Translations under genes and position numbers: made by a program
Shown: piece after piece, positions 1-61,337 of the stretch
Position numbering within the stretch: the first letter of the stretch is position 1
How the letters are laid out: the number at the start of each line of letters is the position of its first letter
The notes under the pieces: generated by a model
The model's database searches: none
Told to the model about the DNA's origin: nothing
What the model saw: the letters and a program-made list of their open reading frames with translations, nothing else
NCBI GenBank assembly: GCA_043727235.1
Contig: JAYSYX010000377.1
Coordinates: 1 to 61,337, forward strand
Direction of reading: 5' to 3'
From: Bacteroidota bacterium
GTDB lineage: Bacteria > Bacteroidota > Bacteroidia > Chitinophagales > BACL12
DNA: 61,337 nucleotides

Positions 1-937
1 GATCAAACACTTTTCCATTATCGGCAAAAAATCTTCCTAAACCATCTTCCGGAAGGTTGTAATAATCCTGAAATATGGTATCGGGTTGTGGCGGCATTAC
101 AATGCCATTATAGGGAAAGGTTCCAACAGGATCATTATAGGGAATAACGAAAGGCTCTTCATAAATATCCTCCAAATAATAAGATGGATAATATTTTTCC
201 GGAATATATCTTTGAGAATGTGGCCTGAAGAATCCCATTCCCAGAAAAAATGGTCTGCCACAAGTGTTTGCAGTGCTATCGGCATAAGCATTAATAAATG
301 CGATAGCAGTGTCGGCACCCATATAATCTTCCATTAAATACTCCATCGAATCAGGGATCATACCCCAATCAAAACCGCCTCCGAAAGCATAAGCACTGAA
401 ATCTTCAAGCAGAGAATCAGAATCTTCGAAAAACAGCATTTCGTTCCACGATAAAGTTCTTTCGCAGGGTGGAGTTCCTACAGTTTTATCGAAATCATTT
501 TCATTGGGATTGTGAAAAAGTTTATTTATTGCATAGGTAAAATATCCTGCGGAGTCTTTAAGCAATTGCGGAAAAGTAAAAACCTCTTCATTGTTATTTT
601 CCAATGTGAAATTGTCGCGGAATTTACTTTGGTAGTCTTCATTATTATATACTTGTGTATAAAAAAGATCTTTCCCACTGAAAAAACTTGTTCGGGAAGG
701 ACCGCATCCGGCAGCACTTGAATATGCATTTAGAAAAAGGGTTCCTTCTGAAGCCAGCTCTTTTACATTAGGCGTTTCAATTTGAGGTTGGTCGGTATAT
801 CCTTCAATATAATCATTCAGATCATCCACAACAATAAAAATAAAATTGGGTTGATCGGTTTGGGCATTGCAAATAGTAATTGAAAAAAGAAAAAGGGGGA
901 TAATCCAAAAATGATATTTAGATAGTTTTGTGTTCAT
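1..937 (-). CDS. Array member S0: IDS-like family-S1 sulfatase paralog, N-terminal 312 codons only (rest of gene lies beyond window start)
   Basis: Absent from the ORF track because it runs off the edge. My reverse-strand translation from ATG 937..935 stays open to position 1: MNTKLSKYHFWIIPLFLFSITICNAQTDQPNFIFIVVDDLNDY..SSAAGCGPSRTSFFSGKD..AINKLFH..FFLGMGFFRPHSQRYIPEKYY..PYNGIVMPPQPD. It is collinear with the N-termini of S4 and S7. Its start codon is 1 nt from the stop of S1. Confidence 0.85.
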   Translation of the reverse strand, partial: MNTKLSKYHFWIIPLFLFSITICNAQTDQPNFIFIVVDDLNDYIEGYTDQPQIETPNVKELASEGTLFLNAYSSAAGCGPSRTSFFSGKDLFYTQVYNNEDYQSKFRDNFTLENNNEEVFTFPQLLKDSAGYFTYAINKLFHNPNENDFDKTVGTPPCERTLSWNEMLFFEDSDSLLEDFSAYAFGGGFDWGMIPDSMEYLMEDYMGADTAIAFINAYADSTANTCGRPFFLGMGFFRPHSQRYIPEKYYPSYYLEDIYEEPFVIPYNDPVGTFPYNGIVMPPQPDTIFQDYYNLPEDGLGRFFADNGKVFD

Positions 938-938
938 T

Positions 939-3467
939 TCAACGCATGATAATTAGGGGTGATGAAATTGAATTTAACAGGCCTGTTACGCATAGGAGAT
1001 ATACACCATTTTCAAAATCTTCAACATTAAAATTGTAATAACTAGTGCCTATGTCTTGACCGAGATCAAAACGTTTAATTAGTTTACCATTCAGGTCATA
1101 CATATTTAAAACATTCCCAGATATGCCCGACTTAAGATAAATTGTAACATTATTATGTGCAGGATTTGGAATAATATATAATACTTCATCCTTAAAATAA
1201 TTAATGAGTGGTTTGTAAATGGTTTGTGTATAACTTAACACACAATCATTATTCCCATATTGGACATAACATGTGATGGTATAGGGTGCAGGTATATCAA
1301 AAGTAATTTCCTCCGGAATCTCATTATAAAATACACTGTCGCCATTTATCACCCACCAATAGAAATTATAGGAACCACTTATTTCAAAATCATTCACATA
1401 AGCTATTGAATCTGCCGAAAGAAGTTCAAATGAAAGAGTGGGTAGGTTATCTGGATTTAAAAAATAGTGCTCCATATCAAATGCACGAATAAAACCGGAA
1501 CCGGAAGTGGTATCAATTATTTGTAAATAGAATATAAGTTTTGAGTTTGTATTAAATATTGCAGTTGGAATTGAAGAGATCAGGAAGGATTCGCTTGTAG
1601 AATTAATAGTATCTGAAGTAAGATTGTTTGTCCAAATATACATTAATTCATCAGGTGGTAAAACGTAAGCTCCCAGGGTATCGAATAATTCGAACATTAG
1701 ATCTAAAGTATCAGAATAACTCAGAAAACAATCCATGGGATCTTTTTTAATAAATGCAGTGTACGTTTTTGCATTGAACATGGAACTATCAGGTAACCAT
1801 TGCTGTAAATAATCCACCACTGGTTTATAATCTGTGTTTTGTATAAGGTTATTCCATTCATTAGGGTCTATTTCTCTGTTAGCGCCGATTTCATATAATT
1901 CTTCTTCGAAATAACTATTTAGAGAATCGCAAATAGTTAATCCTCCTCCATTGGACTGGTACCTGATATAGTGAAATTGGTCGTTTCGAACAGAGTATTG
2001 AGGAAAACAAGCTCCTTCGGAATTTGATTCCTTTTTCACTCCGGATAGAATAGGTCGCTCCCAATGTTGTGTTGGTTCCTGTAAAAGAGGATAAAGTGTT
2101 TTTCCATCAAGATATTGAGAACCATCAATAAATGTCGGATAATCTGTTCCGATAAGATCACAAATAGTTGGAAAAAGATCGAGCAGACTTACCGTCGTAT
2201 TACACACTTGTTTATTAGGTTCTCTAAGATCTGAAATTATTAAAGGGACACGAATATCTGTTTCCCAAAGTGTTCGTTTACCCCAGTGTTTTTTTTCTCC
2301 CAAACCATACCCGTTATCTCCCAATAAGATTATAACTGTATTGTTATATATTTCTGGGTAAGTTTCCAGAGAATCAAGTAATCTTCCGATTTGAGCATCT
2401 AAATATTTTATTCCTGCAAGATAAGCCATTACACAATTTGCTCTTTTCGACCAGGCAAGTACATCAAGTGTAAGTGAATCGTCGAACGCAATATCAACAA
2501 GAGGTGTTGGTGAAAGATCTTCCGCCCATTCTATAAAATTATTGTCAGCACCTTTCACCATGCCTTGACCCATACTATCCAAGGGTAAATTATAATAATC
2601 AGAGAAGGGAATTTCGGGTTGCGGTGGCATAATTATTCCATTATACGGATATGAGTTTGCAGGAAAATGAAATGGTATATTAAATGGTTCCTCATAAAAA
2701 TCGGTTATATATTCCTCTTTAAAATATTTTTCCGGAATGTATAATGGTTTATGTGGTTTTTTTATTCCCAAAGCAATAAAAAATGGATCGCCACATGTAA
2801 TTGAATTATTCTGCGCGAATTGTTGAATAAAAGAAGTTGCAGAATCCACAGCAACATAATCCATCATGTGTTTTTCCATGGTATCGTTAATTGCAGACCA
2901 TTCATTATTAAATACACCTTGTTCCACTAATCCCGCGGCGATGGTAGCAGAATCGTTGTAAACAAATATTTTGTTCCATGACAATTCTTTTTCACAGGGT
3001 TCGGGTGTAATTGAATCATATTCCTGGTAATTTTCATAGCAGTGAAAAATTTTATTTAATCCGTAGGTAAAATATCCTATACTATCTTTCAGAAATCCCG
3101 GAATAGTAAAATACTCATCATTATTTCCGACTGCAGTAAAATTTTGTGCAAAATTATTGCATTTATAGCCTGCAGCGCTGTATATATTTGTGTAAGTTGG
3201 ATCTTTTCCGGTAAGAAAACTTGTCCTTGAAGGGCAACATAATGGTGCCGAACAAATTGCATTTGTAAATAGTGTTCCGTTGTCTGATATTCTGTTAATG
3301 TTTGGAGTGGCTGACTCCTGACTACCCTCCAATCCATCTATATAATCGTTGAGGTCGTCAACAACAATAAAAATTATATTGGGTTTTACGGCATCCTGAC
3401 AGAGTGCAAATAAATTTGCAAACCCCGCTATTAAGATTAGTAAGAAATGGTATGAATAATTTTTCAT
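939..3467 (-). CDS. Array member S1: secreted IDS-like sulfatase + beta module + degenerate PKD-like domain + T9SS C-terminal domain
   Basis: 842-aa ORF with ATG start and a signal peptide. Sulfatase landmarks: VDDLNDY, LCCPSRTSFLTGK, NKIFH, KKPHKP, GDNGYGLGEKKHWGK, LFPTICD, EELYEIG..DPNEWNNL. The PKD region is degenerate (WWVINGDS where paralogs have W-FGDG). C-terminal IIPNPAHNNVTIY..GVYLL resembles the Por/T9SS sorting domain. Confidence 0.9.
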   Translation of the reverse strand: MKNYSYHFLLILIAGFANLFALCQDAVKPNIIFIVVDDLNDYIDGLEGSQESATPNINRISDNGTLFTNAICSAPLCCPSRTSFLTGKDPTYTNIYSAAGYKCNNFAQNFTAVGNNDEYFTIPGFLKDSIGYFTYGLNKIFHCYENYQEYDSITPEPCEKELSWNKIFVYNDSATIAAGLVEQGVFNNEWSAINDTMEKHMMDYVAVDSATSFIQQFAQNNSITCGDPFFIALGIKKPHKPLYIPEKYFKEEYITDFYEEPFNIPFHFPANSYPYNGIIMPPQPEIPFSDYYNLPLDSMGQGMVKGADNNFIEWAEDLSPTPLVDIAFDDSLTLDVLAWSKRANCVMAYLAGIKYLDAQIGRLLDSLETYPEIYNNTVIILLGDNGYGLGEKKHWGKRTLWETDIRVPLIISDLREPNKQVCNTTVSLLDLFPTICDLIGTDYPTFIDGSQYLDGKTLYPLLQEPTQHWERPILSGVKKESNSEGACFPQYSVRNDQFHYIRYQSNGGGLTICDSLNSYFEEELYEIGANREIDPNEWNNLIQNTDYKPVVDYLQQWLPDSSMFNAKTYTAFIKKDPMDCFLSYSDTLDLMFELFDTLGAYVLPPDELMYIWTNNLTSDTINSTSESFLISSIPTAIFNTNSKLIFYLQIIDTTSGSGFIRAFDMEHYFLNPDNLPTLSFELLSADSIAYVNDFEISGSYNFYWWVINGDSVFYNEIPEEITFDIPAPYTITCYVQYGNNDCVLSYTQTIYKPLINYFKDEVLYIIPNPAHNNVTIYLKSGISGNVLNMYDLNGKLIKRFDLGQDIGTSYYNFNVEDFENGVYLLCVTGLLNSISSPLIIMR

Positions 3468-3473
3468 GTACGA

Positions 3474-5993
3474 TCAGTGGATTATGATAGGTGCCGAGCT
3501 TGTAAAAATAGGTGTTTTAAGTGTGATAAAATACATTCCCGGGCTCAATATTGTAAGATCGAGCTCATTGATAAGGAGTCCGTTCATATTAAAGTTATTT
3601 ATAAAATAAGTTCTTCCAGCAACATCTGAAATGATAATTTCCCCTTCCTCCACCAAGTCTTTGGTTGCAAGGTTAAATAAGCCATTAGAGGGGTTGGGAA
3701 AAATAAAAATATTGTTTTCATCTGCATAATTGTAGGAAAACGTTTCAATTTCTCTGCTATAGGATATAAAGCAAGTGTCGGAACTTCCAAAACTGACAAA
3801 ACTGCTTACTGTATATTTGCCGTATTCTTCATAGGTGTGTGAAACGGGTTCGGGCCCATAAAAGTAATTTCCGTCACCAAAATCCCACAATACAGAATTG
3901 TAATCCCCAAGAATTTCAATATTGGAAAAAGTGACCGTTGTTGATTGATAATCGGTATTTACTTCAAAAGAAATTTCAGGAAATTGGGCATTTGTTAAAT
4001 AAGCATAGATGAGATCAAATCCGGCTATCGTATTTGTTGATGTGTCTATCATATAGAAATAAAATATCACTCTTTTCGCAGTATTAAAAATCTGAATATC
4101 GTTGAATGTAAAATTTACTTCTGTTCCAAATATTGTATCGTCAGTAATATTATTTGTCCAATAATAAAAGTAACCTTCTGGAACAGTTGTAATAACTCCT
4201 GTAGTATCAAATATATCAAAAGACAGATTAATGGAGTCATTATAAACAAGATGGCAACTGGTTTGATCGATATTAATTTTTATATTAAAAGTTTTCTTAT
4301 TATAGAGCGGCTGTCCTGGAATCCATTGAGAAAGATATTTCACAACAGGCAGGTAATCGGAATTGCTAATCAGATTGTTCCACTCGTTGGGATCTTTTTC
4401 ACGATCAATTCCTATTTCGTATAATTCTTCTTCTACCACTGAATTGAGCGAATCGCAAGTTAGGTTTCCTTCAACATTATTCGAATGGTATTGTATATAG
4501 TGAAACCTTTCATCGCGAATGGAATATTGCTCATTGCAAGAAACTTGTTTACCATCTACTGCCATATAGGTTGTAAGAACAGGAGATTCATAATGAAGTG
4601 TACTGTCATAAAATACTGATACTAAACTTTTCCCTTCCAGGTATTTAGTGCTATCAGGAAATAGCGGATAAGGATTTAATGTCAGGTCACAAATTGTGGG
4701 AAACAAATCAAGTAAACTTACATTAATATTAGAGGTTTTTTGAACCGGATTTCTCATATCAACCATAATAAATGGGACTCTTATATCAGTTTCCCACAAT
4801 GTATTTTTTTTCCAGTGTTTTTTTTCATCTAAAGAATAACCGTGATCACTTGTAATGATTATTACCGAATTATTCAGAATTTCTGGGTACAAATTCAATT
4901 CGTTCCAAAAGCGCCCTAACTGTTCGTCAACAAATTTTACTGCCGCGAGATAGGCCATCGTTGCGTTTGCAATTTTAGATCTTGTCAGAATATTTGCAGT
5001 TTCTTCATTACTTAGTGAGTCGTTAATGGATATCAATAAACTTAAACTATCGCCCCAATTCTCAAATTCGTTGTGTACTCCCACCGACGCGAGATTTTTT
5101 CCAACAAATCCTAAACTCTCGTAATCGGAATAAGGGATCTCAGGTTGTGGTGACAATACAACACCATTATAGGGGTATGTATTGGCTGGTTCATTAAATG
5201 GAATATCAAAGGAGGGGTCTTCAAAATCGTCGATATAATAAGGGAGAAAATATTGTTCTGGAACAAATAATTCAAGATGTGGCTTATGGAATCCGAGTGC
5301 AAGAAAAATGGGCTTGTCACAATAATCGGAGGGATTTAAATCATATTCGTCTAAAAATTCCAAAGAAGCATCAGTAATATTATAATCCTGCATATCAGAT
5401 GTAAAAGATTCGTCGATCTTAGCCCAATCAAATTTGGGAACATCCTGGTCGAGTGAATCACCTTCACTAATTATTCCACCATCACTTCCTTTATATATAA
5501 CCTCATTCCATGATAATGAACGAGCACAATTGTCGTCTGTTGTTTCATCATAATCATTCAGATATTGATCTGCATGAAATATTTTATTCAAGGAAACGGT
5601 ATAATATCCTCCTTCATCTTTCAAATATTCGGGGAGGGTGGTAAAATATTTATCAGGTGGAAAATTTGATCTGAAATCCAATTCATTAAATTCTTCATTA
5701 TTATATACTCCGGTATAACCCGGATTCTTGCCTAATAAAAAACTTGTTCTGGATGCGGCACAAACCGGAGCAGAACAATAAGCATTTAAAAAAGTAGTTC
5801 CCAGCGATGCGATAGCATCCAAATTCGGAGTTTCAACCTGTGGATGTCCGCTCAAAGGTTCTATCCAATCGTTCAGGTCGTCAAAAATAATAAAAATAAT
5901 ATTTGGTTTTTCTGCGGTTTGAGCAAAATATATATGCGAGAATAATAAATTCCCTAATAATAGGAACAAAAGTGTATAAATTTGCTTTTTCAT
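3474..5993 (-). CDS. Array member S2: secreted IDS-like sulfatase + beta module + PKD + T9SS CTD (C-A-A-S-R active-site variant)
   Basis: 839-aa ORF with a signal peptide. Motifs: FDDLNDW, VCAASRTSFLLGK (Ala where Pro is usual; codons 5748..5762), NKIFH, HKPH, SDHGYSLDEKKHWKK, LWDFGDGNYF (PKD), IFPNPSNGLFNL..GMYFI (T9SS CTD). Confidence 0.9.
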   Translation of the reverse strand: MKKQIYTLLFLLLGNLLFSHIYFAQTAEKPNIIFIIFDDLNDWIEPLSGHPQVETPNLDAIASLGTTFLNAYCSAPVCAASRTSFLLGKNPGYTGVYNNEEFNELDFRSNFPPDKYFTTLPEYLKDEGGYYTVSLNKIFHADQYLNDYDETTDDNCARSLSWNEVIYKGSDGGIISEGDSLDQDVPKFDWAKIDESFTSDMQDYNITDASLEFLDEYDLNPSDYCDKPIFLALGFHKPHLELFVPEQYFLPYYIDDFEDPSFDIPFNEPANTYPYNGVVLSPQPEIPYSDYESLGFVGKNLASVGVHNEFENWGDSLSLLISINDSLSNEETANILTRSKIANATMAYLAAVKFVDEQLGRFWNELNLYPEILNNSVIIITSDHGYSLDEKKHWKKNTLWETDIRVPFIMVDMRNPVQKTSNINVSLLDLFPTICDLTLNPYPLFPDSTKYLEGKSLVSVFYDSTLHYESPVLTTYMAVDGKQVSCNEQYSIRDERFHYIQYHSNNVEGNLTCDSLNSVVEEELYEIGIDREKDPNEWNNLISNSDYLPVVKYLSQWIPGQPLYNKKTFNIKINIDQTSCHLVYNDSINLSFDIFDTTGVITTVPEGYFYYWTNNITDDTIFGTEVNFTFNDIQIFNTAKRVIFYFYMIDTSTNTIAGFDLIYAYLTNAQFPEISFEVNTDYQSTTVTFSNIEILGDYNSVLWDFGDGNYFYGPEPVSHTYEEYGKYTVSSFVSFGSSDTCFISYSREIETFSYNYADENNIFIFPNPSNGLFNLATKDLVEEGEIIISDVAGRTYFINNFNMNGLLINELDLTILSPGMYFITLKTPIFTSSAPIIIH

Positions 5994-6202
5994 TTCAAAA
6001 AAGGGTAATACAATATTTAGAAATTTGAAAATTTATTTAGTTGATTCAACAGACTCAACTATACCTTACTTCCTTTATTAAACATTCCGCGAAAAATTAT
6101 ATGGTTAATCGGGGAATGCTTTTAATAGCATTTTTACAGGTAAATTTACTTAAATTTAACATATTTATCCTGAATTTTCTGCGAATTGTATCTATTAGTA
6201 CA

Positions 6203-6228
6203 TGAAATGCCTATCTGAGTTAGTGAAG
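6203..6228. repeat. Conserved 26-nt box, copy 1 (tgaaatgcctatctgagttagtgaag), in the long S3-S2 spacer
   Basis: By eye, 22 of 26 nt are identical to 21825..21850, including the 8-nt tgaaatgc and 13-nt tgagttagtgaag blocks at the same spacing. The box occurs only in the two long spacers of the array. Confidence 0.6.
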
Positions 6229-6285
6229 CATTAATATCGGATCCCTGCAAATTGGGACGGTATTGTTCATTTATTAAAAAAAATC

Positions 6286-8793
6286 CTAATGTATTATTTC
6301 AAATGTCATAACATGGCTTGATTGTCTGGTAATAATTTGAAGATAATACTGACCATTCGGCCAAAACTCCGTAACTATTGAAAAATTGGCATTATTGAGC
6401 ATCGATTTTTTGTATAAAGTTTGGCCTTGCAAATTCAATATTCGAATTCCTTCAGGAATCTCATTTCCTGTAAAATCAACATAAATTTGTTGGTTTGCCG
6501 GGTTTGGATAGATATTACAATAATATTCGATATCCTCAAAAACTAATGCTGAAGTAGTAACCATGTGTTTCTTAAAACAGGAGTAATTGTTTCCAAAATT
6601 AACTGTGCAGTTAATTGTAAATGGTCCCGAATTTGTATAGGTATGTGGTGCAGGGAAGGGCCCGGTTGAGGAAGTACCATCTCCAAATTCCCAAAGTATC
6701 GAATTGTAATTTCCTGTAATATTAATATCTTCAAAACTCACGGTTAAACTATCTTGCAGAATAGAAAATGAAACTGTAGGTTCATTTTCTTCATTGATAT
6801 AAAATCTTTTTGTTGCCAATCCTACAACTAAATTATTCAGTGTGTCGATCATTTGTAACACAAAGAAAACATCTCCTTTCATGCTAAAAACATCATCTGA
6901 AATGAGTGAGAGCGGAAAACTTATAAAATTGCCATAAAATAGATCGTTTGTTAAATCGTTGCTCCAGGTATAAATAAAATTTTCAGGAGCCGGAATCAAA
7001 TTACCGATGGTATCATAAACATTAAAAAATAGTTGCAAGGTATCATCCTCCTCCAGCAAACACGCCAAAGTATTATTTTGAATTTCTAGGGAATATGGAA
7101 CTTCTAGATACATTCCGCTATCAGGTAACCATTGTCCTAAATAATCTTTTACAAGTTGATATGAACTATCATTTACAAGATTATTCCATTCATTTGGATC
7201 GGTTTGAAAATTTTCCCCTATTTCATATAATTCTTCTTCCTTCCATGCCAATGCTTTATTACATTCTAATATAGTATCCATATTATTGGAGGTATAATAA
7301 ATATAATGATATGCGTTATTTCGAATAGAATATTGTGGGAAACATGAACACTGGGCAGACGCCGTTAAGAGATGTGATGCGAGAGACGGTTTATCGATAT
7401 GCACCGCAGGGTTATTAAGCAGAGGCATTAGAGATTTTCCATCAAGATAGCCGGATCCATCAGCAAAAGTAGGATAGGGAATCTCGGTAAGATCACAAAT
7501 AGTTGGAAAAAGATCCAGTAAACTCACCGCTGAAAATGTTGATTGCGAGATAGGGTTGCGCATATCGGCAATAATAAAAGGCACCCGTAAATTATCCTCC
7601 CACATGGTTCCTTTATTCCAGTGTCTTTTTTCCCCTAAAGAAAATCCGTGGTCACTTACAAATATCAAGATTGAATTATTAAATATTTCAGGATAAGTCT
7701 GAAGTGAATCAATAAATCGTTTTACCTGTGCATCCACAAAGGAAATTGCTGCAAGATATCCGATAGTTGCATGTGCCTTTAATGATGTGTGCATTATTTC
7801 CAATCTTTCCTCCTCACTAAGTAATGGATCAAATTCGGGTAAGGGTGAATATCCATCAACTTCGCCATCAAAGCCATAATAATAATTTTCGAAATCGGAA
7901 AATGATTGACCAAGCGTTCCAAGTTTATTATAATCATTATAAATTGTATCCGGCTGTGGTGGCATTACTACACCGTTATAGGGTATCTGGTTTTCCGGAT
8001 TATTGTAAGGATAATTAAATGGTTCGGCATAAAAATCCGATACATAATCGGAGGTGAAATATTTTTCCGGAACATACCAGGGTAGGTGAGGTCTTCTGAG
8101 CCCTATAGTGATAAAAAGCGGGTTACCGCAAGTATTAATTGTTTCATTATGAAACTGATCAATAATAGTTAATGCGGTGTCGATTGCCCTGTGATCATAT
8201 AATTTATATTCAAGACTGTCGGCAATTCGACACCATGCTAATCCACTCATACCTTCATTATTTGCATTGCCATAACTCACAATAGAGGAATCTTCTTCTT
8301 TATTAAACCAGCTGTATTTGCTCCAGGATAATTCTTTGGCACAGGGATCTGCATGTATGGAATCAAAATCAGAATCAGTAGAGAAACAATGAAATATCTT
8401 ATTAATACCATATGTAAAATACCCATAATTTTTTAAATGTTCGGGTATTGTAAATATCTCTTCATTATTGTTGGCGGGACTAAAATAATCTCTGAAGGGT
8501 AAACAGGCAGGATTATAATAAATATCGGTGTATAAAAGATCTTTACCCGTGATCATACTTGTTCTGGATGGCGCACATTTAGGACAGGAGGTATGTGCAT
8601 TCAGAAAAGAAGTTCCCATGGAGGCTATCTCATTCATACCCGGAATAGAAACTTGAGGATGTCCATTCACATCTAGAGGGTAGTCATTCATATCATCAGT
8701 TAAAATGAGAAAAATATGGGGTTTATCTGCTACCTGACCAATTGCAATTACCCTGAATAAATAAAATAAGAAAAGGGGAATTATAAATTTCAT
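6286..8793 (-). CDS. Array member S3: secreted IDS-like sulfatase + beta module + PKD + T9SS CTD
   Basis: 835-aa ORF with a signal peptide. Motifs: TDDMNDY, PKCAPSRTSMITGK, NKIFH, RRPH, SDHGFSLGEKRHWNK, LWEFGDGTSS, IYPNPANQQIYV..GQYYL. Confidence 0.9.
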   Translation of the reverse strand: MKFIIPLFLFYLFRVIAIGQVADKPHIFLILTDDMNDYPLDVNGHPQVSIPGMNEIASMGTSFLNAHTSCPKCAPSRTSMITGKDLLYTDIYYNPACLPFRDYFSPANNNEEIFTIPEHLKNYGYFTYGINKIFHCFSTDSDFDSIHADPCAKELSWSKYSWFNKEEDSSIVSYGNANNEGMSGLAWCRIADSLEYKLYDHRAIDTALTIIDQFHNETINTCGNPLFITIGLRRPHLPWYVPEKYFTSDYVSDFYAEPFNYPYNNPENQIPYNGVVMPPQPDTIYNDYNKLGTLGQSFSDFENYYYGFDGEVDGYSPLPEFDPLLSEEERLEIMHTSLKAHATIGYLAAISFVDAQVKRFIDSLQTYPEIFNNSILIFVSDHGFSLGEKRHWNKGTMWEDNLRVPFIIADMRNPISQSTFSAVSLLDLFPTICDLTEIPYPTFADGSGYLDGKSLMPLLNNPAVHIDKPSLASHLLTASAQCSCFPQYSIRNNAYHYIYYTSNNMDTILECNKALAWKEEELYEIGENFQTDPNEWNNLVNDSSYQLVKDYLGQWLPDSGMYLEVPYSLEIQNNTLACLLEEDDTLQLFFNVYDTIGNLIPAPENFIYTWSNDLTNDLFYGNFISFPLSLISDDVFSMKGDVFFVLQMIDTLNNLVVGLATKRFYINEENEPTVSFSILQDSLTVSFEDINITGNYNSILWEFGDGTSSTGPFPAPHTYTNSGPFTINCTVNFGNNYSCFKKHMVTTSALVFEDIEYYCNIYPNPANQQIYVDFTGNEIPEGIRILNLQGQTLYKKSMLNNANFSIVTEFWPNGQYYLQIITRQSSHVMTFEIIH

Positions 8794-8841
8794 TAAATAT
8801 CAATTGTATGGGTTAATTGATAATGTGTGTTATATTGTTTT

Positions 8842-11364
8842 CTAATTTATAATTTCAATCAATTTATTTCCAATTTTTTCTGTATCGCTTATTTTAATGA
8901 TATAATTTCCCGGAATTAAATGTGAAATATTAATTTGCATTGATTCCTGTTGTGATATATTGGATTGCAGGAATACCGTTTTACCTAAAATATCAACTAT
9001 CTGCACAGTTCCGTTTTTCAACGGACTGCCAAATATGATATTCAGATTGTCGCTTGCGGGATTTGGATATACCCCAAAATCAAGTGCAGCTGATCCTTCA
9101 TGTAAAATAACAATACTTCGCGCTTTACTTTTCAGGCATCCGTTTCCGTATTCCATATAATTTTTTACCGTATACGAACCTGAGGTTGCATAATAATGCG
9201 TGTCTGGTAAATAATCTTCAGAGGAGGTTCCGTCACCAAAGGTCCAATAGGTGTCGGAATATGCCCCGCTTATGGTATAATCAATAATGTTAACACTATG
9301 TAATGGAATTCCCGGTACAAGATGAAAATCGGAAACGGGTGTATTTCCGGAATTGATATAAATAGATTTTGTATTAAAAGCTATCTGTTTTCCAGTGAGC
9401 AAATCAGTAACTTCCAGATAGAACATGATCTTGCTATTAGATGTAAAAATTGCTGCAGGAATTGTAGCAGTGTTAAAAGTGTATGACTTACCATAAAATA
9501 CTGCAGCGGTTAAATTATTAGTCCATTTAAATTGATAATTAATTAATGCAGCACCGGTAATTAAATTCCCTATCTCTGAAAACAAGGAACTGTTCAATTT
9601 AAATGAAGTGGAATTATTGAGGAAACAAGGCAAAGTTTTGTTGGTAATTTGAACAGACATGGGATTTTGTAAGTAGAGGTCACCACCAATAATAAATTCT
9701 GAAAGGAAATCTATAACCGGAGCGTAGTTGGGATCGGCGATGAGGTTATTCCATTCGTTAGGGTCTACCTCGCGATGAATACCAATTTCATATAATTCTT
9801 CTTCATAATAATTTTCCGTAGAGTCACAAATATTTGGTGCAAATGCTCCCCCATTATTTTTTTGGTAGCGTATATAATGAAATCTTTCATTACGAATGGA
9901 ATAATGTGGAAAACAGGATCCAATTCCCATGATTTTCTTAGTGGAATTTACAGATACATTATCATTTTCCATTGCCGTATTATTAAGCAAGGGTAAAATA
10001 CTATGTCCGTCAAGATATGGAGAGCCATCAGCAAAATGCGGATATTCAACATCGGCCAGATCAAGTATGGTAGGATACAGATCAAGGAGAGAAACTACAT
10101 TATTGCATATTTGATTTCCCGGTCTTGAGGGGTCGGCAATGATAAATGGAATTCTCTCATCTGTTTCCCATAGAGACCATTTTGTCCAATGCCTTTTTTC
10201 ACCGAGCGAGTACCCATGATCGCTCACCAAAACAATGATCGTATTTTCGGCTAGATCAGGGTAGGTGTTTAGAGCATCCATAATACGACCAACTTGAGCG
10301 TCTATAAATTGGACAGCCGCAATATAATTGGATACGATATTTGCAGAAATTGTCTGAAAAATAATTTCCTCTCTTTCTGCTTCTGTTAATAGTGGATCTA
10401 TTTCAGGAAGATATGCAAATGAATTTATTAAGTTATTGATTTGATAGTAAATATTCCCAACATTTGCCATAGCTGCACCAATGCCATTTAAAGGCAAAGT
10501 ATAATAATCATTATAAATAGGGTCAGGTTGAGGTGGCATTACTATTCCATTATAAGGAAAGGCATTGTACGGAACATTATATGGAATACTAAAAGGAACC
10601 TCATAAATATCATTCACATAATAAGGTAAATAATATTTTTCCGGAATAAATCTTTCGGAATGGGGTCTATTATATCCTATTGTTAAAAAGAAAGGATTAT
10701 CGCAAGTATTTGCTGTTCCATTCGCATAATCGTAAATAAATTGAATTGCCGTATCAGTTGCAATATAATCCTGCATGTAGGGCTCTAAAGAATCCGGTAT
10801 CACGCCATAATCGAAATATCCGAAATCTTTATAAGCGTTGGTTAATAATGTAAATTCATCAGACTCCTCGAAATATTTCATATTATTCCAGGAAAGATCT
10901 TTACTACAATTATCATCTGTATCCTTATCGTAATCATTTTGAGTGGGGCTGTGAAAAACCTTATTTATTGCATACGTAAAATATCCGCCTGAATCTTTTA
11001 AGATCTCGGGTAGGGTAAATACTTCCTCATTTCCTTTAGCAGCAGTAAAATTATTTCTGAATTCACCAATATAGTCCTCATTACTAAGTACTTGTGTATA
11101 GAGTGGATCTTTACCGGATAAAAAACTGGTGCGGCTTGGTGCACAACCGGACGCGTTTGAAAATCCATTTAAAAAGGAAATTCCATTTGCTGCAATGCTA
11201 TCCATTGCCGGAGTTTGGACCTGAGGATGACCTTTGAAAGTTCCGACATAATCATTGAGATCATCCACTATAATAAAAATAAAGTTTGGTTTTTCGGGAG
11301 CTACCTGAGCGGACAATAGCGTTGTAAAAAAAATATTAATAAGAAGAAAATATTTGAAATTCAT
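8842..11364 (-). CDS. Array member S4: secreted IDS-like sulfatase + beta module + PKD + T9SS CTD
   Basis: 840-aa ORF with a signal peptide. Motifs: VDDLNDY, GCAPSRTSFLSGK, NKVFH, NRPH, SDHGYSLGEKRHWTK, NYQFKWTNNLT..FYLEVTDLLTG, YWTFGDGTSSEDYLPDTH, VYPNPASDNLNI..GNYII. Confidence 0.9.
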   Translation of the reverse strand: MNFKYFLLINIFFTTLLSAQVAPEKPNFIFIIVDDLNDYVGTFKGHPQVQTPAMDSIAANGISFLNGFSNASGCAPSRTSFLSGKDPLYTQVLSNEDYIGEFRNNFTAAKGNEEVFTLPEILKDSGGYFTYAINKVFHSPTQNDYDKDTDDNCSKDLSWNNMKYFEESDEFTLLTNAYKDFGYFDYGVIPDSLEPYMQDYIATDTAIQFIYDYANGTANTCDNPFFLTIGYNRPHSERFIPEKYYLPYYVNDIYEVPFSIPYNVPYNAFPYNGIVMPPQPDPIYNDYYTLPLNGIGAAMANVGNIYYQINNLINSFAYLPEIDPLLTEAEREEIIFQTISANIVSNYIAAVQFIDAQVGRIMDALNTYPDLAENTIIVLVSDHGYSLGEKRHWTKWSLWETDERIPFIIADPSRPGNQICNNVVSLLDLYPTILDLADVEYPHFADGSPYLDGHSILPLLNNTAMENDNVSVNSTKKIMGIGSCFPHYSIRNERFHYIRYQKNNGGAFAPNICDSTENYYEEELYEIGIHREVDPNEWNNLIADPNYAPVIDFLSEFIIGGDLYLQNPMSVQITNKTLPCFLNNSTSFKLNSSLFSEIGNLITGAALINYQFKWTNNLTAAVFYGKSYTFNTATIPAAIFTSNSKIMFYLEVTDLLTGKQIAFNTKSIYINSGNTPVSDFHLVPGIPLHSVNIIDYTISGAYSDTYWTFGDGTSSEDYLPDTHYYATSGSYTVKNYMEYGNGCLKSKARSIVILHEGSAALDFGVYPNPASDNLNIIFGSPLKNGTVQIVDILGKTVFLQSNISQQESMQINISHLIPGNYIIKISDTEKIGNKLIEIIN

Positions 11365-11408
11365 GATGGGGTATTTAGTGTTTTGATATGCATTTAGGAT
11401 GAGGCTGT

Positions 11409-13931
11409 TTATCTGATTATTTCAAACTTTTCGCTTATAGAATGTTCTCCAAAGTTGAGCACCAGTATGTAAATTCCGGATGGTAAAGATGAAGTATTTA
11501 TCTCAATATTTGCTTGTTTTGCTTTAATCTTTTGGGTTAAAACAATCTCACCGGTAATATTTACGATATTGAAATTTTCAATTTCTACTTCCTCGCTAAA
11601 CTCAACATGTATTTTGTTTGCACCCGGATTTGGAAATAGTTCAAAACGTAAATCAGGTTCTCCTTCTTTAAATACAGTGGCAATTTGTGCTTTATTTTTG
11701 GTACATCCATTGCCATATTCAATGTAATTTCGGACGGTATACGATCCCACAGTTGGGTAAATATGGGTATCGGGTAAAAATTCTTCTGAGCTGGTGCCAT
11801 CACCGAACTTCCACCAGGTATCGGTATAACTTCCGGAAATAGTATAATCAATAATATTTATGCTATGCAATGGCGCAGCCGGAATTAAATTGAAGTTAGA
11901 GACGGGAGTATTTGCAGAATTGATATAGATCGTTTTCGTATTAAAAGCAGCTTTTTGACCAGAGGTTAAATCAGTAACCTCTAAATAAAAGAGGATCTTA
12001 TCATTTGCAGAAAATACAGCTGCAGGAATAGTTGCTGTATTAAATGGATAATACTTGCCATAATAAATTGCTCCTGTTAAATTGTTTGTCCATTTGAATT
12101 GATAATTTACAAGAGCAGCCCCAGTAATCACTATTCCGTGTTCCGAATATAAAGTGGAAAAGAGTTTAAATGTGGTATGGTCATTTAAAAAACAGGCTAA
12201 AGTTTTTGTCGTGATTACTGCAGTATGTACTTTTTGTAAATACAAGGAGCTATCTGGTAAAAATTCATCCAGATAATCCAATACCGGTGCATAATCCGGA
12301 TCAGCTATTAAATTATTCCATTCGTTGGGGTCGGTTTCACGGTCAACGCCGATTTCATATAACTCTTCCTCGATATAGCTGTTTGCTTCATCGCAATATA
12401 AGTCACCGCCACCATTGGATTGATAACGTATATAATGAAATCTTTCATCGCGAACGGAATATTGAGGAAAACAATGCGCTTCCTGGTCATCCAATTTTTT
12501 TTCAGCCGTCAACACCGGTCTTGTCCAAATTGTATCAGGATCAATTAATAAAGGTGCCAGACTATGCCCGTCTAAATAATCGGAATTGTCGGCAAAAAGC
12601 GGGTAATTAATTTCTGCAAAATCGCATATTGTTGGAAACAGATCCAATAAACTTACTGTCCTATTGCAAATTTGTGGAACAGGGTCACGGAAATCGGAAA
12701 TAATCAAAGGAATTCTGATATCGGTTTCCCACATTGCATATTTTTCCCAATGTCTTTTTTCTCCGAGAGAGTATCCATTGTCACCTATAAATATGATAAT
12801 GGTATTATTTAAAATTTCAGGGTGGCTTAAAAGATTTTCATATAATCGGCCCAACTGCGCATCTATATATTTTACGGCTGCAAGATATGCCATAACAGCA
12901 TTTGCTCTTTTACTCCAGGAAAGTATCTCGATTTTTTGCTCCTCACTTAATCCGGGTTGAATTTCAGGATAGGGTGAAAGTGTATTTATTACCCAATTAA
13001 TAAAAGCAGAATCTTTAGCTCCTGCCATGACCCTGGCAATTCCATTTGCGGGCAGACTGTCGATATCAGCGAAGGGAATATCGGGTTGAGGTGGCATTAT
13101 TATTCCGTTTGACGGGTCAGCGTTTGCCGGTACATTGTATGGAATATCAAAAGGGTCGGTGCTGAAATTATCTATATAATCATTCAAGAAATATTTTTCT
13201 GGAATGTATTGATTTTTATGGGGTGTATTTAATCCCAGTGCAAGAAAAAAGGGTTTATTGCAAATCACATCACCACCAGCTCCAATTTGATCAATAAAAG
13301 AAATTGCGCTATCAACGGCAATATAATCGTCAAGATAAGGTTCAAGGGTATCATTAATTTTACCAAACTGGTAGCCGGCTACTCCTTCATCCACATCATT
13401 AAAAATAGGAGTCAGAGTGGAATCATCTTCAAAGTAAAAATATCTGTTCCAGGCCAAAGTTTTTTCACAAGCATTTTCCGTTTCCTCATCATATTCAACA
13501 TAATTAACCGGGCAATGAAATACTTTGTTGATATTATAAGTAAAATAGTTTGCGTTATCTTTCAAATATTGAGGAATAGTAAAATATTCTTCATTGTTTA
13601 ATGCCGGTTTGAAATTTAGTCCAAAATCAATACATTTAAGTTTGGAATTTGAATACACTTGTGTATAATACAAATCTTTTCCGGTTAAAAAACTGGTGCG
13701 TGACGGACCACAAAGTGCGGAGGAGGCAAATGCATTTGTGAATAATGTTCCGCTTTCTGCTATTAAATTTATATTCGGGGTTTCGATATTGGATATTGTA
13801 TGCAGCGGTTCAATATAATCGTTGAGATCGTCGGAAACAATTAAAATTATATTTGGTTTAACAGGAGCAACCTGTGAAGAAACTTTTAAAGTGAGTAAAC
13901 AACACAATAATAAATAAAAGATATTTTTCAT
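11409..13931 (-). CDS. Array member S5: secreted IDS-like sulfatase + beta module + PKD + T9SS CTD
   Basis: 840-aa ORF with a signal peptide. Motifs: SDDLNDY, LCGPSRTSFLTGK, NKVFH, NTPH, GDNGYSLGEKRHWEK, NYQFKWTNNLT..FYLEVTDLTSG, WWKFGDGTSSEEFLPDTH, LFPNPGANKIHV..GIYIL. Confidence 0.9.
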   Translation of the reverse strand: MKNIFYLLLCCLLTLKVSSQVAPVKPNIILIVSDDLNDYIEPLHTISNIETPNINLIAESGTLFTNAFASSALCGPSRTSFLTGKDLYYTQVYSNSKLKCIDFGLNFKPALNNEEYFTIPQYLKDNANYFTYNINKVFHCPVNYVEYDEETENACEKTLAWNRYFYFEDDSTLTPIFNDVDEGVAGYQFGKINDTLEPYLDDYIAVDSAISFIDQIGAGGDVICNKPFFLALGLNTPHKNQYIPEKYFLNDYIDNFSTDPFDIPYNVPANADPSNGIIMPPQPDIPFADIDSLPANGIARVMAGAKDSAFINWVINTLSPYPEIQPGLSEEQKIEILSWSKRANAVMAYLAAVKYIDAQLGRLYENLLSHPEILNNTIIIFIGDNGYSLGEKRHWEKYAMWETDIRIPLIISDFRDPVPQICNRTVSLLDLFPTICDFAEINYPLFADNSDYLDGHSLAPLLIDPDTIWTRPVLTAEKKLDDQEAHCFPQYSVRDERFHYIRYQSNGGGDLYCDEANSYIEEELYEIGVDRETDPNEWNNLIADPDYAPVLDYLDEFLPDSSLYLQKVHTAVITTKTLACFLNDHTTFKLFSTLYSEHGIVITGAALVNYQFKWTNNLTGAIYYGKYYPFNTATIPAAVFSANDKILFYLEVTDLTSGQKAAFNTKTIYINSANTPVSNFNLIPAAPLHSINIIDYTISGSYTDTWWKFGDGTSSEEFLPDTHIYPTVGSYTVRNYIEYGNGCTKNKAQIATVFKEGEPDLRFELFPNPGANKIHVEFSEEVEIENFNIVNITGEIVLTQKIKAKQANIEINTSSLPSGIYILVLNFGEHSISEKFEIIR

Positions 13932-13968
13932 ATTAAAAGTTTAACCTTTATATGCTATTTATAAAACC

Positions 13969-16488
13969 TTATCTTATGATGTCAAATTTTTTATTCCATA
14001 ATTTGTTTTCGGTATTAATATTAATGATATATGTTCCTGCGGGCAAGGATGTTGTATTTATATGAAGCAGGGTTTCCCTGGCATCAAGGTTTTGACTTAG
14101 AACTACTTCTCCGAGTATATTAATAATTTGCAAATTACCGTCTGCTGTTTGTTCTTCTAATTTCACCTGTATATAATTGTTTGCAGGATTTGGGTAAAGC
14201 GTAAAACCGGACTCTATTGTTCCTGCATGAAAGATCATAAGGGAATGTGCCTTACTTTTTGTACATCCATTTCCATATTCAATATAATTTTTTACAATAT
14301 ATCCACCTGCGGCCGGATAATAATGTGTATCAGGCATAAATTCCTCAGAGGAAGTTCCATCACCAAAGGTCCAGTAGGTATTTCTATAACTTCCAGATAT
14401 CGTATAATCTGTGATATTTACACTATGTGGAATTACTCCATTAATGAGTGCAAAGTCGGAGGTTGGAGTATTTGCGACGTTTATATAAATTGTTTTAGTA
14501 TTAAAGGCAACCATCTGCCCCGAGGTAAGATCAGTAATTTCAAGATAAAAAAGTATTTTTTCATTTGCCGCAAATTCTGCTGTGGGAATTGTTGCAGTAT
14601 TAAAAATATAGTTTTTACCGAAATAAATTGCCGGTGTTAAATTATTTGTCCATTTGAATTGGTAATTTGTTAATTCTGCGCCTGCAATCAAAGCGCCGTC
14701 ATCAGAAAATAAAGTGGAGTTTAATTTCAGAAAAGTATGGTCATTAATAAAACAAGGTAATGTTTTTGTAGAAATTCTAACCTCAAATGCTTTTTGAAGA
14801 TACATGGATCCTTCCGGTAAAAATTCTTTCAGATAATTTATTACAGGAATATAGTCATCATTACTGATAAGATTATTCCATTCGTTTGGATCTGTTTCGC
14901 GGTTTATACCAATTTCGTAAAATTCTTCTTCAAAATAACTGCTCGCCTCGTCGCATACAAACCCTACGCCACCATTGGATTGGTATCTTATGTAATGATA
15001 TTTTTCGTCTCTAACGGAATATTGTGGAAAACAGGAACCCTCTGTGCCGTATTCTTTTTTTACAGTAGACAAAACGGGACAAATCCAACTCATTTCCGTA
15101 TTATTTAACAACGGTAATAAACTTTGACCATCAAGATAATTTGTACCATCAGAAAATACAGGATGTTCCACATCAGCAATGTCGCAAATTGTAGGAAATA
15201 GGTCAAGGAGATTTACTGTTCGGTGGCATGTTTGTTCAACGGGACTGCGCAGATCAGAAATAATCATTGGAACTCTCTCATCTGTTTCCCACAGTGCTCT
15301 TTTTCCCCAATGTTTTTTTTCACTTAAACTAAATCCATTATCACTGATAAATATGATCACGGTATTATTATAAAGGGCAGGATAATTTTCAAGACTATCT
15401 AAAAGCCTTCCGATTTGCGCATCTATATATTTAACCGCTGCCATATAGGCAATTGTTAAATTGGCTCTTTTTGACCATGCTAAAATCTCGAGTCGTTCCT
15501 CATCAGTTAATAATGGATCGATAGTAGGTAATGGGTCAAGGTTGGTGGCCCAAATTTCAAATTTATCATCAGCACCGGCTACCATGCTCTGTGCTAAACC
15601 GCCTGCAGGTAAATTAAAATAATCGGAAAATGGCACTTCAGGTTGTGGCGCCATTACAACTCCGTTTGTGGGATATGCATTGTTGGGATCATTATAGGAA
15701 ATATTGTAGGGTTCCAAATAAAAATCTTTTATATAATCACCTGCAAAATATTTTTCAGGAATATATACCGGTTTATGTGGTTTCTTTAATCCGAGTGCGA
15801 TAAAAAAAGGTTTATGACACGCTATATCCTCACCGGCAGCAACCTGCTGAATAAACTTTATTGTGGAATCAACTGCTATGTAATCCATCATGTAGGGTTC
15901 CAGGGTATCGTTGATCGCCGACCATTCGTTTCCTGCTAATCCCTCTTCCACAACAACAGTAATGGGTGAAATTACTCCCGTATCATTATATGCAAATATT
16001 TTATTCCAGGAAAGAGATTTAGCACAGCCATCCGGAGTTTCATCATCATATTCCTGCAAATTTTCGTAACAATGAAAAATTTTATTTAGGGAATAAGTAA
16101 AATATCCTGCGCTATCTTTCAGGTAACCCGGAATAGTAAAATATTCTTCATTTCCGTTTATTATTGAAAATATCTGGCTGAAATTGCCGCATTTATATCC
16201 TACAGCGCTGTATATTTTTGTATAATCAGCGCCTTTGCCGGTTAAAAATGCAGTTCGGGAAGGGCAACACAAGGGACTGGAGCAAAAGGCATTAGTAAAT
16301 AATGTTCCATTATCGGCGATGCGACTAATATTTGGTGTGGTTATTTGTGAATTTCCATTAAGGTCTTCAATATAATCGTTAAGATCATCAGCTACAATGA
16401 AAATTATATTCGGTTTTTCGGGTGTTACTTGTGCTTGTAATTTTATTGGAAAAATTAAACACAATACAAATAAGTATTTCAGATGCAT
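13969..16488 (-). CDS. Array member S6: secreted IDS-like sulfatase + beta module + PKD + T9SS CTD
   Basis: 839-aa ORF with a signal peptide. Motifs: ADDLNDY, LCCPSRTAFLTGK, NKIFH, KKPH, SDNGFSLSEKKHWGK, NYQFKWTNNLT..FYLEITDLTSG, YWTFGDGTSSEEFMPDTH, LYPNPANNYIQV..GTYII. Confidence 0.9.
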   Translation of the reverse strand: MHLKYLFVLCLIFPIKLQAQVTPEKPNIIFIVADDLNDYIEDLNGNSQITTPNISRIADNGTLFTNAFCSSPLCCPSRTAFLTGKGADYTKIYSAVGYKCGNFSQIFSIINGNEEYFTIPGYLKDSAGYFTYSLNKIFHCYENLQEYDDETPDGCAKSLSWNKIFAYNDTGVISPITVVVEEGLAGNEWSAINDTLEPYMMDYIAVDSTIKFIQQVAAGEDIACHKPFFIALGLKKPHKPVYIPEKYFAGDYIKDFYLEPYNISYNDPNNAYPTNGVVMAPQPEVPFSDYFNLPAGGLAQSMVAGADDKFEIWATNLDPLPTIDPLLTDEERLEILAWSKRANLTIAYMAAVKYIDAQIGRLLDSLENYPALYNNTVIIFISDNGFSLSEKKHWGKRALWETDERVPMIISDLRSPVEQTCHRTVNLLDLFPTICDIADVEHPVFSDGTNYLDGQSLLPLLNNTEMSWICPVLSTVKKEYGTEGSCFPQYSVRDEKYHYIRYQSNGGVGFVCDEASSYFEEEFYEIGINRETDPNEWNNLISNDDYIPVINYLKEFLPEGSMYLQKAFEVRISTKTLPCFINDHTFLKLNSTLFSDDGALIAGAELTNYQFKWTNNLTPAIYFGKNYIFNTATIPTAEFAANEKILFYLEITDLTSGQMVAFNTKTIYINVANTPTSDFALINGVIPHSVNITDYTISGSYRNTYWTFGDGTSSEEFMPDTHYYPAAGGYIVKNYIEYGNGCTKSKAHSLMIFHAGTIESGFTLYPNPANNYIQVKLEEQTADGNLQIINILGEVVLSQNLDARETLLHINTTSLPAGTYIININTENKLWNKKFDIIR

Positions 16489-16523
16489 GTCCGTGAAATT
16501 TGAGTTTCATAGGGATTATTTCA

Positions 16524-19040
16524 TCATTTCATTATTTCAAATTTTTTATTTCCGATAAAATTACCGGCATTTATTTTAATGATATAAGTGCCGGAAGGAA
16601 GTGCTGAAATATTAATTTGAATAATTTTATTTTGTGGAGTAATAGTTTGCGTTAAAACTACCTCGCCCAATATATTTACGATCTGTAATGTTCCATCTTC
16701 TTCAACATCCATCTCAACATTTAAAATATCGTCAACCGGATTCGGATAAATATTAAAATTTAAATAAGGCAACCCTTCTCGGGTAATGGTAATATTTTTC
16801 GCCTTGCTTTTAAGACAACCGTTACCATATTCAATATAATTTCTAATTGTATATGATCCAGGTGAAGTATAAAAATGAGTATCAGGTAGAAATTCTTCTG
16901 ATATGATACCGTCGCCAAATGTCCAATACGTATTAGTATAACTTCCTATAATATTATAGGAAACTATATCAGCACTGTTCAATACAGCATCTGTTACAAC
17001 ATTAAAAGTAGAGGATGGTGTATTTGCGCTGTTTATGGAAATGGTCTTTGTATTAAACGCAACCAACTGACCAGAAGTAAGATCAGTTACCTGGAGATAA
17101 AATATTATTTTATCGTTTGCAGCAAAAACAAGTGCAGGTATGGATGCCGTATTAAAGGTATAATTGCGACCATAAAAAATAGCTGCTGTTAAATTGTTTG
17201 TCCATTTGAACTGATAATTTGATAAAGCAGCGCCGGTAATTGCAGTTCCGTTATCTGAATATAAAAAGGATGATATTTTAACGCTGGTTGCATTACTTAA
17301 AAAACAAGGCAATGTTTTTGTGGATGTTTGAACTGTATATGCTTTTTGCAGATACAATGAGCCATCGGGCATAAATTCTTCGAGGTAATCTATTATCGGG
17401 GCGTAATTTGGATCTGCTGCAAGATTATTCCATTCGTTTGGATCAATGTCGCGATCAATTCCGATTTCATATAATTCTTCCTCGTAATAGACACTGTCGT
17501 AATCACAAATTGTAATACCAAGATCACCATTATTGTTTTTTTGATAACGGATATAATGAAATCTTTCATTTCTTACAGAATAATGCGGGAAACATCCTCC
17601 TATTCCGGTAGTTCTTTTTGTTGTAGATAAGGTTGGGTTTTCAATCAATAGATCCGGGTTGTCGAGTAAAGGAACGATGCTATGCCCGTCAAGATAATCG
17701 CTGCCATCTGCAAAGGTTGGGTAAGCAACATCCGCTAAATCGCAGACAGTTGGGAAAATATCGATGAGAGATGTGGATCTTTTGCAGATCTGATTACCTG
17801 GTTTCGTGGGGTCAACAATAATAAATGGAATCCGGAGATCAGTTTCCCAAAGCGACCATTTTGTCCAGTGCCGTTTTTCCCCGAGTGAATATCCGTTATC
17901 GCTGATTAAAACAATAATAGTATTTTCAAGAATTTCAGGATATGCCTGAAGTGTATCCATTACTTTACCGATCATGGCATCTATATATTGTACAGCAGCT
18001 ACATAAGTTGCCGCCTCATTAGAAGCAGCGGTCTGCATAAGTATATCTGTTCTTTCTTCGTCGGTTAGACCGGCATCAATGACAGGCAGCGTTGGAAGGA
18101 AATCAATATATTCGAGAAGATCTTCATAACCTTGTCCGAAATCGGCTAACTTCTGTCCAACTCCCAGATCCGGTAATTGGTAATAATCGTTGTAAATAGG
18201 TTCAGGTTGGGGCGGAACCACATGACCATTATAAGGGAAGGCATTTGCCGGAGTATTATAAGGAGCCACAAAAGGTTCTTCATAAACATCACTCAGATAA
18301 TTGGGCTGATAATATTTTTGCGGAATATACCTGTCTGAATGAGGCCGGTTATATCCCAATGCTAAAAAGAAGGGTCTTTCGCATGTGTTAAAACTGCCGT
18401 TTGCATATTCATGCAAAAATTGAACTGCACTGTCGGTCATGATATAATCCTGTAATATATTTTCCAGCGAATCAGGTATCATACCCCAGTTGAAATTGCC
18501 GAAAGAATAGTTATCCAGCAGAGTTACGATGTCTAATGTTTCACTGAAATATTTCATTTTACTCCAGGATAGATCCTTTTCACAAAAATCAGGAGTTGAT
18601 TTATCGTAATCATTTGATGCTGCATTATGAAAAATCTTTTCCAGCGCGTAGGTATAATAACCACCTGAATCCTTTAATATTTCAGGCAGTGAAAAAACTT
18701 CTTCATTGCCTTTTACTGCAGTAAAGTTGCTCCTGAATTTACCTACATAATCTTCGTTATTGAACACTTTGGTATAGGCAACGTCTTTACCCGACAAAAA
18801 ACTTGTTCGTGATGGTGCGCAACCCGGCGAATTGCTATAAGCATTCAGAAAGGTTGTTCCGCTGGCTGCAAGTGCACTAATATTTGGCGTTTCAACCTGC
18901 GGCTGCCCATCAAAACCTTCTACATAATCGTTGAGATCGTCAATCACAATAAAAATAAAATTGGGTTTTACGGGAACAACTTGTGCCGAAAGTTGTAAAA
19001 TAGAAAAAATAAAAAGGAGAAAAGTAATTCGTATTTTCAT
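16524..19040 (-). CDS. Array member S7: secreted IDS-like sulfatase + beta module + PKD + T9SS CTD
   Basis: 838-aa ORF with a signal peptide. Motifs: IDDLNDY, GCAPSRTSFLSGK, EKIFH, NRPH, SDNGYSLGEKRHWTK, NYQFKWTNNLT..FYLQVTDLTSG, YWTFGDGIISEEFLPDTH, IYPNPVDDILNV..GTYII. Confidence 0.9.
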   Translation of the reverse strand: MKIRITFLLFIFSILQLSAQVVPVKPNFIFIVIDDLNDYVEGFDGQPQVETPNISALAASGTTFLNAYSNSPGCAPSRTSFLSGKDVAYTKVFNNEDYVGKFRSNFTAVKGNEEVFSLPEILKDSGGYYTYALEKIFHNAASNDYDKSTPDFCEKDLSWSKMKYFSETLDIVTLLDNYSFGNFNWGMIPDSLENILQDYIMTDSAVQFLHEYANGSFNTCERPFFLALGYNRPHSDRYIPQKYYQPNYLSDVYEEPFVAPYNTPANAFPYNGHVVPPQPEPIYNDYYQLPDLGVGQKLADFGQGYEDLLEYIDFLPTLPVIDAGLTDEERTDILMQTAASNEAATYVAAVQYIDAMIGKVMDTLQAYPEILENTIIVLISDNGYSLGEKRHWTKWSLWETDLRIPFIIVDPTKPGNQICKRSTSLIDIFPTVCDLADVAYPTFADGSDYLDGHSIVPLLDNPDLLIENPTLSTTKRTTGIGGCFPHYSVRNERFHYIRYQKNNNGDLGITICDYDSVYYEEELYEIGIDRDIDPNEWNNLAADPNYAPIIDYLEEFMPDGSLYLQKAYTVQTSTKTLPCFLSNATSVKISSFLYSDNGTAITGAALSNYQFKWTNNLTAAIFYGRNYTFNTASIPALVFAANDKIIFYLQVTDLTSGQLVAFNTKTISINSANTPSSTFNVVTDAVLNSADIVSYNIIGSYTNTYWTFGDGIISEEFLPDTHFYTSPGSYTIRNYIEYGNGCLKSKAKNITITREGLPYLNFNIYPNPVDDILNVEMDVEEDGTLQIVNILGEVVLTQTITPQNKIIQINISALPSGTYIIKINAGNFIGNKKFEIMK

Positions 19041-19062
19041 CTGATTTTTTTAAAAGTAGGCT

Positions 19063-21570
19063 TCAAATAATTTCAATTATTTTGCTGGTAGAAGTGGTTT
19101 CTGAATTCAATTTCAGAATATAACTTCCTGCGGGTATTTTTTCAATGTCCAAATATATCAAATTTCCGGCAGGAAAAGTATTTGAACTGAATATTGTTTG
19201 ACCCAGCATGTTAATTATTTGAATTTGAGCCTGATCCGCTGACCTTTCCAATGCTATATTTACCCTTTCTGATGCGGGATTTGGAAATATCTCAAATCCA
19301 TCAGCTGTCTTGGCTTCTCTCAGAATTTCAATGTTTCTATCCACCTGCATTTCACAGCTATTTCCATATTCTATATAATTAGTTATGGTATAAGTGCCCG
19401 GAACGGAATAGAAATGTGTGGCAGGCCATAACTCCTCTGAGTTTATGCCATCACCAAACTCCCAATAACTGTCACTATAAGTTCCATTGATCACATAATC
19501 AATAATGTCTACACTGTTTTGCAGATCATTTGAATAAAGTTCAAAGCTAACTTCTGGTGTATTCAGACTATTTATATGAACTATTTTATTATTAAATCCC
19601 ATCAAAGCTCCTGTTGCCGTTTCGGTTACTTCTAAATTAAACAAAATTTCACTGTTGAGTTCAAATACTTCCGGTAAAATGGAGGCCATGTTAAAAATAT
19701 AGGTTTTACCAAAATATATATCATTGGTTATACTATTGGTCCATTTAAAAGTATAAGAATTGAGTGCTGCACCGGCCAATAAAATTCCCTGTTCATTATA
19801 AATGATGGGTATTAATTTTAAATTTCCGTTATTGGGTAAATAACATGGCAGAGTTTGATGATGAATTTTTACCGTAAAAGCAGATTGTAAATATTTTGAA
19901 CTATCAGGGAGCCATTGCTGTAAATAATGAAGAACGGATTTATAATCGTCGTTGTTTATTAAATTATTCCACTCATTAGGATCTCCCTCACGATTTCTAC
20001 CGATCTTATACAGTTCTTCTTCAGTAGTGGAGAGTTCCAGGTTGCAATCATCACCCACACCGTCATTATTTGATCTATATCTGATATAATGAAATCTACT
20101 ATTTCGCACGGAATATTGTGGGAAACAGGATGATTCCTCGGCACTTTCATGTTTATAACTGCTCAACACCGGCCTTTCAATATTGAGTTCCGGCTGTATT
20201 AAAAAAGGTGTTAGTGAATTTCCATCTAAATAATTTTCACCATCAGGAAAAACGGGCGCAGTAATTTCGGCAAAATCGCAAATTGTTGGAAACAGATCTA
20301 ATAAACTAACTGCGCTGTTGCAAACTTGCGATTGCATATTTCGATTATCAGTAATTATTAATGGTACTCGCAGGTCTGTTTCCCAAAGTGCTCTTTTTGC
20401 CCAATGTTTTTTTTCACCTAAAGAATATCCGTGGTCGCTGCTAATTATTATAACGGTATTATAATAAAGCGCAGGATTTTCTTTTAATTTTTCCAAAATT
20501 CGGCCTACCTGTGCATCAATAAAATGAATGGATGCAATGTATGCCATTACAGCATTAGCACGTTTTGATTCCCCAAGAATTATTAATCTTTCCTCATCAG
20601 AAAGTCCTTCTTCTATAATTGGTAAAGGGTCTATTGATTCGCAGTGGCCTAAAAAACCATTGTGTATATACGGACTTGCAGAACTTTGACCTAATACGCC
20701 TAAATTTTCATAGTCGTTCCAGGGAATTTCTGGTTGTGGTGGCATTACAATTCCATTATAAGGAAAAGCATTTACCGGATGGTTATAGGGTTTAATAAAG
20801 GGTTCCTCATAAATATCATCCTGATAATATTCCGGGTAATAATTTTCTGTAACATACATTGGCAAATGGGGAAGGTGATATCCCAAAGAAATATATAAAG
20901 GGCGGTTGCAAAATAAATCAGGATGGGTTATATAATCATCAATTGTTTGCAATACACTTTCCGTTGCCATATAATCTTCTAAAGAACCTTCAAAGCTGCT
21001 ATCCAATTTCGACCATTTAAACTGATTAATATCTTCATCCGTTGCTTCTGCCGCTGCATGTACTCCTGGGCCTTGGTGTGGAGTAATAAATTTATTCCAT
21101 GATTTTGTTTTAGAACAAACATCCATTGTTAAAGTATCAAATTCGTTGGAGGATACATCACAATGAAATATTTTACCAAATCCCGCGGTAAAATATCCTG
21201 CGCTGTCCTTTAGATATTGGGGTAAGGTAATAATATAATTTCCCGGAGTAAAACTTGCTCTGTAATCATTGCAATCTAAATCCTGATTATTTAAGATACC
21301 CGTATACGCTGGATCTTTTCCCGTAAAAATACTTGCACGTGATGCAGCACAGACAGGTGATGTGGCAAAGGCATTTAAAAAAACTGTACCGCTGTCAGCA
21401 ATACTTTTTAGGTTAGGAGTTTTTACTTGCGGATGTCCGTAATAGGGTTCAACATAATCATTGAGATCGTCGATCACTATATAAATAATATTTGGTTTGG
21501 TGATCTCAACCTGAGCTTGCAAATTTATTACTGCACATAGCAGAGCTGAAAATAAAAATGTGGTTTTCAT
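19063..21570 (-). CDS. Array member S8: secreted IDS-like sulfatase + beta module + PKD + T9SS CTD (C-A-A-S-R active-site variant)
   Basis: 835-aa ORF with a signal peptide. Motifs: IDDLNDY, VCAASRASIFTGK (codons 21337..21351), GKIFH, HLPH, SDHGYSLGEKKHWAK, YTFKWTNSIT..LEVTETATG, YWEFGDGINSEELWPATH, IFPNPASERVNI..GSYIL. Confidence 0.9.
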   Translation of the reverse strand: MKTTFLFSALLCAVINLQAQVEITKPNIIYIVIDDLNDYVEPYYGHPQVKTPNLKSIADSGTVFLNAFATSPVCAASRASIFTGKDPAYTGILNNQDLDCNDYRASFTPGNYIITLPQYLKDSAGYFTAGFGKIFHCDVSSNEFDTLTMDVCSKTKSWNKFITPHQGPGVHAAAEATDEDINQFKWSKLDSSFEGSLEDYMATESVLQTIDDYITHPDLFCNRPLYISLGYHLPHLPMYVTENYYPEYYQDDIYEEPFIKPYNHPVNAFPYNGIVMPPQPEIPWNDYENLGVLGQSSASPYIHNGFLGHCESIDPLPIIEEGLSDEERLIILGESKRANAVMAYIASIHFIDAQVGRILEKLKENPALYYNTVIIISSDHGYSLGEKKHWAKRALWETDLRVPLIITDNRNMQSQVCNSAVSLLDLFPTICDFAEITAPVFPDGENYLDGNSLTPFLIQPELNIERPVLSSYKHESAEESSCFPQYSVRNSRFHYIRYRSNNDGVGDDCNLELSTTEEELYKIGRNREGDPNEWNNLINNDDYKSVLHYLQQWLPDSSKYLQSAFTVKIHHQTLPCYLPNNGNLKLIPIIYNEQGILLAGAALNSYTFKWTNSITNDIYFGKTYIFNMASILPEVFELNSEILFNLEVTETATGALMGFNNKIVHINSLNTPEVSFELYSNDLQNSVDIIDYVINGTYSDSYWEFGDGINSEELWPATHFYSVPGTYTITNYIEYGNSCEMQVDRNIEILREAKTADGFEIFPNPASERVNIALERSADQAQIQIINMLGQTIFSSNTFPAGNLIYLDIEKIPAGSYILKLNSETTSTSKIIEII

Positions 21571-21824
21571 TGTGTGTGTGTTTGAGTGAATGTTTTATAA
21601 GTTGTGGTGCTAATAAAATAAATTGTCGCTCTTTGTTTAAGTTAATTAATTGGGTCGGAGATAAATATATGGGGTTCGCATTCTTGGGACGGACAAAGAA
21701 CGAAAGGATTGAGATCAGATGGAATATCAATTTCGGATAATGGAACATAACATTGTATCAACTAAAATTACCATAAAGCCTCAAGCAAACAAGTTGAATT
21801 TAGCGAAGTGACCTAATTTAAATG

Positions 21825-21850
21825 TGAAATGCAGGTTTGAGTTAGTGAAG
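21825..21850. repeat. Conserved 26-nt box, copy 2 (tgaaatgcaggtttgagttagtgaag), in the long S9-S8 spacer
   Basis: See copy 1. This copy lies between the S9 terminator hairpin and the S8 start. Confidence 0.6.
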
Positions 21851-21925
21851 TGTATTTATAACTCAATTTTATGGTATGGGATTGCAACCTTGGCGCTAAA
21901 GATCTCAGGGAATAAACGAATATAT

Positions 21926-21960
21926 TAAGGATATCAGACCATTATTGGCTGATATCCTTA
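21926..21960 (-). terminator. Stem-loop directly after the S9 stop; probable intrinsic terminator
   Basis: Perfect 12-bp inverted repeat taaggatatcag (21926..21937) / ctgatatcctta (21949..21960) with an 11-nt loop, starting 12 nt after the stop at 21972. On the minus strand it is followed by the moderately T-rich atatattcgtttatt. Confidence 0.6.
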
Positions 21961-21971
21961 ATACAGAAAAA

Positions 21972-24500
21972 TTATCTTACGATTTCGAATTTAGAGGTTG
22001 TGAATACTTCTTCTGATCTTAATTCAAGAATGTAAGATCCGGAAGGGATATTTTGTATGTCGATTTGTATTGATTTGTTCTGAGAATTTTTTGTGGTAAT
22101 ATAAACAACTTGTCCCAAAGTATTTAATATGAGTATTCGTGCATCCTTAATTTCATTTTGCAGGGTAATATTCAATTGAGTACTTGCGGGATTCGGATAT
22201 AATGCACATTCAAATTCAGTTAATCCATCACGCAATAAAGTTGCGCTGCGATTATAACTTTTTAAACAACCATTTCCATATTGAATATAATTAGTTACAG
22301 TGTAAACTCCCGGTGCTGTATAAAAATGTGTGTCGGGCAAATAATCTTCCGATGTACTACCGTCACCAAAATTCCAATAAGTATTGGTATAACTCCCTGA
22401 TAATGAATAAGTATTTATAGTGGTAGATAATGCAGGGATATCATTTGTAAGTGTAAAACCACCGATTGGAGTATTTGCATTATTAACAAAGTATGTTTTG
22501 GTATTAAAAGCCACAAGTTCACCGGTAGCGGTTTCCGTAACTTCGAGATAAAATAATATTCTGTCGGCACTCGAATAAACCGCAGGTGTAACTGTCAACA
22601 TATTAAAATTATAATTTTTACCGGTAAATACTGCTGCCGTTAAATTGTTTGTCCATTTAAAAGTATATCCTGCACCTGTTAATGGGGCGCCTTCAGGATC
22701 AAATAATGTTGCCTGTAATTTTATTTTGCTGTTATTTTTTAAAAAACATGGGACAGTACCTGCATTTGATATGTTTACTATGTGTGCTTTTTGAAGATAT
22801 AATGCACTGTCAGGTAAAAACTGATGCATATAATTTACCACAGGTGCATAGGCAGGATCATTTATTAAATTATTCCATTCATATGGATCTGTTTCGCGAT
22901 TAACTCCCATATCATATAATTCTTCCTCGCTAAAACTTGCTGTCTCATCGCACGTTAAAAGTGGCGGAGTATTATTGGTCTGATATTTAATATATTTAAA
23001 TCTGTTATTGCGTATACTGTATTGCGGAAAACAAGAAGCTTCATTTATCATACCCATCGGATTTTTTGTTTTAACGGTGGAGAGAGATGGTTTTTCCCAC
23101 ATTAATTCAGGGTTGTTCATTAAAGGTAAAAAACTATGTCCATCAAGATATCTTCCACCAGCTGCAAATGTTGGTTCAGGAATATCAATAAGGTCTAAAA
23201 TTGTTGGGAAAATATCGAGAGTGCTTACACTTTTACCACAGGTTTGAGCAACAGGATTACGCATATCAGTAAAAACCAACGGGACTCTAACATCAGGTTC
23301 CCACATGGAAAATTTACCCCAGTGTCTTTTAGTTCCAAGAGAAAAACCATGATCAGAAGTTAGAATAATTACACAATTATTATAAATTTCAGGATGTGCT
23401 TGCAGCGCAGTTAAAAATCTTCCTAATTCATAATCCAAAAAATTAATACCCGCTTTGTATGCTAAAATGGCATTGGCCCTTTCTGTTTCATTTATTATTT
23501 CAATTCTTTCTGCATCACTTATACCAGCTTCAATTTCCGGCAGGGTAATTAAACTTTCACCATAATCATCAAAGAGCTGAGCTTCATTGTCGGAAGCAAA
23601 TAACTGTCCCATGTATCCCAGTGAATCGTAATCCGCCCAGCGTGGGTCCGGTTGAGGCGGCATAACAAGTCCGTTATATGGAAAAGCATTATAAGGTTCA
23701 TTATATGGTTTGTTAAAGGGTTCAGCATAAATATCTTCTACATAATCATCATCGAAAAAACTCTCAGGAACATAAAAATTTGCATGCGGTTTTTTAATTC
23801 CTAATCCGAGGAAAAAGGGATTTCCGCAAGTAACAGATGGCCCGAATTCTGCGAAATCATCAATAAATTCTATAGCTGCATCTACGCTCACATCATCTTC
23901 CATATAATCAATTAAAGTATCGTCGAGACGCGCCCATTTTAAGGTAAAAATCCCTTCATTTTCCGCATCACCTATCGGATTGATGATATCATCTTCCACA
24001 TAAACAAAAGCATTATTCCACGATAATTCTTTTAAACATGGATCGGGTGTTTCGGCATCATAATCAGAAAATGCTTCATAACAATGAAATACTTTTCCAA
24101 TTGAGTAAGTATAATAATCTGCATTATCTTTTAAATATCCGGGCAAGGTGTATACTTCACCATTTCCATCTGCCACCTGAAAATTTTTTCTGAAATTATA
24201 ACATGCATAACTTGTATTGTCATATACCTGAGTGTATAAAACGTCTTTTCCGGTAACAAGCGAAGTTCTTGCCGGAGCACATTTTGGTGAAGCACAATTT
24301 GCATTTGTAAAAACAGTTCCATTTTGAACCAATGTATTTAAATTTGGTGTTGAAGCCTGAGGAAAATATTCGTAACCTTCCATCATGGTATTCATATCAT
24401 CCATAGTAATTAAAATGATATATGGTTGCGTAGGAGCCTGTGCCAATGAAAGCAAGGTAAAAAGGGAAAAGAAAATGGAGAAAGTTAAATATTTTATCAT
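21972..24500 (-). CDS. Array member S9 (first transcribed): secreted IDS-like sulfatase + beta module + PKD + T9SS CTD
   Basis: The track ORF is 21972..24530, but its first codon is TTG. I prefer the ATG at 24500 (MIKYLTFSIFFSLFTLLSLAQA, a signal peptide). Motifs: MDDMNTM, PKCAPARTSLVTGK, GKVFH, KKPH, SDHGFSLGTKRHWGK, YTFKWTNNLT..LEVTETATG, YWNFGDGSTSEDYLPDTH, LYPNPASTQLNI..GSYIL. Confidence 0.9.
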   Translation of the reverse strand: MIKYLTFSIFFSLFTLLSLAQAPTQPYIILITMDDMNTMMEGYEYFPQASTPNLNTLVQNGTVFTNANCASPKCAPARTSLVTGKDVLYTQVYDNTSYACYNFRKNFQVADGNGEVYTLPGYLKDNADYYTYSIGKVFHCYEAFSDYDAETPDPCLKELSWNNAFVYVEDDIINPIGDAENEGIFTLKWARLDDTLIDYMEDDVSVDAAIEFIDDFAEFGPSVTCGNPFFLGLGIKKPHANFYVPESFFDDDYVEDIYAEPFNKPYNEPYNAFPYNGLVMPPQPDPRWADYDSLGYMGQLFASDNEAQLFDDYGESLITLPEIEAGISDAERIEIINETERANAILAYKAGINFLDYELGRFLTALQAHPEIYNNCVIILTSDHGFSLGTKRHWGKFSMWEPDVRVPLVFTDMRNPVAQTCGKSVSTLDIFPTILDLIDIPEPTFAAGGRYLDGHSFLPLMNNPELMWEKPSLSTVKTKNPMGMINEASCFPQYSIRNNRFKYIKYQTNNTPPLLTCDETASFSEEELYDMGVNRETDPYEWNNLINDPAYAPVVNYMHQFLPDSALYLQKAHIVNISNAGTVPCFLKNNSKIKLQATLFDPEGAPLTGAGYTFKWTNNLTAAVFTGKNYNFNMLTVTPAVYSSADRILFYLEVTETATGELVAFNTKTYFVNNANTPIGGFTLTNDIPALSTTINTYSLSGSYTNTYWNFGDGSTSEDYLPDTHFYTAPGVYTVTNYIQYGNGCLKSYNRSATLLRDGLTEFECALYPNPASTQLNITLQNEIKDARILILNTLGQVVYITTKNSQNKSIQIDIQNIPSGSYILELRSEEVFTTSKFEIVR

Positions 24501-24576
24501 TTGTGTGTTATTTGGTGGCGAATATAACAACTCCTTTCTAATTTTACAATTATTAATCAGTTAAAAACATATTTAA

Positions 24577-25344
24577 ATGAAAATAATTACCTACAATCTT
24601 AATGGAATACGTGCTGCAATGAATCGCGGCTGGCTCGAATGGGTGCGTGAACACGCCTTTGACATAATTTGTGTTCAGGAATTAAAGGCAGAGCCGGCAC
24701 AGTTGGATGTTACTCTTTTTGATCAAATGGGTTATCATCATTATTGGCACCCTGCAGAGAAAAAAGGTTATAGTGGGGTTGCTATTTTTTCCAAAATAAA
24801 ACCTGATAATGTTGTGATGGGTTGCGGAAATAATGATTTTGATTGTGAAGGAAGAGTTATTCGGGCAGACTATGGTGATAAAAGCGTTTATTCCATTTAT
24901 TTTCCTTCAGGAACCACCGGAGATATTCGTCAGGGTGTTAAATATAAATTTCTCGATTTTATAACCGGACACTTAAAAGAGGTTGAGAAAGAAAGAAAAA
25001 AATTAATTGTCTGTGGTGATTATAATATTGCGCATACTCCCTTGGATATTCATGATCCAAAGGGAAATAAGAACAGCTCGGGATTTTTACCGGAGGAACG
25101 TGCCTGGATGGATACTTTTTATGGTTCCGGATATATCGACAGTCTACGTTTTTTTAATAAGGATCCACATCAATATACCTGGTGGAGTTACCGGGCAAAT
25201 GCACGTGTAAATAATAAAGGTTGGCGAATTGATTACATCGCAGTTACTGAAAATTTATCTAATGATCTCGTAGCAGCAAAGATCTATCCCGATGCAATGC
25301 ACAGTGATCATTGTCCGCAGGTTTTGGAAATGAAGTGGGAATGA
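24577..25344 (+). CDS. xth: Exodeoxyribonuclease III (ExoIII/APE1 family AP endonuclease)
   Basis: 255 aa. MKIITYNLNGIRAA...DIICVQELKA...YSGVAIFSK...GDYNIAHTPLDIHDP...WRIDYI...SDHCPQ are typical ExoIII family motifs. Confidence 0.93.
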   Translation: MKIITYNLNGIRAAMNRGWLEWVREHAFDIICVQELKAEPAQLDVTLFDQMGYHHYWHPAEKKGYSGVAIFSKIKPDNVVMGCGNNDFDCEGRVIRADYGDKSVYSIYFPSGTTGDIRQGVKYKFLDFITGHLKEVEKERKKLIVCGDYNIAHTPLDIHDPKGNKNSSGFLPEERAWMDTFYGSGYIDSLRFFNKDPHQYTWWSYRANARVNNKGWRIDYIAVTENLSNDLVAAKIYPDAMHSDHCPQVLEMKWE

Positions 25345-25372
25345 AAGATTCGAAGGTAGAAGATTCGAAGGG
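25343..25372 (+). repeat. Two copies of the 15-nt unit (a/g)gaagattcgaagg, same unit as the tandem at 58747..58802
   Basis: Reads gaaagattcgaaggt agaagattcgaaggg, beginning within the xth stop codon and followed by ggaagg words. Confidence 0.6.
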
Positions 25373-25425
25373 GAAGGAAGGAAGGGGTTGGAAGGGAAAA
25401 AAATGAAGGAATGAAACAATGAACA

Positions 25426-25468
25426 CCCTCGACCTACCAGGTTTTTTTTAACCTGGTAGGTCTGAGGG
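25426..25468 (+). repeat. H1-family stem-loop, copy 1
   Basis: Left arm ccctcgacctaccaggtt, 6-nt T loop, right arm aacctggtaggtctgaggg. The stem is 18 bp with one bulged t. The second copy is at 52438..52475. Confidence 0.75.
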
Positions 25469-25482
25469 AATGGAAAGAAAAA

Positions 25483-25558
25483 ATGAAGGAATAAAAAAAA
25501 GGGGGAACGCTGATAACGCGGATCGGGCGGATTTAAGGAGATAAAAAAGGGAATGAAC
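25483..25558 (+). repeat. Direct repeat DR-L (~76 nt) upstream of the ankyrin gene
   Basis: atgaaggaat..aacgcggatcgggcggatttaaggagataaaaaagggaatgaac aligns by eye, at high similarity, with 26192..26278. Confidence 0.65.
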
Positions 25559-25593
25559 AAAAGGCAAAAATTAAACAGGGAGGATAATAATAT

Positions 25594-26127
25594 ATGATTG
25601 ATTTTATTAAATTACAAGAGGCAATCATGTCTGATAATTTACAGACAGTTGCCTCTGTATTAAAAAAAGCAGAGAATGTAAATCTGAAATGGGGAACAGG
25701 TATTACTGTTATGCATTATTATGTTACTCATACTTCTGAACTACATTACAATCCGGATGAAATAATAAAAACGTTGGTAGAAAATGGTGTAGACATCAAT
25801 ACACAAAACAAAGAATTATCTGCTCCACTTCATTATGCAGTAGTGCAACAAAATCCAAAGTTAGTAGAAGCATTAATTAAGCACGGCGCTCTTGTAGATA
25901 TTAAGGACGACAAAGGAAATACACCACTATGGAGAGCAGTGCAGAATTATAGGGGAGAAGAAGCAATGCTAGAGTGCATAAAAGTATTAATTCAATTTGA
26001 AGCAAATCCAGATATTTCAAATAACTTTGGGCATAGCCCCCGTTCAGTGGTACTAAGCCGTCATAAAAGTATGACAAATACTATGAAGCCCAAAGAATGG
26101 GATTTACAACCACACTTAAATTGGTAA
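25594..26127 (+). CDS. Ankyrin-repeat protein
   Basis: 177 aa with at least 3 ANK-like repeats: APLHYAVVQQNPKLVEALIKHGALVDIKDDKGNTPLWRAV; GVDINTQNKE; LIQFEANPDISNNFGHSP. Confidence 0.8.
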   Translation: MIDFIKLQEAIMSDNLQTVASVLKKAENVNLKWGTGITVMHYYVTHTSELHYNPDEIIKTLVENGVDINTQNKELSAPLHYAVVQQNPKLVEALIKHGALVDIKDDKGNTPLWRAVQNYRGEEAMLECIKVLIQFEANPDISNNFGHSPRSVVLSRHKSMTNTMKPKEWDLQPHLNW

Positions 26128-26191
26128 TATGCGTTCATCATTTATAGTTATATTGATACTTATTTTCAGTGCAGGATGTAAAAACAAAAGT

Positions 26192-26278
26192 ATGAAGGAA
26201 TTAAGGAATGAAAAAAGAGGACCGTTAATGACGCGGATTGTTCGGATTTAGGATGATAAAAAAGAATATTGGAATGAA
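26192..26278 (+). repeat. Direct repeat DR-R (~87 nt) downstream of the ankyrin gene
   Basis: atgaaggaattaaggaatgaaaaaagagg..gacgcggattgttcggatttaggatgataaaaaagaatattggaatgaa, same orientation as DR-L. Confidence 0.65.
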
Positions 26279-26764
26279 TTATTTGGGAGTGCTTATACCA
26301 AACTTCTCCAACTTAACCCCAATACTTAAAACAAAAGGAAGTGGATTCATACGCATATCTTGTTCAAGAGAAATGGTATATTTTCCTTTTTGATCAAGTA
26401 AAAAATTACTTTGAACAAGTACCGAATTATAACAAATACCGTCTACACAAGTACCGATCCACTCGCCATTTGATTCTGATAAAATAACACTTACCTTATT
26501 TTCCTGAATAGTACTATCCGGAAAAATTGTGGTCATATTCACCCACAGATTATTATATGGATATTCATCTGTATGGCGAACATTAATATATAAATTATAG
26601 GTGGTATTGGTATCTAAAATAAATACCTCAAAATTTTCCTTTTCCCCATAAAACCATCCCTCCTTTTCCAGCGAAATATTTTTATCGAAAACACGCGATT
26701 TCTCGCAAGCGGAAAAAAATATTGAAGTTGTAAGTAAACAATATATTAGGAAAACCTTTTTCAA
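26279..26764 (-). CDS. gldH: Gliding-motility lipoprotein GldH
   Basis: 161 aa with a lipobox (FFSAC). RVFDK and YPYNNLWV match my recollection of GldH (RVFD, YPFNNLFL). The position downstream of the PSP1-like gene and holB matches the arrangement I recall in Bacteroidota. Confidence 0.7.
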   Translation of the reverse strand: MKKVFLIYCLLTTSIFFSACEKSRVFDKNISLEKEGWFYGEKENFEVFILDTNTTYNLYINVRHTDEYPYNNLWVNMTTIFPDSTIQENKVSVILSESNGEWIGTCVDGICYNSVLVQSNFLLDQKGKYTISLEQDMRMNPLPFVLSIGVKLEKFGISTPK

Positions 26765-26770
26765 AACAAA

Positions 26771-28168
26771 TTATTTTTTATCGTCAGGATTATTATCTCT
26801 GGTATTCGGATTATTTCTATTGTCTCTGTTCGGATTATTCCTGTTATTGCGATTGGGGTTGTTTCTGGTATCGCGGTTCGGATTATTTCGATTATCTCTG
26901 TTCGGATTTCTGTTTTCGCGGATCGGATTTATTCTGTCCTCAGGTTTTTTATTCCGGGTTGGATTATTATCCTGCTGATTTTGCGGTCTCGGATTTTGTG
27001 GTCTTTGATTTGGATTTTTCTGATTTGGAGTTCTTTGATTCGGGTTTCGCTGATTTGGATTTTTATTTTTCCTGCCTGCTTTTTCGATGGTCTTTAAACT
27101 TACATGTTCAATTACATTAATATAATCCACCTCTTTTTTGGCAGGTTCAGCTTCCACTTTTAATCCTTCGAGATGATCCGGTTTTTTACCCTCCACATTC
27201 ATGGCGCGAATTTCTTTTACTTTATCAATAGTTAAAGCATACTGTTTGTTTGCATCACTATATTCATACACCATTAATTTTTTAAAGATATCTGTTTTCA
27301 CCAGACGCGCATCACCATTTTCAGTTCTTAAAAAATCAGCATCCTTCGGAAACTCATGTAAGGCATCCATATAGGTATCCAGCTCATAATTCAAACAACA
27401 TTTTAACCGGCCGCACTGCCCGGATAATTTTGATTGATTAATACTGAGATTCTGATAACGGGCGGCATTTGTTCCAACCGATTTAAAATCTGTTAGCCAA
27501 GTTGAGCAACACAATTCGCGGCCACAAGATCCCAATCCTCCAATTTTACCTGCTTCCTGCCTTGCTCCGATCTGGCGCATCTCTACTTTGACCCGGAATT
27601 CCTTGGCATATAATTTTATTAATTCCCTGAAATCGACACGGTCATCAGCGATATAATAAAAAGTTGCTTTTCTCTTATCGCCCTGGTATTCCACTTCCCC
27701 AATCTTCATGTCGAGATTGAGTTCACGGGCAAATTTCCGCGCTTTAAGCATTGTTGCACCTTCCATAGCGCGACCTTCCATCATTTTTTGAACATCAGTT
27801 TCCGTTGCTTTACGCAAAATGGGTAAAAATTGACTTTCTGCATTTACCTTGCGCTTTTTCATTTGCAATTTCACCAATTCACCGGAAAGAGAGATCCTCC
27901 CAACGTCAAAACCGCTATCTGTCTCAACACAAACCATGTCGCCGGTCATCACATCTACCTTATTTTTATTTGCGTAAAAGCCTTTGCGTATCCCGTTTTT
28001 GAAGCTTATTTCATGCACGTTACACTCCTGACCCACGGGAACCGGAAGAAAACGCAACCAATCATAGGTGTTTAATTTATTACATCCTCCGGTGGCACAA
28101 TGCCCGTTACTCTTGCATCCCGTAGGAGTTCCTGTATTGGAACCAACTGAACATCCTGCACAACTCAT
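26771..28168 (-). CDS. PSP1 domain protein (RicT/YaaT-like) with a ~100-aa Asn/Pro/Arg-rich C-terminal tail
   Basis: 465 aa. Cys-rich N-terminus, then PSP1-like core FYYIADDRVDFRELIKLYAKEFRVKVEMRQIG.R and GSCGRELCCSTWL..CGRLKCCLNYE. The last 101 aa are degenerate NPN(Q/R)(R/D) repeats. Confidence 0.8.
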   Translation of the reverse strand: MSCAGCSVGSNTGTPTGCKSNGHCATGGCNKLNTYDWLRFLPVPVGQECNVHEISFKNGIRKGFYANKNKVDVMTGDMVCVETDSGFDVGRISLSGELVKLQMKKRKVNAESQFLPILRKATETDVQKMMEGRAMEGATMLKARKFARELNLDMKIGEVEYQGDKRKATFYYIADDRVDFRELIKLYAKEFRVKVEMRQIGARQEAGKIGGLGSCGRELCCSTWLTDFKSVGTNAARYQNLSINQSKLSGQCGRLKCCLNYELDTYMDALHEFPKDADFLRTENGDARLVKTDIFKKLMVYEYSDANKQYALTIDKVKEIRAMNVEGKKPDHLEGLKVEAEPAKKEVDYINVIEHVSLKTIEKAGRKNKNPNQRNPNQRTPNQKNPNQRPQNPRPQNQQDNNPTRNKKPEDRINPIRENRNPNRDNRNNPNRDTRNNPNRNNRNNPNRDNRNNPNTRDNNPDDKK

Positions 28169-28180
28169 TTCGTATATCTT

Positions 28181-29332
28181 TTAAATGGACCACTTTTCGA
28201 AAAATGGTTCACGGTAATTGTAATTTGGTTGAAACTGTTTTAAAAGGGTGATAGAAACGTATGCAATCAATATTTTAGGATTTACGTTTCTTTCTACAAA
28301 GTAAATACTTTTATCAAACAGTTCGAGTATTCGGGTAATTTTTTCTACACCGAGCAGCTTTCCTAGTCCCGCAGCCGTTTTCAATTCGGCATCGGTAAGC
28401 TTAGAAATACTAGCAGCACCTGCTTCAATAAGCAATATTTCCCTAAAAAAGTGCAGACAATACTGAAAGAAATTTTTTTGGTTCTCCCTGCCTTGTTTCA
28501 CAAATTTGTCGTTCCATGCATATAACCCTTTAATATTCTGTCTATAACACACTTCCATCCATTCGCGGATCAGAATCCCGTCCCCATCTTCTTCCATAGC
28601 GACAAGTTGAGCAGCCTCATTAAAATCTCCATCACTCAGAGCTGCTATTTTTTTTGATTGTGCAGCGGGAATATTGAATTTTTCCCACAATGCTCCAATT
28701 ATTTCCTCATCGCTAAGCCTGTTGAATTTTAATATCTGTAATCGGGAAAGGATGGTATTTAATACTCTTTCCTGATCATTTGCTACGAGAATAAAAACGG
28801 TATTGTCGGGTGGTTCTTCTATTATTTTTAATAATCGGTTCCCTTCTTTTTCTAGAAATTCGGGCAACCAAAGAATTAATACTTTATATGTTGCCTCAAA
28901 ATTTTTCATACTTAAGCGCCGCAATATATCGGAACATTCTTTGGAGGTGATATTGCCCTGTTTATTTTCTGCCGCTATGGATGTTATCCAATGATTGTAA
29001 TTTGCATAAGGAGTTTTTTGCAGAAATTCTCGCCAATCAGGCATATAATCGGCACATAATTCTTTTTTGTCGGTTTTAACAAAAGGAAAAGTGTAATGAA
29101 TGTCGGGATGAATAAATTTTTGTGATTTAATACAGTCCGGACATTTTCCGCAGGAATCATCCTCAGTTCTGTTTTCGCAATTTATAAATTGAGCATAGGC
29201 CAATGCCATTGCAAGATTTCCGCAACCTTCAGGCCCTAAAAACAGCTGAGCATGACTTACACGGTTTTCCTGAACAGCCTTTATCAGTTGTTGTTTTATT
29301 TTGATATGACCTGTTACATCTTTAAAAAACAC
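28181..29332 (-). CDS. holB: DNA polymerase III subunit delta-prime
   Basis: 383 aa. HAQLFLGPEGCGNLAMALAYAQFINC, a Cys-rich zinc-module-like segment CGKCPDC, LLKIIEEPP and ILSRLQ are typical clamp-loader delta-prime motifs. Confidence 0.85.
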   Translation of the reverse strand: MFFKDVTGHIKIKQQLIKAVQENRVSHAQLFLGPEGCGNLAMALAYAQFINCENRTEDDSCGKCPDCIKSQKFIHPDIHYTFPFVKTDKKELCADYMPDWREFLQKTPYANYNHWITSIAAENKQGNITSKECSDILRRLSMKNFEATYKVLILWLPEFLEKEGNRLLKIIEEPPDNTVFILVANDQERVLNTILSRLQILKFNRLSDEEIIGALWEKFNIPAAQSKKIAALSDGDFNEAAQLVAMEEDGDGILIREWMEVCYRQNIKGLYAWNDKFVKQGRENQKNFFQYCLHFFREILLIEAGAASISKLTDAELKTAAGLGKLLGVEKITRILELFDKSIYFVERNVNPKILIAYVSITLLKQFQPNYNYREPFFEKWSI

Positions 29333-29571
29333 GTAAAATATTTTGGGATAAAGTTAAGATTTAGAGTGGATCTTTTTCGACCAAGGATAACAAAGTTTCG
29401 ACGGGAAAGATGGAAATAAGTTATTTAACAAAAAATATTTTTTATAAAAATTCCAATTTATACCAAATTCAAGAGAAATATCATCTCCTGAAAATTCAAC
29501 TCAAATCCTTTGTGTACCTTCGCGACTTATTGGCCTTGCATTTTACACGTCATAAGTTTTGAAAAGAAATA

Positions 29572-30060
29572 TCAATTCAAATTCAGCAAACCCATTAATT
29601 CTTCATTGATCGGATCAACTGATGGTGGAAATACGGCAATTAATTCTCCCTCTTCGTTTAGCAGAAATTTTTGGAAATTCCAGGTGATGGATTTATTGAG
29701 ATCACCATCCAGACTTTGTTCCTTTAACCATTTGAAAACAGGATTTATCGACTCGCCTATTACCTCGCTTTTTGCAGCCAACGGAAATGTAACGCCGTAA
29801 CGGTAAGAACAAAAATTACGGATCTCCTTGTTTGTGCCTGGTTCCTGCTCACCAAAATTATTGGAGGGAAATCCAACAACCACCAGATTGTTGTTAAAAT
29901 TTGTAAATAATTCCTGTAATTGATGGTATTGTGTAGTGAATTCACAATCGCTTGCAGTGTTCACTATGAGCAATTTTTTGCCCTTAAATGTTGAGAAATC
30001 AATTTCTCCACCCTCAATAGAAGGCACTTTGAAGGTATGTATTGTGTTTTCCTTGACCAT
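29572..30060 (-). CDS. Glutathione peroxidase family protein
   Basis: 162 aa. NTASDCEFT (peroxidatic Cys), FPSNNFGEQEPG and WNFQKFL are classic GPx signature blocks. Confidence 0.88.
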   Translation of the reverse strand: MVKENTIHTFKVPSIEGGEIDFSTFKGKKLLIVNTASDCEFTTQYHQLQELFTNFNNNLVVVGFPSNNFGEQEPGTNKEIRNFCSYRYGVTFPLAAKSEVIGESINPVFKWLKEQSLDGDLNKSITWNFQKFLLNEEGELIAVFPPSVDPINEELMGLLNLN

Positions 30061-30187
30061 CTGTGTAATAGCAGCAAAATTAAGCCAAAAATCTTATCTG
30101 GAAACAATCTAATTAACATCAAACACAAAATAGCACTCTTTCCTGTTTTTTTAACAACCTTTGTAGTTTACTGTTTGTTATTGCGAT

Positions 30188-30595
30188 ATGAGAACTACCG
30201 TTTGCAGAAGAGCCACTTTTAATGCGGCACACAGATTATTTAATCCGGCGTGGGATGATATGACGAACGACCGCGTTTTTGGTTTATGTAATAATCCGAA
30301 TTTCCACGGACACAACTACACGCTTATTGTAAAAATAACGGGTGATATAAATCCTGAGACAGGATATGTAATTGATCTTAAAATTGTAAAGGATCTTATA
30401 GATCAATTGGTGATAGAACCCTTCGATCATAATAATTTAAATCTGGATGTACCTGAATTTAAATATTTAAATCCCACCGCTGAAAATATTGCAAAGGTAA
30501 TTTGGGCGAAATTCAGACATCATCTTGATCTGGCATTTGATATTAAAATTCAACTGTATGAAACAGAGAATAATTTTGTAGAATATCCGGGTTGA
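30188..30595 (+). CDS. queD: 6-carboxytetrahydropterin / 6-pyruvoyl-tetrahydropterin synthase family protein
   Basis: 135 aa. FNAAHRL..HGHNY..VIDL..DHNNLN..PTAENIA are PTPS/QueD family motifs. I cannot separate QueD from PTPS function by eye. Confidence 0.75.
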   Translation: MRTTVCRRATFNAAHRLFNPAWDDMTNDRVFGLCNNPNFHGHNYTLIVKITGDINPETGYVIDLKIVKDLIDQLVIEPFDHNNLNLDVPEFKYLNPTAENIAKVIWAKFRHHLDLAFDIKIQLYETENNFVEYPG

Positions 30596-30597
30596 AA

Positions 30598-31005
30598 TTA
30601 AACTATCCTCAATTTATTCTCATCTCCCATTTTAAATAACATTAATCCTGCAATATTTTTCCCGCGTATTTTCATTGCTTCTGCATTAGCTCCGGCAAAC
30701 AAACCATCAATCGTTTCTGTAAATAAAAGTACCCATCTATCAAAGTGTGTTGAGGTTAGTTTTACTTTTTCATTTAATTTAAAATGTGGGGCCATGGCAT
30801 TTCGCGCATATATTGCGGTACCTAATACAGTGGCTTCCCAAAAATCGTACATGATAGGTAAATGATCTGTCCAGTTTACTTTGGCAATATCATTAAATAT
30901 AAAACCTATCGTATCATCGAGTTTTACTTTTTCATAAAAGGCGTCAATAATAATTTTAATGTCTTCTCTGTTTTTAATATCTTTATTCACTTCCATTTTA
31001 TTCAT
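30598..31005 (-). CDS. Group III truncated haemoglobin-like protein
   Basis: 135 aa. DAFYEKVKLDDTIGFIF...W.DHLPIMYDFW resembles Campylobacter Ctb-type trHb as I remember it. It overlaps the upstream OsmC gene by 8 nt. Confidence 0.6.
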   Translation of the reverse strand: MNKMEVNKDIKNREDIKIIIDAFYEKVKLDDTIGFIFNDIAKVNWTDHLPIMYDFWEATVLGTAIYARNAMAPHFKLNEKVKLTSTHFDRWVLLFTETIDGLFAGANAEAMKIRGKNIAGLMLFKMGDENKLRIV

Positions 31006-31402
31006 CGTTCAGTAATTCGGTATTGATTTTTATTGATCTTGAAAATATTTTATGAACAGGACATTTATCTGCTACTAATAATAATCTGGTTTGCATTTCT
31101 TCCGTAACCGGATTAGAAAATTTAATTTTCCTGTGAAAAATTGCCTCTGAATCTGCATTTTCCAACGCCACATCTACTTTTATTTCACCAATCTCCCACT
31201 TTTTTTGGTCTGCATACATGCGCAAGGTGATGGATGTACATGCAGCCAAACTCATACATAATAATTCACGTGGTGCTGGACCAAGGTCTGTGCCACCTTT
31301 TGCTGTTGGTTCGTCAACAATAATTTCAGATCGCCCATTGCTTAGTACCGTTTTATACCGATTTGTTCCCAAATGAGATGTGATATGTATTTTATCCTCC
31401 AT
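30998..31402 (-). CDS. OsmC/Ohr family peroxiredoxin-like protein
   Basis: 134 aa. GGTDLGPAPRELLCMSLAACTSITLRMYA and ADKCPVHKI carry the two conserved Cys of the OsmC family. Confidence 0.8.
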   Translation of the reverse strand: MEDKIHITSHLGTNRYKTVLSNGRSEIIVDEPTAKGGTDLGPAPRELLCMSLAACTSITLRMYADQKKWEIGEIKVDVALENADSEAIFHRKIKFSNPVTEEMQTRLLLVADKCPVHKIFSRSIKINTELLNDE

Positions 31403-31584
31403 ACTCTGATTTTAATAAATATTTGCTAAAGGTATACAGAGGAAGGGTTTTTGTTATAAAACATTGGTTAACAATGTTTATCCTTACATTAACCTTAATT
31501 AACTTTGTGCACCAAATTAATTGGGAGGAGGCACTGTTAACTTTGCAACATCGTGCTTTTTCACATTGACTAAACTTATTTTGC

Positions 31585-32586
31585 ATGGAAACTTTGGCAT
31601 CTGCTGAAATTAAAGAATTAAACGACCGTATTCACGAAGAAAGTGCATTTATTGACCTCCTGCGCCTTGAAACCTCAAAGGTTATAATCGGTCAAAAATA
31701 TATGATAGACAGACTTTTACTGGGTCTTCTTTCTCAAGGACATATTTTGCTGGAAGGAGTTCCCGGGCTAGCTAAAACATTGGCAATCAAGACCTTAGCT
31801 TCAGCAATAAACGCGAAATTTTCAAGAATACAATTTACTCCTGATCTGCTACCCGCAGACTTGGTAGGTACACTTATCTACAATCAAAAGGACAATGTTT
31901 TCAGTGTAAAAAAGGGTCCTATTTTCGCGAATTTTATTCTCGCGGATGAGATCAACAGGGCACCGGCAAAGGTGCAAAGTGCCTTATTGGAATCTATGCA
32001 GGAGAAACAAGTAACAATAGGTGATACAACTTATAAATTAGAAGAGCCGTTTTTGGTGCTGGCTACTCAAAATCCGATAGAACAGGAAGGAACATATCCC
32101 CTACCTGAGGCACAAGTGGACCGTTTTATGATGAAAGTGGTGATAAATTACCCCACGAAGGAGGATGAAAAGCTCATAATCAGGCAAAATGTCTCCGGAG
32201 CCGAAATAAAGATAAAACAGGTAATTTCTCCGGAACAAATTCTTTCTGCAAGAAATATTGTAAAAGATGTTTATATGGATGAAAAGATTGAGAATTATAT
32301 TCTTGATATCGTTTTTGCTACCAGAAAGCCGGAAGATTATAAATTAAATAAAATAAAACATCTCATTACATACGGTGGATCTCCAAGGGCATCAATAAAT
32401 CTTGCATTGGCAAGTAAAGCTTATGCCTTTATTAAAAGAAGAGGATATGTAATTCCCGAAGACGTACGCGCCATCTGTCACGATGTACTTCGCCATCGCG
32501 TCGGATTAACCTACGAAGCGGAAGCGGAAAATATCACTTCGGAGGATATTATTTCGGAGATTCTTAACGTAGTAGAGGTACCGTGA
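31585..32586 (+). CDS. moxR: MoxR-family AAA+ ATPase (first gene of the Bat aerotolerance operon)
   Basis: 333 aa. Walker A LLEGVPGLAKT, RIQFTPDLLPADLVG, Walker B ILADEINRAPAKVQSALLE, VLATQNPIEQEGTYPLPEAQVDRF. Confidence 0.93.
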   Translation: METLASAEIKELNDRIHEESAFIDLLRLETSKVIIGQKYMIDRLLLGLLSQGHILLEGVPGLAKTLAIKTLASAINAKFSRIQFTPDLLPADLVGTLIYNQKDNVFSVKKGPIFANFILADEINRAPAKVQSALLESMQEKQVTIGDTTYKLEEPFLVLATQNPIEQEGTYPLPEAQVDRFMMKVVINYPTKEDEKLIIRQNVSGAEIKIKQVISPEQILSARNIVKDVYMDEKIENYILDIVFATRKPEDYKLNKIKHLITYGGSPRASINLALASKAYAFIKRRGYVIPEDVRAICHDVLRHRVGLTYEAEAENITSEDIISEILNVVEVP

Positions 32587-32592
32587 GAAAAA

Positions 32593-32637
32593 GTTGAAAG
32601 GGTTGAAAAAGTTGAAAGTGTTGAAGGGGTTGAAAAC
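32593..32637 (+). repeat. 9-nt word array gttgaaaNN x5
   Basis: gttgaa starts at 32593, 32602, 32611, 32620 and 32629, an exact 9-nt period. It begins 7 nt after the moxR stop, inside the operon. Confidence 0.8.
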
Positions 32638-32652
32638 GTTTAATACGGAGGG

Positions 32653-32685
32653 ACTGAGGCTCTCGCTCTTAGCGAGGGTCTCAGT
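32653..32685 (+). repeat. H2-family stem-loop, copy 1
   Basis: actgaggctctcgct / ctt / agcgagggtctcagt forms a 15-bp stem. Two of the pairs are G.U only when read as plus-strand RNA. Confidence 0.75.
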
Positions 32686-32713
32686 AAAGTAGTAACACGA
32701 AACAACCAATTAT

Positions 32714-32758
32714 CAAATTATCAAATTAATAAATTACCAAATTAATTGACCCAAATTG
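32714..32758 (+). repeat. Word array caaatta(t/a) x5
   Basis: caaatta occurs at 32714, 32722, (32730), 32738 and 32752. The array runs into the start of the DUF58 gene. Confidence 0.6.
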
Positions 32759-33631
32759 GAGAAGGCAGCATTATTAAAAAAAGTCAGATCCATTGAAATT
32801 AAAACCAAGAGTATATCGCAAAATATCTTTTCGGGGGAATATCAATCTGCATTTAAGGGAAGGGGAATGAGTTTCAGCGAGGTGCGTGAATATACATTTG
32901 GCGATGATGTGCGCAATATAGAATGGAATGTTACTGCCCGCATGAGTCATCCCTATATTAAAGTGTTTGAGGAGGAACGGGAATTGACTGTTATGCTTAT
33001 TATTGATGTAAGTCAGTCGTCGTATTTTGGAACACAAATTCAAATGAAAAATGCACTGATAACAGAAATTGCTGCAGTATTATCTTTTTCTGCAATTAAT
33101 AATAACGACAAGGTTGGAGTGATATTATTTTCTGACCGTATCGAAAAATTCATTCCTCCCAAAAAAGGGAAGTCGCACATATTGCGAATAATCAGTGATC
33201 TAATAGAAGTAACTCCTGCCGGAAAAGGAACAAATATTTCCCTAGCATTGGAATACTTTAATAATGTGGTGAAAAAAAGGAGTATTGCTTTTGTTTTCAG
33301 CGATTTTATTGATACAGACTATGAAAAACCATTGAGGATAGCTGCGCGCAAACACGATCTTATCGGAGTTCATATTCACGATAAAAGAGAAGAGGAATTA
33401 CCGGATGTTGGTATAGTTCGCATGTTGGATGCTGAAAAAGAGAAGGTGATGTGGGTAGATACATCTGATAGAAACACAAGAGCACGTTATAAAAAGAATT
33501 TTATTGAAAACGTATCGCAATTTAAGACTACCTTTTCGAAAAGCGGTGCAGATACCATAAGTATTAACAGTGAAAAACCTTATATCAACGAATTACATAA
33601 ATTTTTTAGGAAAAGAATAATGATGCGTTAA
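32756..33631 (+). CDS. DUF58 family protein (MoxR-associated, vWA-like)
   Basis: 291 aa with a TTG start in the track. FSGEYQSAFKGRGMSFSEVREYTFGDDVRNIEWNVTAR is the DUF58 hallmark block, and the gene follows moxR. Confidence 0.85.
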   Translation: MEKAALLKKVRSIEIKTKSISQNIFSGEYQSAFKGRGMSFSEVREYTFGDDVRNIEWNVTARMSHPYIKVFEEERELTVMLIIDVSQSSYFGTQIQMKNALITEIAAVLSFSAINNNDKVGVILFSDRIEKFIPPKKGKSHILRIISDLIEVTPAGKGTNISLALEYFNNVVKKRSIAFVFSDFIDTDYEKPLRIAARKHDLIGVHIHDKREEELPDVGIVRMLDAEKEKVMWVDTSDRNTRARYKKNFIENVSQFKTTFSKSGADTISINSEKPYINELHKFFRKRIMMR

Positions 33632-33636
33632 CGAGT

Positions 33637-34563
33637 ATGCGGATAGGAATTTTATTTATATTTATATTAATTACCACAAATTTGTTGAATGCACAGATAA
33701 GTGTATCAGCAAAAACGGATAAGAGCCAATATCTCATAGGCGATTATATTCGTGTGCAATTAAATATTACCTCTGATTCCACCTATAATCTAGACTGGCC
33801 GGCAGAAAACGAAGTAACATCTTACGAACTTATAACAAGTAATCCCATTGATACTACAAGGATCAATAATGCATATCATTTAAGTCAGGAAATTGTTTTC
33901 AGCATTTATGATTCAGGTATTTATTATCTCCCACAAATAAAAATACCCTATAAAAAATTACGGGATACTTCAACATATTTTGCATATTCAGATTCTGTTT
34001 TGTTTACGGTTAACACAATACCTATAGATACAACTTCAACAATTAAACCTATAAAAGAGGTAATTGATGTTAACGTAAAAAATTATACATGGATCTTTAT
34101 CGTTTGTGGATTATTGTTACTTGCCGGAATTGCTGCTGTAATTTATTTTGTATTCTATAAAAACAAGATACAGATCACAATAAAAGAAAATGTAAAAACT
34201 ATCTCTTACTATGACCAAACAATGCAGTTACTAAAGGAATTAGATGCTAAAAAATTATGGCAAAAGGATGATCTCAAACAATATTATTCCGAATTAACAG
34301 AAATTATCAGAGCTTATATGGAAAAACGATTTGGGATTAATGCCTTGGAAAGCACCTCTGATGAAATACTTACACAATTAAATAATGTAATAATATCAAC
34401 TGAACAAAGGGAACAAATACGTTACATTCTTGAATTGGCAGATCTTGCAAAATTTGCAAAATCGCGACCGCTTCAAAATGAAAATATTCAGGCAATTCAA
34501 AATGCCTTTGTTTTTGTAGAAACAACAAAACCTGTGGAAACAAAACCGGAATTAAAACAATGA
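33637..34563 (+). CDS. Membrane protein, BatD-like N-terminus plus DUF4381-like C-terminus
   Basis: 308 aa with a signal peptide and one central TM (IFIVCGLLLLAGIAAVIYFVFY). The helical tail FYSELTEIIRAYMEKRFGINALESTSDEIL is like DUF4381 proteins found between DUF58 and batA. Confidence 0.6.
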   Translation: MRIGILFIFILITTNLLNAQISVSAKTDKSQYLIGDYIRVQLNITSDSTYNLDWPAENEVTSYELITSNPIDTTRINNAYHLSQEIVFSIYDSGIYYLPQIKIPYKKLRDTSTYFAYSDSVLFTVNTIPIDTTSTIKPIKEVIDVNVKNYTWIFIVCGLLLLAGIAAVIYFVFYKNKIQITIKENVKTISYYDQTMQLLKELDAKKLWQKDDLKQYYSELTEIIRAYMEKRFGINALESTSDEILTQLNNVIISTEQREQIRYILELADLAKFAKSRPLQNENIQAIQNAFVFVETTKPVETKPELKQ

Positions 34564-35576
34564 TGGATTTTATACAAGATATTAGATTTGAAGACCCCTG
34601 GTTTTTTCTGCTGCTAATGCTGCTGCCTCTTTATATCTATTACTATAAAAATCGGGCCCGGAATAAATATGTGGAGTTTAAAATTTCATCTTTAGGTGGA
34701 TTGCAAAAACAAAACTTTACTCCCGCAAAAATTAAATGGTTGCCTTCATTATTTATTTTAAGGATTTTGAGCTTTATTATGATCGTAATTGCACTTGCGC
34801 GACCGCAAACAGGTTTCAGCAATAAAAAGATATCTTCAGAAGGAATTGATATGATGCTGTCGTTGGATGTTTCTACAAGTATGTATGCAATTGATTTCAG
34901 GCCAAACAGAATGGAAGCGGCAAAGGTTGCAGCAAAAGAATTTATCGACAGTCGCCCCGGTGACAGGATCGGCCTGGTGGTTTTTGCCGGAGAAACATTT
35001 ACGCAATGTCCTGCAACACTGGATCACGAATTATTAAAAACGCAGGTGGATAATGCAGATAATTGGTACTTACAAGATGGCACTGCAATTGGTGATGGAT
35101 TATTTATGGCAGTGAACAGGTTGGCGGACACAAGCAACTTAAGTACTAAAGTAATTATACTTTTAACCGATGGTGTTAGAATGGGAGGAAAATTTTCTCC
35201 TTTAGATGCCGCTAATGCTGCCAAACAATTAAATATTCGTGTATATACCATAGGTGTGGGAAGTGAAACAAATACGCCTATTCCGGTAGTGGATAAAAAC
35301 GGAAGAAGAGTTTTTGATCTTGACCCACGCATTTCATTTGATGAAACAACACTAAAGGAAATTGCGAATATCACTGGCGGCACCTACTTTAAGGCAACAT
35401 CTAAAGAAAAACTCTCAGAAGTTTACAGTGAAATTGATACAATAGAAAAACAAAAAATAGATGTGGATATTACCAGAAGATACGACGAACAATTTCATTT
35501 GTTTGCCTTGGCGGGATTTATTTTATTATTATTTGAGTTAATTTTAACACATACAATTTTCAGATCAGTAACATAA
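34560..35576 (+). CDS. batA: vWA-domain aerotolerance protein BatA
   Basis: 338 aa. N-terminal TMs, vWA MIDAS block MLSLDVSTSM, LLTDG, GTAIGDG, C-terminal TM. It has an ATGA overlap with the upstream gene. Confidence 0.85.
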   Translation: MMDFIQDIRFEDPWFFLLLMLLPLYIYYYKNRARNKYVEFKISSLGGLQKQNFTPAKIKWLPSLFILRILSFIMIVIALARPQTGFSNKKISSEGIDMMLSLDVSTSMYAIDFRPNRMEAAKVAAKEFIDSRPGDRIGLVVFAGETFTQCPATLDHELLKTQVDNADNWYLQDGTAIGDGLFMAVNRLADTSNLSTKVIILLTDGVRMGGKFSPLDAANAAKQLNIRVYTIGVGSETNTPIPVVDKNGRRVFDLDPRISFDETTLKEIANITGGTYFKATSKEKLSEVYSEIDTIEKQKIDVDITRRYDEQFHLFALAGFILLLFELILTHTIFRSVT

Positions 35577-36629
35577 ATGCAGTTCGAAAACAGTACATAT
35601 TTATATTTATTATTTCTGCTTCCTGCGGTTGTGGTATTATTTTATTTTTATGTATCATGGCGTAACGGGGCAATAAAAAAATTGGGTGATGAACATTTGA
35701 TCAATCGCCTGATGCAACAAAATTCGCTGAAAAGAAAATGGATAAAGATCTCTTTATTGGTATTAACATTAGCATTTTTCACTATAGGATTGGCCAATCT
35801 GCGAATGGGGTCCAAAAAACAAAAAATAAGTGGTGAAAGTGCAGAGGTTATTATTTGTTTTGATGTTTCTAACAGTATGCTTGCAACGGATGTAAAACCC
35901 GACAGACTTGAACAGGCAAAACTCACAACGAGTCAATTGATAGATAAACTTTCCTCAAATAAAATTGGTTTGATCGTTTTTGCAGGACAGAGTTACGTTC
36001 AAATGCCTCTAACAAGAGATTCTCGTGCTGCACTCATGTATTTGAATACCATAAATACCGGAATGGTTTCTTCACAGGGGACGGAGATCGGAAAAGCAAT
36101 TGAGACCGCCTTAGTAGAATTTGAAAGTGGTGGAGAGGGAAATTCCAAAAAAGGAAAGGCTATCATTATCATTACTGATGGAGAAAGCCATGATGAAAAT
36201 GCCATTGAAATGGCTAAAAAAGCAGCCGATAAAAATATAAAAATAATAACACTTGGTGTGGGCACCATAACGGGAGGCCCTATTCCGTTAAAAAAAGGAA
36301 CCAATTCTGACGGATTTAAAAAAGATAAACAAGGGAATATTGTTCTTACAAAACTAAATGAACAAATGATGCAGAATCTTGCAGCGGAATCGGGTGGACT
36401 ATATATGAATGTTAGTGAGGGAAGAAAAGTTGTGCAAAAGGTATATGATGAAATTGATGCTCTCGATAAAACAAAAGATGATTCTTTTGAATTTTCTGAA
36501 TATGCAAATCACTTTCAGATATTTTTAGGAATTGGTTTATTGTTGATGACATTAGAATTCTTTTTATCAGACAGAAAACCAAAGTGGCTTGAAAAAATTA
36601 ATTTATTTGACACAGAAAAAAACAATTGA
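35577..36629 (+). CDS. batB: vWA-domain aerotolerance protein BatB
   Basis: 350 aa. ICFDVSNSM (MIDAS), GTEIGKA, IIITDGESH, flanking TMs. It starts immediately after the batA stop. Confidence 0.85.
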   Translation: MQFENSTYLYLLFLLPAVVVLFYFYVSWRNGAIKKLGDEHLINRLMQQNSLKRKWIKISLLVLTLAFFTIGLANLRMGSKKQKISGESAEVIICFDVSNSMLATDVKPDRLEQAKLTTSQLIDKLSSNKIGLIVFAGQSYVQMPLTRDSRAALMYLNTINTGMVSSQGTEIGKAIETALVEFESGGEGNSKKGKAIIIITDGESHDENAIEMAKKAADKNIKIITLGVGTITGGPIPLKKGTNSDGFKKDKQGNIVLTKLNEQMMQNLAAESGGLYMNVSEGRKVVQKVYDEIDALDKTKDDSFEFSEYANHFQIFLGIGLLLMTLEFFLSDRKPKWLEKINLFDTEKNN

Positions 36630-36630
36630 C

Positions 36631-37326
36631 ATGAAATATACACTAGTTATATTTTTATTGTTGAGCTCCAATTTATTGATTGCACAAAAGGAAAATGCAT
36701 CTATTGAGGAGGGAAATAAAAAATACAAAACACAAGATTACAGCGGTGCGCAAAATAGCTATAACGATGCATTGAAAGTAAATCCCGATTCTGATGCCGG
36801 TAATTTTAATCTTGGGAATTCATTATTTCAACAAAAGGATTATGAAGGTGCTTTAGAGCAATTTAGAAAGGCTGCAGAAAACACGAATGATCCTGAAGTG
36901 AGGTCGCAGGCTTATCACAATATGGGCAATACTTTATTGGAACAAAAAAAATATGAAGAAAGTATCAATGCATACAAACAATCATTGCGCAATAATCCTG
37001 AAGATGCGGATACAAAATACAATCTCGCATACGCACAAAAAATGATTCAGCAACAACAACAGCAACAAAATAAGAATCAGGATGACAAGAAAGAGGATCA
37101 GAAAAAAGACGAACAGAAAAAGGATGAGCCGCAGGATCAAAATAAAGAGCAACAACCACCAAAAGATCAGCAACAAGAACAAAAACAATCACAACCTAAA
37201 CAATATACAAAAGAAGAGTTGGAGCGTATAATGCAGGCATTAAATCAGGATGATAAAAATGTGCAGGAAAAGGTAAATAAACAAAAGGTGCAGGCTTCCG
37301 GAGCAGATGCAGAAAAAGATTGGTAA
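36631..37326 (+). CDS. batC: TPR-repeat protein BatC with Gln/Lys/Asp-rich tail
   Basis: I prefer the ATG at 36631 (MKYTLVIFLLLSSNLLIAQ, a signal peptide) over the track start at 36589, which overlaps batB. TPR repeats (YNDALKVNPDSDAGNFNLGNSLF; AYHNMGNTLL) and a QQQQQQQNKNQDDKKEDQKKDEQKK tail. Confidence 0.8.
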   Translation: MKYTLVIFLLLSSNLLIAQKENASIEEGNKKYKTQDYSGAQNSYNDALKVNPDSDAGNFNLGNSLFQQKDYEGALEQFRKAAENTNDPEVRSQAYHNMGNTLLEQKKYEESINAYKQSLRNNPEDADTKYNLAYAQKMIQQQQQQQNKNQDDKKEDQKKDEQKKDEPQDQNKEQQPPKDQQQEQKQSQPKQYTKEELERIMQALNQDDKNVQEKVNKQKVQASGADAEKDW

Positions 37327-37328
37327 TT

Positions 37329-39170
37329 ATGAAAAAGATTCTTACAACCGGTATTTTGATCTTGTGTATTGTGCAAATATTTGCGCAACAGGCATCTTTA
37401 AGTGCCAGTGTGAGTAAACCTAAGGTTGGACTTAGTGAAAGGTTTCAATTAACCATTACGCTGAATAACGGGGGAGCCATAAACGATTTCCGACCACCAT
37501 CCATGCCTGACTTCATGGTAGTTGGAGGTCCTAATCAATCGTCGAGTACAATGATCGTAAATGGAAAAGTGACATCATCTGTTTCCTATTCCTATGTACT
37601 GCAACCAAAAAACATTGGAAAATTTGCTATTGGTGCCGCCTATGGTAAGGTAAACGACAAAACACTTTCCTCTCAACCAATTACAGTAGAAGTGGTAGAC
37701 AAACCAACATCAACACAAAACAATACAACCGATCAAACAACTAAACAAAATGAGACAAATTCTGATATCAATAAATATATTCAGGAAAATATTTTGATAA
37801 AAACGGAAGTAAGTGATCAGGAAATATATAAAGGAGAAGATGTTACTGTTACCTTGAAATTTTGTGTTAAAAAAAATTCCTCCATTTATGGATATAGAAT
37901 TATGCAAGCCGTTAAGGTTCCTAAATACGACGGTTTTTATGCAACGGAAATTGAATTAAGTGAACAAGTGGCACAAACGGAAACAATAAATGGTGAAGTT
38001 TATGAGGTAAGTGCTTTTAAAAAAACGATCCTCACAGCACAAAAAGTTGGAAAATTAGAGATAGATCCGATTACCCTGGACGGTTTATTTGGAGTGCATC
38101 TGAAAAAGCAAAAAACTAAATCAAGTGATCCCATGCAGGATTATTTAGATGATTTTTTTTCCAATCCATTTAATTCCGGAAATAAGGAAGTTCGCACCAC
38201 CGTTTCTTCTTCAACAGTAAAAGTAAATGTATTGGAATTGCCGGCAAATGCCCCTTTTGATTTTAATGGTGCTGTTGGAAAATTCACTATGAAGACAGAA
38301 CTAAATTCATTATCCACTAAAACTGATGAACCACTTACGTATAGAGTAATTATTACAGGCAATGGAAACCTTGAGTTATTTAATGCCCCGCAATTAATTC
38401 TTCCTCCGGGCTGGGAAACATATGAACCAAAAACCTATACAAATGGAAATTCCAAAACCTACGAATATTTATTAATTCCGAGGTCGCCGGGTGAGTTTTC
38501 GATTCCCGCTTATTCATGGTCATTTTTAGATCCTACGAAGAAAAAATACGAAACAATAAAATCTGAACCCTATAAGGTTATCGTTCAGGAAGGCCCTGGA
38601 TATAATCCCTCTGTTGGAAATTATGCCTCGAATAAAGAAGATGTGGAGATGCTGGCAAACGATATCAGGTTTATAAAAAAGACCGGACCAAATTATGAAA
38701 ATGCTGATGCCCGGTTTTATGGAACAGGTGTATTTTACACACTTCTTGGATTGCCTTTTTTTGCAGGGTTAGGTTTATTTATTCTTACCGCAAAACGCAA
38801 AAAAATATTAAATGATCATGTAGCACTTAAATATTCAAAAGCAAACGTTACAGCAAAAAAACGACTCATAAAAGCGAAGGAATTTATTACAGCAAATAAT
38901 CCAAAAGCTTTTTATGACGAAATTATTAAGACCGTGTGGGGATATTTGGGTGATAAACTCAATATTAAACACAGTCAACTTTCAAAGGAAAATATTCAAG
39001 ATGTTTTATTGCGCCATCAGGTGTCAGAAAGCACTTCCAACAATACCTTACATCTTCTTAATACTTGTGAAGTTTCATTATTTGCTCCTCAGTCAGGTTC
39101 TGCTGCGCTCACGGAAGTATATACAGATGCAGTTGACCTAATTACTAAACTGGAAACGGAAATAAAATGA
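37329..39170 (+). CDS. batD: BatD (oxygen-tolerance protein)
   Basis: About 613 aa counted from MKKILTTGILILCIVQIFAQQ (the track start at 37320 is also possible). Large extracytoplasmic beta-rich region, one TM near the C-terminus (FYTLLGLPFFAGLGLFILTA), and the expected operon position. Confidence 0.75.
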   Translation: MKKILTTGILILCIVQIFAQQASLSASVSKPKVGLSERFQLTITLNNGGAINDFRPPSMPDFMVVGGPNQSSSTMIVNGKVTSSVSYSYVLQPKNIGKFAIGAAYGKVNDKTLSSQPITVEVVDKPTSTQNNTTDQTTKQNETNSDINKYIQENILIKTEVSDQEIYKGEDVTVTLKFCVKKNSSIYGYRIMQAVKVPKYDGFYATEIELSEQVAQTETINGEVYEVSAFKKTILTAQKVGKLEIDPITLDGLFGVHLKKQKTKSSDPMQDYLDDFFSNPFNSGNKEVRTTVSSSTVKVNVLELPANAPFDFNGAVGKFTMKTELNSLSTKTDEPLTYRVIITGNGNLELFNAPQLILPPGWETYEPKTYTNGNSKTYEYLLIPRSPGEFSIPAYSWSFLDPTKKKYETIKSEPYKVIVQEGPGYNPSVGNYASNKEDVEMLANDIRFIKKTGPNYENADARFYGTGVFYTLLGLPFFAGLGLFILTAKRKKILNDHVALKYSKANVTAKKRLIKAKEFITANNPKAFYDEIIKTVWGYLGDKLNIKHSQLSKENIQDVLLRHQVSESTSNNTLHLLNTCEVSLFAPQSGSAALTEVYTDAVDLITKLETEIK

Positions 39171-39955
39171 GAAAACAATTTATTTCGACCCTTTTATTTA
39201 TTGCAATTATTTTACCGGCCTTTGGGCAGGCAGACAGCACTTATTCGGATATTGACACAACAACTTTTGTTTATGGCAACGTAATGTATGAAAAAGGTAA
39301 CTATGCAAGATCTATAGAGATATATGAAAATTTATTGACAGAAAACGGTCCCAGTGCAACTCTGTATTACAATCTGGGAAATTGTTATTATAAAACCAAT
39401 AAACTTGCGCTTTCTGTATTAAATTATGAACGCGCATTATTATGTGACGGTAGAAATGATGATATTCAATACAATCTTGAATTAGTGAATTTGAGGATCA
39501 GGGATAAAATGGATCCAATTAATGAATCTCTGGTCAATATCTGGTCGCGCGATTTTATTAAAATTTTCTCTGTTCACCGCTGGGCATTTTTTTGTATTCT
39601 GTTTTTATGGATCTCACTTTCAGGATTTGCCGTTTATCGATATTCAAAAAAGAGAGCGTATCAACGAAATGCTTTTTTTGGAATTGTTATCTCTTTCATC
39701 CTTTTTGTCCTCTCTTTTGTTTCGGCAATAGCGCGAAATAATTATGATAAGAATTATCAGTTTGCCATTGTAATGGCACCCAGTTCCATTGTTAAAAGCG
39801 AACCCAATGAAAGCAGTACAAATATGTTTTTAATTCACGAAGGATTAAAAGTGCAATTACTCGAATCGGATAACGGCTGGTCGGAAATTAAAATGCCCGA
39901 TGGGAATGTTGGATGGTTGAAGAATGAAGATATTGTTAGGGTGAGTGGGGAATAG
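39167..39955 (+). CDS. batE: BatE-like TPR + SH3-type domain protein
   Basis: 262 aa. Signal peptide, TPR (ATLYYNLGNCYYKTNKLALSVLNYERAL), two TMs, SH3b-like end (WSEIKMPDGNVGWLKNEDI). ATGA overlap with batD. Confidence 0.75.
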   Translation: MRKQFISTLLFIAIILPAFGQADSTYSDIDTTTFVYGNVMYEKGNYARSIEIYENLLTENGPSATLYYNLGNCYYKTNKLALSVLNYERALLCDGRNDDIQYNLELVNLRIRDKMDPINESLVNIWSRDFIKIFSVHRWAFFCILFLWISLSGFAVYRYSKKRAYQRNAFFGIVISFILFVLSFVSAIARNNYDKNYQFAIVMAPSSIVKSEPNESSTNMFLIHEGLKVQLLESDNGWSEIKMPDGNVGWLKNEDIVRVSGE

Positions 39956-40050
39956 TGAGTGGGGAGTAGTGAGTGGTGAGTGTCGCTTCGATTGGAACAA
40001 GGACTATGCATCGTGAAATGAGTAATGAGTGGGATCTAAGTAAGCCGAAT
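39941..40050 (+). repeat. Dispersed intergenic element, copy A (gtgagtgg / aatgagta words flanking a unique core)
   Basis: gagtggtgagtgtcgcttcgattggaacaaggactatgcatcgtgaaatgagtaatgagtggg...gccgaatgttt aligns over about 85 nt with the reverse complement of 58901..58995. Confidence 0.7.
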
Positions 40051-40167
40051 GTTTAATCTTTTGACTAATATCTCCTGACAATTAAGTAAGCTTTGGGATT
40101 TTATTGAATTTAAATCCGTGCAATCTGCGAAATCCCTAAAATCTGTGATCCATAATCTCATCCACGA

Positions 40168-40785
40168 TCAAAAATGGAAGAAATTATACGCCACCATAAA
40201 ACTGAAAAAGCCAGTCAGATATCCATAATACACTTCGCGTTCGGTATGGGCTTTTAGTGCGAGACGGGCTGCACCTATACATCCGGCACAAATAATAGTG
40301 ATTATAAATATTCCCATTGAATTATAATGTGCATAGGGCAATAAAATCATTATAGTAGCAATCATTCCCCCGGCACCACTTGCATGCATACTCACTTTCA
40401 GCACCAAAATATTGATCATGAAATTTAGAAAAACAGCAATTGTTGAGGCCAATAAAATAAAGGTGATCGGGGGATAAAATTCTTCCCTATAGAACACATA
40501 AAAGGCCCAGATGTAAAAAAATCCCGCGGTTATGTAGGGAATTATTCTTTCCTGCCTTTCATAAACATTCACCGATTTAATAAATTTTAATGCCGCTAAT
40601 AATAAAATGGTAAATGCAGGAAAAACAAAGGTTAATAAACCCACACGCAACAGCATCAACCCATTCATACCCTGATCGGGATAATCAAAAGGATTGGAAT
40701 AAATAGCGTAAATTGATCCGTATAGAGGTAGCAGTAATGGGATAAAAAGAATGGAGAAAAAGTGACCAAAGATCTTTTTTATCAT
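40168..40785 (-). CDS. Polytopic membrane protein, possibly PAP2-like phosphatase fold
   Basis: 205 aa with about 6 TMs. Loose PAP2-type signature: K-x6-R (KSVNVYER), SMHASG (compare PSGH), ARLALKAHTEREV (compare SR-x5-H-x3-D). 4-nt overlap with rpoN. Confidence 0.4.
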   Translation of the reverse strand: MIKKIFGHFFSILFIPLLLPLYGSIYAIYSNPFDYPDQGMNGLMLLRVGLLTFVFPAFTILLLAALKFIKSVNVYERQERIIPYITAGFFYIWAFYVFYREEFYPPITFILLASTIAVFLNFMINILVLKVSMHASGAGGMIATIMILLPYAHYNSMGIFIITIICAGCIGAARLALKAHTEREVYYGYLTGFFSFMVAYNFFHF

Positions 40786-42266
40786 AATTCCTTTCTTAAC
40801 CTGGCCACAGGAATATCTAGTTGTTCCCGGTATTTTGCAACAGTTCTTCTTGCAATATTATATCCGCGTTTCCGCAAGTCTTCCATCAATTCCTGATCAC
40901 TCAAAGGAATTTTTTTATTTTCTGCTTCTATTAATCCTGAAAGAATTTTCTTTACCTCGCGTGTAGAAACCTCTTCACCTGAATCCGTTGATAAGGATTC
41001 ACTAAAAAAGAATTTTAAGGAATAAGTGCCAAATTCCGTTTGTACATATTTGCTATTGGCAACACGGCTTACGGTTGAAATATCGAGGTTGGTTTTTTCG
41101 GCAATATCTTTTAATATCATCGGGTTCATTTGTGTTTCATCACCCGTTAAAAAGAAATCGTATTGATGCACCATAATTTCATACATCGTACTCCACAAGG
41201 TGTGCTGCCTTTGTTTGATTGCATCTATGAACCATTTTGCCGCATCAATTTTTTGTTTGATAAATAAAATGGCTTCCTTTTGTTTTTTATCTTTTAATGC
41301 ACTTTTTTTATAGTCGACCACCATTTCCTTAAAATCGCGGCTTACATGTAATTCGGGTGCGTTGCGCGAATTTAATTTCAGTTCAAGTTCGCCGTTATTA
41401 TTAATAATTGTAAAATCCGGAATAATATATTGAAAAGCAGCTCCGCCATCTTCTTTTGCAGAGCCTCCCGGTTTTGGATTTAATTTTATGATCTCGCTAA
41501 CGGCAGGTTTTAATTCCTCTTCCTCAACTTTTAAATGTTTTGCTAATTTTTCGTAATGTTTTTTAGTAAATTCTTCAAAATAATTCTCAACAATATTTAT
41601 CGCGGTCTTCACACTTTTAGTATGCAATTTTCTTTCTAACTGCAATAACAAACATTCTCTAAGATCGCGTGCACCAACTCCCGGCGGATCAAATCCCTGA
41701 ATCATATCCAATAATTCAATTATCTCATCCTCATCTGTAACAACATTTTGGGAAAATGCCAGATCATCCACAATAGCAGAAATTTCTCTTCTTAAATATC
41801 CATCGTCGTCAATACTGCCTAAAATTTGTTGTGCAATTTTTTCACGGCGTTCATCCATATCGCACATACCGAGTTGTTTACTCAGGTTTTCGTGAAAAGT
41901 ATCACTTATTGCATATGGAACTGTTTTATTGTCATCATCATCGTCGCCATAATTATCATCCCGCGTTTTATAATCCGCGGTTTCATCGTCGTTGATATAA
42001 TCATCCAGATCAAGTTCATCGTTGGTGGCATCATCTTTTTCGTCCCCGCTTTCCTCCTTTCCACCCTCTTCTTCCCGGAACATTTCTTCGGTGCTGGTAA
42101 GTTCCTCCTCCTCATTATCCCCTTCTTCCAGTGCGGGGTTTGATTCCAACTCCTCCTTAATACGCTGCTCCAATTGATCGGTTGGCACCTGCAACAATTT
42201 CATCAACTGAATTTGCTGTGGCGATAATTTTTGTAATAATTTCTGACTAAGTCTTTGGTGTAACAT
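40782..42266 (-). CDS. rpoN: RNA polymerase sigma-54 factor
   Basis: 494 aa. MLHQRLSQKLLQKLSPQQIQLMKLLQVPTDQLEQRIKEELESNPALEE (region I), an acidic region II, and a C-terminal RpoN box ARRTVAKYREQLDIP. Confidence 0.95.
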   Translation of the reverse strand: MLHQRLSQKLLQKLSPQQIQLMKLLQVPTDQLEQRIKEELESNPALEEGDNEEEELTSTEEMFREEEGGKEESGDEKDDATNDELDLDDYINDDETADYKTRDDNYGDDDDDNKTVPYAISDTFHENLSKQLGMCDMDERREKIAQQILGSIDDDGYLRREISAIVDDLAFSQNVVTDEDEIIELLDMIQGFDPPGVGARDLRECLLLQLERKLHTKSVKTAINIVENYFEEFTKKHYEKLAKHLKVEEEELKPAVSEIIKLNPKPGGSAKEDGGAAFQYIIPDFTIINNNGELELKLNSRNAPELHVSRDFKEMVVDYKKSALKDKKQKEAILFIKQKIDAAKWFIDAIKQRQHTLWSTMYEIMVHQYDFFLTGDETQMNPMILKDIAEKTNLDISTVSRVANSKYVQTEFGTYSLKFFFSESLSTDSGEEVSTREVKKILSGLIEAENKKIPLSDQELMEDLRKRGYNIARRTVAKYREQLDIPVARLRKEL

Positions 42267-42426
42267 TTCTTATTAGATCTAACCCGCCCCAAATTTACCC
42301 CGAAATTATTTCTGTTTAGGTTGTTTTTACTCTTGTATGAAAAGAAAAATTTGATTATTGATTTCAACTCCTCCTTCTTCATCACCAAAAATTCATCGTA
42401 ATTTTGCACCCATTAATTTTTATTAT

Positions 42427-43962
42427 ATGCGAATAGAAAAATTTCAATACATAAGAGAATTACATGAATTTGAAGGTAAAGAGGTTACCCTTAAGGGTTG
42501 GGTGAGCAATAAACGGGAAAGTAAAGGGCTTGTTTTTATTATTTTACGTGATGGAAGCGGATTTTCACAATGTGTGGTAGATGCCAATAAGGTTGATCCG
42601 GAGGTTTTTGAATCGGCAAAAAAATTAACCATGGAAAGTTCTCTTTCGCTTTTAGGAGTAGTGGTTAAAGATGAGCGCCAGGTTGGTGGTTTTGAAATTC
42701 AGGTATCAGGTTTGGAAATTATTCAAATTGCGGAAGAATATCCTATTGCAAAAAAAGAACATGGAATTGAATTTTTAATAGATAATCGCCATTTATGGCT
42801 TCGCAGTAAAAAACAATGGGCAATGATGCGTTTGCGCAACAGGGTGATCTTTGCAATACACAACTTTTTTCAACGGAATGATTTTTTGCAAATGGATGCC
42901 CCGATTTTTACGGGAAATGCATGTGAAGGCACCTCCACCCTGTTTGAGACCGATTTTTACGGACGACCGGCATATCTGAGTCAGAGTGGACAGTTATATG
43001 GCGAATCTCTGGCATTTGCACATGGTAAAATTTATACTTTCGGACCAACTTTTCGCGCTGAAAAAAGTAAAACAAGACGACATCTCTCTGAATTTTGGAT
43101 GATAGAACCGGAAATGGCTTTTTATGATCTTGATATGGACATGGATCTAATTGAACAGTTTTTGAAATCGGTGGTTGCCGATGTTTTGGAAAATTGCAAG
43201 GAAGAACTAGAAATTTTAGAACGCAACATATCATTTTTAACCAATGCAGTTTCATTACAATTTCCAAGAATTCATTATGATGATGCAGTGAAAATTATAA
43301 GAGGAGAAAAAGATGTGGATGGAAAAAACAGCATTAAAACCTTAGAAAATGATCTCCTTGATCTTAAAACAAAGATCACAACGTTAGAAAATGAAATATC
43401 CGAACGCGAGAATAAAATTAGTGGTGGCACTTTAAAACAAGGGGAGATAAATTTCAATAAAAATAAGATCGATACGCTGAAAAATGAGATAAAAGACCTG
43501 CAGGAAAAAGCCGATAATATTCCTCAATGGCTTCTCTCCGCTCAAAATTTTGAACACGGAAATGATTTCGGTGGATCTGATGAAACAGTCTTAACGAGAT
43601 TATTCGCTTGTCCCGTTATGGTTTACAATTGGCCGGCTGCAATAAAGGCATTTTACATGAAACGCGATCCGAAAGATCCGAGGTATGTGAAAGGTGTTGA
43701 TGTTCTTGCACCCGAAGGATATGGCGAAATAGTTGGCGGTGCTGAGCGCGAAGATGATCACGATATGTTGCTCGAACGAATCAAACATGAACAATTACCG
43801 GTCGAAGCATTCCAATGGTATCTCGATCTGCGCAAATATGGTTCTGTTCCACATGCAGGTTTCGGCCTCGGGCTTGAACGCATGGTAATGTGGATCAGCG
43901 GTAGTCAGCATATCAGAGAGTCTATTCCTTTCCCAAGATTTTACGGAAGGTTGGAGCCATGA
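42427..43962 (+). CDS. asnS: Asparagine--tRNA ligase (Thermus/archaeal type) with a ~65-75 aa coiled-coil-like insertion
   Basis: I prefer the ATG at 42427 (MRIEKFQYIRELHEFEGKEVTLKGWV); the track start at 42358 adds a low-complexity extension. Class II motifs: FGPTFRAEKSKTRRHLSEFWMIEPE, GYGEIVGGAEREDD, GFGLGLERMVMW. Confidence 0.9.
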   Translation: MRIEKFQYIRELHEFEGKEVTLKGWVSNKRESKGLVFIILRDGSGFSQCVVDANKVDPEVFESAKKLTMESSLSLLGVVVKDERQVGGFEIQVSGLEIIQIAEEYPIAKKEHGIEFLIDNRHLWLRSKKQWAMMRLRNRVIFAIHNFFQRNDFLQMDAPIFTGNACEGTSTLFETDFYGRPAYLSQSGQLYGESLAFAHGKIYTFGPTFRAEKSKTRRHLSEFWMIEPEMAFYDLDMDMDLIEQFLKSVVADVLENCKEELEILERNISFLTNAVSLQFPRIHYDDAVKIIRGEKDVDGKNSIKTLENDLLDLKTKITTLENEISERENKISGGTLKQGEINFNKNKIDTLKNEIKDLQEKADNIPQWLLSAQNFEHGNDFGGSDETVLTRLFACPVMVYNWPAAIKAFYMKRDPKDPRYVKGVDVLAPEGYGEIVGGAEREDDHDMLLERIKHEQLPVEAFQWYLDLRKYGSVPHAGFGLGLERMVMWISGSQHIRESIPFPRFYGRLEP

Positions 43963-43970
43963 TCTAGCGA

Positions 43971-44003
43971 ATTGAGGCTCTCACTCCCAGTGAGGGCCTC
44001 AAT
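43971..44003 (+). repeat. H2-family stem-loop, copy 2
   Basis: attgaggctctcact / ccc / agtgagggcctcaat forms a 15-bp stem with one G.U in plus-strand sense. It starts 9 nt after the asnS stop. Confidence 0.75.
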
Positions 44004-44011
44004 GGAGCGGC

Positions 44012-44281
44012 GGGAATGAGTAATGAGTTATGAATAATGAGTAGGCAGTCGACCACCGAATATTGTATCCTCCGAAATAAACTTTATTGGCGAAATCTAA
44101 TTATCCTCTACACTAGGAGTAAACTCATAACTCATCACTCATGTAAGCAGGGAATGAGTAATGAGTTATGAATAATGAGTAGGCAGTCGACAGCCGAATA
44201 TTGTATCCTCTGATATGAAACTTTAGTGGAGAAATCTTAGTATCCTCCCTACACGAAGTAAACTCATTACTCATTACTCAT
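44012..44281 (+). repeat. Two tandem ~131-nt units (period 138), each with terminal inverted aatgagta / tactcat word arms
   Basis: Unit 1 is 44012..44142 and unit 2 is 44150..44281. Both begin gggaatgagtaatgagttatgaataatgagtaggcagtcgac and end gtaaactcat(a/t)actcat(c/t)actcat. The arms are mutually complementary over about 22 nt. Confidence 0.8.
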
Positions 44282-44301
44282 TTTTCATTAATTTTACCAT
44301 C

Positions 44302-45249
44302 ATGAACTCCATCCCAACCGTAAACCTTGCCGATTTCACATCCGGAGATGAGGCAAGGAAACAAAAATTTGTTGCAGAACTTGGTAAGGCTTATCAGGAA
44401 GTAGGATTTGTGGCTGTTCAAAACCACGGAATAGACCAAAAATTGGTTGACGATTTTTATAAGTCCGTGGAAGATTTTTTTTCACTTCCGGAAAATACAA
44501 AAAGAAAATATGAGGTTCCCGGTTTAGCCGGACAACGTGGATATACCTCCTTCGGTAAAGAACATGCGAAACATAGTCAGGCAGCTGATCTGAAAGAATT
44601 TTGGCAAATTGGCCAAACCGTTACAGATGGAGAATTTATATCAGATAATTATCCCGAAAATGTTAAGGTGAGTGAGATGCCCAAATTTAATGATCTTGGA
44701 TACAGATTATACCGCAGTTTTGAAAATTCCGGCCGATATCTGTTGCAATCACTCGCCTTGTTTTTAGGATTGGATGAATTTTATTTTGATGAAAAGATCC
44801 ATAATGGTAATTCTATTTTAAGGGCGATCTACTACCCACCAATTACTCAGGAACCAGCCTCCGCAATTCGCGCTGAACAACATGAAGATATTAATTTGAT
44901 TACATTATTAGTTGGTGCAAGCGCTGATGGTCTGGAAGTTATGGATACTGCCGGAAATTGGATCGCAGTTAAAACCGCACCAACCGAAATTGTGGTGAAT
45001 GTTGGAGATATGCTTCAGCGCCTTACAAATAATGAATTAAAATCAACCACACACAGAGTGGTAAATCCACCACGCGAAAGATGGCACACTCCGCGTTTCT
45101 CCATACCATTCTTTTTGCACCCAAAATCCGAAATGGATCTCACATGCCTTTCCTCTTGTATCACCACACAAAACCCATTAAACTATGAGCCGATCACAGC
45201 CGGGGAATATTTAAATGAAAGGCTCAGGGAGATAGGATTAAAAAAGTAA
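44302..45249 (+). CDS. 2-oxoglutarate/Fe(II)-dependent oxygenase (isopenicillin N synthase-like family)
   Basis: 315 aa. GFVAVQNHGI, the H-x-D facial triad HEDINLITLL, a distal His in STTHRV, and RFSIPFF. Confidence 0.85.
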   Translation: MNSIPTVNLADFTSGDEARKQKFVAELGKAYQEVGFVAVQNHGIDQKLVDDFYKSVEDFFSLPENTKRKYEVPGLAGQRGYTSFGKEHAKHSQAADLKEFWQIGQTVTDGEFISDNYPENVKVSEMPKFNDLGYRLYRSFENSGRYLLQSLALFLGLDEFYFDEKIHNGNSILRAIYYPPITQEPASAIRAEQHEDINLITLLVGASADGLEVMDTAGNWIAVKTAPTEIVVNVGDMLQRLTNNELKSTTHRVVNPPRERWHTPRFSIPFFLHPKSEMDLTCLSSCITTQNPLNYEPITAGEYLNERLREIGLKK

Positions 45250-45408
45250 CCGTTGATGTTAATGGACTGTAGTAATGCTTTTAATTTTTAATGAATTTTT
45301 TAAACTTGTTACAAATAAATCGACCATGCAATAATTCATACAATTGTTATGGTTATTTTTGAGACATTAATGATAAAGTGCTAATTGTAAAACATCTAAA
45401 AAGTTATT

Positions 45409-46191
45409 ATGAAAAATCGAATACTCTTTCTTCTCCTTTCCATTGCAACAATTAATGCCTTTGGTCAAACTGGATTTCATGCTGGATTAAATGCTGGATT
45501 TAACAGCGTTTGGATCGTAAATCAGAATATTTATGGTTATAAAGAACTTGATTATTTGAGAAATTTTGGTGTGGTTCCCGGTGTGGCACTGGGATATAAT
45601 TTTACAGATAATATGGGTGTTCAGTTGGAGTTAAATTATGCACCTTTAGGACAAGATTATTTTGATTTATCCAGCTCTTTCAGCCAGGCCGATGATGGTC
45701 AAGGAAAAAAACTTAAAGTAGAAACATTCCGTTATGTAGATCTGAATTATTTATCCATTCCTATTTTATTCAGATATCAATCAACCCGCGCCAAAAAATC
45801 GATTATTTCTTACCATGTAATGATTGGGCCAACTATTGGATTCTTATTATCGGCAGATCAGAAGTTTGAGGCAGATGTTTTTGATGATGGAAATATTGTT
45901 ACCCTGGATAATAGTATAATATTGGATACCGTTGTTGCCGAATTTGCAAAAACGGATGCAATTGAACCTATGGAAGATTATTTTTCAAAATTGGATTTCG
46001 GATTTTCTGCTGATGCCGGAGTAGATATTTATATAAATGATAATTTGTTTGTTACACCTGCAATAAAAGTGTATTACGGATTAACAGATATCAATTCAGA
46101 ACCAACAAGAGATGTGCAAGGATATGCATCTTCTCATAATTTTTTCGGGGGATTATATGTTGGAATACATTATTTGTTTAAAGCGGATTGA
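45409..46191 (+). CDS. Outer-membrane beta-barrel (porin-family) protein
   Basis: 260 aa. Signal peptide, alternating amphipathic beta strands (GVQLELNYAPLG, FGFSADAGVDIYI, FGGLYVGIHYLF), aromatic C-terminus. Confidence 0.7.
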   Translation: MKNRILFLLLSIATINAFGQTGFHAGLNAGFNSVWIVNQNIYGYKELDYLRNFGVVPGVALGYNFTDNMGVQLELNYAPLGQDYFDLSSSFSQADDGQGKKLKVETFRYVDLNYLSIPILFRYQSTRAKKSIISYHVMIGPTIGFLLSADQKFEADVFDDGNIVTLDNSIILDTVVAEFAKTDAIEPMEDYFSKLDFGFSADAGVDIYINDNLFVTPAIKVYYGLTDINSEPTRDVQGYASSHNFFGGLYVGIHYLFKAD

Positions 46192-46212
46192 TATCAATTT
46201 AAAGTATAATTA

Positions 46213-46247
46213 TAAACCCTTTCGTTTTTGCGGAAGGGTTTTTTATT
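46213..46247 (+). terminator. Intrinsic terminator after the OMP gene
   Basis: aaaccctttcg / tttttg / cggaagggttt forms an 11-bp stem, followed by ttttattt. It lies 22 nt after the stop at 46191. Confidence 0.75.
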
Positions 46248-46406
46248 TATATACTTAGACAAGGGATTGTAACATGTGATTGTTTGTTTTGGCCAATATT
46301 ATGACTGCGACGAAAAAACAATTAAATTATTTTTGGTAAAATATTTTAATATTCGAAAGAAATAGAATGTAGTTGCGCGAATTGTAAAAAAAATATTCAT
46401 TATTTG

Positions 46407-46672
46407 GCGGTTAATTCGTGCTTTCGTGTGGATTATTTTTTAACTATGCGGATGAAAAAGGAGGCCACGAATGCACGAATAAAAAATAAATATTAAAAAT
46501 AAAATTACAATAAACCCTCCTCTTCGGCTGTTTATTCGTGCATTCGTGGCAACTTTTTTTAGCCCACATTTCGGATGAAAAAAATAGCCACGAATGCACG
46601 AATACAAATTAAAAAATTAAAAGTAAATTACAAACAGCCCATCTCTTTGGCTATTTATTTATGCAGCTACCT
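46407..46672. repeat. Tandem array (~123-nt period, about 2.5 units) of inverted cacgaat-word arms
   Basis: Left arms gccacgaatgcacgaata at 46464 and 46587. Right arms (ggctgtttattcgtgcattcgtggc and decayed versions) near 46407, 46526 and 46650. The pair 46464..46483 / 46531..46550 is a perfect 20-nt inverted repeat. Confidence 0.75.
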
Positions 46673-46716
46673 GACGATATTAGCAGGGAAGTTCGTGGTG
46701 AAATTTTTTGGAAAGC

Positions 46717-46760
46717 AAAACCCCGAAGAGAGCGACAAAATAGGCTCTTCTCGGGGTTTT
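46717..46760 (-). terminator. Intrinsic terminator after the lysyl-oxidase-like gene (structurally bidirectional)
   Basis: aaaaccccgaagagagc / 10-nt loop / gctcttctcggggtttt forms a 17-bp stem with one mismatch. It has an A-run on one side and a T-run on the other, and lies 58 nt after the stop at 46818. Confidence 0.7.
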
Positions 46761-46817
46761 ATTTACAATGAGTGAACACATTCCATTTATAATTATGAAA
46801 TTCGCTCAGCTTCAGGG

Positions 46818-48887
46818 TTATTCAACAATTATATTTTTGCTCACTGCATTTCCTTCTGAAATAATTTTTACCAAATAAACACCGGATGCATTACCGGAAA
46901 CATTTACCGCTACATTTATTTCGCCATTTGCATTGGAAATTGTTTTATTAAAGATCTGTTGACCTGTAACATTTGCAACAGTTATTATTAATTCTTCTAT
47001 AGGAGCAGTATTTAATGCTATATTAAATTCTGTATTTGCAGGATTCGGATAAACATTAAATGAATTTAATGAAGAAATATCTCCTATTGCAGAACATACT
47101 TTTACTTCCACATCCACGGATGCCCGGTCGCTTTGACAAGAAAATATTCCTGTGCCTGTAACATGCCAGTCGTAGAAATAATAAAAACGACTTTCATCAT
47201 AACTGCTGTTTGTGATACTGATCAATCCATCAATATTATATGGATAATCAGTGCCCGCAGAACTGCGTTTTAAAAATGGAGAAATTTCCCCGAATGTATC
47301 ATCATTTACATCATCGTTAGTTCCTAAACGATATCCAGTTCCTGCAGGAACATCAAAATTTAAATCGATTACAGTTGTTCCTTCCGGAATGTCCACTAAT
47401 AAATAATCAATAACTACGTCTGCCGCATTTCTTAATTCGATTTGGCGTTCACCTGGATAATCCGTTATAACCTTTACCGAACTTAAAGTAATATCTTCAA
47501 ATACATCAAATACTTCATATCCATTATAGGGAGATCCGGTGCTATAATCAGATCCTTCGTGATCAACCTGACCAACATATGCATCTATATAAGTTATAGT
47601 TTCATCAATATTCTCAGCATAAAATGTGGTATTTTCAAAAAGATCTGCAGTTGTTAATGTTGTTCCTGTTCCCAACAAAGTTCCGCCAATTGCTGCATCA
47701 TACCAATTAACAACGCCATCTGCAGTTGCATTAATTAAAGCAGGTTCGCCTGCACATACAGCCTCTACAGCAGCAATGGTTGGAGGAGCCGTTTCAAGAA
47801 ATTCTATTGTAATGGTATCAGTAAATAAATTTCCGCATTCTCTTTCTACATAACAATAATATTCTCCCGATTCAGTAACGGTAATAGTATTTGTAGTAGC
47901 ACCATTCGACCAGGTATATGCTAAACCAATTGGAGAAGTACTTAATTCAATTGATTCGCTGGCACAAATAGTTAAAGTACCCGGTGTTATCATAGAACCA
48001 CCTGAATAATTTACTGGTAAAGAAGTAACATCTTCCGGTTGGTCAGTTAATGTAATTGGTACCGCACTCACATTATTATTATCACTTTCTTCGAGATAAT
48101 TATTGTTGGGGTCTATTTGCACTACTATCATATAATCGCCGTTGCAAACTCCATCGGGAACATCAATTGACATTCCATCGAGGTAGTAATCATAAATATC
48201 TAAATATCCAACAGAGATTCCCTGATTGGTAATGCCACAATTATATCCGCCACCACCTAAACCGTAATTATCGATATCGTTTGTAACAACAGTACCATCA
48301 TCTTCACGACAATGTCCATAATTACCGGGTGATGCACAATTTGCAAGATCCATCAAACAAAATCCCATTTTTGAGCCATAACCAATAATCGGCCATTCGG
48401 TCGGATCTTCAACACCATCAATTGCTTTCCGCAAAGTAAATACTCCCCAATCATCTGTATGAAAGTGTCCGTGATCAGGATGATAGGTCATGGAACCTGC
48501 ATTTTGATCCCAGTATGTCATTGTGCTACCATTTTTATGATAGATTCTTTGGTCAATAATCTGATGAGGAGCAGAACCGTCGGGACAAGTTTCCAAACCT
48601 GTGGCATCGTAAATAGTGTCGGTGCCACAAACAAAATAATCAGTTTCTATTACTCTTAAAGGTCCGTGACCAATATTTGGTGTCCCTACTGAAAGCAGTA
48701 TCTCGCCTGGATTTTCGATCAGGGAGCCCGCCTCCATTAAAAGGTCATCTGAAGAGGTAATGTCCGGAAGCAGGTCGCAATCCGAACTACCATCCAAACA
48801 ATCGCAATCGGTGGCATTAGTGGTGGTACATTGGGTCTGTACAACAAAAGGTGCGGCTGTCAGTAAAAGAAGTAAGATCTTTTTCAT
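46818..48887 (-). CDS. Secreted lysyl-oxidase-like copper amine oxidase domain protein with Ig-like repeats and T9SS CTD
   Basis: 689 aa with a signal peptide. YHPDHGHFHTDDW has the H-x2-H-x-H-x-H spacing of the LOX copper site WHSCHQHYHS. GSKMGFCLMD resembles GHKASFCLED, and GISVGYLDIYDYYLDGMSIDV..GDYMIVVQIDPNNNYLEESDNNN resembles [40 protein letters not shown]. C-terminal VYPNPANTEFNI..GVYLV is a T9SS CTD. Confidence 0.75.
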   Translation of the reverse strand: MKKILLLLLTAAPFVVQTQCTTTNATDCDCLDGSSDCDLLPDITSSDDLLMEAGSLIENPGEILLSVGTPNIGHGPLRVIETDYFVCGTDTIYDATGLETCPDGSAPHQIIDQRIYHKNGSTMTYWDQNAGSMTYHPDHGHFHTDDWGVFTLRKAIDGVEDPTEWPIIGYGSKMGFCLMDLANCASPGNYGHCREDDGTVVTNDIDNYGLGGGGYNCGITNQGISVGYLDIYDYYLDGMSIDVPDGVCNGDYMIVVQIDPNNNYLEESDNNNVSAVPITLTDQPEDVTSLPVNYSGGSMITPGTLTICASESIELSTSPIGLAYTWSNGATTNTITVTESGEYYCYVERECGNLFTDTITIEFLETAPPTIAAVEAVCAGEPALINATADGVVNWYDAAIGGTLLGTGTTLTTADLFENTTFYAENIDETITYIDAYVGQVDHEGSDYSTGSPYNGYEVFDVFEDITLSSVKVITDYPGERQIELRNAADVVIDYLLVDIPEGTTVIDLNFDVPAGTGYRLGTNDDVNDDTFGEISPFLKRSSAGTDYPYNIDGLISITNSSYDESRFYYFYDWHVTGTGIFSCQSDRASVDVEVKVCSAIGDISSLNSFNVYPNPANTEFNIALNTAPIEELIITVANVTGQQIFNKTISNANGEINVAVNVSGNASGVYLVKIISEGNAVSKNIIVE

Positions 48888-49098
48888 AATAACTTTTTAG
48901 AGATTTGAGGCCTGTAGTTTCAAATGGTGAGGAAAGGTAGAAATATTTTGGGGGATTTACAAAATTGGGGGGATTGCTTTGACATTGCTGCGCAATGTCG
49001 CGCAATGATTTATTACACCAAGGTGTTTTAAGTCATTGCGAGTGCAGGTCTTTTGTGATGTTCAATATTCCTATTAGTGAACGATGAGGAGGTCTTCT

Positions 49099-50124
49099 TC
49101 AGGATTTGATTTCCCAGATCTCCGATCCTCTCAATAGTTTGTCAAGATCAGGAACTCCTTTTCCTAATGCTGCATTTAATTGATCGGTCATCATATCTTC
49201 ATAGGTCGGGCGCGCGCTGTTTGCGTAAAAAATTCCGAAAGGACGAGGCAAATGACCTTCGTTTGCAGGATTATCAAAAATGCGCGCTAATATTTGTGCT
49301 TTATAAATATCTGTTTCGTCGTGGATCCAAAGATCATCTTTAGAAAATCCTGCAGTAAGATCAACGGAGATTGGAGTAAATCCATCTAATTTAATTCCTT
49401 TATTATCGCCATCACCATAAACCAATGGTTGACCGTGACGAACAAAAAGATCATTTTCTTTTTTTGTTGCTTTTTCTGTGAATGCTTCAAAAGCTCCATC
49501 ATTAAAAATATTGCAATTCTGATATATTTCTAAAAAAGAAGTTCCTTTATGTGCATTTGCGCGAATTAATGCTTCCTGCAAATGTGCAGGATCTCTGTCC
49601 ATACTTCTCGCAACAAAAGTTGCATCAGCACCCAATGCCAAAGCTGCCGGATTAAATGGATGATCAATACTTCCAACAGGAGTTGATTTAGCAACTTTTC
49701 CAACCGGTGATGTTGGAGAATATTGTCCTTTTGTTAAACCATAAATTTCGTTGTTGAATAATAAAATATTCACATTAAAATTTCTGCGCAATAAATGAAT
49801 CATGTGGTTTCCACCAATAGATAAACCATCACCATCTCCCGTAACTATCCAAACACTAAGATCAGGACGAGCAGCTTTTAATCCTGAGGCAACAGCAGTT
49901 GCGCGACCGTGAATACTGTGCATTCCGAAAGTATTTGTATAATATGGAAAGCGTGATGAACAGCCGATTCCAGACACCACCACAATATTTTCTCTGGCTA
50001 TACCTAAGCCAGGTAATACTGTATGTACTTGTTTCAAAATTGAATAATCACCACAACCCGGGCACCACCGTACTTCCTGGTCAGTTTGAAAATCTTTCGC
50101 TGTTAATTGAATCGTTTCACCCAT
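49099..50124 (-). CDS. korB: 2-oxoglutarate (2-oxoacid):ferredoxin oxidoreductase beta subunit
   Basis: 341 aa. WCPGCGDYSIL, GIGCSSR and the TPP-binding GDGDGLSIGGNH are typical. Confidence 0.92.
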   Translation of the reverse strand: MGETIQLTAKDFQTDQEVRWCPGCGDYSILKQVHTVLPGLGIARENIVVVSGIGCSSRFPYYTNTFGMHSIHGRATAVASGLKAARPDLSVWIVTGDGDGLSIGGNHMIHLLRRNFNVNILLFNNEIYGLTKGQYSPTSPVGKVAKSTPVGSIDHPFNPAALALGADATFVARSMDRDPAHLQEALIRANAHKGTSFLEIYQNCNIFNDGAFEAFTEKATKKENDLFVRHGQPLVYGDGDNKGIKLDGFTPISVDLTAGFSKDDLWIHDETDIYKAQILARIFDNPANEGHLPRPFGIFYANSARPTYEDMMTDQLNAALGKGVPDLDKLLRGSEIWEIKS

Positions 50125-50230
50125 GTCATTTATTAATTTGATAGTCTGGTAATTTATTAATTGTTTAAATTTAAGTGGCCGATTATGGTTACTTGAATTT
50201 TAATTTGAAATCGATGCGGCTGTTCCATTT

Positions 50231-50260
50231 GCTAATTAGCTAATTGGCTAATCTGCTAAT
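50231..50260 (+). repeat. 8-nt word array gctaatNN x4 in the korA-korB spacer
   Basis: gctaat at 50231, 50239, 50247 and 50255, an exact 8-nt period. It overlaps the korA stop codon and last codons. It is the reverse complement of the attagc words at 52217..52265. Confidence 0.8.
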
Positions 50261-52086
50261 TCTTTTAAAATAACCTCAATCAATTCTGTACTCGTAATCG
50301 GAGTTCCTTTAATTTTATTATATGCAATTGCCGGAATCATAAATTTATCTCTGATCACTTTTACCAATTGTCCGTTATTGATTTCAGGAATAATTACTTT
50401 GTCGTAATTAAATAATATCTCTCCTAAATTTTTAGGAAAAGGTTTTATATAACGCAAATGTGCGTGAGCAATTCCTGTATAACCATCAGCCAATAAATGA
50501 TTAACTGCACTTTGAATGGAACCATAAGTTGATCCCCATCCCAACACTAAAATTTTTCCTTTTTCCGGACCACTTTCAATTTTTTGGAGCGGAATATAAT
50601 CAGCGATCCGTTCTATTTTTTCCTCCCGCAATTTCACCATGAATTCATGGTTTTCAGGATCGTAAGAAATATTTCCTGTTTCCGCTTCTTTTTCTAATCC
50701 GCCGATGCGATGTTCCAAACCTTTTGTTCCCGGAATTGCCCAGGGACGAGATAATTTTTCATCGCGTTTATATGGTAAATAAGTGGACCCATCTTCAATT
50801 GGTTTTGCAAATTCCACTTTAATTTCCGGAAGGTCTTCTGCTTTCGGGAATTTCCAGGGTTCAGCTCCGTTGGCGATATAACCATCACTTAAGAACATAA
50901 CAGGAGTCATGTGTTGTAATGCAATTCTACAAGCTTCAAAAGCCGTTTCAAAAGCATCGCTTGCAGTTGCCGCAGCAATAACAGGCATCGGACATTCACC
51001 GTTTCTTCCGTAAAGCGCTTGTAAAAGATCGGCTTGTTCCGTTTTTGTTGGCATACCTGTGGAAGGACCTGCTCTTTGAATATTTACTACAACCAAAGGC
51101 ATTTCAAGCATTACTGCAAGACCTATTGCTTCCCCTTTAAGTGCAATGCCCGGACCTGAAGTAGTTGTTAAAGCCAAATGACCACCAAAAGCAGCTCCTA
51201 TTGCTGAACAAATTGCAGCTATTTCATCTTCCGCCTGAAATGTGCGGATTCCGAAATTTTTATACTTTGCTAAAAAATGTAAAATATCTGACGCCGGAGT
51301 GATAGGGTATGAACCTAAAAACAAAGGCAATCCCGATTTTTGAGATGCAGCTATAAATCCCATGGAAGCCGCATCGTTACCAATGATGGAGCGATAAGTT
51401 CCGGGATCTAATTTTGCTGCTTCTACCTTATAGCGGGAGGAAAATACTTCCGTGGTATCGGCATAATTATAACCTGCCTTTAAAGCTCTTAAGTTAGCCT
51501 CAAGAATATCCGGTTTTTTAGAAAACTTCGCATTTAAAAAACGTTCGGTAGAATCGGTTGATCTGCTATACATATAATACAGAAATCCTAACACGAACAT
51601 ATTCTTACAACGGTCTTTTTCCTTAACACCCATAGTGATATCGGAAAGTGCTTCGCGGGTAAGTTTTGTAACGTCAATTTTTATCACTTCATATCCTTCC
51701 AAAGTACCATCTTCCAAAGGATTGGTGGCTGCATTGGCGAGACGCATGTTTTTGGCATCAAAACCATCGGTATTTACTATAACTATAGCGCCTTTTTTAA
51801 TCGCGGTAAGGTTCACTTTTAGAGCAGCCACGTTCATAGCCACCAACACATCACACAGATCGCCGGGAGTATAGATCTTACGGCTGCTGAAATGTAACTG
51901 AAATCCTGAAACACCTGGTAAAGTACCTATCGGTGCCCGAATTTCAGCAGGGAAGTCAGGAAATGTAGCCAGATCGGAACCCAAAAGGGCTGTATTTGTA
52001 GTAAATTGTCCGCCTGTTAGCTGCATTCCATCACCACTATCGCCGGCAAATTTGATCACTACGTCTTCAAGAACTTGAATGTCCAT
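50248..52086 (-). CDS. korA: 2-oxoglutarate (2-oxoacid):ferredoxin oxidoreductase alpha subunit
   Basis: I prefer Met30 of the track ORF (MDIQVLEDVVIKFAGDSGDGMQLTG, the canonical N-terminus). The 29-codon extension to 52173 is encoded by gtaccaat word repeats. GSYPITPASD and GPSTGMPTK motifs are present. Confidence 0.92.
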   Translation of the reverse strand: MDIQVLEDVVIKFAGDSGDGMQLTGGQFTTNTALLGSDLATFPDFPAEIRAPIGTLPGVSGFQLHFSSRKIYTPGDLCDVLVAMNVAALKVNLTAIKKGAIVIVNTDGFDAKNMRLANAATNPLEDGTLEGYEVIKIDVTKLTREALSDITMGVKEKDRCKNMFVLGFLYYMYSRSTDSTERFLNAKFSKKPDILEANLRALKAGYNYADTTEVFSSRYKVEAAKLDPGTYRSIIGNDAASMGFIAASQKSGLPLFLGSYPITPASDILHFLAKYKNFGIRTFQAEDEIAAICSAIGAAFGGHLALTTTSGPGIALKGEAIGLAVMLEMPLVVVNIQRAGPSTGMPTKTEQADLLQALYGRNGECPMPVIAAATASDAFETAFEACRIALQHMTPVMFLSDGYIANGAEPWKFPKAEDLPEIKVEFAKPIEDGSTYLPYKRDEKLSRPWAIPGTKGLEHRIGGLEKEAETGNISYDPENHEFMVKLREEKIERIADYIPLQKIESGPEKGKILVLGWGSTYGSIQSAVNHLLADGYTGIAHAHLRYIKPFPKNLGEILFNYDKVIIPEINNGQLVKVIRDKFMIPAIAYNKIKGTPITSTELIEVILKELAD

Positions 52087-52122
52087 AATTATTGAGAGAA
52101 AATTTGTGCAAAGGTAGGGAAA

Positions 52123-52166
52123 AATGTACCAATGTACCGATGAAATTAATGTACCAATGAACAGCC
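52123..52166 (+). repeat. Word array atgtacc(a/g)at x3 ending ..gaacagcc
   Basis: atgtacc at 52124, 52132 and 52149. The reverse complement resembles 56672..56698 (ggctgttaattggtacatcggtacatt). Confidence 0.7.
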
Positions 52167-52216
52167 GCGTCAACGAAACACCGGTAGATTTTAGAAACGA
52201 TTAAAAGATATCGATT

Positions 52217-52265
52217 ATTAGCAAATTAGCAGGGAATGCTGCGCATTCGGGATTAGCAAATTAGC
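52217..52265 (+). repeat. Word-hairpin-word module: attagcaa x2, gaatgc-tgc-gcattc, attagcaa x2
   Basis: attagc at 52217, 52225, 52252 and 52260. The central 6-bp hairpin is 52234..52248. Confidence 0.75.
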
Positions 52266-52437
52266 AAATGGGGAATTCCGGTAAGTTTATAGTTTTGGGA
52301 ACTGACCAGGGCGATTGTTATTCCGAAAAATTGGATGAAAATCACCAAAATGGGGATTAACTTAAATTTGCGATGTCAGTTTATGTGAAGTATAAATTAC
52401 CCACTTACCAGTTTAATAAATTAACAAATGTCCATCG

Positions 52438-52475
52438 CTCGACCTCACAGGTTTGGGAAACCTGTGAGGTCTGAG
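52438..52475 (+). repeat. H1-family stem-loop, copy 2
   Basis: ctcgacctcacaggttt / ggg / aaacctgtgaggtctgag. It has the same bulged t as copy 1, and the inner triplet acc/ggt is replaced by cac/gtg. Confidence 0.75.
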
Positions 52476-52610
52476 ACGGGGGAAGTAAAAACTTACATTG
52501 GAATAATTTCTAATTTAACCTAAAATGGTTCCATTTGTATAAACAAATAACACCTTCAGTATATTGCGAATTGATGACTAAAAATACAACCAGATAAGTA
52601 TCTTTATAAG

Positions 52611-53588
52611 ATGAGAATTCCAATTTTCTTTTTATTTTATATGATTTGCAGTTTGGTAAAAAGCCAAACGGAGATAAACTTTTTTAATGAATTTCTTTTG
52701 GGAGGTGAGGCAAAAAATAATACTAAAATCATTTCTATTAATAAAGTTGCTACTTTGTCAAAAATAACTGTTGACTACCAAGAAACCACACCGGATACTT
52801 CTGAAATTGAAGAATTTGAGTATTATAAAAATGGGTTTCAAAAAAAATACAATATGACAGATTATCAAAGTAATTATATCTATAGAGCAAATTACAATTA
52901 TCGCGCTAAAAAGTATTTAGGTGGTAGTAGTTTGTATCAAAAGATAGTAGATGAAGACACAATGGTAATTAGTTTTTCAAAATTATATAAATACGAAAAT
53001 AATATGAAAGTTAAAATCTCTACTGAAGGAAATTATTGGAATGAGGAATTTATAGAAACCGATTCGACCATTTATATTTATAAAAGTAAAAACCTCATTT
53101 CGCAACAAAGGTATATTCAAGCAATTTTAGTTTACAAGGAAGAATATTTTTATAATCGAAATAACAGGCTAGATTCTATACTTTTCTTATCCCAAGATAG
53201 TAGTGTAAGAAAAACAATTTATTATTACGACAATCAGTTGCGTTTAATAAAAAAAATCGACACAAAATCAAAAAATTCATTAAACTACGATACAGATTAC
53301 ATTTTTAAAATGGAATACCAATATAATGATAATGATCAAATTGAGCAAATAAATCACATTCAACTTTCTAATCAACAAGAATGGAATAAAATAACCAAAG
53401 TTAAATATCATGAAAATAAGCAGGTTGAAATTTGGAGGGATACAGGCGGAATAAATGGTGAGGATACAAAAGAAGTATATTTATTTTCAGATAAGCTACT
53501 TTTATTAAAAGTCATGGATTATACATTTAAAAATGAAGTATGGGAGTTAACCTCTGAAGAAACATGTGATTATACTTATTTTAAATAA
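52611..53588 (+). CDS. Hypothetical secreted protein with YD/RHS-like short repeats
   Basis: 325 aa with a signal peptide (MRIPIFFLFYMICSLVKSQ). It has recurring Y-x-Y-(D/N)-x-x-N/Q-x-L motifs (IYYYDNQLRLIKKID, YQYNDNDQIEQINH, YFYNRNNRLDSILF). I recognise no confident family. Confidence 0.5.
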   Translation: MRIPIFFLFYMICSLVKSQTEINFFNEFLLGGEAKNNTKIISINKVATLSKITVDYQETTPDTSEIEEFEYYKNGFQKKYNMTDYQSNYIYRANYNYRAKKYLGGSSLYQKIVDEDTMVISFSKLYKYENNMKVKISTEGNYWNEEFIETDSTIYIYKSKNLISQQRYIQAILVYKEEYFYNRNNRLDSILFLSQDSSVRKTIYYYDNQLRLIKKIDTKSKNSLNYDTDYIFKMEYQYNDNDQIEQINHIQLSNQQEWNKITKVKYHENKQVEIWRDTGGINGEDTKEVYLFSDKLLLLKVMDYTFKNEVWELTSEETCDYTYFK

Positions 53589-53696
53589 ATATAAGATTTG
53601 TTAACTAAAAATAAATTAATAAAACTCCATTAGATTTTGTTACTTTGAAGAATGAGTGAATGATTATTTGTGGATATTTAATAAATAAATTTTCAG

Positions 53697-54488
53697 ATGA
53701 AAAAAATTTTGCTACTTTTATTTCAATTTATCTTTTTAACAGGTTTTTGCCAAGTGGAGGACGATACGCATTATGATTTAAAATATAAATTGATTAATGA
53801 TAGTCTGGTTTATAAATTTAACAAAGTTCCTACAGATTTTGATTCCATTATGAACGGGGAAAAATCATTAGGTGAGGATTGGGATTGGGCTATAAAAACC
53901 GGCTACGAGCGGTATGTGAAAAATAATTATTATATTATAAAAAATGATGGTAATTATTTTAAAATTAAATCAACAATAGCAACTGATTCATTAACCTTTC
54001 CCGAGGCTTTAAATATCTATGAATTTTATATTGACGAAAGGGGAAATAATTATTCAATATATTTAAGCACTGAAATCGATATGATCTGTGGTTTTATTTT
54101 CAGGCTCCCTGAAAAGAGTGTTAAAATTGGCGATACGTGGAAAACTGAGGTGGATGATATGTCACTGGGCGGATATATTTTAAAAGATTCGTTTTTATTA
54201 AAAGACGAAATAAAACTTACGCAAGTAACAAAAATCAATGATGAATTAATTGCTACAATTACTTACAATTATTTCTTTTATTTTTCAGGAAACGTGAATG
54301 GCGAAGAAAATGAAATAATTACAAACTATGTGGGAGAAGGTTCATTTTCAATTTCGGAAGGGAGGTGGTTGAGCAATAAAGGTATATATACAGCAAAAAT
54401 GTCGGGGCTACCAGATGGGGCAATAGGCTATGAATTGCATGAAGTGAATGAAGTGCCGACAAACCTATACCAGCTTGAAAAACAATGA
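53697..54488 (+). CDS. Hypothetical secreted protein
   Basis: 263 aa with a signal peptide (MKKILLLLFQFIFLTGFCQ). I recognise no family. The coding call rests on ORF length and the N-terminal signal. Confidence 0.5.
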   Translation: MKKILLLLFQFIFLTGFCQVEDDTHYDLKYKLINDSLVYKFNKVPTDFDSIMNGEKSLGEDWDWAIKTGYERYVKNNYYIIKNDGNYFKIKSTIATDSLTFPEALNIYEFYIDERGNNYSIYLSTEIDMICGFIFRLPEKSVKIGDTWKTEVDDMSLGGYILKDSFLLKDEIKLTQVTKINDELIATITYNYFFYFSGNVNGEENEIITNYVGEGSFSISEGRWLSNKGIYTAKMSGLPDGAIGYELHEVNEVPTNLYQLEKQ

Positions 54489-54865
54489 GGGTGGTTTTTA
54501 AGTTTGACCTTCCATATACAGAGACAAGAATTTGAAATACGCACTCCATATTAAATCACTTCTCTTCGGTGTATCTATAAGTGATGTTCTCGGAGTTCCT
54601 GTCCAATTTGTCCGTTTTGCAATCAGACGCAGAAATAACATTCATCTAATCGGACTTTTAATGGAATGAACTATTCAGAAAGGATGTTATTTAAAATCGA
54701 TAATTTTAAGTATAGAATCTAATTGAATTATGTATTGTTATTCATTCACAATCTGCTTTTTCGCTAATTTGTGCATGATTTACCATTCAATTAAAAATTG
54801 CATTTTCAAACTTTATATCTTATATTTGTACGGTAATTCATTCATAATACCTAAAATTCACTATA

Positions 54866-55210
54866 ATGACTGATATATCATACAAAGATTGGGATGCAAT
54901 GAGTGATAGAGCTTTATCTGAGCATTTAGGTGCTTTTATTAAACATCACAGGATGGAGCAAAACAAAACCCAGGGTACTTTAGCAAAAGAGGCGGGTGTA
55001 AGCAGATCTACTTTGAGTTTATTGGAACGTGGTGAAACAGTAACGTTAGCAACGTTAATTCAGGTTTTGAGGGTATTGGATCAACTTCAGGTGATGGAGG
55101 CTTTTAATGTTCAACATATAATAAGTCCTTTAGCATTACTTAAAATGGAAAAGAATAAACGGAAAAGAGCCAGAGGTAAAAATGATTTGAAGGATAAAGA
55201 AAATTGGTAA
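54866..55210 (+). CDS. hipB: HTH (XRE-family) antitoxin HipB
   Basis: 114 aa. The HTH QGTLAKEAGVSRSTLSLLERGE lies immediately upstream of hipA, with a 9-nt gap. Confidence 0.8.
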   Translation: MTDISYKDWDAMSDRALSEHLGAFIKHHRMEQNKTQGTLAKEAGVSRSTLSLLERGETVTLATLIQVLRVLDQLQVMEAFNVQHIISPLALLKMEKNKRKRARGKNDLKDKENW

Positions 55211-55219
55211 AATTTTAAT

Positions 55220-56524
55220 ATGGAATTAGCCGAAGTAAAAATTTGGGGTGAACTTGTGGGCGTAGTAGCGTGGGATGAAAAATCCGGTTTGGCGGCTTTT
55301 GAGTATGACACAAAATTTAAAAAGTTAAATTGGGATCTGTCACCTTTAAAAATGCCTGTCAATTCTTCTAAAAATATATTTCAATTCAGGGAATTGCGTA
55401 AAAATTTAAATGATGAATTTGATACATTTAAAGGATTGCCGGGTTTATTGGCAGATGCCTTGCCTGACAAATATGGCAATCAACTCATCAATATGTGGTT
55501 AGCACAGTCAGGTCGGAAACAAGATAGTATGAACCCGGTTGAAATGCTCTGTTTTATTGGAAGCAGAGGAATGGGTGCACTCGAATTTGAACCGGCAACT
55601 TTTAAGGAAAATCAAAAAACATTTTCTGTAGAAATAGATAGCCTTGTCGATATTTCACAAAAAATTTTATCCGATAAAAAATCCTTTCGCAGCAACCTGC
55701 TAAAAGATGATGAAAAAGCCATTATGGAAATATTAAAAATAGGTACTTCTGCAGGTGGAGCCAGACCAAAAGCATTAATTGCCTATAACGAAAAAACCGG
55801 TGATGTGAAGTCGGGCCAAACAAAAGCCCCAATTGGTTTTGAGCATTGGTTAATTAAATTAGATAGTGTAAGTGAAGTGCAATTAGGTGTGAGCAATGGA
55901 TACGGACGGGTGGAGATGGCTTATTATAATATGGCTGTTGATTGTGGTATTTATATGATGCCATCCAGACTATTGGAAGAAAACGGCAGAGCGCATTTCA
56001 TGACGAAACGATTTGATAGAGAAGGTGGAGATATCAAACACCATATTCAAACATTTTGTGCTTTAAAACATTTTGATTTTAATCTTGTAAACAGCTTTAG
56101 CTACGAACAATTATTTCAAACTATGCGACAATTGAAATTGAATTATCAGGATGCAGAACAAATGTTCCGCCGTATGGTTTTTAATGTAATAGCCCGAAAT
56201 TGCGACGACCATACTAAAAACTTTTCATTCAGATTAAAAAAGGAAGGTAAATGGGAATTAGCACCTGCTTATGATATTTGTCATGCTTATCGCCCAGGAA
56301 GTGAATGGGTGAGTCAACACTCCTTAAGTATTAATAACAAACGAAAAGATTTTACAAAAGAAGACCTCATGATAATTGGCAAATCAATAAATCACAAAAA
56401 AGCATCCTATACTATAGAAGAAATAATTGATACGGTCAAACAATGGAAAAAATACGCCAATGCCGTACAAGTTAATCCAAAATTGCGCGATGCAATTAGT
56501 AAAACATTGGTAGACCTAAAATAG
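55220..56524 (+). CDS. hipA: HipA-family serine/threonine kinase toxin
   Basis: 434 aa. HipA N-terminal couple domain (VWGELVGVV..FEYD), GLPGLLADALPDKYG, GTSAGGARPKA, catalytic ARNCDDHTKNFSF, APAYDI. Confidence 0.9.
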   Translation: MELAEVKIWGELVGVVAWDEKSGLAAFEYDTKFKKLNWDLSPLKMPVNSSKNIFQFRELRKNLNDEFDTFKGLPGLLADALPDKYGNQLINMWLAQSGRKQDSMNPVEMLCFIGSRGMGALEFEPATFKENQKTFSVEIDSLVDISQKILSDKKSFRSNLLKDDEKAIMEILKIGTSAGGARPKALIAYNEKTGDVKSGQTKAPIGFEHWLIKLDSVSEVQLGVSNGYGRVEMAYYNMAVDCGIYMMPSRLLEENGRAHFMTKRFDREGGDIKHHIQTFCALKHFDFNLVNSFSYEQLFQTMRQLKLNYQDAEQMFRRMVFNVIARNCDDHTKNFSFRLKKEGKWELAPAYDICHAYRPGSEWVSQHSLSINNKRKDFTKEDLMIIGKSINHKKASYTIEEIIDTVKQWKKYANAVQVNPKLRDAISKTLVDLK

Positions 56525-56671
56525 AATTAAGATAAATAGCAATATTTTTAGTTGGTTATCCTAACAAATTAACTCAAAGTCGGCAGTGTTAAATTTCCTG
56601 CTGTTCAATATTACATTTTATTGACCATTCTAAATATAAAAAGGACGAAAATTAATCGGGTGAATTCGATT

Positions 56672-56787
56672 GGCTGTTAATTGGTACATCGGTACATTAT
56701 TCCGGCTGTTCCCGTCGGTAGACGGGCAGGCCATTGGTATCCGTCAAAAGCCGGACAGGCATTGGTACATTTTTTACCATTGGTATA
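56672..56787 (+). repeat. Word array attggta(c/t) x5 with embedded 6-bp hairpin cccgtc-ggta-gacggg
   Basis: ggctgttaattggtacatcggtacatt at 56672..56698, with further attggta words at 56733, 56761 and 56779. It ends at the purF stop. Confidence 0.7.
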
Positions 56788-58686
56788 TTAATAAGCTCTC
56801 ACATCTTTCTTCTCCACAAAATTCATAAACGCCTTATTCGCAACCTTATTTCCACCCGGAGTCGGATAGTTGCCGGTAAAATACCAATCGCCTAAATTTT
56901 TTGGAACGGCGAGATGGAGATTGTCTACAGTTTGATAAATTACTTCCACCTCTGCTTTTATTGTTGGAGCTTTTACGATGGAGGCAATTTTTGCGGAAAT
57001 TTGTTCTTCGGTAAATTGATCGTAAAGTTTTTTTACAGCGTTGTAAGTTTTTTCGTTCGGCAGTTTATTTACTACTTTACATTCTTCGTACACTTCATTT
57101 ACCAGATGTTCTTTTCCGGCCTCTTTTAATAATTCCATCATTGCGCGGAAGGCAACAAAATCTCCCATTTTACTCATGTCGATTCCGTAACAATCGGGAT
57201 AACGAATTTGTGGAGCGGAAGAAACTATGATTATTTTTTTAGGATGTAATCTATCTAAAATTGCAATGATACTTTGTCGCAACGTTGTTCCTCTTACGAT
57301 GGAATCATCCAACAAAACGATAGTGTCTTTACTGTCATTAACCTGACCGTAGGTAACATCGTATACATGACTCACAAGATCAGTTCTGTCGTGATCGTTG
57401 GTGATGAAGGTGCGCAGTTTTACATCTTTTAATGCGAGTTTTTCTACACGTGGTCTGAGACTTAATATTTTTTGTATGGCTTCAATATTTTTGTTGCCAT
57501 TTAATTTATTTATTTCTTCTGCCTTATGAACTGCGAGATGTTCTTCAATACCTTTTATTAATCCATAGAATGCAATTTCTGCAGTATTAGGAATAAACGA
57601 AAAAATTGTATTTTCGAAATCGTAATTAACAGCTTTTAAAACTTTATCAGTTAATACACGACCGAGATTTTTTCTTTCCTCATAAATTTCTTTATCATTC
57701 CCTCTTGAAAAATAAATCCTTTCAAAAGAGCAGGAAAGTTTGGTTCCCTGAGGTGTGCACATCGCTTCACGAACCGTTCCCTTTTTTTTAATAATTAATG
57801 CGTGACCGGGAGTCAGTTCTTTTACTTCCTCAAATGGCACATCAAAGGTGGTCATAATTGCGGGACGTTCACTTGCTGCAACTACTACTTCATCATCCTG
57901 ATAATAATATAAGGGGCGAATACCATTCGGATCGCGCAATACAAATGCATCTCCGTGTCCGAACATGCCAGTCATAGCGTATCCCCCTTCAAAATCTTTT
58001 GCAGAGCGTGCTAAAATTCTCTGCACATCAAGATCGCTTGCAATTAATTGTGTTAATGTTTTATTGTCGTGATATTCTTTTCTATCATCAAATAAATTCT
58101 GTACCTCGTCATCCAGAAAGTGACCGATCTTTTCCATTACGGTAACAGTATCTACAAATTGTGTTGGATGTTGTCCTAATTCTAATAATTGTTGAAATAA
58201 CTCGTCGTTATTCACCATATTAAAATTACCGGCAAGTACAAGATTTCGCGTCATCCAGTTGTTTTCGCGAACAAAGGGGTGACAACTATCTATATCATTT
58301 CTTCCATACGTTCCATAACGCAAATGTCCCATTAATACCTCACCGGTAAAGGGCACATTTTTTTTCATCCAATCAGTATTATTGTAGAGCTCCGGATTTT
58401 TTTTCTGGATCTTGCGTGTTTTTTTAAAAATATCTTCAAAAATATCCTTTATGGCAGTGGGAGAAATACTTCTTCTTCTATCCAAAAATTTATACCCCGG
58501 TGGCAGATCAATTTTAATTGTCGCAATACCAGCTCCATCTTGTCCCCTATTGTGTTCCTTTTCCATAAGGAGATACAATTTATTCAAACCGTACAGTGGA
58601 GTTCCATATTTTTTATGGTAGTAGGAGAGTGGCTTTAATAATCGAATGAGGGCAATGCCGCATTCATGCTTAATGTTATCGCTCAC
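56788..58686 (-). CDS. purF: Amidophosphoribosyltransferase (long Bacteroidota-type)
   Basis: 632 aa. N-terminal nucleophile context HECGIALIRL, GQDGAGIA, GHLRYGT, and PRTase loop VLLDDSIVRGTT. Confidence 0.9.
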   Translation of the reverse strand: MSDNIKHECGIALIRLLKPLSYYHKKYGTPLYGLNKLYLLMEKEHNRGQDGAGIATIKIDLPPGYKFLDRRRSISPTAIKDIFEDIFKKTRKIQKKNPELYNNTDWMKKNVPFTGEVLMGHLRYGTYGRNDIDSCHPFVRENNWMTRNLVLAGNFNMVNNDELFQQLLELGQHPTQFVDTVTVMEKIGHFLDDEVQNLFDDRKEYHDNKTLTQLIASDLDVQRILARSAKDFEGGYAMTGMFGHGDAFVLRDPNGIRPLYYYQDDEVVVAASERPAIMTTFDVPFEEVKELTPGHALIIKKKGTVREAMCTPQGTKLSCSFERIYFSRGNDKEIYEERKNLGRVLTDKVLKAVNYDFENTIFSFIPNTAEIAFYGLIKGIEEHLAVHKAEEINKLNGNKNIEAIQKILSLRPRVEKLALKDVKLRTFITNDHDRTDLVSHVYDVTYGQVNDSKDTIVLLDDSIVRGTTLRQSIIAILDRLHPKKIIIVSSAPQIRYPDCYGIDMSKMGDFVAFRAMMELLKEAGKEHLVNEVYEECKVVNKLPNEKTYNAVKKLYDQFTEEQISAKIASIVKAPTIKAEVEVIYQTVDNLHLAVPKNLGDWYFTGNYPTPGGNKVANKAFMNFVEKKDVRAY

Positions 58687-58746
58687 GTAATATATTTCTT
58701 TCTGAAGTGCAAAGTTAAGCTATTTAATGAGAGCAATCTGATATAT

Positions 58747-58802
58747 GAAGAATCGAAGGGAGAAGAATCGAAGGGAGAAGATTCGAAGGGAGAAGATTAG
58801 GG
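58747..58802 (+). repeat. 15-nt tandem repeat gaaga(a/t)tcgaaggga x3.7
   Basis: Units at 58747, 58762, 58777 and 58792 (the last partial), followed by ggaagg/aaaaagg words to about 58860. Confidence 0.85.
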
Positions 58803-58900
58803 TTCTAAGGAAAAAAAGGAAGGAAGGGTGTTTAAAGGAAGAAAAAGGGAAAAAAGGAGGTATAATTGTCAATGTTCAGGAATTATAAGTCAAGAGAACC

Positions 58901-58995
58901 AACATTCGGCTGACGAGGGGCATACTCATCACTCATTACTCATTTCTTGATGCATCGTCAGATCTCCAATCGCAGCGATACTCACTATTCACAAC
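58901..58995 (-). repeat. Dispersed intergenic element, copy B (inverted relative to 39941..40050)
   Basis: Its reverse complement reads gaatagtgagtatcgctgcgattggagatctgacgatgcatcaagaaatgagtaatgagtgatgag...gccgaatgtt, which matches copy A. Confidence 0.7.
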
Positions 58996-59002
58996 CACCA
59001 TT

Positions 59003-59968
59003 TCAAAGCATTCCCCTGATCAAATCATCCACCCCAATTCCATCCGCTTCAGCTTTGTAGTTGCGAACGATACGATGACGGAGAACAGGGAGAGCTACGG
59101 CTTTTACATCTTCTATATCTGGAGAATATTTTCCACTTATTGCTGCATGACATTTTGCTCCAAGAACCAAATATTGTGATGCACGTGGTCCTGCACCCCA
59201 GCTTAAATATTGAGTGGCTTTTGCATCCGCGTTTTTTGTATTTGGCCTTGTTTTGGAAGCCAACATTACTGCGTAATTTAATACATTATCTGCAATTGGA
59301 ATTCTTCTTATAACATGCTGATAATACATGATCTCCTCAGCACCGATAATTTTATTGAGTTCTGTTTTTTTATCAGATGTTGTGGATTTTACAACTTGTA
59401 TCTCTGCATCAAAATCGGGATAATCAAGATTGATCTCAAACATAAAACGATCGAGTTGTGCCTCAGGCAAGGGATAAGTTCCTTCCTGCTCTATCGGGTT
59501 TTGTGTCGCTAAAACAAAAAATGGTAATTCCAGTTTATGCAATGTTCCGCCAATGGTCACATTTTTTTCCTGCATAGCCTCCAATAATGCAGCCTGTGTT
59601 TTAGGAGGTGTTCGGTTGATCTCATCCGCAAGAATAATATTTGCAAAAACAGGTCCCTTAATAAATTTAAAGGTTCTGTTCTCATCCAATATTTCATTAC
59701 CCGTAATATCACTCGGCATAAGATCCGGTGTGAACTGTATACGTTTAAAGGAAAGATGTAAAACATCCGCAATGGTCTTTATTAATAATGTTTTTGCCAA
59801 TCCGGGAACTCCAACCAATAAACTATGGCCATCAGAAAAAATACTTAATAATACTTTTTGTACCACATCATCCTGTCCTATAATTACTTTTCCGATCTCG
59901 GTTTTTAACGACCTGAAATCGGTTGCTAGCGAGTCGATGGCTTCCACATCATTTTTAAATTCTTTCAT
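59003..59968 (-). CDS. Second MoxR-family AAA+ ATPase
   Basis: 321 aa. LLVGVPGLAKT, RIQFTPDLMPSDITG, ILADEINRTPPKTQAALLE, VLATQNPIEQEGTYPLPEAQLDRF. Confidence 0.9.
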   Translation of the reverse strand: MKEFKNDVEAIDSLATDFRSLKTEIGKVIIGQDDVVQKVLLSIFSDGHSLLVGVPGLAKTLLIKTIADVLHLSFKRIQFTPDLMPSDITGNEILDENRTFKFIKGPVFANIILADEINRTPPKTQAALLEAMQEKNVTIGGTLHKLELPFFVLATQNPIEQEGTYPLPEAQLDRFMFEINLDYPDFDAEIQVVKSTTSDKKTELNKIIGAEEIMYYQHVIRRIPIADNVLNYAVMLASKTRPNTKNADAKATQYLSWGAGPRASQYLVLGAKCHAAISGKYSPDIEDVKAVALPVLRHRIVRNYKAEADGIGVDDLIRGML

Positions 59969-60034
59969 ACCGGTATTTTAAACAAAACAATATAATTTTT
60001 CATAGCAAAAAAAATTAACAGCAAATAACATTAA

Positions 60035-61337
60035 TTAATTTTTTGCAGTATCAATTAATTCGTGTAATTCTTTACAATCGTTGTAGGCAGGATCAATTTT
60101 AATATATTCTTTTTGCGCTTTTTCCTGAACCCATTCGCTCATTACTTCTACTTGTTTTCTCGATAAAGTTGCATTCTGCAATTTGGCATAATCATCTCTT
60201 AAATTAACCACATGCGGAGCTGTTTGAGCATCCAGACGTACTATACGCAATGCTTTTTTGCTGTCGGCAGTGGTGTAGGGTAAAATGCCCGACAATTCTC
60301 CCGGCTTTAAATTTTCAATGGAATAATAATCATCGGGAGCTAATTCTGAAATTTCAAAAGTTGATTCACCTGTTTGTTGATTCACCATAACGCCGCAGGT
60401 CCTGTTAGTATTTTCATCATTGGAATATTTTTTCACTGCATCACAAAAAGAAATTTTCCCTGACATGATTTCCGATCTTATGCTGTCCAATTTTTTATTT
60501 GCGGCAACAAAATTCAAATTAGTTACCGGTGGCATAATTAATATATGACGCAAACAGGCTTTTTCACCCTGACGACTTTCCATTTTAATGATGTGATAAC
60601 CAAACTGTGTTTCTACCACCTCCGAAATCTCCCCGGGTTTTAATTTAAACGCTGCTGCTGAAAATTCTGTAACATATTTTTCACGTGGCGCACAACCCAG
60701 ATCGCCACAATTATCATCCATTGCATAAAAACTTGCCATAGTACAAAAATCCTCACCGGCCATTATGCGTTTTCTGATATCCTCTGCCTTGTCTTTTGCA
60801 ATTTGTTTTTGCTCAGCATTTGCTTTGGGAACAATTACCAGCTGGGAATATTCAACCTCTGCGTTAATAAGTGGAAGTGAATCTTTGGGTATCGTATTAT
60901 AAAATTCTTTTACCTCATTTGGCGAAACCGACATACCACCGAAAATGGATTCCTGCATACGTTGTATCAACAATAAATTGCGTACATCATCCCTGAACTC
61001 CTCTTTAATCTCTTGAACCGACTTGCCATAAAATTCTTCCATTTTTTCCTGCGACCCGAAAAGGTTTTCGAAATAACGGATACGGTTATCAATATTGTTT
61101 TCAACCTCGTCCTCAGTAATTTCAATACTGTCTTTTGCGGCTTGAATCAGCATGAGTTTTTGCGTGATAAGTTCCTGCATAATGCGACAGCGATAATCAT
61201 CAGCAATATCTCCTTTTTGTAATTCCTCATAATAAAAGGATTCTACTTCACTCATTAAAATGATCTTGTCTGCCACTTGTCCCACTATTTTATCAATAAG
61301 CGGTTGTGCGAAACCACTTGTAGAGAATGTAATAACA
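60035..61337 (-). CDS. SurA-like periplasmic chaperone / parvulin-type peptidyl-prolyl isomerase (5' end beyond window)
   Basis: The track ORF begins at a GTG (61285), but the frame stays open to the window end (..VITFSTSGFAQPLIDKIVGQVADKIIL), so the true start is outside the window. Parvulin block: FGYHIIKMESRQG..RHILI. Confidence 0.8.
   Translation of the reverse strand, partial: VITFSTSGFAQPLIDKIVGQVADKIILMSEVESFYYEELQKGDIADDYRCRIMQELITQKLMLIQAAKDSIEITEDEVENNIDNRIRYFENLFGSQEKMEEFYGKSVQEIKEEFRDDVRNLLLIQRMQESIFGGMSVSPNEVKEFYNTIPKDSLPLINAEVEYSQLVIVPKANAEQKQIAKDKAEDIRKRIMAGEDFCTMASFYAMDDNCGDLGCAPREKYVTEFSAAAFKLKPGEISEVVETQFGYHIIKMESRQGEKACLRHILIMPPVTNLNFVAANKKLDSIRSEIMSGKISFCDAVKKYSNDENTNRTCGVMVNQQTGESTFEISELAPDDYYSIENLKPGELSGILPYTTADSKKALRIVRLDAQTAPHVVNLRDDYAKLQNATLSRKQVEVMSEWVQEKAQKEYIKIDPAYNDCKELHELIDTAKN

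Follow-up and report, generated by a model that had tools for sequence, protein, structure and literature searches.

A tandem array of predicted T9SS-delivered sulfatases at a conserved site in uncultured Chitinophagales

The first 24.5 kb (positions 1-24530) of a 61,337-nt stretch of Bacteroidota DNA (GCA_043727235.1), hereafter the window, are filled by nine complete genes and one truncated gene, all on the minus strand and all of a single architecture in which a sulfatase is joined to a T9SS sorting domain. These genes probably encode a battery of extracellular S1 sulfatases that is delivered by the T9SS and acts on external sulfated glycans outside the framework of a polysaccharide utilization locus (PUL).

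Organization of the array

The truncated gene, S0 (1..937, with the ORF in frame at 2-937), contributes a 312-aa N-terminal part, the rest lying off the edge of the window, and was assigned on the basis of its match to the Pfam Sulfatase profile (E 2.4e-19) and the presence of the DD, CxPxR, K..H, and PH residues. The nine complete ORFs, all intact and encoding 835-852 aa, are S1 (939..3467; 842 aa), S2 (3474..5993; 839 aa), S3 (6286..8793; 835 aa), S4 (8842..11364; 840 aa), S5 (11409..13931; 840 aa), S6 (13969..16488; 839 aa), S7 (16524..19040; 838 aa), S8 (19063..21570; 835 aa), and S9 (21972..24530; 852 aa when read from a TTG codon). The sulfatase is followed by an Ig-like module, a PKD domain, and a T9SS C-terminal domain (CTD), with S1 carrying a degenerate PKD region without a Pfam match ahead of its type A CTD; S4 was chosen for structure modelling. 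Because the 842-aa product initiated at the ATG at 24500 matches the length of the ortholog J1 (88% identical), this codon, rather than the TTG at 24530, is probably the true start of S9. The spacers from S0 to S9 measure 1, 6, 292, 48, 44, 37, 35, 22, and 401 nt, in agreement with an earlier note on this DNA, which had described ten co-oriented paralogs separated by 1-48 nt except for two long gaps. The same note, however, took ten as a mere minimum. In the closest relative (L003), the final sulfatase before the PorP/SprF gene has an N-terminus with 90% identity to S0, and ten is therefore probably the full copy number.

Each of the two long gaps contains one copy of a conserved motif, CTTCACTAACTCA-N5-GCATTTCA, for which two matches were found in the window against zero expected by chance. 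Both copies are on the minus strand, one (6203..6228) in the 292-nt gap, where it precedes S2 by 210 nt, and the other (21825..21850) in the 401-nt gap, where it precedes S8 by 255 nt. The motif, which does not figure in the earlier note, is also present upstream of the S2 ortholog in L003 and has been kept upstream of the S8 orthologs in L079-L082; it is probably a regulator-binding site or part of a promoter region. The array appears to consist of about three transcription units, S9, S8-S3, and S2-S0, two of which share the upstream motif.

The N-terminal domain is a formylglycine-type sulfatase

All ten copies match Pfam Sulfatase (PF00884), with E values of 2e-19 to 1e-43 and scores of 70-150 bits against a cut-off of 25, and the nine complete ones also match SGSH_C. 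The DD, C-x-(P/A)-x-R, K..H, PH, D(H/N), and K residues are complete in the nine full copies, and S0 has the N-terminal ones. The formylglycine (FGly) motif takes the forms CCPSR, CAASR (in S2 and S8), CAPSR, CGPSR, and CAPAR, its C and R being invariant in the 10 copies and in 118 family members. Likewise invariant across these 118 members are D34, D35, C74, R78, K135, H138, H235, D382, and K395 of S4, which align with D45, D46, C84, R88, K135, H138, H229, D334, and K347 of human iduronate-2-sulfatase (I2S), the D-H/N position corresponding to D334 and H335 of I2S.

I2S also provides the top matches of the array sulfatase in the PDB by sequence and in Foldseek searches. The AF2 model of S4 (pLDDT 93.7, pTM 0.85) is most similar to I2S (5fql/6ioz) and to the S1_7 ulvan sulfatase 6hhm, at E about 1e-27; at E<=0.001, 5fql, 6hhm, and ~440 further chains are matched with a Foldseek probability of 1.0, and sulfatase-type chains make up all of the 50 best listed. 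Chains of subfamily S1_7 (5fql, 6ioz, 6hhm) lead both the sequence and the fold matches, at an identity of ~21-22% and with other subfamilies scoring close. By sequence and modelled fold, the domain is a formylglycine-type S1 sulfatase with predicted activity, much as the earlier note had proposed from I2S-like landmarks and catalytic residues kept in every copy. It is very improbable that the proteins are instead promiscuous enzymes that hydrolyze phosphonate or phosphate monoesters and belong, like the sulfatases, to the formylglycine-containing branch of the alkaline-phosphatase superfamily: three phosphonate monoester hydrolases (4uph, 2vqr, and 4upk) do occur among the Foldseek/PDB matches, as do weak matches to Phosphodiest and PehA, but S1_7 carbohydrate sulfatases come out best by sequence and by fold, the Sulfatase and SGSH_C matches are much stronger than that to Phosphodiest, and the sulfate-binding K/H/K set is complete.

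The sequence variability of the catalytic domain is located in four loops (aa 156-185, 291-315, 456-480, and 501-515), and it is these hypervariable loops that suggest diversified specificity. A maturase gene, whether anSME or FGE, was not encountered in profile scans of the 61-kb window or of the genes beside the relatives' arrays.

C-terminal modules and export signals

The domains of S4 were delineated from Pfam and NCBIfam matches and the AF2 model, with the Ig-like module modelled and searched on its own. They comprise a putative signal peptide (aa 1-22; 11299-11364), the sulfatase (aa 23-560; 9685-11298), the Ig-like module (aa 566-676; 9337-9669), the PKD domain (aa 677-757; 9094-9336), and the type A CTD (aa 765-840; 8845-9072). 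The N-termini of the array proteins begin with charged residues, followed by a hydrophobic segment and a site of the A-Q-V type, and residues 2-18 of the S4 model form a helix, a combination that would fit an N-terminal Sec signal peptide. The beta-rich module that the earlier reader had left unassigned is, as modelled, a family-specific Ig-like beta-sandwich. The PKD-like W.FGDG domain attributed to the array copies is recognized to varying degrees: PKD/PKD_4 (PF00801/PF18911) scores above the gathering threshold in five of the nine complete copies (S2, S3, S5, S7, and S9) and below it in S4, S6, and S8, the AF2 model of S4 containing a beta-sandwich in the corresponding region, and S1 has neither the domain match nor the motif.

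Every complete copy carries a Por/T9SS sorting domain, as had been claimed, with Por_Secre_tail (PF18962) scoring 30.6-55.8 bits against a cut-off of 27 and TIGR04183 scoring 26.9-43.7 bits against a cut-off of 23. In all nine, the matches are at the extreme C-terminus, within a few residues of the model end. The outcome anticipated in the earlier note for a Pfam/TIGRFAM scan was thus obtained for Sulfatase and Por_Secre_tail, and in part for PKD. The type B CTD model (TIGR04131) matched none of the copies, nor the PorP-adjacent terminal copies of relatives (NCBIfam, E<=0.01). It is this sorting domain that points to an extracellular location of the sulfatases. Given a second type A cargo gene in the window (46818-48887), the gldH gene described below, and PorP/SprF in syntenic relatives, the evidence indicates that the organism possesses T9SS/gliding machinery, although the core porKLMN/sprA genes were not seen in this incomplete genome.

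Age and maintenance of the copies

Between copies, identity is 37-61% for amino acids and no higher than 70% for DNA, and every copy is closer to its orthologs in other MAGs than to the paralogs inside the array. Identity to orthologs reaches 84% for S1 (L003; dN/dS 0.09), 71% for S2 (L003), 69% for S6 (L012), 77-81% for S7 (L003, L012, and L083), and 68-80% for S8. Comparison of copies with orthologs gives dN/dS of ~0.04-0.12, and the intergenic gaps contain no pseudogene remnants. These sequence comparisons identify the copies as ancient paralogs that are conserved as orthologs between genomes and subject to purifying selection, a maintained set rather than decaying duplicates, as the earlier note had judged. 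The opposite reading, an assembly artefact or a series of decaying duplicates, is effectively refuted. The contig does end inside S0, and MAG assemblies can mis-join repeats, but the artefact feared in the earlier note is excluded because the copies are so divergent at both the protein and the DNA level; furthermore, nine ORFs are intact, dN/dS is at most 0.12, and arrays of the same kind are present in 19 or more independent assemblies, including one on a 1.57-Mb contig.

A conserved chromosomal site

The family is restricted to uncultured Chitinophagales/Bacteroidota, in which it occurs in at least 15 MAGs at species level, and similar arrays are present in 4 additional assemblies; according to the record titles, the MAGs originate mostly from wastewater-type systems. 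Complete arrays in relatives consist of 2, 3, 5, or 7 copies, making the ten of the window the largest set seen, and the distal copies turn over fast between close relatives. The synteny survey proposed in the earlier note revealed that arrays are common in relatives and occupy one constant site, with gldH/ExoIII-like genes on one side and a highly conserved PorP/SprF gene on the other. In the window, the conserved proximal boundary is formed by an ExoIII-like (Pfam Exo_endo_phos) gene on the plus strand (24577..25344), which adjoins or sits within the array in L004-L008, L010-L012, L019, L020, and L079-L082, and the syntenic neighbor gldH, on the minus strand at 26279..26764, encodes a gliding/T9SS lipoprotein (Pfam GldH_lipo, E 3e-33). 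At the other end, a co-oriented PorP/SprF gene (TIGR03519, 170 bits) directly downstream closes the array in 9 relatives; this gene lay outside what the earlier reader could see. It is far better conserved (79-87%) than the sulfatases and may therefore simply be a core gene whose position next to the array is fortuitous.

No SusC/SusD match was obtained in Pfam scans of the window ORFs of at least 150 aa other than a 416-aa ORF at 60035-61285, together with three shorter ORFs, nor among the genes flanking the relatives' arrays. Similarly, no glycoside hydrolase, recognizable regulator gene, or maturase was found in the 37 kb to the right of the array or in the flanks of the syntenic relatives, extending the earlier observation that the array is not accompanied by any of these.

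The neighborhood bears on the possibility, which we regard as improbable, that the array proteins are mainly surface adhesins or gliding-associated proteins that bind sulfated glycans, with the PorP/SprF-like protein as their dedicated shuttle or anchor and catalysis as a secondary matter. The bracketing of the array by gldH and the very conserved PorP/SprF gene in 9 relatives and the Ig-like and PKD stalk speak for such a role, but known gliding adhesins are far larger than the array proteins, and the invariance of all catalytic residues and the strong purifying selection argue against it. Moreover, although PorP/SprF-like genes are typically linked to the cargo that they shuttle (PMC12618676, PMC9143113), the CTDs of the array are of type A, which is handled by PorV, and not of type B (PMC12618676). 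The PorP/SprF type normally serves type B rather than type A cargo (PMC12618676), a point that also counts against the sulfatase battery, and the gene may thus be tied to the array by nothing more than its position.

A proposed function in extracellular desulfation

Under the favored explanation, the extracellular sulfatase battery, each protein would be made with a Sec signal peptide, a maturase whose gene lies elsewhere in the genome would turn the Cys of C-x-(P/A)-x-R into formylglycine, and the sulfatase would fold in the periplasm, after which the T9SS would recognize the type A CTD and either release the enzyme or leave it anchored at the cell surface. The intervening Ig-like and PKD domains might space the catalytic domain from the anchor or help to bind substrate. 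The paralogs would then act on sulfate esters at different positions of sulfated glycans outside the cell. Candidate substrates are mucin/glycosaminoglycan-type polymers, food or algal galactans, and sulfated microbial exopolymers in sludge flocs, and desulfation would render these glycans accessible to other enzymes. The battery presumably grew by tandem duplication at the fixed site between the gldH/ExoIII-like genes and the PorP/SprF gene.

Counting against the battery are the lack of a maturase gene in the window and of partner glycoside hydrolases in the neighborhood. In addition, exo-sulfatases acting on polymers outside the cell are not the obvious arrangement, given that the closest characterized relatives, I2S and FA22070, which are only ~21% identical, are exo-acting pocket enzymes. 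This last property is among the points in favor of a different explanation, in our estimate unlikely, whereby the secreted sulfatases act on small sulfated molecules, possibly aryl, steroid, or bile-salt sulfates, sulfated oligosaccharide ends, or sulfated peptides, or scavenge sulfur or carbon, rather than take part in polysaccharide breakdown. Consistent with it, the best partial NCBIfam matches are to arylsulfatase and choline-sulfatase models, neither glycoside hydrolases nor SusC/D are nearby, and the MAGs come largely from wastewater-type systems, in which conjugated sulfates are plentiful. However, the NCBIfam matches stay well short of the equivalog cut-offs, habitats of this type are seldom short of sulfate, the long retention of up to ten divergent paralogs implies many distinct substrates, and Ig-like/PKD stalks combined with T9SS display are typical of polymer-degrading enzymes.

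A more speculative and doubtful extension of the sulfatase battery is that the array, the invariant PorP/SprF gene, and gldH form a dedicated surface-display unit, in which PorP/SprF would serve as a specialized shuttle or anchor despite the type A CTDs. If so, this uncultured Chitinophagales lineage would wear a dense, diversifiable "desulfating coat" that strips sulfate from external polymers, for instance glycosaminoglycan-like exopolymers of sludge or mucins, before the community degrades them. Sulfated glycans would in this way be turned over independently of PULs and as a public good, and the fast turnover of distal copies would represent adaptation to local substrates.

Comparison with known systems

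Within SulfAtlas family S1, the array proteins appear nearest to S1_7, exemplified by I2S (5FQL) and the Formosa agariphila ulvan sulfatase FA22070 (6HHM), with which they share the FGly motif, the metal- and sulfate-binding residues, and the two-subdomain alkaline-phosphatase-like fold, these enzymes being the best matches in both sequence and structure. The array copies differ from them in the low identity noted above, in N-terminal-subdomain loops that contain ~110 additional residues, and in ~280 aa added C-terminally (Ig-like module, PKD, and T9SS CTD). Next in sequence similarity, with ~28-31% identity to the catalytic domain (aa 1-560), come the single-domain sulfatases of sulfatase-rich Verrucomicrobiota and Planctomycetota, which are ~500 aa long, have no Ig-like/PKD/CTD tail, and, in the loci fetched, are not in homogeneous tandem arrays.

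S1 chemistry is also shared with the sulfatases of PULs for mucin, GAG, carrageenan, ulvan, and fucoidan in Bacteroides and marine Flavobacteriia, where, as proposed for the array, several specificities cooperate on one substrate class. PUL sulfatases are usually encoded by single genes from a variety of S1 subfamilies, set among genes for SusC/D, glycoside hydrolases, and regulators, and are mostly periplasmic or lipoproteins, whereas the array consists of one subfamily, lacks SusC/D and glycoside hydrolases, and is addressed to the T9SS.

A PUL-free route in which CAZymes travel as T9SS type A cargo is already established as a concept (PMC10792170, citing McKee et al. 2021). The type A CAZymes of Flavobacterium, Cytophaga, and marine Bacteroidota (PMC10792170) have the same layout of signal peptide (putative in the array proteins), catalytic domain, Ig/PKD, and TIGR04183 and are likewise encoded outside SusC/D loci. 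In the array, however, a sulfatase takes the place of the glycoside hydrolase or lyase as cargo, and its genes, as many as ten paralogs, form a homogeneous tandem set at one conserved position in the chromosome. Pairs of type B cargo and PorP/SprF, such as SprB-SprF and the Fjoh pairs (PMC12618676, PMC9143113), resemble the arrays of relatives in having a co-oriented PorP/SprF gene directly downstream, yet the CTDs of the array match the type A model TIGR04183. We found no description of such sulfatase arrays in the literature. What is new in relation to all these systems is the sulfatase-T9SS array at a conserved site, which points to desulfation outside the cell without the usual PUL machinery.

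Structure and integrity of the sulfatase array

ORF calls matched exactly the layout described in the earlier note: nine complete sulfatase ORFs of 835-852 aa (S1 to S9) lie on the minus strand between positions 939 and 24530 of the window, and a tenth gene at the left edge, S0, is represented by its first 312 codons (2-937), with spacers, from S0 to S9, of 1, 6, 292, 48, 44, 37, 35, 22 and 401 nt. As listed, the S9 ORF begins with a TTG at 24530, but an ATG at 24500 is the more likely start, because it yields a protein of 842 aa, the length of an 88%-identical ortholog in a relative. The copies share 37-61% amino acid identity in pairwise comparisons, with best DNA identities of 63-70%, so that collapse or expansion of repeats during assembly is of no concern. 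The possibility that the array is an assembly artifact or a collapsed repeat, which the earlier note had raised against itself, is ruled out by DNA identities not exceeding 70% together with the presence of equivalent arrays in independent assemblies, including a contig of 1.57 Mb. In line with what had been surmised from the sequence, the genes are not decaying duplicates either: all ORFs are intact, blastx detected no pseudogene remnants in the 292- and 401-nt gaps (best E 0.43), and Nei-Gojobori dN/dS ratios range from 0.04 to 0.12 across twelve ortholog pairs (with dS often saturated), values that indicate purifying selection acting on every copy. A recent horizontally acquired island is likewise unsupported, given that the GC content of the array (0.34-0.36) equals that of the remaining window and that its chromosomal position is kept across species. 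Overall, the array is real, and its first interpretation holds at every testable point.

Domain organization and classification

The sulfatase domain (PF00884) was identified in all ten copies (Pfam, E 2e-19 to 1e-43) and SGSH_C in all nine complete ones. At the extreme C-terminus, each of the nine complete copies matches Por_Secre_tail (PF18962) and TIGR04183, the type A sorting domain, above the curated cut-offs, in agreement with the proposed C-terminal sorting domain (CTD) of type IX secretion system (T9SS) cargo. The PKD domain, originally ascribed to all copies, was recovered in part: PKD/PKD_4 scored above threshold in five copies and below it in three, and was absent in S1.

S1 sulfatases depend on anSME or FGE to convert the cysteine of the C-x-P-x-R motif to formylglycine. 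This motif and the other catalytic positions, namely, D34, D35, C74-x-(P/A)-x-R78, K135, H138, H235, D382-(H/N)383 and K395 (numbering of S4, 8842-11364, the copy that was modeled), are present in every copy of the array, in S0 as far as its N-terminal part extends, and invariant among 118 aligned family members, except that position 383 is either H or N. HMMER alignment places the S4 set on D45, D46, C84, R88, K135, H138, H229, D334, H335 and K347 of human iduronate-2-sulfatase (I2S), with residue numbers that follow the chain offset and the I2S literature. By sequence, I2S is the best match among solved structures (1e-30), followed by 6hhm, the S1_7 ulvan sulfatase FA22070 of Formosa agariphila, and the same proteins were retrieved at the top of a Foldseek search (I2S, 5fql and 6ioz; FA22070, 6hhm; E ~1e-27, 21-22% identity) with an AlphaFold2 model of S4 built from 118 homologs (pLDDT 93.7, pTM 0.85). 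The sulfatase fold with conserved catalytic residues, first recognized by eye, is thus borne out by domain matches, invariant residues and fold. Their predicted chemistry and modeled fold place the proteins in the S1 sulfatase family, nearest to S1_7, from which they may form a separate subfamily at ~21% identity. The rival assignment, that of phosphonate-ester hydrolase activity, is unlikely in view of this catalytic set and of the best structural matches. Four cysteines other than the formylglycine residue (C153, C484, C580 and C743) are invariant among the 118 members, and two more (C221 and C513) are almost invariant; of the six, one is located within the module that follows the sulfatase domain and another where the PKD domain ends. 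These six cysteines may form disulfides, possibly stapling the domains together, which would suit an extracytoplasmic protein.

The module that previously could not be assigned (S4 aa 566-676, ~110 aa) has no Pfam identity. When modeled alone, it adopts an Ig-like beta-sandwich (pLDDT 94) without a close structural relative in Foldseek searches, where the neighbors were generic (FN3, Ig, PKD, GH2-Ig and one porphyran-binding CBM; best E 5e-3, TM ~0.5). A profile search against 1.84 billion representative proteins matched 63 clusters, nearly all at residues ~560-680 of ~840-aa proteins or fragments thereof, and therefore the module is a family-specific Ig-like domain rather than a widespread mobile one.

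Distribution and evolution of the arrays

In a scan of one genome per species across 185,579 species, full-length relatives (~840 aa, with 40% identity or more) came only from uncultured Chitinophagales/Bacteroidota MAGs, in at least 15 species-level assemblies, where database names do not go beyond "sulfatase-like hydrolase/transferase" or "arylsulfatase A-like enzyme". Next in similarity are single-domain sulfatases of ~500 aa with 28-31% identity, mostly from Verrucomicrobiota and Planctomycetota. Shorter relatives of ~676-680 aa are encoded in the same MAGs (L022:9968-11995, L023:9965-12004 and L026:7635-9668; L numbers denote loci from other assemblies, with their own coordinates); these align to the sulfatase domain alone (aa 1-580, 46-47% identity) and appear to lack the Ig-like and PKD modules.

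As a rule, the genes of this lineage are arranged in tandem: L003 has six within 15 kb, L004, L007, L012 and L019 have five each, and L002 and L016 have four. Where both boundaries of an array are present, the copy number is two (L006, L010, L020), three (L008, L011), five (L004) or seven, the last of these in the 1.57-Mb contig JADJIS010000002.1, which has housekeeping-protein clusters in common with the window at 90% identity. The ten copies of the window are the largest number seen. The earlier note took ten as a minimum, and the array does run off the window, but the L003 ortholog of S0 (90% identical over 312 aa) is the final sulfatase ahead of a PorP/SprF gene; by synteny, the array most likely ends with S0, so that ten would be its whole count, with the PorP/SprF gene just past the left edge.

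The position of the arrays is conserved as well. One side is formed by holB-PSP1-gldH and an ExoIII-like gene, at a chromosomal position maintained in the relatives, and on the other side, a PorP/SprF gene (TIGR03519, 170 bits) directly follows the last sulfatase in every relative with a visible array end (L003:15218-16246, L001:9746-10777, L083:15211-16239 and also L002, L004, L006, L008, L010, L011 and L020). Across eight MAGs, the PorP/SprF proteins share 79-87% identity, falling to 57% for a ninth MAG, and are more conserved than any sulfatase ortholog pair from the same genomes. Variation was observed at the other border, where, in L010 (9914-15961), L011 (4235-12727), L019 (1209-15055) and L020 (3220-9192), the ExoIII-like gene lies inside the array in the opposite orientation, with an S9-type copy between it and gldH, whereas in the window all copies are on one side; the 401-nt gap between S9 and S8 may mark this rearrangement.

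In a neighbor-joining tree of 61 members, no copy from the window clusters with its neighbors in the array; each falls with orthologs from other MAGs, and the duplications therefore predate the divergence of these species. Close relatives nevertheless differ in the copies they contain. L012 encodes orthologs of S9, S8, S7, S6 and S4, with no S5 ortholog between the last two, and L003 encodes S8, S7 and an S5/S6-like copy followed by S2, S1 and S0, without S4 and S3. Of the seven copies in JADJIS010000002.1 (L081 13671-19112 and L083 2095-15059), the first three are orthologs of S9-S7 (77-88%), and for the last four, identity to any copy in the window is only 44-61%. Thus, the proximal copies are stable, and turnover is fast in the distal part of the array. 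In the catalytic domain, variable positions cluster in four segments (aa 156-185, 291-315, 456-480 and 501-515) around a nearly invariant catalytic core, a pattern that would fit divergence in substrate recognition without proving it.

Genomic neighborhood and a shared intergenic motif

Housekeeping genes occupy the 37 kb that lie right of the array, including those for the ExoIII-like protein, an ankyrin protein, GldH, PSP1, HolB, glutathione peroxidase, PTPS, OsmC, the MoxR/Bat operon, RpoN, AsnRS, 2-oxoacid:ferredoxin oxidoreductase, HipA and others. Consistent with the earlier note, neither SusC/D nor a glycoside hydrolase, recognizable regulator or sulfatase maturase was identified among the window ORFs scanned (those of at least 150 aa and three shorter ones, with the 416-aa ORF at 60035-61285 left out) or in the flanks of the relatives. 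Because SusC/D is lacking among these genes, the array is not part of a PUL. The interval between gldH and the ExoIII-like gene holds the ankyrin-repeat gene in the window (25594-26127), and a gene for a 166-aa protein with no Pfam match followed by an AAA_14/DUF4143 ATPase gene in L079-L082 (~11.3-12.9 kb), and is therefore a second variable spot beside the array. Farther to the right, a minus-strand gene (46818-48887) encodes another T9SS type A cargo, a 689-aa protein with a lysyl-oxidase-like segment and Ig_7 (CHU_C-associated). A low-GC stretch (52000-56524; 0.29 at 52-54 kb) contains two ORFs without Pfam matches (52611-53588 and 53697-54488) next to a hipA toxin-kinase gene (55220-56524) that is preceded by a small ORF (54866-55210), and may represent a small accessory island.

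Both long gaps of the array contain the motif CTTCACTAACTCA-N5-GCATTTCA on the minus strand (6203-6228 in the 292-nt gap and 21825-21850 in the 401-nt gap), with 0 chance matches expected; the two copies lie 210 nt upstream of the S2 start codon and 255 nt upstream of that of S8. It recurs in relatives upstream of S8 orthologs in four assemblies (L079-L082, ~16.3-16.5 kb), of an S2 ortholog (L003:7243), of the first sulfatase (L004:7385), of an S4-like gene (L018:420) and of two genes for beta-propeller T9SS cargo preceding the sulfatases (L001:836). The consensus across loci is TT(C/T)(A/G)CTAAC(T/C)CA-N5-6-(G/T)CA(T/A)TTCA, located 100-255 nt upstream of start codons and including TTCAC-like direct repeats spaced by about two turns of the helix. 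The motif is probably a transcription factor binding site or promoter region and would split the array into approximately three units, S9, S8-S3 and S2-S0. Rfam searches yielded no families in the window and none matching the motif, a scan for sigma-70 promoters and terminators showed no enrichment compared with shuffled sequences, and a search for the Bacteroidota -7 box TAnnTTTG upstream of each gene gave one match in all, which is uninformative. The two L001 beta-propellers (1166-2764 and 2788-4401) are SBBP-type paralogs of ~535 aa, 46% identical, with type A T9SS CTDs, and their genes immediately precede the sulfatases; for one of them, Pfam gave a weak arylsulfotransferase-like match below the cut-off (E 6.5e-5).

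Proposed function and relationship to known systems

T9SS cargo crosses the inner membrane via Sec and the outer membrane via T9SS, using the C-terminal domain. Judging by this export signal, the sulfatases are type A cargo, and the ten proteins most likely are matured sulfatases exported by T9SS, in which the Ig-like and PKD domains would serve as a stalk or auxiliary binding surface and the paralogs would differ in which sulfate esters they take off sulfated glycans outside the cell. A less likely rival role is the desulfation or scavenging of small molecules. MAG names, such as those of an MBR activated-sludge bin and of a bin from the Randers wastewater plant, suggest that the genomes of this lineage come for the most part from metagenomes of activated sludge and other engineered or fresh-water systems. 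Such a habitat could conceivably supply mucins, glycosaminoglycans, food carrageenans and sulfated microbial exopolymers as substrates.

The PorP/SprF neighbor bears on a further, unlikely rival, an adhesin-like role coupled to PorP/SprF. Cargo with type A CTDs uses the PorV shuttle and is then released or surface-attached, and type B CTDs depend on cognate PorP/SprF-like shuttles that are often encoded alongside (PMC12618676; PMC9143113). Despite the PorP/SprF gene behind them, the sulfatases are not type B cargo: their CTDs are of type A, and a type B CTD does not account for this neighbor, with no type B model matched on the sulfatases at E<=0.01. This adjacency and the family-specific Ig-like module also pose small questions for T9SS biology.

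Most glycoside hydrolases are blocked by sulfate esters, and whoever removes these therefore controls access to sulfated glycans. To our knowledge, the Bacteroidota models studied so far desulfate within the cell envelope, in SusC/D-based loci. The locus suggests another route, based on two to ten specialized copies of one T9SS-fused sulfatase subfamily at a fixed site, and would offer a concrete, testable case of extracellular, PUL-independent desulfation in an uncultured lineage. If active outside the cell, the enzymes could provide stable, secreted sulfatases of varied specificity for glycan analysis and biotechnology, and these uncultured Chitinophagales would become candidate primary degraders of sulfated polymers in sludge flocs. 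The natural series of 2, 3, 5, 7 or 10 copies with fast distal turnover would then also be of value for understanding how specificity diversifies by tandem duplication.

In full-text searches of the literature, including that on T9SS-secreted sulfatase arrays, extracellular Bacteroidota sulfatases and activated-sludge sulfatases, we found no description of this sulfatase family or of its tandem arrangement. A "PUL-free", T9SS-dependent route is proposed for multi-domain CAZymes (PMC10792170, citing McKee et al. 2021); the route here would correspond to it, with sulfatases as the cargo. The array differs from described systems in the fusion of one sulfatase subfamily to a family-specific Ig-like module, PKD and CTD, in the homogeneous tandem arrays of 2-10 genes, and in its conserved site between two gliding/T9SS genes. 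Accordingly, it is a variant within known kinds, S1 sulfatases and T9SS cargo, rather than a new category.

Follow-up and report, generated by a model that had tools for sequence, protein, structure and literature searches.

How does an array of related enzymes come to have catalytic heads that follow one line of descent and C-terminal tails that follow another? The question is raised by a 61,337-nt stretch of DNA (hereafter the window) from an uncultured Chitinophagales bacterium (contig JAYSYX010000377.1, GCA_043727235.1), in which ten same-strand paralogs lie in tandem.

The array and its genes

The ten ORFs are located on the minus strand, nine of them complete (835-852 aa) and one, S0, a 5′ fragment. 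In Pfam searches, the complete genes have the domain order S1-family sulfatase, Ig-like, PKD and T9SS sorting domain. Their N-termini, hydrophobic by eye in the translations, are putative signal peptides. The genes and the elements discussed below are, in window coordinates:

2-937, minus strand: S0, 5′ fragment (312 aa) of the last array gene, class D0, truncated by the left window end
939-3467, minus strand: S1, class A1 sulfatase with native A1 tail at 942-1817 (Pfam; grouping with L001_15522, L003_4457 and L004_5592)
3474-5993, minus strand: S2, class B2 sulfatase, C-A-A-S-R motif, native B2 tail at 3477-4343
6203-6228, minus strand: second copy of the conserved 26-nt motif, upstream of S2 and also upstream of its ortholog in L001
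6286-8793, minus strand: S3, class C3 sulfatase, K-C-A-P-S-R motif; tail at 6289-7149 with weak relatives only
8842-11364, minus strand: S4, chimera of D-class catalytic domain and S9-type tail (8845-9714)
11409-13931, minus strand: S5, chimera of A-class catalytic domain and S9/D-type tail (11412-12281); breakpoint zone ~12210-12251
13969-16488, minus strand: S6, chimera of A-class catalytic domain (sister to the S1 class) and S9/D-type tail (13972-14841); breakpoint zone 14770-14844
14842-14931, minus strand: block coding for EEE(L/F)YEIG.NRE.DPNEWNNL..., S6 residues 520-549, directly 5′ of the breakpoints
16524-19040, minus strand: S7, chimera of D-class catalytic domain and S9-type tail (16527-17393)
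19063-21570, minus strand: S8, chimera of B-like N-terminal catalytic half (C-A-A-S-R motif) and S9-type tail (19066-19932); breakpoint ~19909-19914
21825-21850, minus strand: conserved 26-nt motif CTTCACTAACTCA..GCATTTCA, upstream of S8 and kept upstream of the S8 orthologs in L001 and L002
21923-21963, minus strand: 41-nt inverted repeat directly after the S9 stop codon
21972-24530, minus strand: S9, first array gene, class E9; tail at 21975-22838, the putative source type of the S4-S8 tail

The fragment S0 has 90% identity to L001_18082, the gene that ends the array in L001, one of the contigs of related MAGs used for comparison. At 2-937, it lies outside the range 939-24500 covered by an earlier, sequence-only reading of this DNA. 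S9 is the most conserved array gene (90-94% identity to its orthologs), and the ATG at 24500 is its more likely start codon.

All nine complete genes match the Pfam Sulfatase family PF00884 at 110-150 bits (cut-off 25). The formylglycine motif C/S-x-P/A-x-R occurs in the forms CCPSR, CGPSR, CAPSR, CAASR and CAPAR, and C74, R78, D34, D35, K136, H139, H238, D383 and K391 (S6 numbering) are invariant; their catalytic and metal-binding roles we take to be those of the corresponding residues in solved sulfatases. Neither of the maturation enzymes FGE and anSME is encoded within the 61-kb window. At the extreme C-terminus, Por_Secre_tail (PF18962) is found in all nine complete genes at 30.6-55.8 bits (cut-off 27). 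An AF2 model of the tail consists of three beta-sandwich domains, the terminal one included (pLDDT 82), and with this model Foldseek returned generic Ig/FN3 matches only, for which reason we do not call the Ig-like domain a CBM. The tail, i.e. Ig-like domain, PKD and type-A T9SS CTD, looks like a generic stalk plus sorting signal. The nearest solved structure, human iduronate-2-sulfatase (5FQL), is a distant one (E=2e-26). Like S1-family sulfatases, the array proteins have Pfam Sulfatase and SGSH_C domains, and a C-x-(P/A)-x-R motif, a DD pair, D(H/N) and catalytic K/H residues are invariant across the nine complete genes. The C-terminal extension of Ig-like, PKD and T9SS CTD is an addition of the array proteins relative to 5FQL.

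The chromosomal site is conserved in uncultured Chitinophagales, where the array sits between holB-psp1-gldH-xth and porP/sprF; gldH is encoded in the window, and a PorP/SprF gene follows the array in related MAGs. Gene content varies, with the order 9-8-7-6-5-4-3-2-1-0 (10 genes) in the window, 9-8-7-5*-2-1-0 (7 genes, no S4) in L001 and 9-8-7-6-4 up to the contig end, without S5, in L002, although the comparison contigs are fragmentary and some apparent absences could be assembly gaps. The genes make up a very old tandem array of formylglycine (S1) sulfatases, predicted to be T9SS-secreted, whose gene content is variable.

Between the genes, the 26-nt motif has two matches in the window and none in 100 shuffles. 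The inverted repeat after S9, detected as a self-match of the gap on the opposite strand and with ~15 bp per arm by eye, looks like a terminator. The predicted transcription units are S9 | S8-S3 | S2-S0. A blastx search of the long intergenic gaps found no gene remnants, and the short spacers have no mutual similarity and keep no trace of duplication. A scan for sigma-70 promoters and terminators, which is ill-suited to Bacteroidota promoters, gave background-level counts.

Heads and tails with different relatives

Separate phylogenies of the two protein halves disagree strongly. The NJ trees, built on Kimura distances and bootstrapped, comprise 83 family members, including 74 full-length relatives from a genome collection. 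The catalytic head (residues ~25-550) falls into classes that are conserved between species and probably differ in substrate; the residue in front of the active-site Cys is characteristic of the class (L-C, V-C, K-C and G-C signatures).

The sequence-only reading had sorted the heads by eye into four groups, and every motif it quoted was found in the paralog alignment. Its group D (S0/S4/S7) is borne out at 57-65% identity: S4 and S7 form a clade with L008_4832 (98% bootstrap, catalytic tree with outgroups), and S0 is placed in the related class D0. Group A holds as well, with S1/S6 at 61-64% identity and S5 looser at 47-62%; the class reaches 99% in the catalytic tree with outgroups and 0% in the tails. 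S5 itself represents an old class, A5, with members in L009, L014 and L018. Group B (S2/S8) does not stand out by identity within the window (52% vs 46-55% to other genes), but it is recovered by the outgroup trees, at 90% over the whole catalytic domain and 0% in the tails; support is 78% for the N-terminal catalytic half, and the clade is not resolved for residues 330-548. Group C (S3/S9) fails. At 41%, the identity of the two heads is not above that to other paralogs, and the S3 catalytic domain groups at 100% with L012_12463, L022_55 and L014_5569, apart from S9, whose E9 class has 100% support of its own. The PKCAP signature is common to these two separate classes, and the ‘C’ subtype is a shared active-site motif only.

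The tails sort differently. Those of S4-S7 are 56-60% identical to each other vs 23-30% to the S1-S3 tails, and with their orthologs they form a 92% clade in the tail tree and a 0% one in the catalytic tree. The tail group proposed from sequence alone is therefore real, but its description as near-identical is true of short motifs only. Two further proposals, an S8/S9 tail pair and one tail module shared by S1-S3, were not borne out (S8-S9 44% identity vs S9-S7 49%; 26-30% among S1-S3). Nor are the S1 and S2 tails unusually divergent, as had been suggested for S1-S3: they are congruent with their orthologs from other genomes and represent class-typical native tails. Tail and catalytic domain of S1 both group with the three relatives listed above, and its ortholog tail dN (0.12 vs 0.15-0.21 for S4 and S7) is not that of a fast-evolving tail, against a background in which tails evolve ~2x as fast as catalytic domains. 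The difference that had been noticed would rather come from S4-S8 having gained an S9-type tail. S3, whose tail has best BLAST matches of ~35% identity, probably kept its native tail and S0 presumably did, and the S9 tail groups with other E9 tails in both the NJ tree and the BLAST ranking. Same-class heads with tails of different type are found for S1/S6 and S2/S8, but not for S3/S9, the heads of which belong to separate classes.

The transition from head to tail is abrupt. Near alignment column 575, the identity between S1 and S6 drops from 60-73% to 11-43%. Maximum-chi2 values are 56-101; for S5 and S6, 0/2000 permutations were as high, including the S6 maximum of 101 at residues 549/550, and for S8 1/2000. 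In S5, S6, S8 and the orthologs of these genes, the breakpoints coincide with the sulfatase domain end (residues 549-573), and an alignment-free BLAST ranking agrees with the head/tail incongruence. A further breakpoint lies within the S4 tail (S6-numbered residues 732/743), where site counts shift from 24:9 to 4:22 (p ~0.0005), indicating a break between PKD and CTD and a history of the S4 CTD separate from that of its Ig-like and PKD domains. Deep nodes are weak, the tail super-clade holding S4-S9 reaching only 62% bootstrap. Assembly chimerism was considered and rejected: the paralogs are at most ~65% identical in nucleotides, and the chimeras recur in three assemblies that are independent of each other.

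As to the donor, the S4-S8 tails are nearest to S9-class tails of their own lineage in 94-100% of bootstraps, at distances of 0.88-0.94 to the S9 class vs 1.67-2.16 to the native tails of their own classes. S4-S8 thus carry a tail derived from the S9 class, and S1 and S2 keep native ones. The view that tails track neighbourhood rather than catalytic class, modules having been exchanged among tandem neighbours, was upheld, and the same pattern is present in other MAG arrays. There, the ratio of tail to catalytic distance is lower for adjacent paralogs (MWU p=3.7e-6, window excluded, the pairs not being independent), and tail sharing between adjacent paralogs is seen, for example, in L019_3752/6409, L014_2925/5569 and L008.

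The dS drop in the 3′ third of S4-S7 that had been expected of recent gene conversion is absent. dS exceeds 1.5 in both halves of every paralog pair, and even between orthologs it is ~1 or more and saturated for some pairs. Owing to this saturation, whole-region dS, third-position identity and 30-codon windows over the 3′ gene parts were uninformative, the events are not directly datable and conversion tracts are invisible at the nucleotide level; no exact match between paralogs is longer than 28 nt. The main exchanges are nevertheless old, because for every chimera L001 or L002 contains a 1:1 ortholog in which the head/tail junction is already present. Tails of S1, S2, S4, S7, S8 and S9 pair with their own orthologs at 87-100%. 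The later events detected are of sub-domain size only, namely the S4 PKD/CTD breakpoint, a mosaic in L001_9971 and the pairing of the S5 and S6 tails within the genome (85% bootstrap; S6+L002_9989 4%, S5+L001_9971 0%). Low-dS tracts or long identical runs between paralogs, as ongoing homogenisation by gene conversion would produce, were not found in the tails.

How the chimeras may have formed

We consider it probable that the chimeras arose by unequal crossing-over combined with patchy gene conversion among the tandem paralogs. Misaligned paralogs would have recombined homologously and repeatedly joined D, A and B heads to the tail type of the first gene (S9 class), S8 being formed first and the S4-S7 set later, while S9, S2, S1, probably S3 and presumably S0 kept native tails. 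Most events would have been unequal crossovers, creating or deleting genes and leaving a chimera at the junction, with smaller gene-conversion patches at sub-domain boundaries added on top. The main events fall in the common ancestor of the window organism and two related MAGs, followed by a few sub-domain exchanges.

Crossovers may have occurred in or just 3′ of the last strongly conserved catalytic block, EEELYEIG..DPNEWNNL, a candidate site for them. Nucleotide conservation among the paralogs is highest, jointly with other stretches, at residues 520-534 (mean pairwise identity 0.74; 0.65 for residues 535-549), and S6 and S7 match exactly over 24 nt at residues 533-540. Equally conserved blocks are found at residues 25-39, 272-284, 389-403 and 486-500, and selection for intact domains, instead of a hotspot, may therefore explain why the candidate block adjoins the breakpoints.

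The incongruence, the breakpoints, the donor type, the age and the varying gene content are established by the data above; that crossover rather than conversion was at work, and that the tail exchange was functionally neutral, we infer. Were the array fixed and 3′ segments copied non-reciprocally between loci, chimeras would form without unequal crossovers, and several observations have this appearance: the PKD of L001_9971 (83-84% identical to S7 orthologs) and the S4 PKD/CTD breakpoint resemble conversion patches, and the S5 and S6 tails pair within the genome when those of their orthologs do not. Yet gene content varies across the three closest arrays, and L001_9971, the gene 5* of L001, joins an S5 head to an S4-type CTD although its array has no S4, as expected of a chimera left at a deletion junction. 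The orientation also favours crossovers. In a duplication crossover, the 5′ part of the downstream gene comes to lie on the 3′ part of the upstream gene, and S8, S7, S6, S5, L008 and L019 fit this rule, with the donor consistently upstream and the parent class of the head downstream (window, L008 and L019). The exception is L014_2925, with a PKD and CTD similar to those of the next gene downstream, pointing to gene conversion or a deletion junction. Conversion as the sole process is accordingly unlikely.

Less probable still is a duplicated four-gene block D-A-B-C with later extra copies, the tails of S4-S7 then being homogenised by recent conversion, as the sequence-only reading had proposed. 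D-A-B does appear two times along the coordinates, several MAGs have B2-A1-D0 as a conserved end of their arrays and the same 26-nt motif precedes S8 and S2. However, the block breaks down at C, since S3 and S9 belong to different, fully supported classes. The low divergence of S4-S7 tails that recent conversion predicts is missing as well: they are well short of identical, show neither a dS drop nor a long identical tract and are matched by already chimeric orthologs, and class A5 is itself old. S1/S6, S2/S8 and S0/S4 are same-class pairs, but the members of each pair separated before several MAG lineages diverged. A three-gene B-A-D block duplication is possible; the order B8-D7-A6-A5-D4 needs further events beyond it.

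Import of whole genes or tails by horizontal transfer or allelic replacement has a similarly small chance of being the explanation. L025, the 3′ half of the array in the MAG of L002, has quite different genes next to a porP/sprF that is 97% identical to that of L001, which suggests that cassette replacement can occur at this site. The S4-S8 tails nonetheless resemble their own lineage's S9 tail more than they do the S9-class tails from other MAGs, in the bootstrap proportions given above, and the donor type therefore sits in the same array. Finally, unequal rates, long-branch attraction or convergent selection on tails that share a secretion partner could mimic exchange where there was no recombination, given the faster evolution of the tails and the sensitivity of NJ trees to rate differences. 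This is the least credible of the readings: S1 and S2 tails group with ortholog tails at ordinary distances, that of S1 is not accelerated, several genes break sharply at the same residues, the alignment-free ranking agrees, and a similarity spanning ~200 residues and two domains is too much for convergence.

Known systems and biological meaning

The exchange process favoured here, unequal crossing-over with patchy conversion, is textbook knowledge, and the array is a clear but ordinary example that will not surprise a specialist; a search of the available literature found no account of this sulfatase array. Region-restricted interlocus conversion and unequal crossing-over in tandem arrays, for example in the mammalian paralogs TLR1/TLR6 (PMC2077338), likewise result in part-specific trees, one part being shared between neighbours and the other diverging. 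In the array, by contrast, a whole multi-domain export tail is exchanged, with breakpoints at domain boundaries; the exchanges are old, as dS is saturated, and orthologs in related species have inherited them, without signs of ongoing homogenisation. In Porphyromonas gingivalis, domain rearrangements affect the Kgp/RgpA/HagA adhesin domains. These proteins are also Bacteroidota T9SS cargo, and their catalytic and C-terminal domain variants form mosaics, neither following the phylogeny of the other (Dashper et al. 2017, PMC5266723). There, the variation is between strains and concerns adhesin domains at dispersed loci; here, it is among ten tandem sulfatase paralogs, and the swapped part includes the sorting domain. 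In E. coli evolution experiments, recombination between direct-repeat paralogs deleted the intervening DNA and left a hybrid gene (Maddamsetti and Orman 2026, PMC13626634), much as L001_9971 looks. Those chimeras were seen in real time and between near-identical substrates, whereas the array events are deduced from ancient, diverged sequences.

The array offers a statistically solid example of tandem enzyme diversification in Bacteroidota, in which the heads stay distinct classes and the secretion/stalk module is swapped at domain boundaries. For multi-domain T9SS cargo, whole-protein trees can mislead, and orthology should therefore be called per domain.

It is also conceivable, though doubtful, that the spread of a single tail was selected rather than neutral and that the locus is a T9SS ‘cargo cassette’ presenting varied sulfatase heads on a common Ig-PKD-CTD stalk. 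The flanking PorP/SprF-family gene is 79-97% identical across most related MAGs, and the sulfatases there ~55-70%. If the idea were true, the stalk would have to match an adaptor encoded at the locus, or would co-anchor the enzymes in one surface assembly.

The array points to a conserved, expandable sulfatase site in uncultured Chitinophagales, of which several were recovered from metagenomes of wastewater and activated sludge, and the host organisms probably desulfate several different sulfated polymers extracellularly.

The sulfatase array and its genes

Ten sulfatase paralogs, numbered S0–S9 by coordinate, occupy positions 2–24530 in one orientation (minus strand), S9 being the first gene and S0 the last. 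S1–S9 are complete ORFs of 835–852 aa, each with a hydrophobic N-terminus, and S0 is a 312-aa 5′ fragment truncated by the left window end. The S9 ORF as listed begins at a TTG (24530); an ATG at 24500 (MIKYLTF...), aligned with the other paralogs' start positions, is more likely to be the start codon. In S1–S9, a catalytic head (Pfam Sulfatase with an SGSH_C-like subdomain) extends to about residue 558 and is followed by a tail in which ~110 unannotated aa precede a PKD domain and a T9SS sorting domain (Por_Secre_tail; CTD). No variation affects the formylglycine motif, the metal residues or the catalytic residues across the nine complete genes, so all of these sulfatases are probably active. 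Their nearest solved structure is human iduronate-2-sulfatase (E=2e-26). Modelled with AlphaFold2 (pLDDT 82), the S6 tail consists of three beta-sandwich domains in succession, for which Foldseek returned only generic multi-Ig/FN3 proteins, so that the tail reads as a stalk plus sorting signal rather than as a recognisable binding module.

Within the motif region (S6 residues 72–78; window ~16255–16275 in S6), the residue preceding the formylglycine Cys is specific to the catalytic class (A1/A5, B/B2, C3, D/D0 or E9, numbers denoting window paralogs) and conserved across MAGs:

Residue before the formylglycine Cys
Class A: L-C
Class B: V-C
Classes C3 and E9: K-C
Class D: G-C

S2 and S8 additionally carry C-A-A-S-R, in which Ala replaces Pro. 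This hints at an anSME-type maturation enzyme and also at class-specific substrates.

Conflict between heads and tails

A sequence-only reading had sorted the heads by eye into groups D, A, B and C, and all of the motifs it quoted are present. Regional identity matrices bear out group D (S0/S4/S7, 57–65%) and group A (S1/S6, 61–64%; S5, 47–62%). Group B (S2/S8) is not separated by identities within the window (52%, versus 46–55% to others), yet it emerges as a catalytic class with 90% bootstrap support in an 83-sequence NJ tree. Group C (S3/S9) dissolves: its members are 41% identical and each falls into its own 100%-supported class, PKCAP being an active-site signature common to two distinct classes.

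The tails follow a different pattern. Over the last 280 alignment columns, S4–S7 are 56–60% identical to each other and 40–49% to S8 and S9, and S1–S3 are only 23–30% identical to everything, each other included. Near column 575, identity between S1 and S6 in 60-residue windows drops from 60–73% to 11–43%; in the same stretch, S4/S5, S4/S6, S5/S7 and S6/S7 climb from ~45% to ~70%.

Scanning a single genome from each species gave 69 loci (L001, L002 and so on), the close ones all from uncultured Chitinophagales/Bacteroidota MAGs, and ORF calling with a family HMM yielded 74 full-length homologs. NJ trees (83 sequences, 300 bootstraps) were built for a catalytic partition (S6 residues 25–560) and a tail partition (590–839).

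Bootstrap support in the two partitions
Class A (S1, S5, S6, orthologs and seven genes of other MAGs): catalytic 99%, tail 0%
S4–S7 and orthologs: catalytic 0%, tail 92%
Class B including S2 and S8: catalytic 90%, tail 0%

In S5, S6, S8 and their orthologs, the switch maps by max-chi2 to S6 residues 549–573 (chi2 56–101 for S5 and S6, 0/2000 permutations; 16–18 for S8, 1–4/2000), and alignment-free BLAST ranking leaves the nearest neighbours unchanged. The proposed incongruence is thus real and statistically strong.

Which tails are derived had been read wrongly. The S1 and S2 tails cluster with those of their catalytic orthologs in L001, L003, L004 and L012 and represent the tails native to classes A1 and B2; nor is the S1 tail fast-evolving (ortholog tail dN 0.12, versus 0.15–0.21 for S4 and S7). 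The widespread class D0, which has its own tail type, includes S0, whose ortholog (90%) is the L001 terminal gene. In sliding windows, the heads of S4 and S7 track class D0 and those of S5 and S6 class A1, and the S8 head tracks class B2 only over its N-terminal half; all five genes change to the S9 class at approximately residues 544–577. With the whole tail considered, the closest match of S4–S8 in 94–100% of bootstraps is an S9-class tail from their own lineage (distances 0.88–0.94, versus 1.01–1.14 for S9-class tails from other MAGs and 1.67–2.16 for class-native tails). Five downstream genes, from three catalytic classes, therefore carry the first gene's tail type. Its donor was a member of this lineage, after the split from the L006–L009 lineages.

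Mode and age of the exchange

The window array and its two closest relatives carry different sets of genes:

Gene order, first to last gene
Window: 9-8-7-6-5-4-3-2-1-0
L001: 9-8-7-5*-2-1-0
L002: 9-8-7-6-4-(contig end)

L001 gene 5* (L001_9971) has an S4-type CTD, yet its array lacks S4; it would be the exact product expected from deletion by unequal crossing-over. A duplication crossover, conversely, would create a hybrid with its 5′ part from the downstream and its 3′ part from the upstream gene. S8, S7, S6 and S5 fit this orientation because their head classes survive downstream (S2, S0, S1) and their tails have donors upstream; the same holds for L008 and L019 but not for L014_2925. The EEELYEIG..DPNEWNNL block (residues 520–549), directly 5′ of the breakpoints, is among the most nucleotide-conserved segments of the paralogs. 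However, four other blocks match its conservation, and selection for intact domains may therefore be as important as sequence identity in placing breakpoints. Tail sharing between neighbours occurs in at least three independent cases in other MAGs, where the tail-to-catalytic distance ratio of adjacent paralogs is below that of different-genome pairs (p=3.7e-6, window excluded; pairs are not independent). Module exchange among neighbours, the kind of process originally suggested, holds.

Its supposed recency does not, given that every chimera has a likewise chimeric 1:1 ortholog in L001 or L002. The predicted dS drop in the 3′ third is absent: dS is saturated (>1.5) in both partitions for every paralog pair, and ortholog dS is ~1 or more, with some pairs saturated. 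No recent conversion between paralogs was detectable from dS in either partition or from exact nucleotide matches, the longest being 28 nt. Some later, smaller exchanges are visible. The tails of S5 and S6 form a pair (85%), whereas no such pairing is seen for the tails of their orthologs. In S4, site counts shift from 24:9 to 4:22 where PKD meets CTD, marking a second breakpoint (p ~0.0005). L001_9971 is a mosaic: its head is S5-like (71%), its PKD domain shares 83–84% identity with S7 orthologs, and its CTD shares 65% with the S4 ortholog.

Duplication of a four-gene block, also proposed, fails, since there is no genuine class C. A three-gene block is possible: B2-A1-D0 forms a conserved 3′ array end in the window, L001 and L004 (A1-D0 in L003). 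The order B8-D7-A6-A5-D4 needs additional events, and class A5, which occurs in L009, L014 and L018, is itself old.

Chromosomal setting and family context

Three intergenic elements accompany the array:

6203–6228, minus strand: 26-nt motif CTTCACTAACTCA(A/G)A..GCATTTCA, upstream of S2
21825–21850, minus strand: the same motif, upstream of S8
21923–21963: 41-nt inverted repeat (~15 bp per arm by eye) straight after the S9 stop codon, which looks like a terminator

The motif contains two TTCAC elements ~21 nt apart, with conserved copies in the orthologous gaps of L001 (~12815; also upstream of the S8 ortholog) and L002 (upstream of the S8 ortholog). This probable shared promoter or regulator site occupies the array's two long intergenic gaps and suggests three transcription units: S9, S8–S3 and S2–S0.

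Tandem arrays are found in many loci (seven genes in L001; five each in L002, L012 and L019; four each in L004, L008 and L029), at a conserved site between holB-psp1-gldH-xth and a PorP/SprF-family gene past the last sulfatase. The former flank (window 24577–29332 and matching regions of more than 12 loci) borders the start of the array in many Chitinophagales MAGs; its slot between gldH and xth holds a sulfatase gene in L007, L009, L029 and L034 and an ankyrin-repeat gene (25594–26127) in the window. The PorP/SprF-family T9SS membrane protein gene lies at 20775–21815 in L001, at matching positions in L003, L004, L006, L007, L009, L012, L014, L018, L022, L025 and L026, and directly 3′ of the last, D0-class sulfatase wherever a D0 gene is present (12 loci); in the window, it would be expected just past the left end. 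At 79–97% identity across most of these MAGs, it is conserved far above the sulfatases; more distant copies (56–63%) occur in L029, L034, L044 and L052. In L025 (1–9959; same MAG as L002), the genes in the 3′ half of the array belong to other classes, and the D0 gene there shares only 61% identity with S0 even though the flanking PorP/SprF gene is 97% identical to that of L001, a pattern that reflects either fast turnover of array segments or replacement of a cassette between conserved flanks.

The remaining window is ordinary chromosome (xth, gldH, psp1, holB, a Bat operon, rpoN, an aminoacyl-tRNA synthetase). It includes one further T9SS cargo gene that has no relation to the sulfatases (46818–48887, minus strand; lysyl-oxidase-like, Ig_7 and Por_Secre_tail domains) and a low-GC stretch (52000–56524; 0.29 versus ~0.35) with two ORFs lacking Pfam matches (52611–53588; 53697–54488) followed by a HipA-family toxin kinase gene (55220–56524), which may be a small acquired island.

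The exchange process itself is well known and has parallels in the unequal crossing-over and region-restricted conversion of tandem paralogs (PMC2077338), in deletion chimeras (PMC13626634) and in the domain mosaics of gingipain T9SS cargo (PMC5266723). Our literature search found no description of this particular array. Beyond it, members of the same sulfatase family carry short tails (~680 aa; L037 5503–7527, CTD only; L039 9896–11953, none recognised) or a long one with PKD, FN3 and CTD (~1100 aa; L045 9644–13150, L047 1907–5281), and tail architecture is therefore modular across the sulfatase family.
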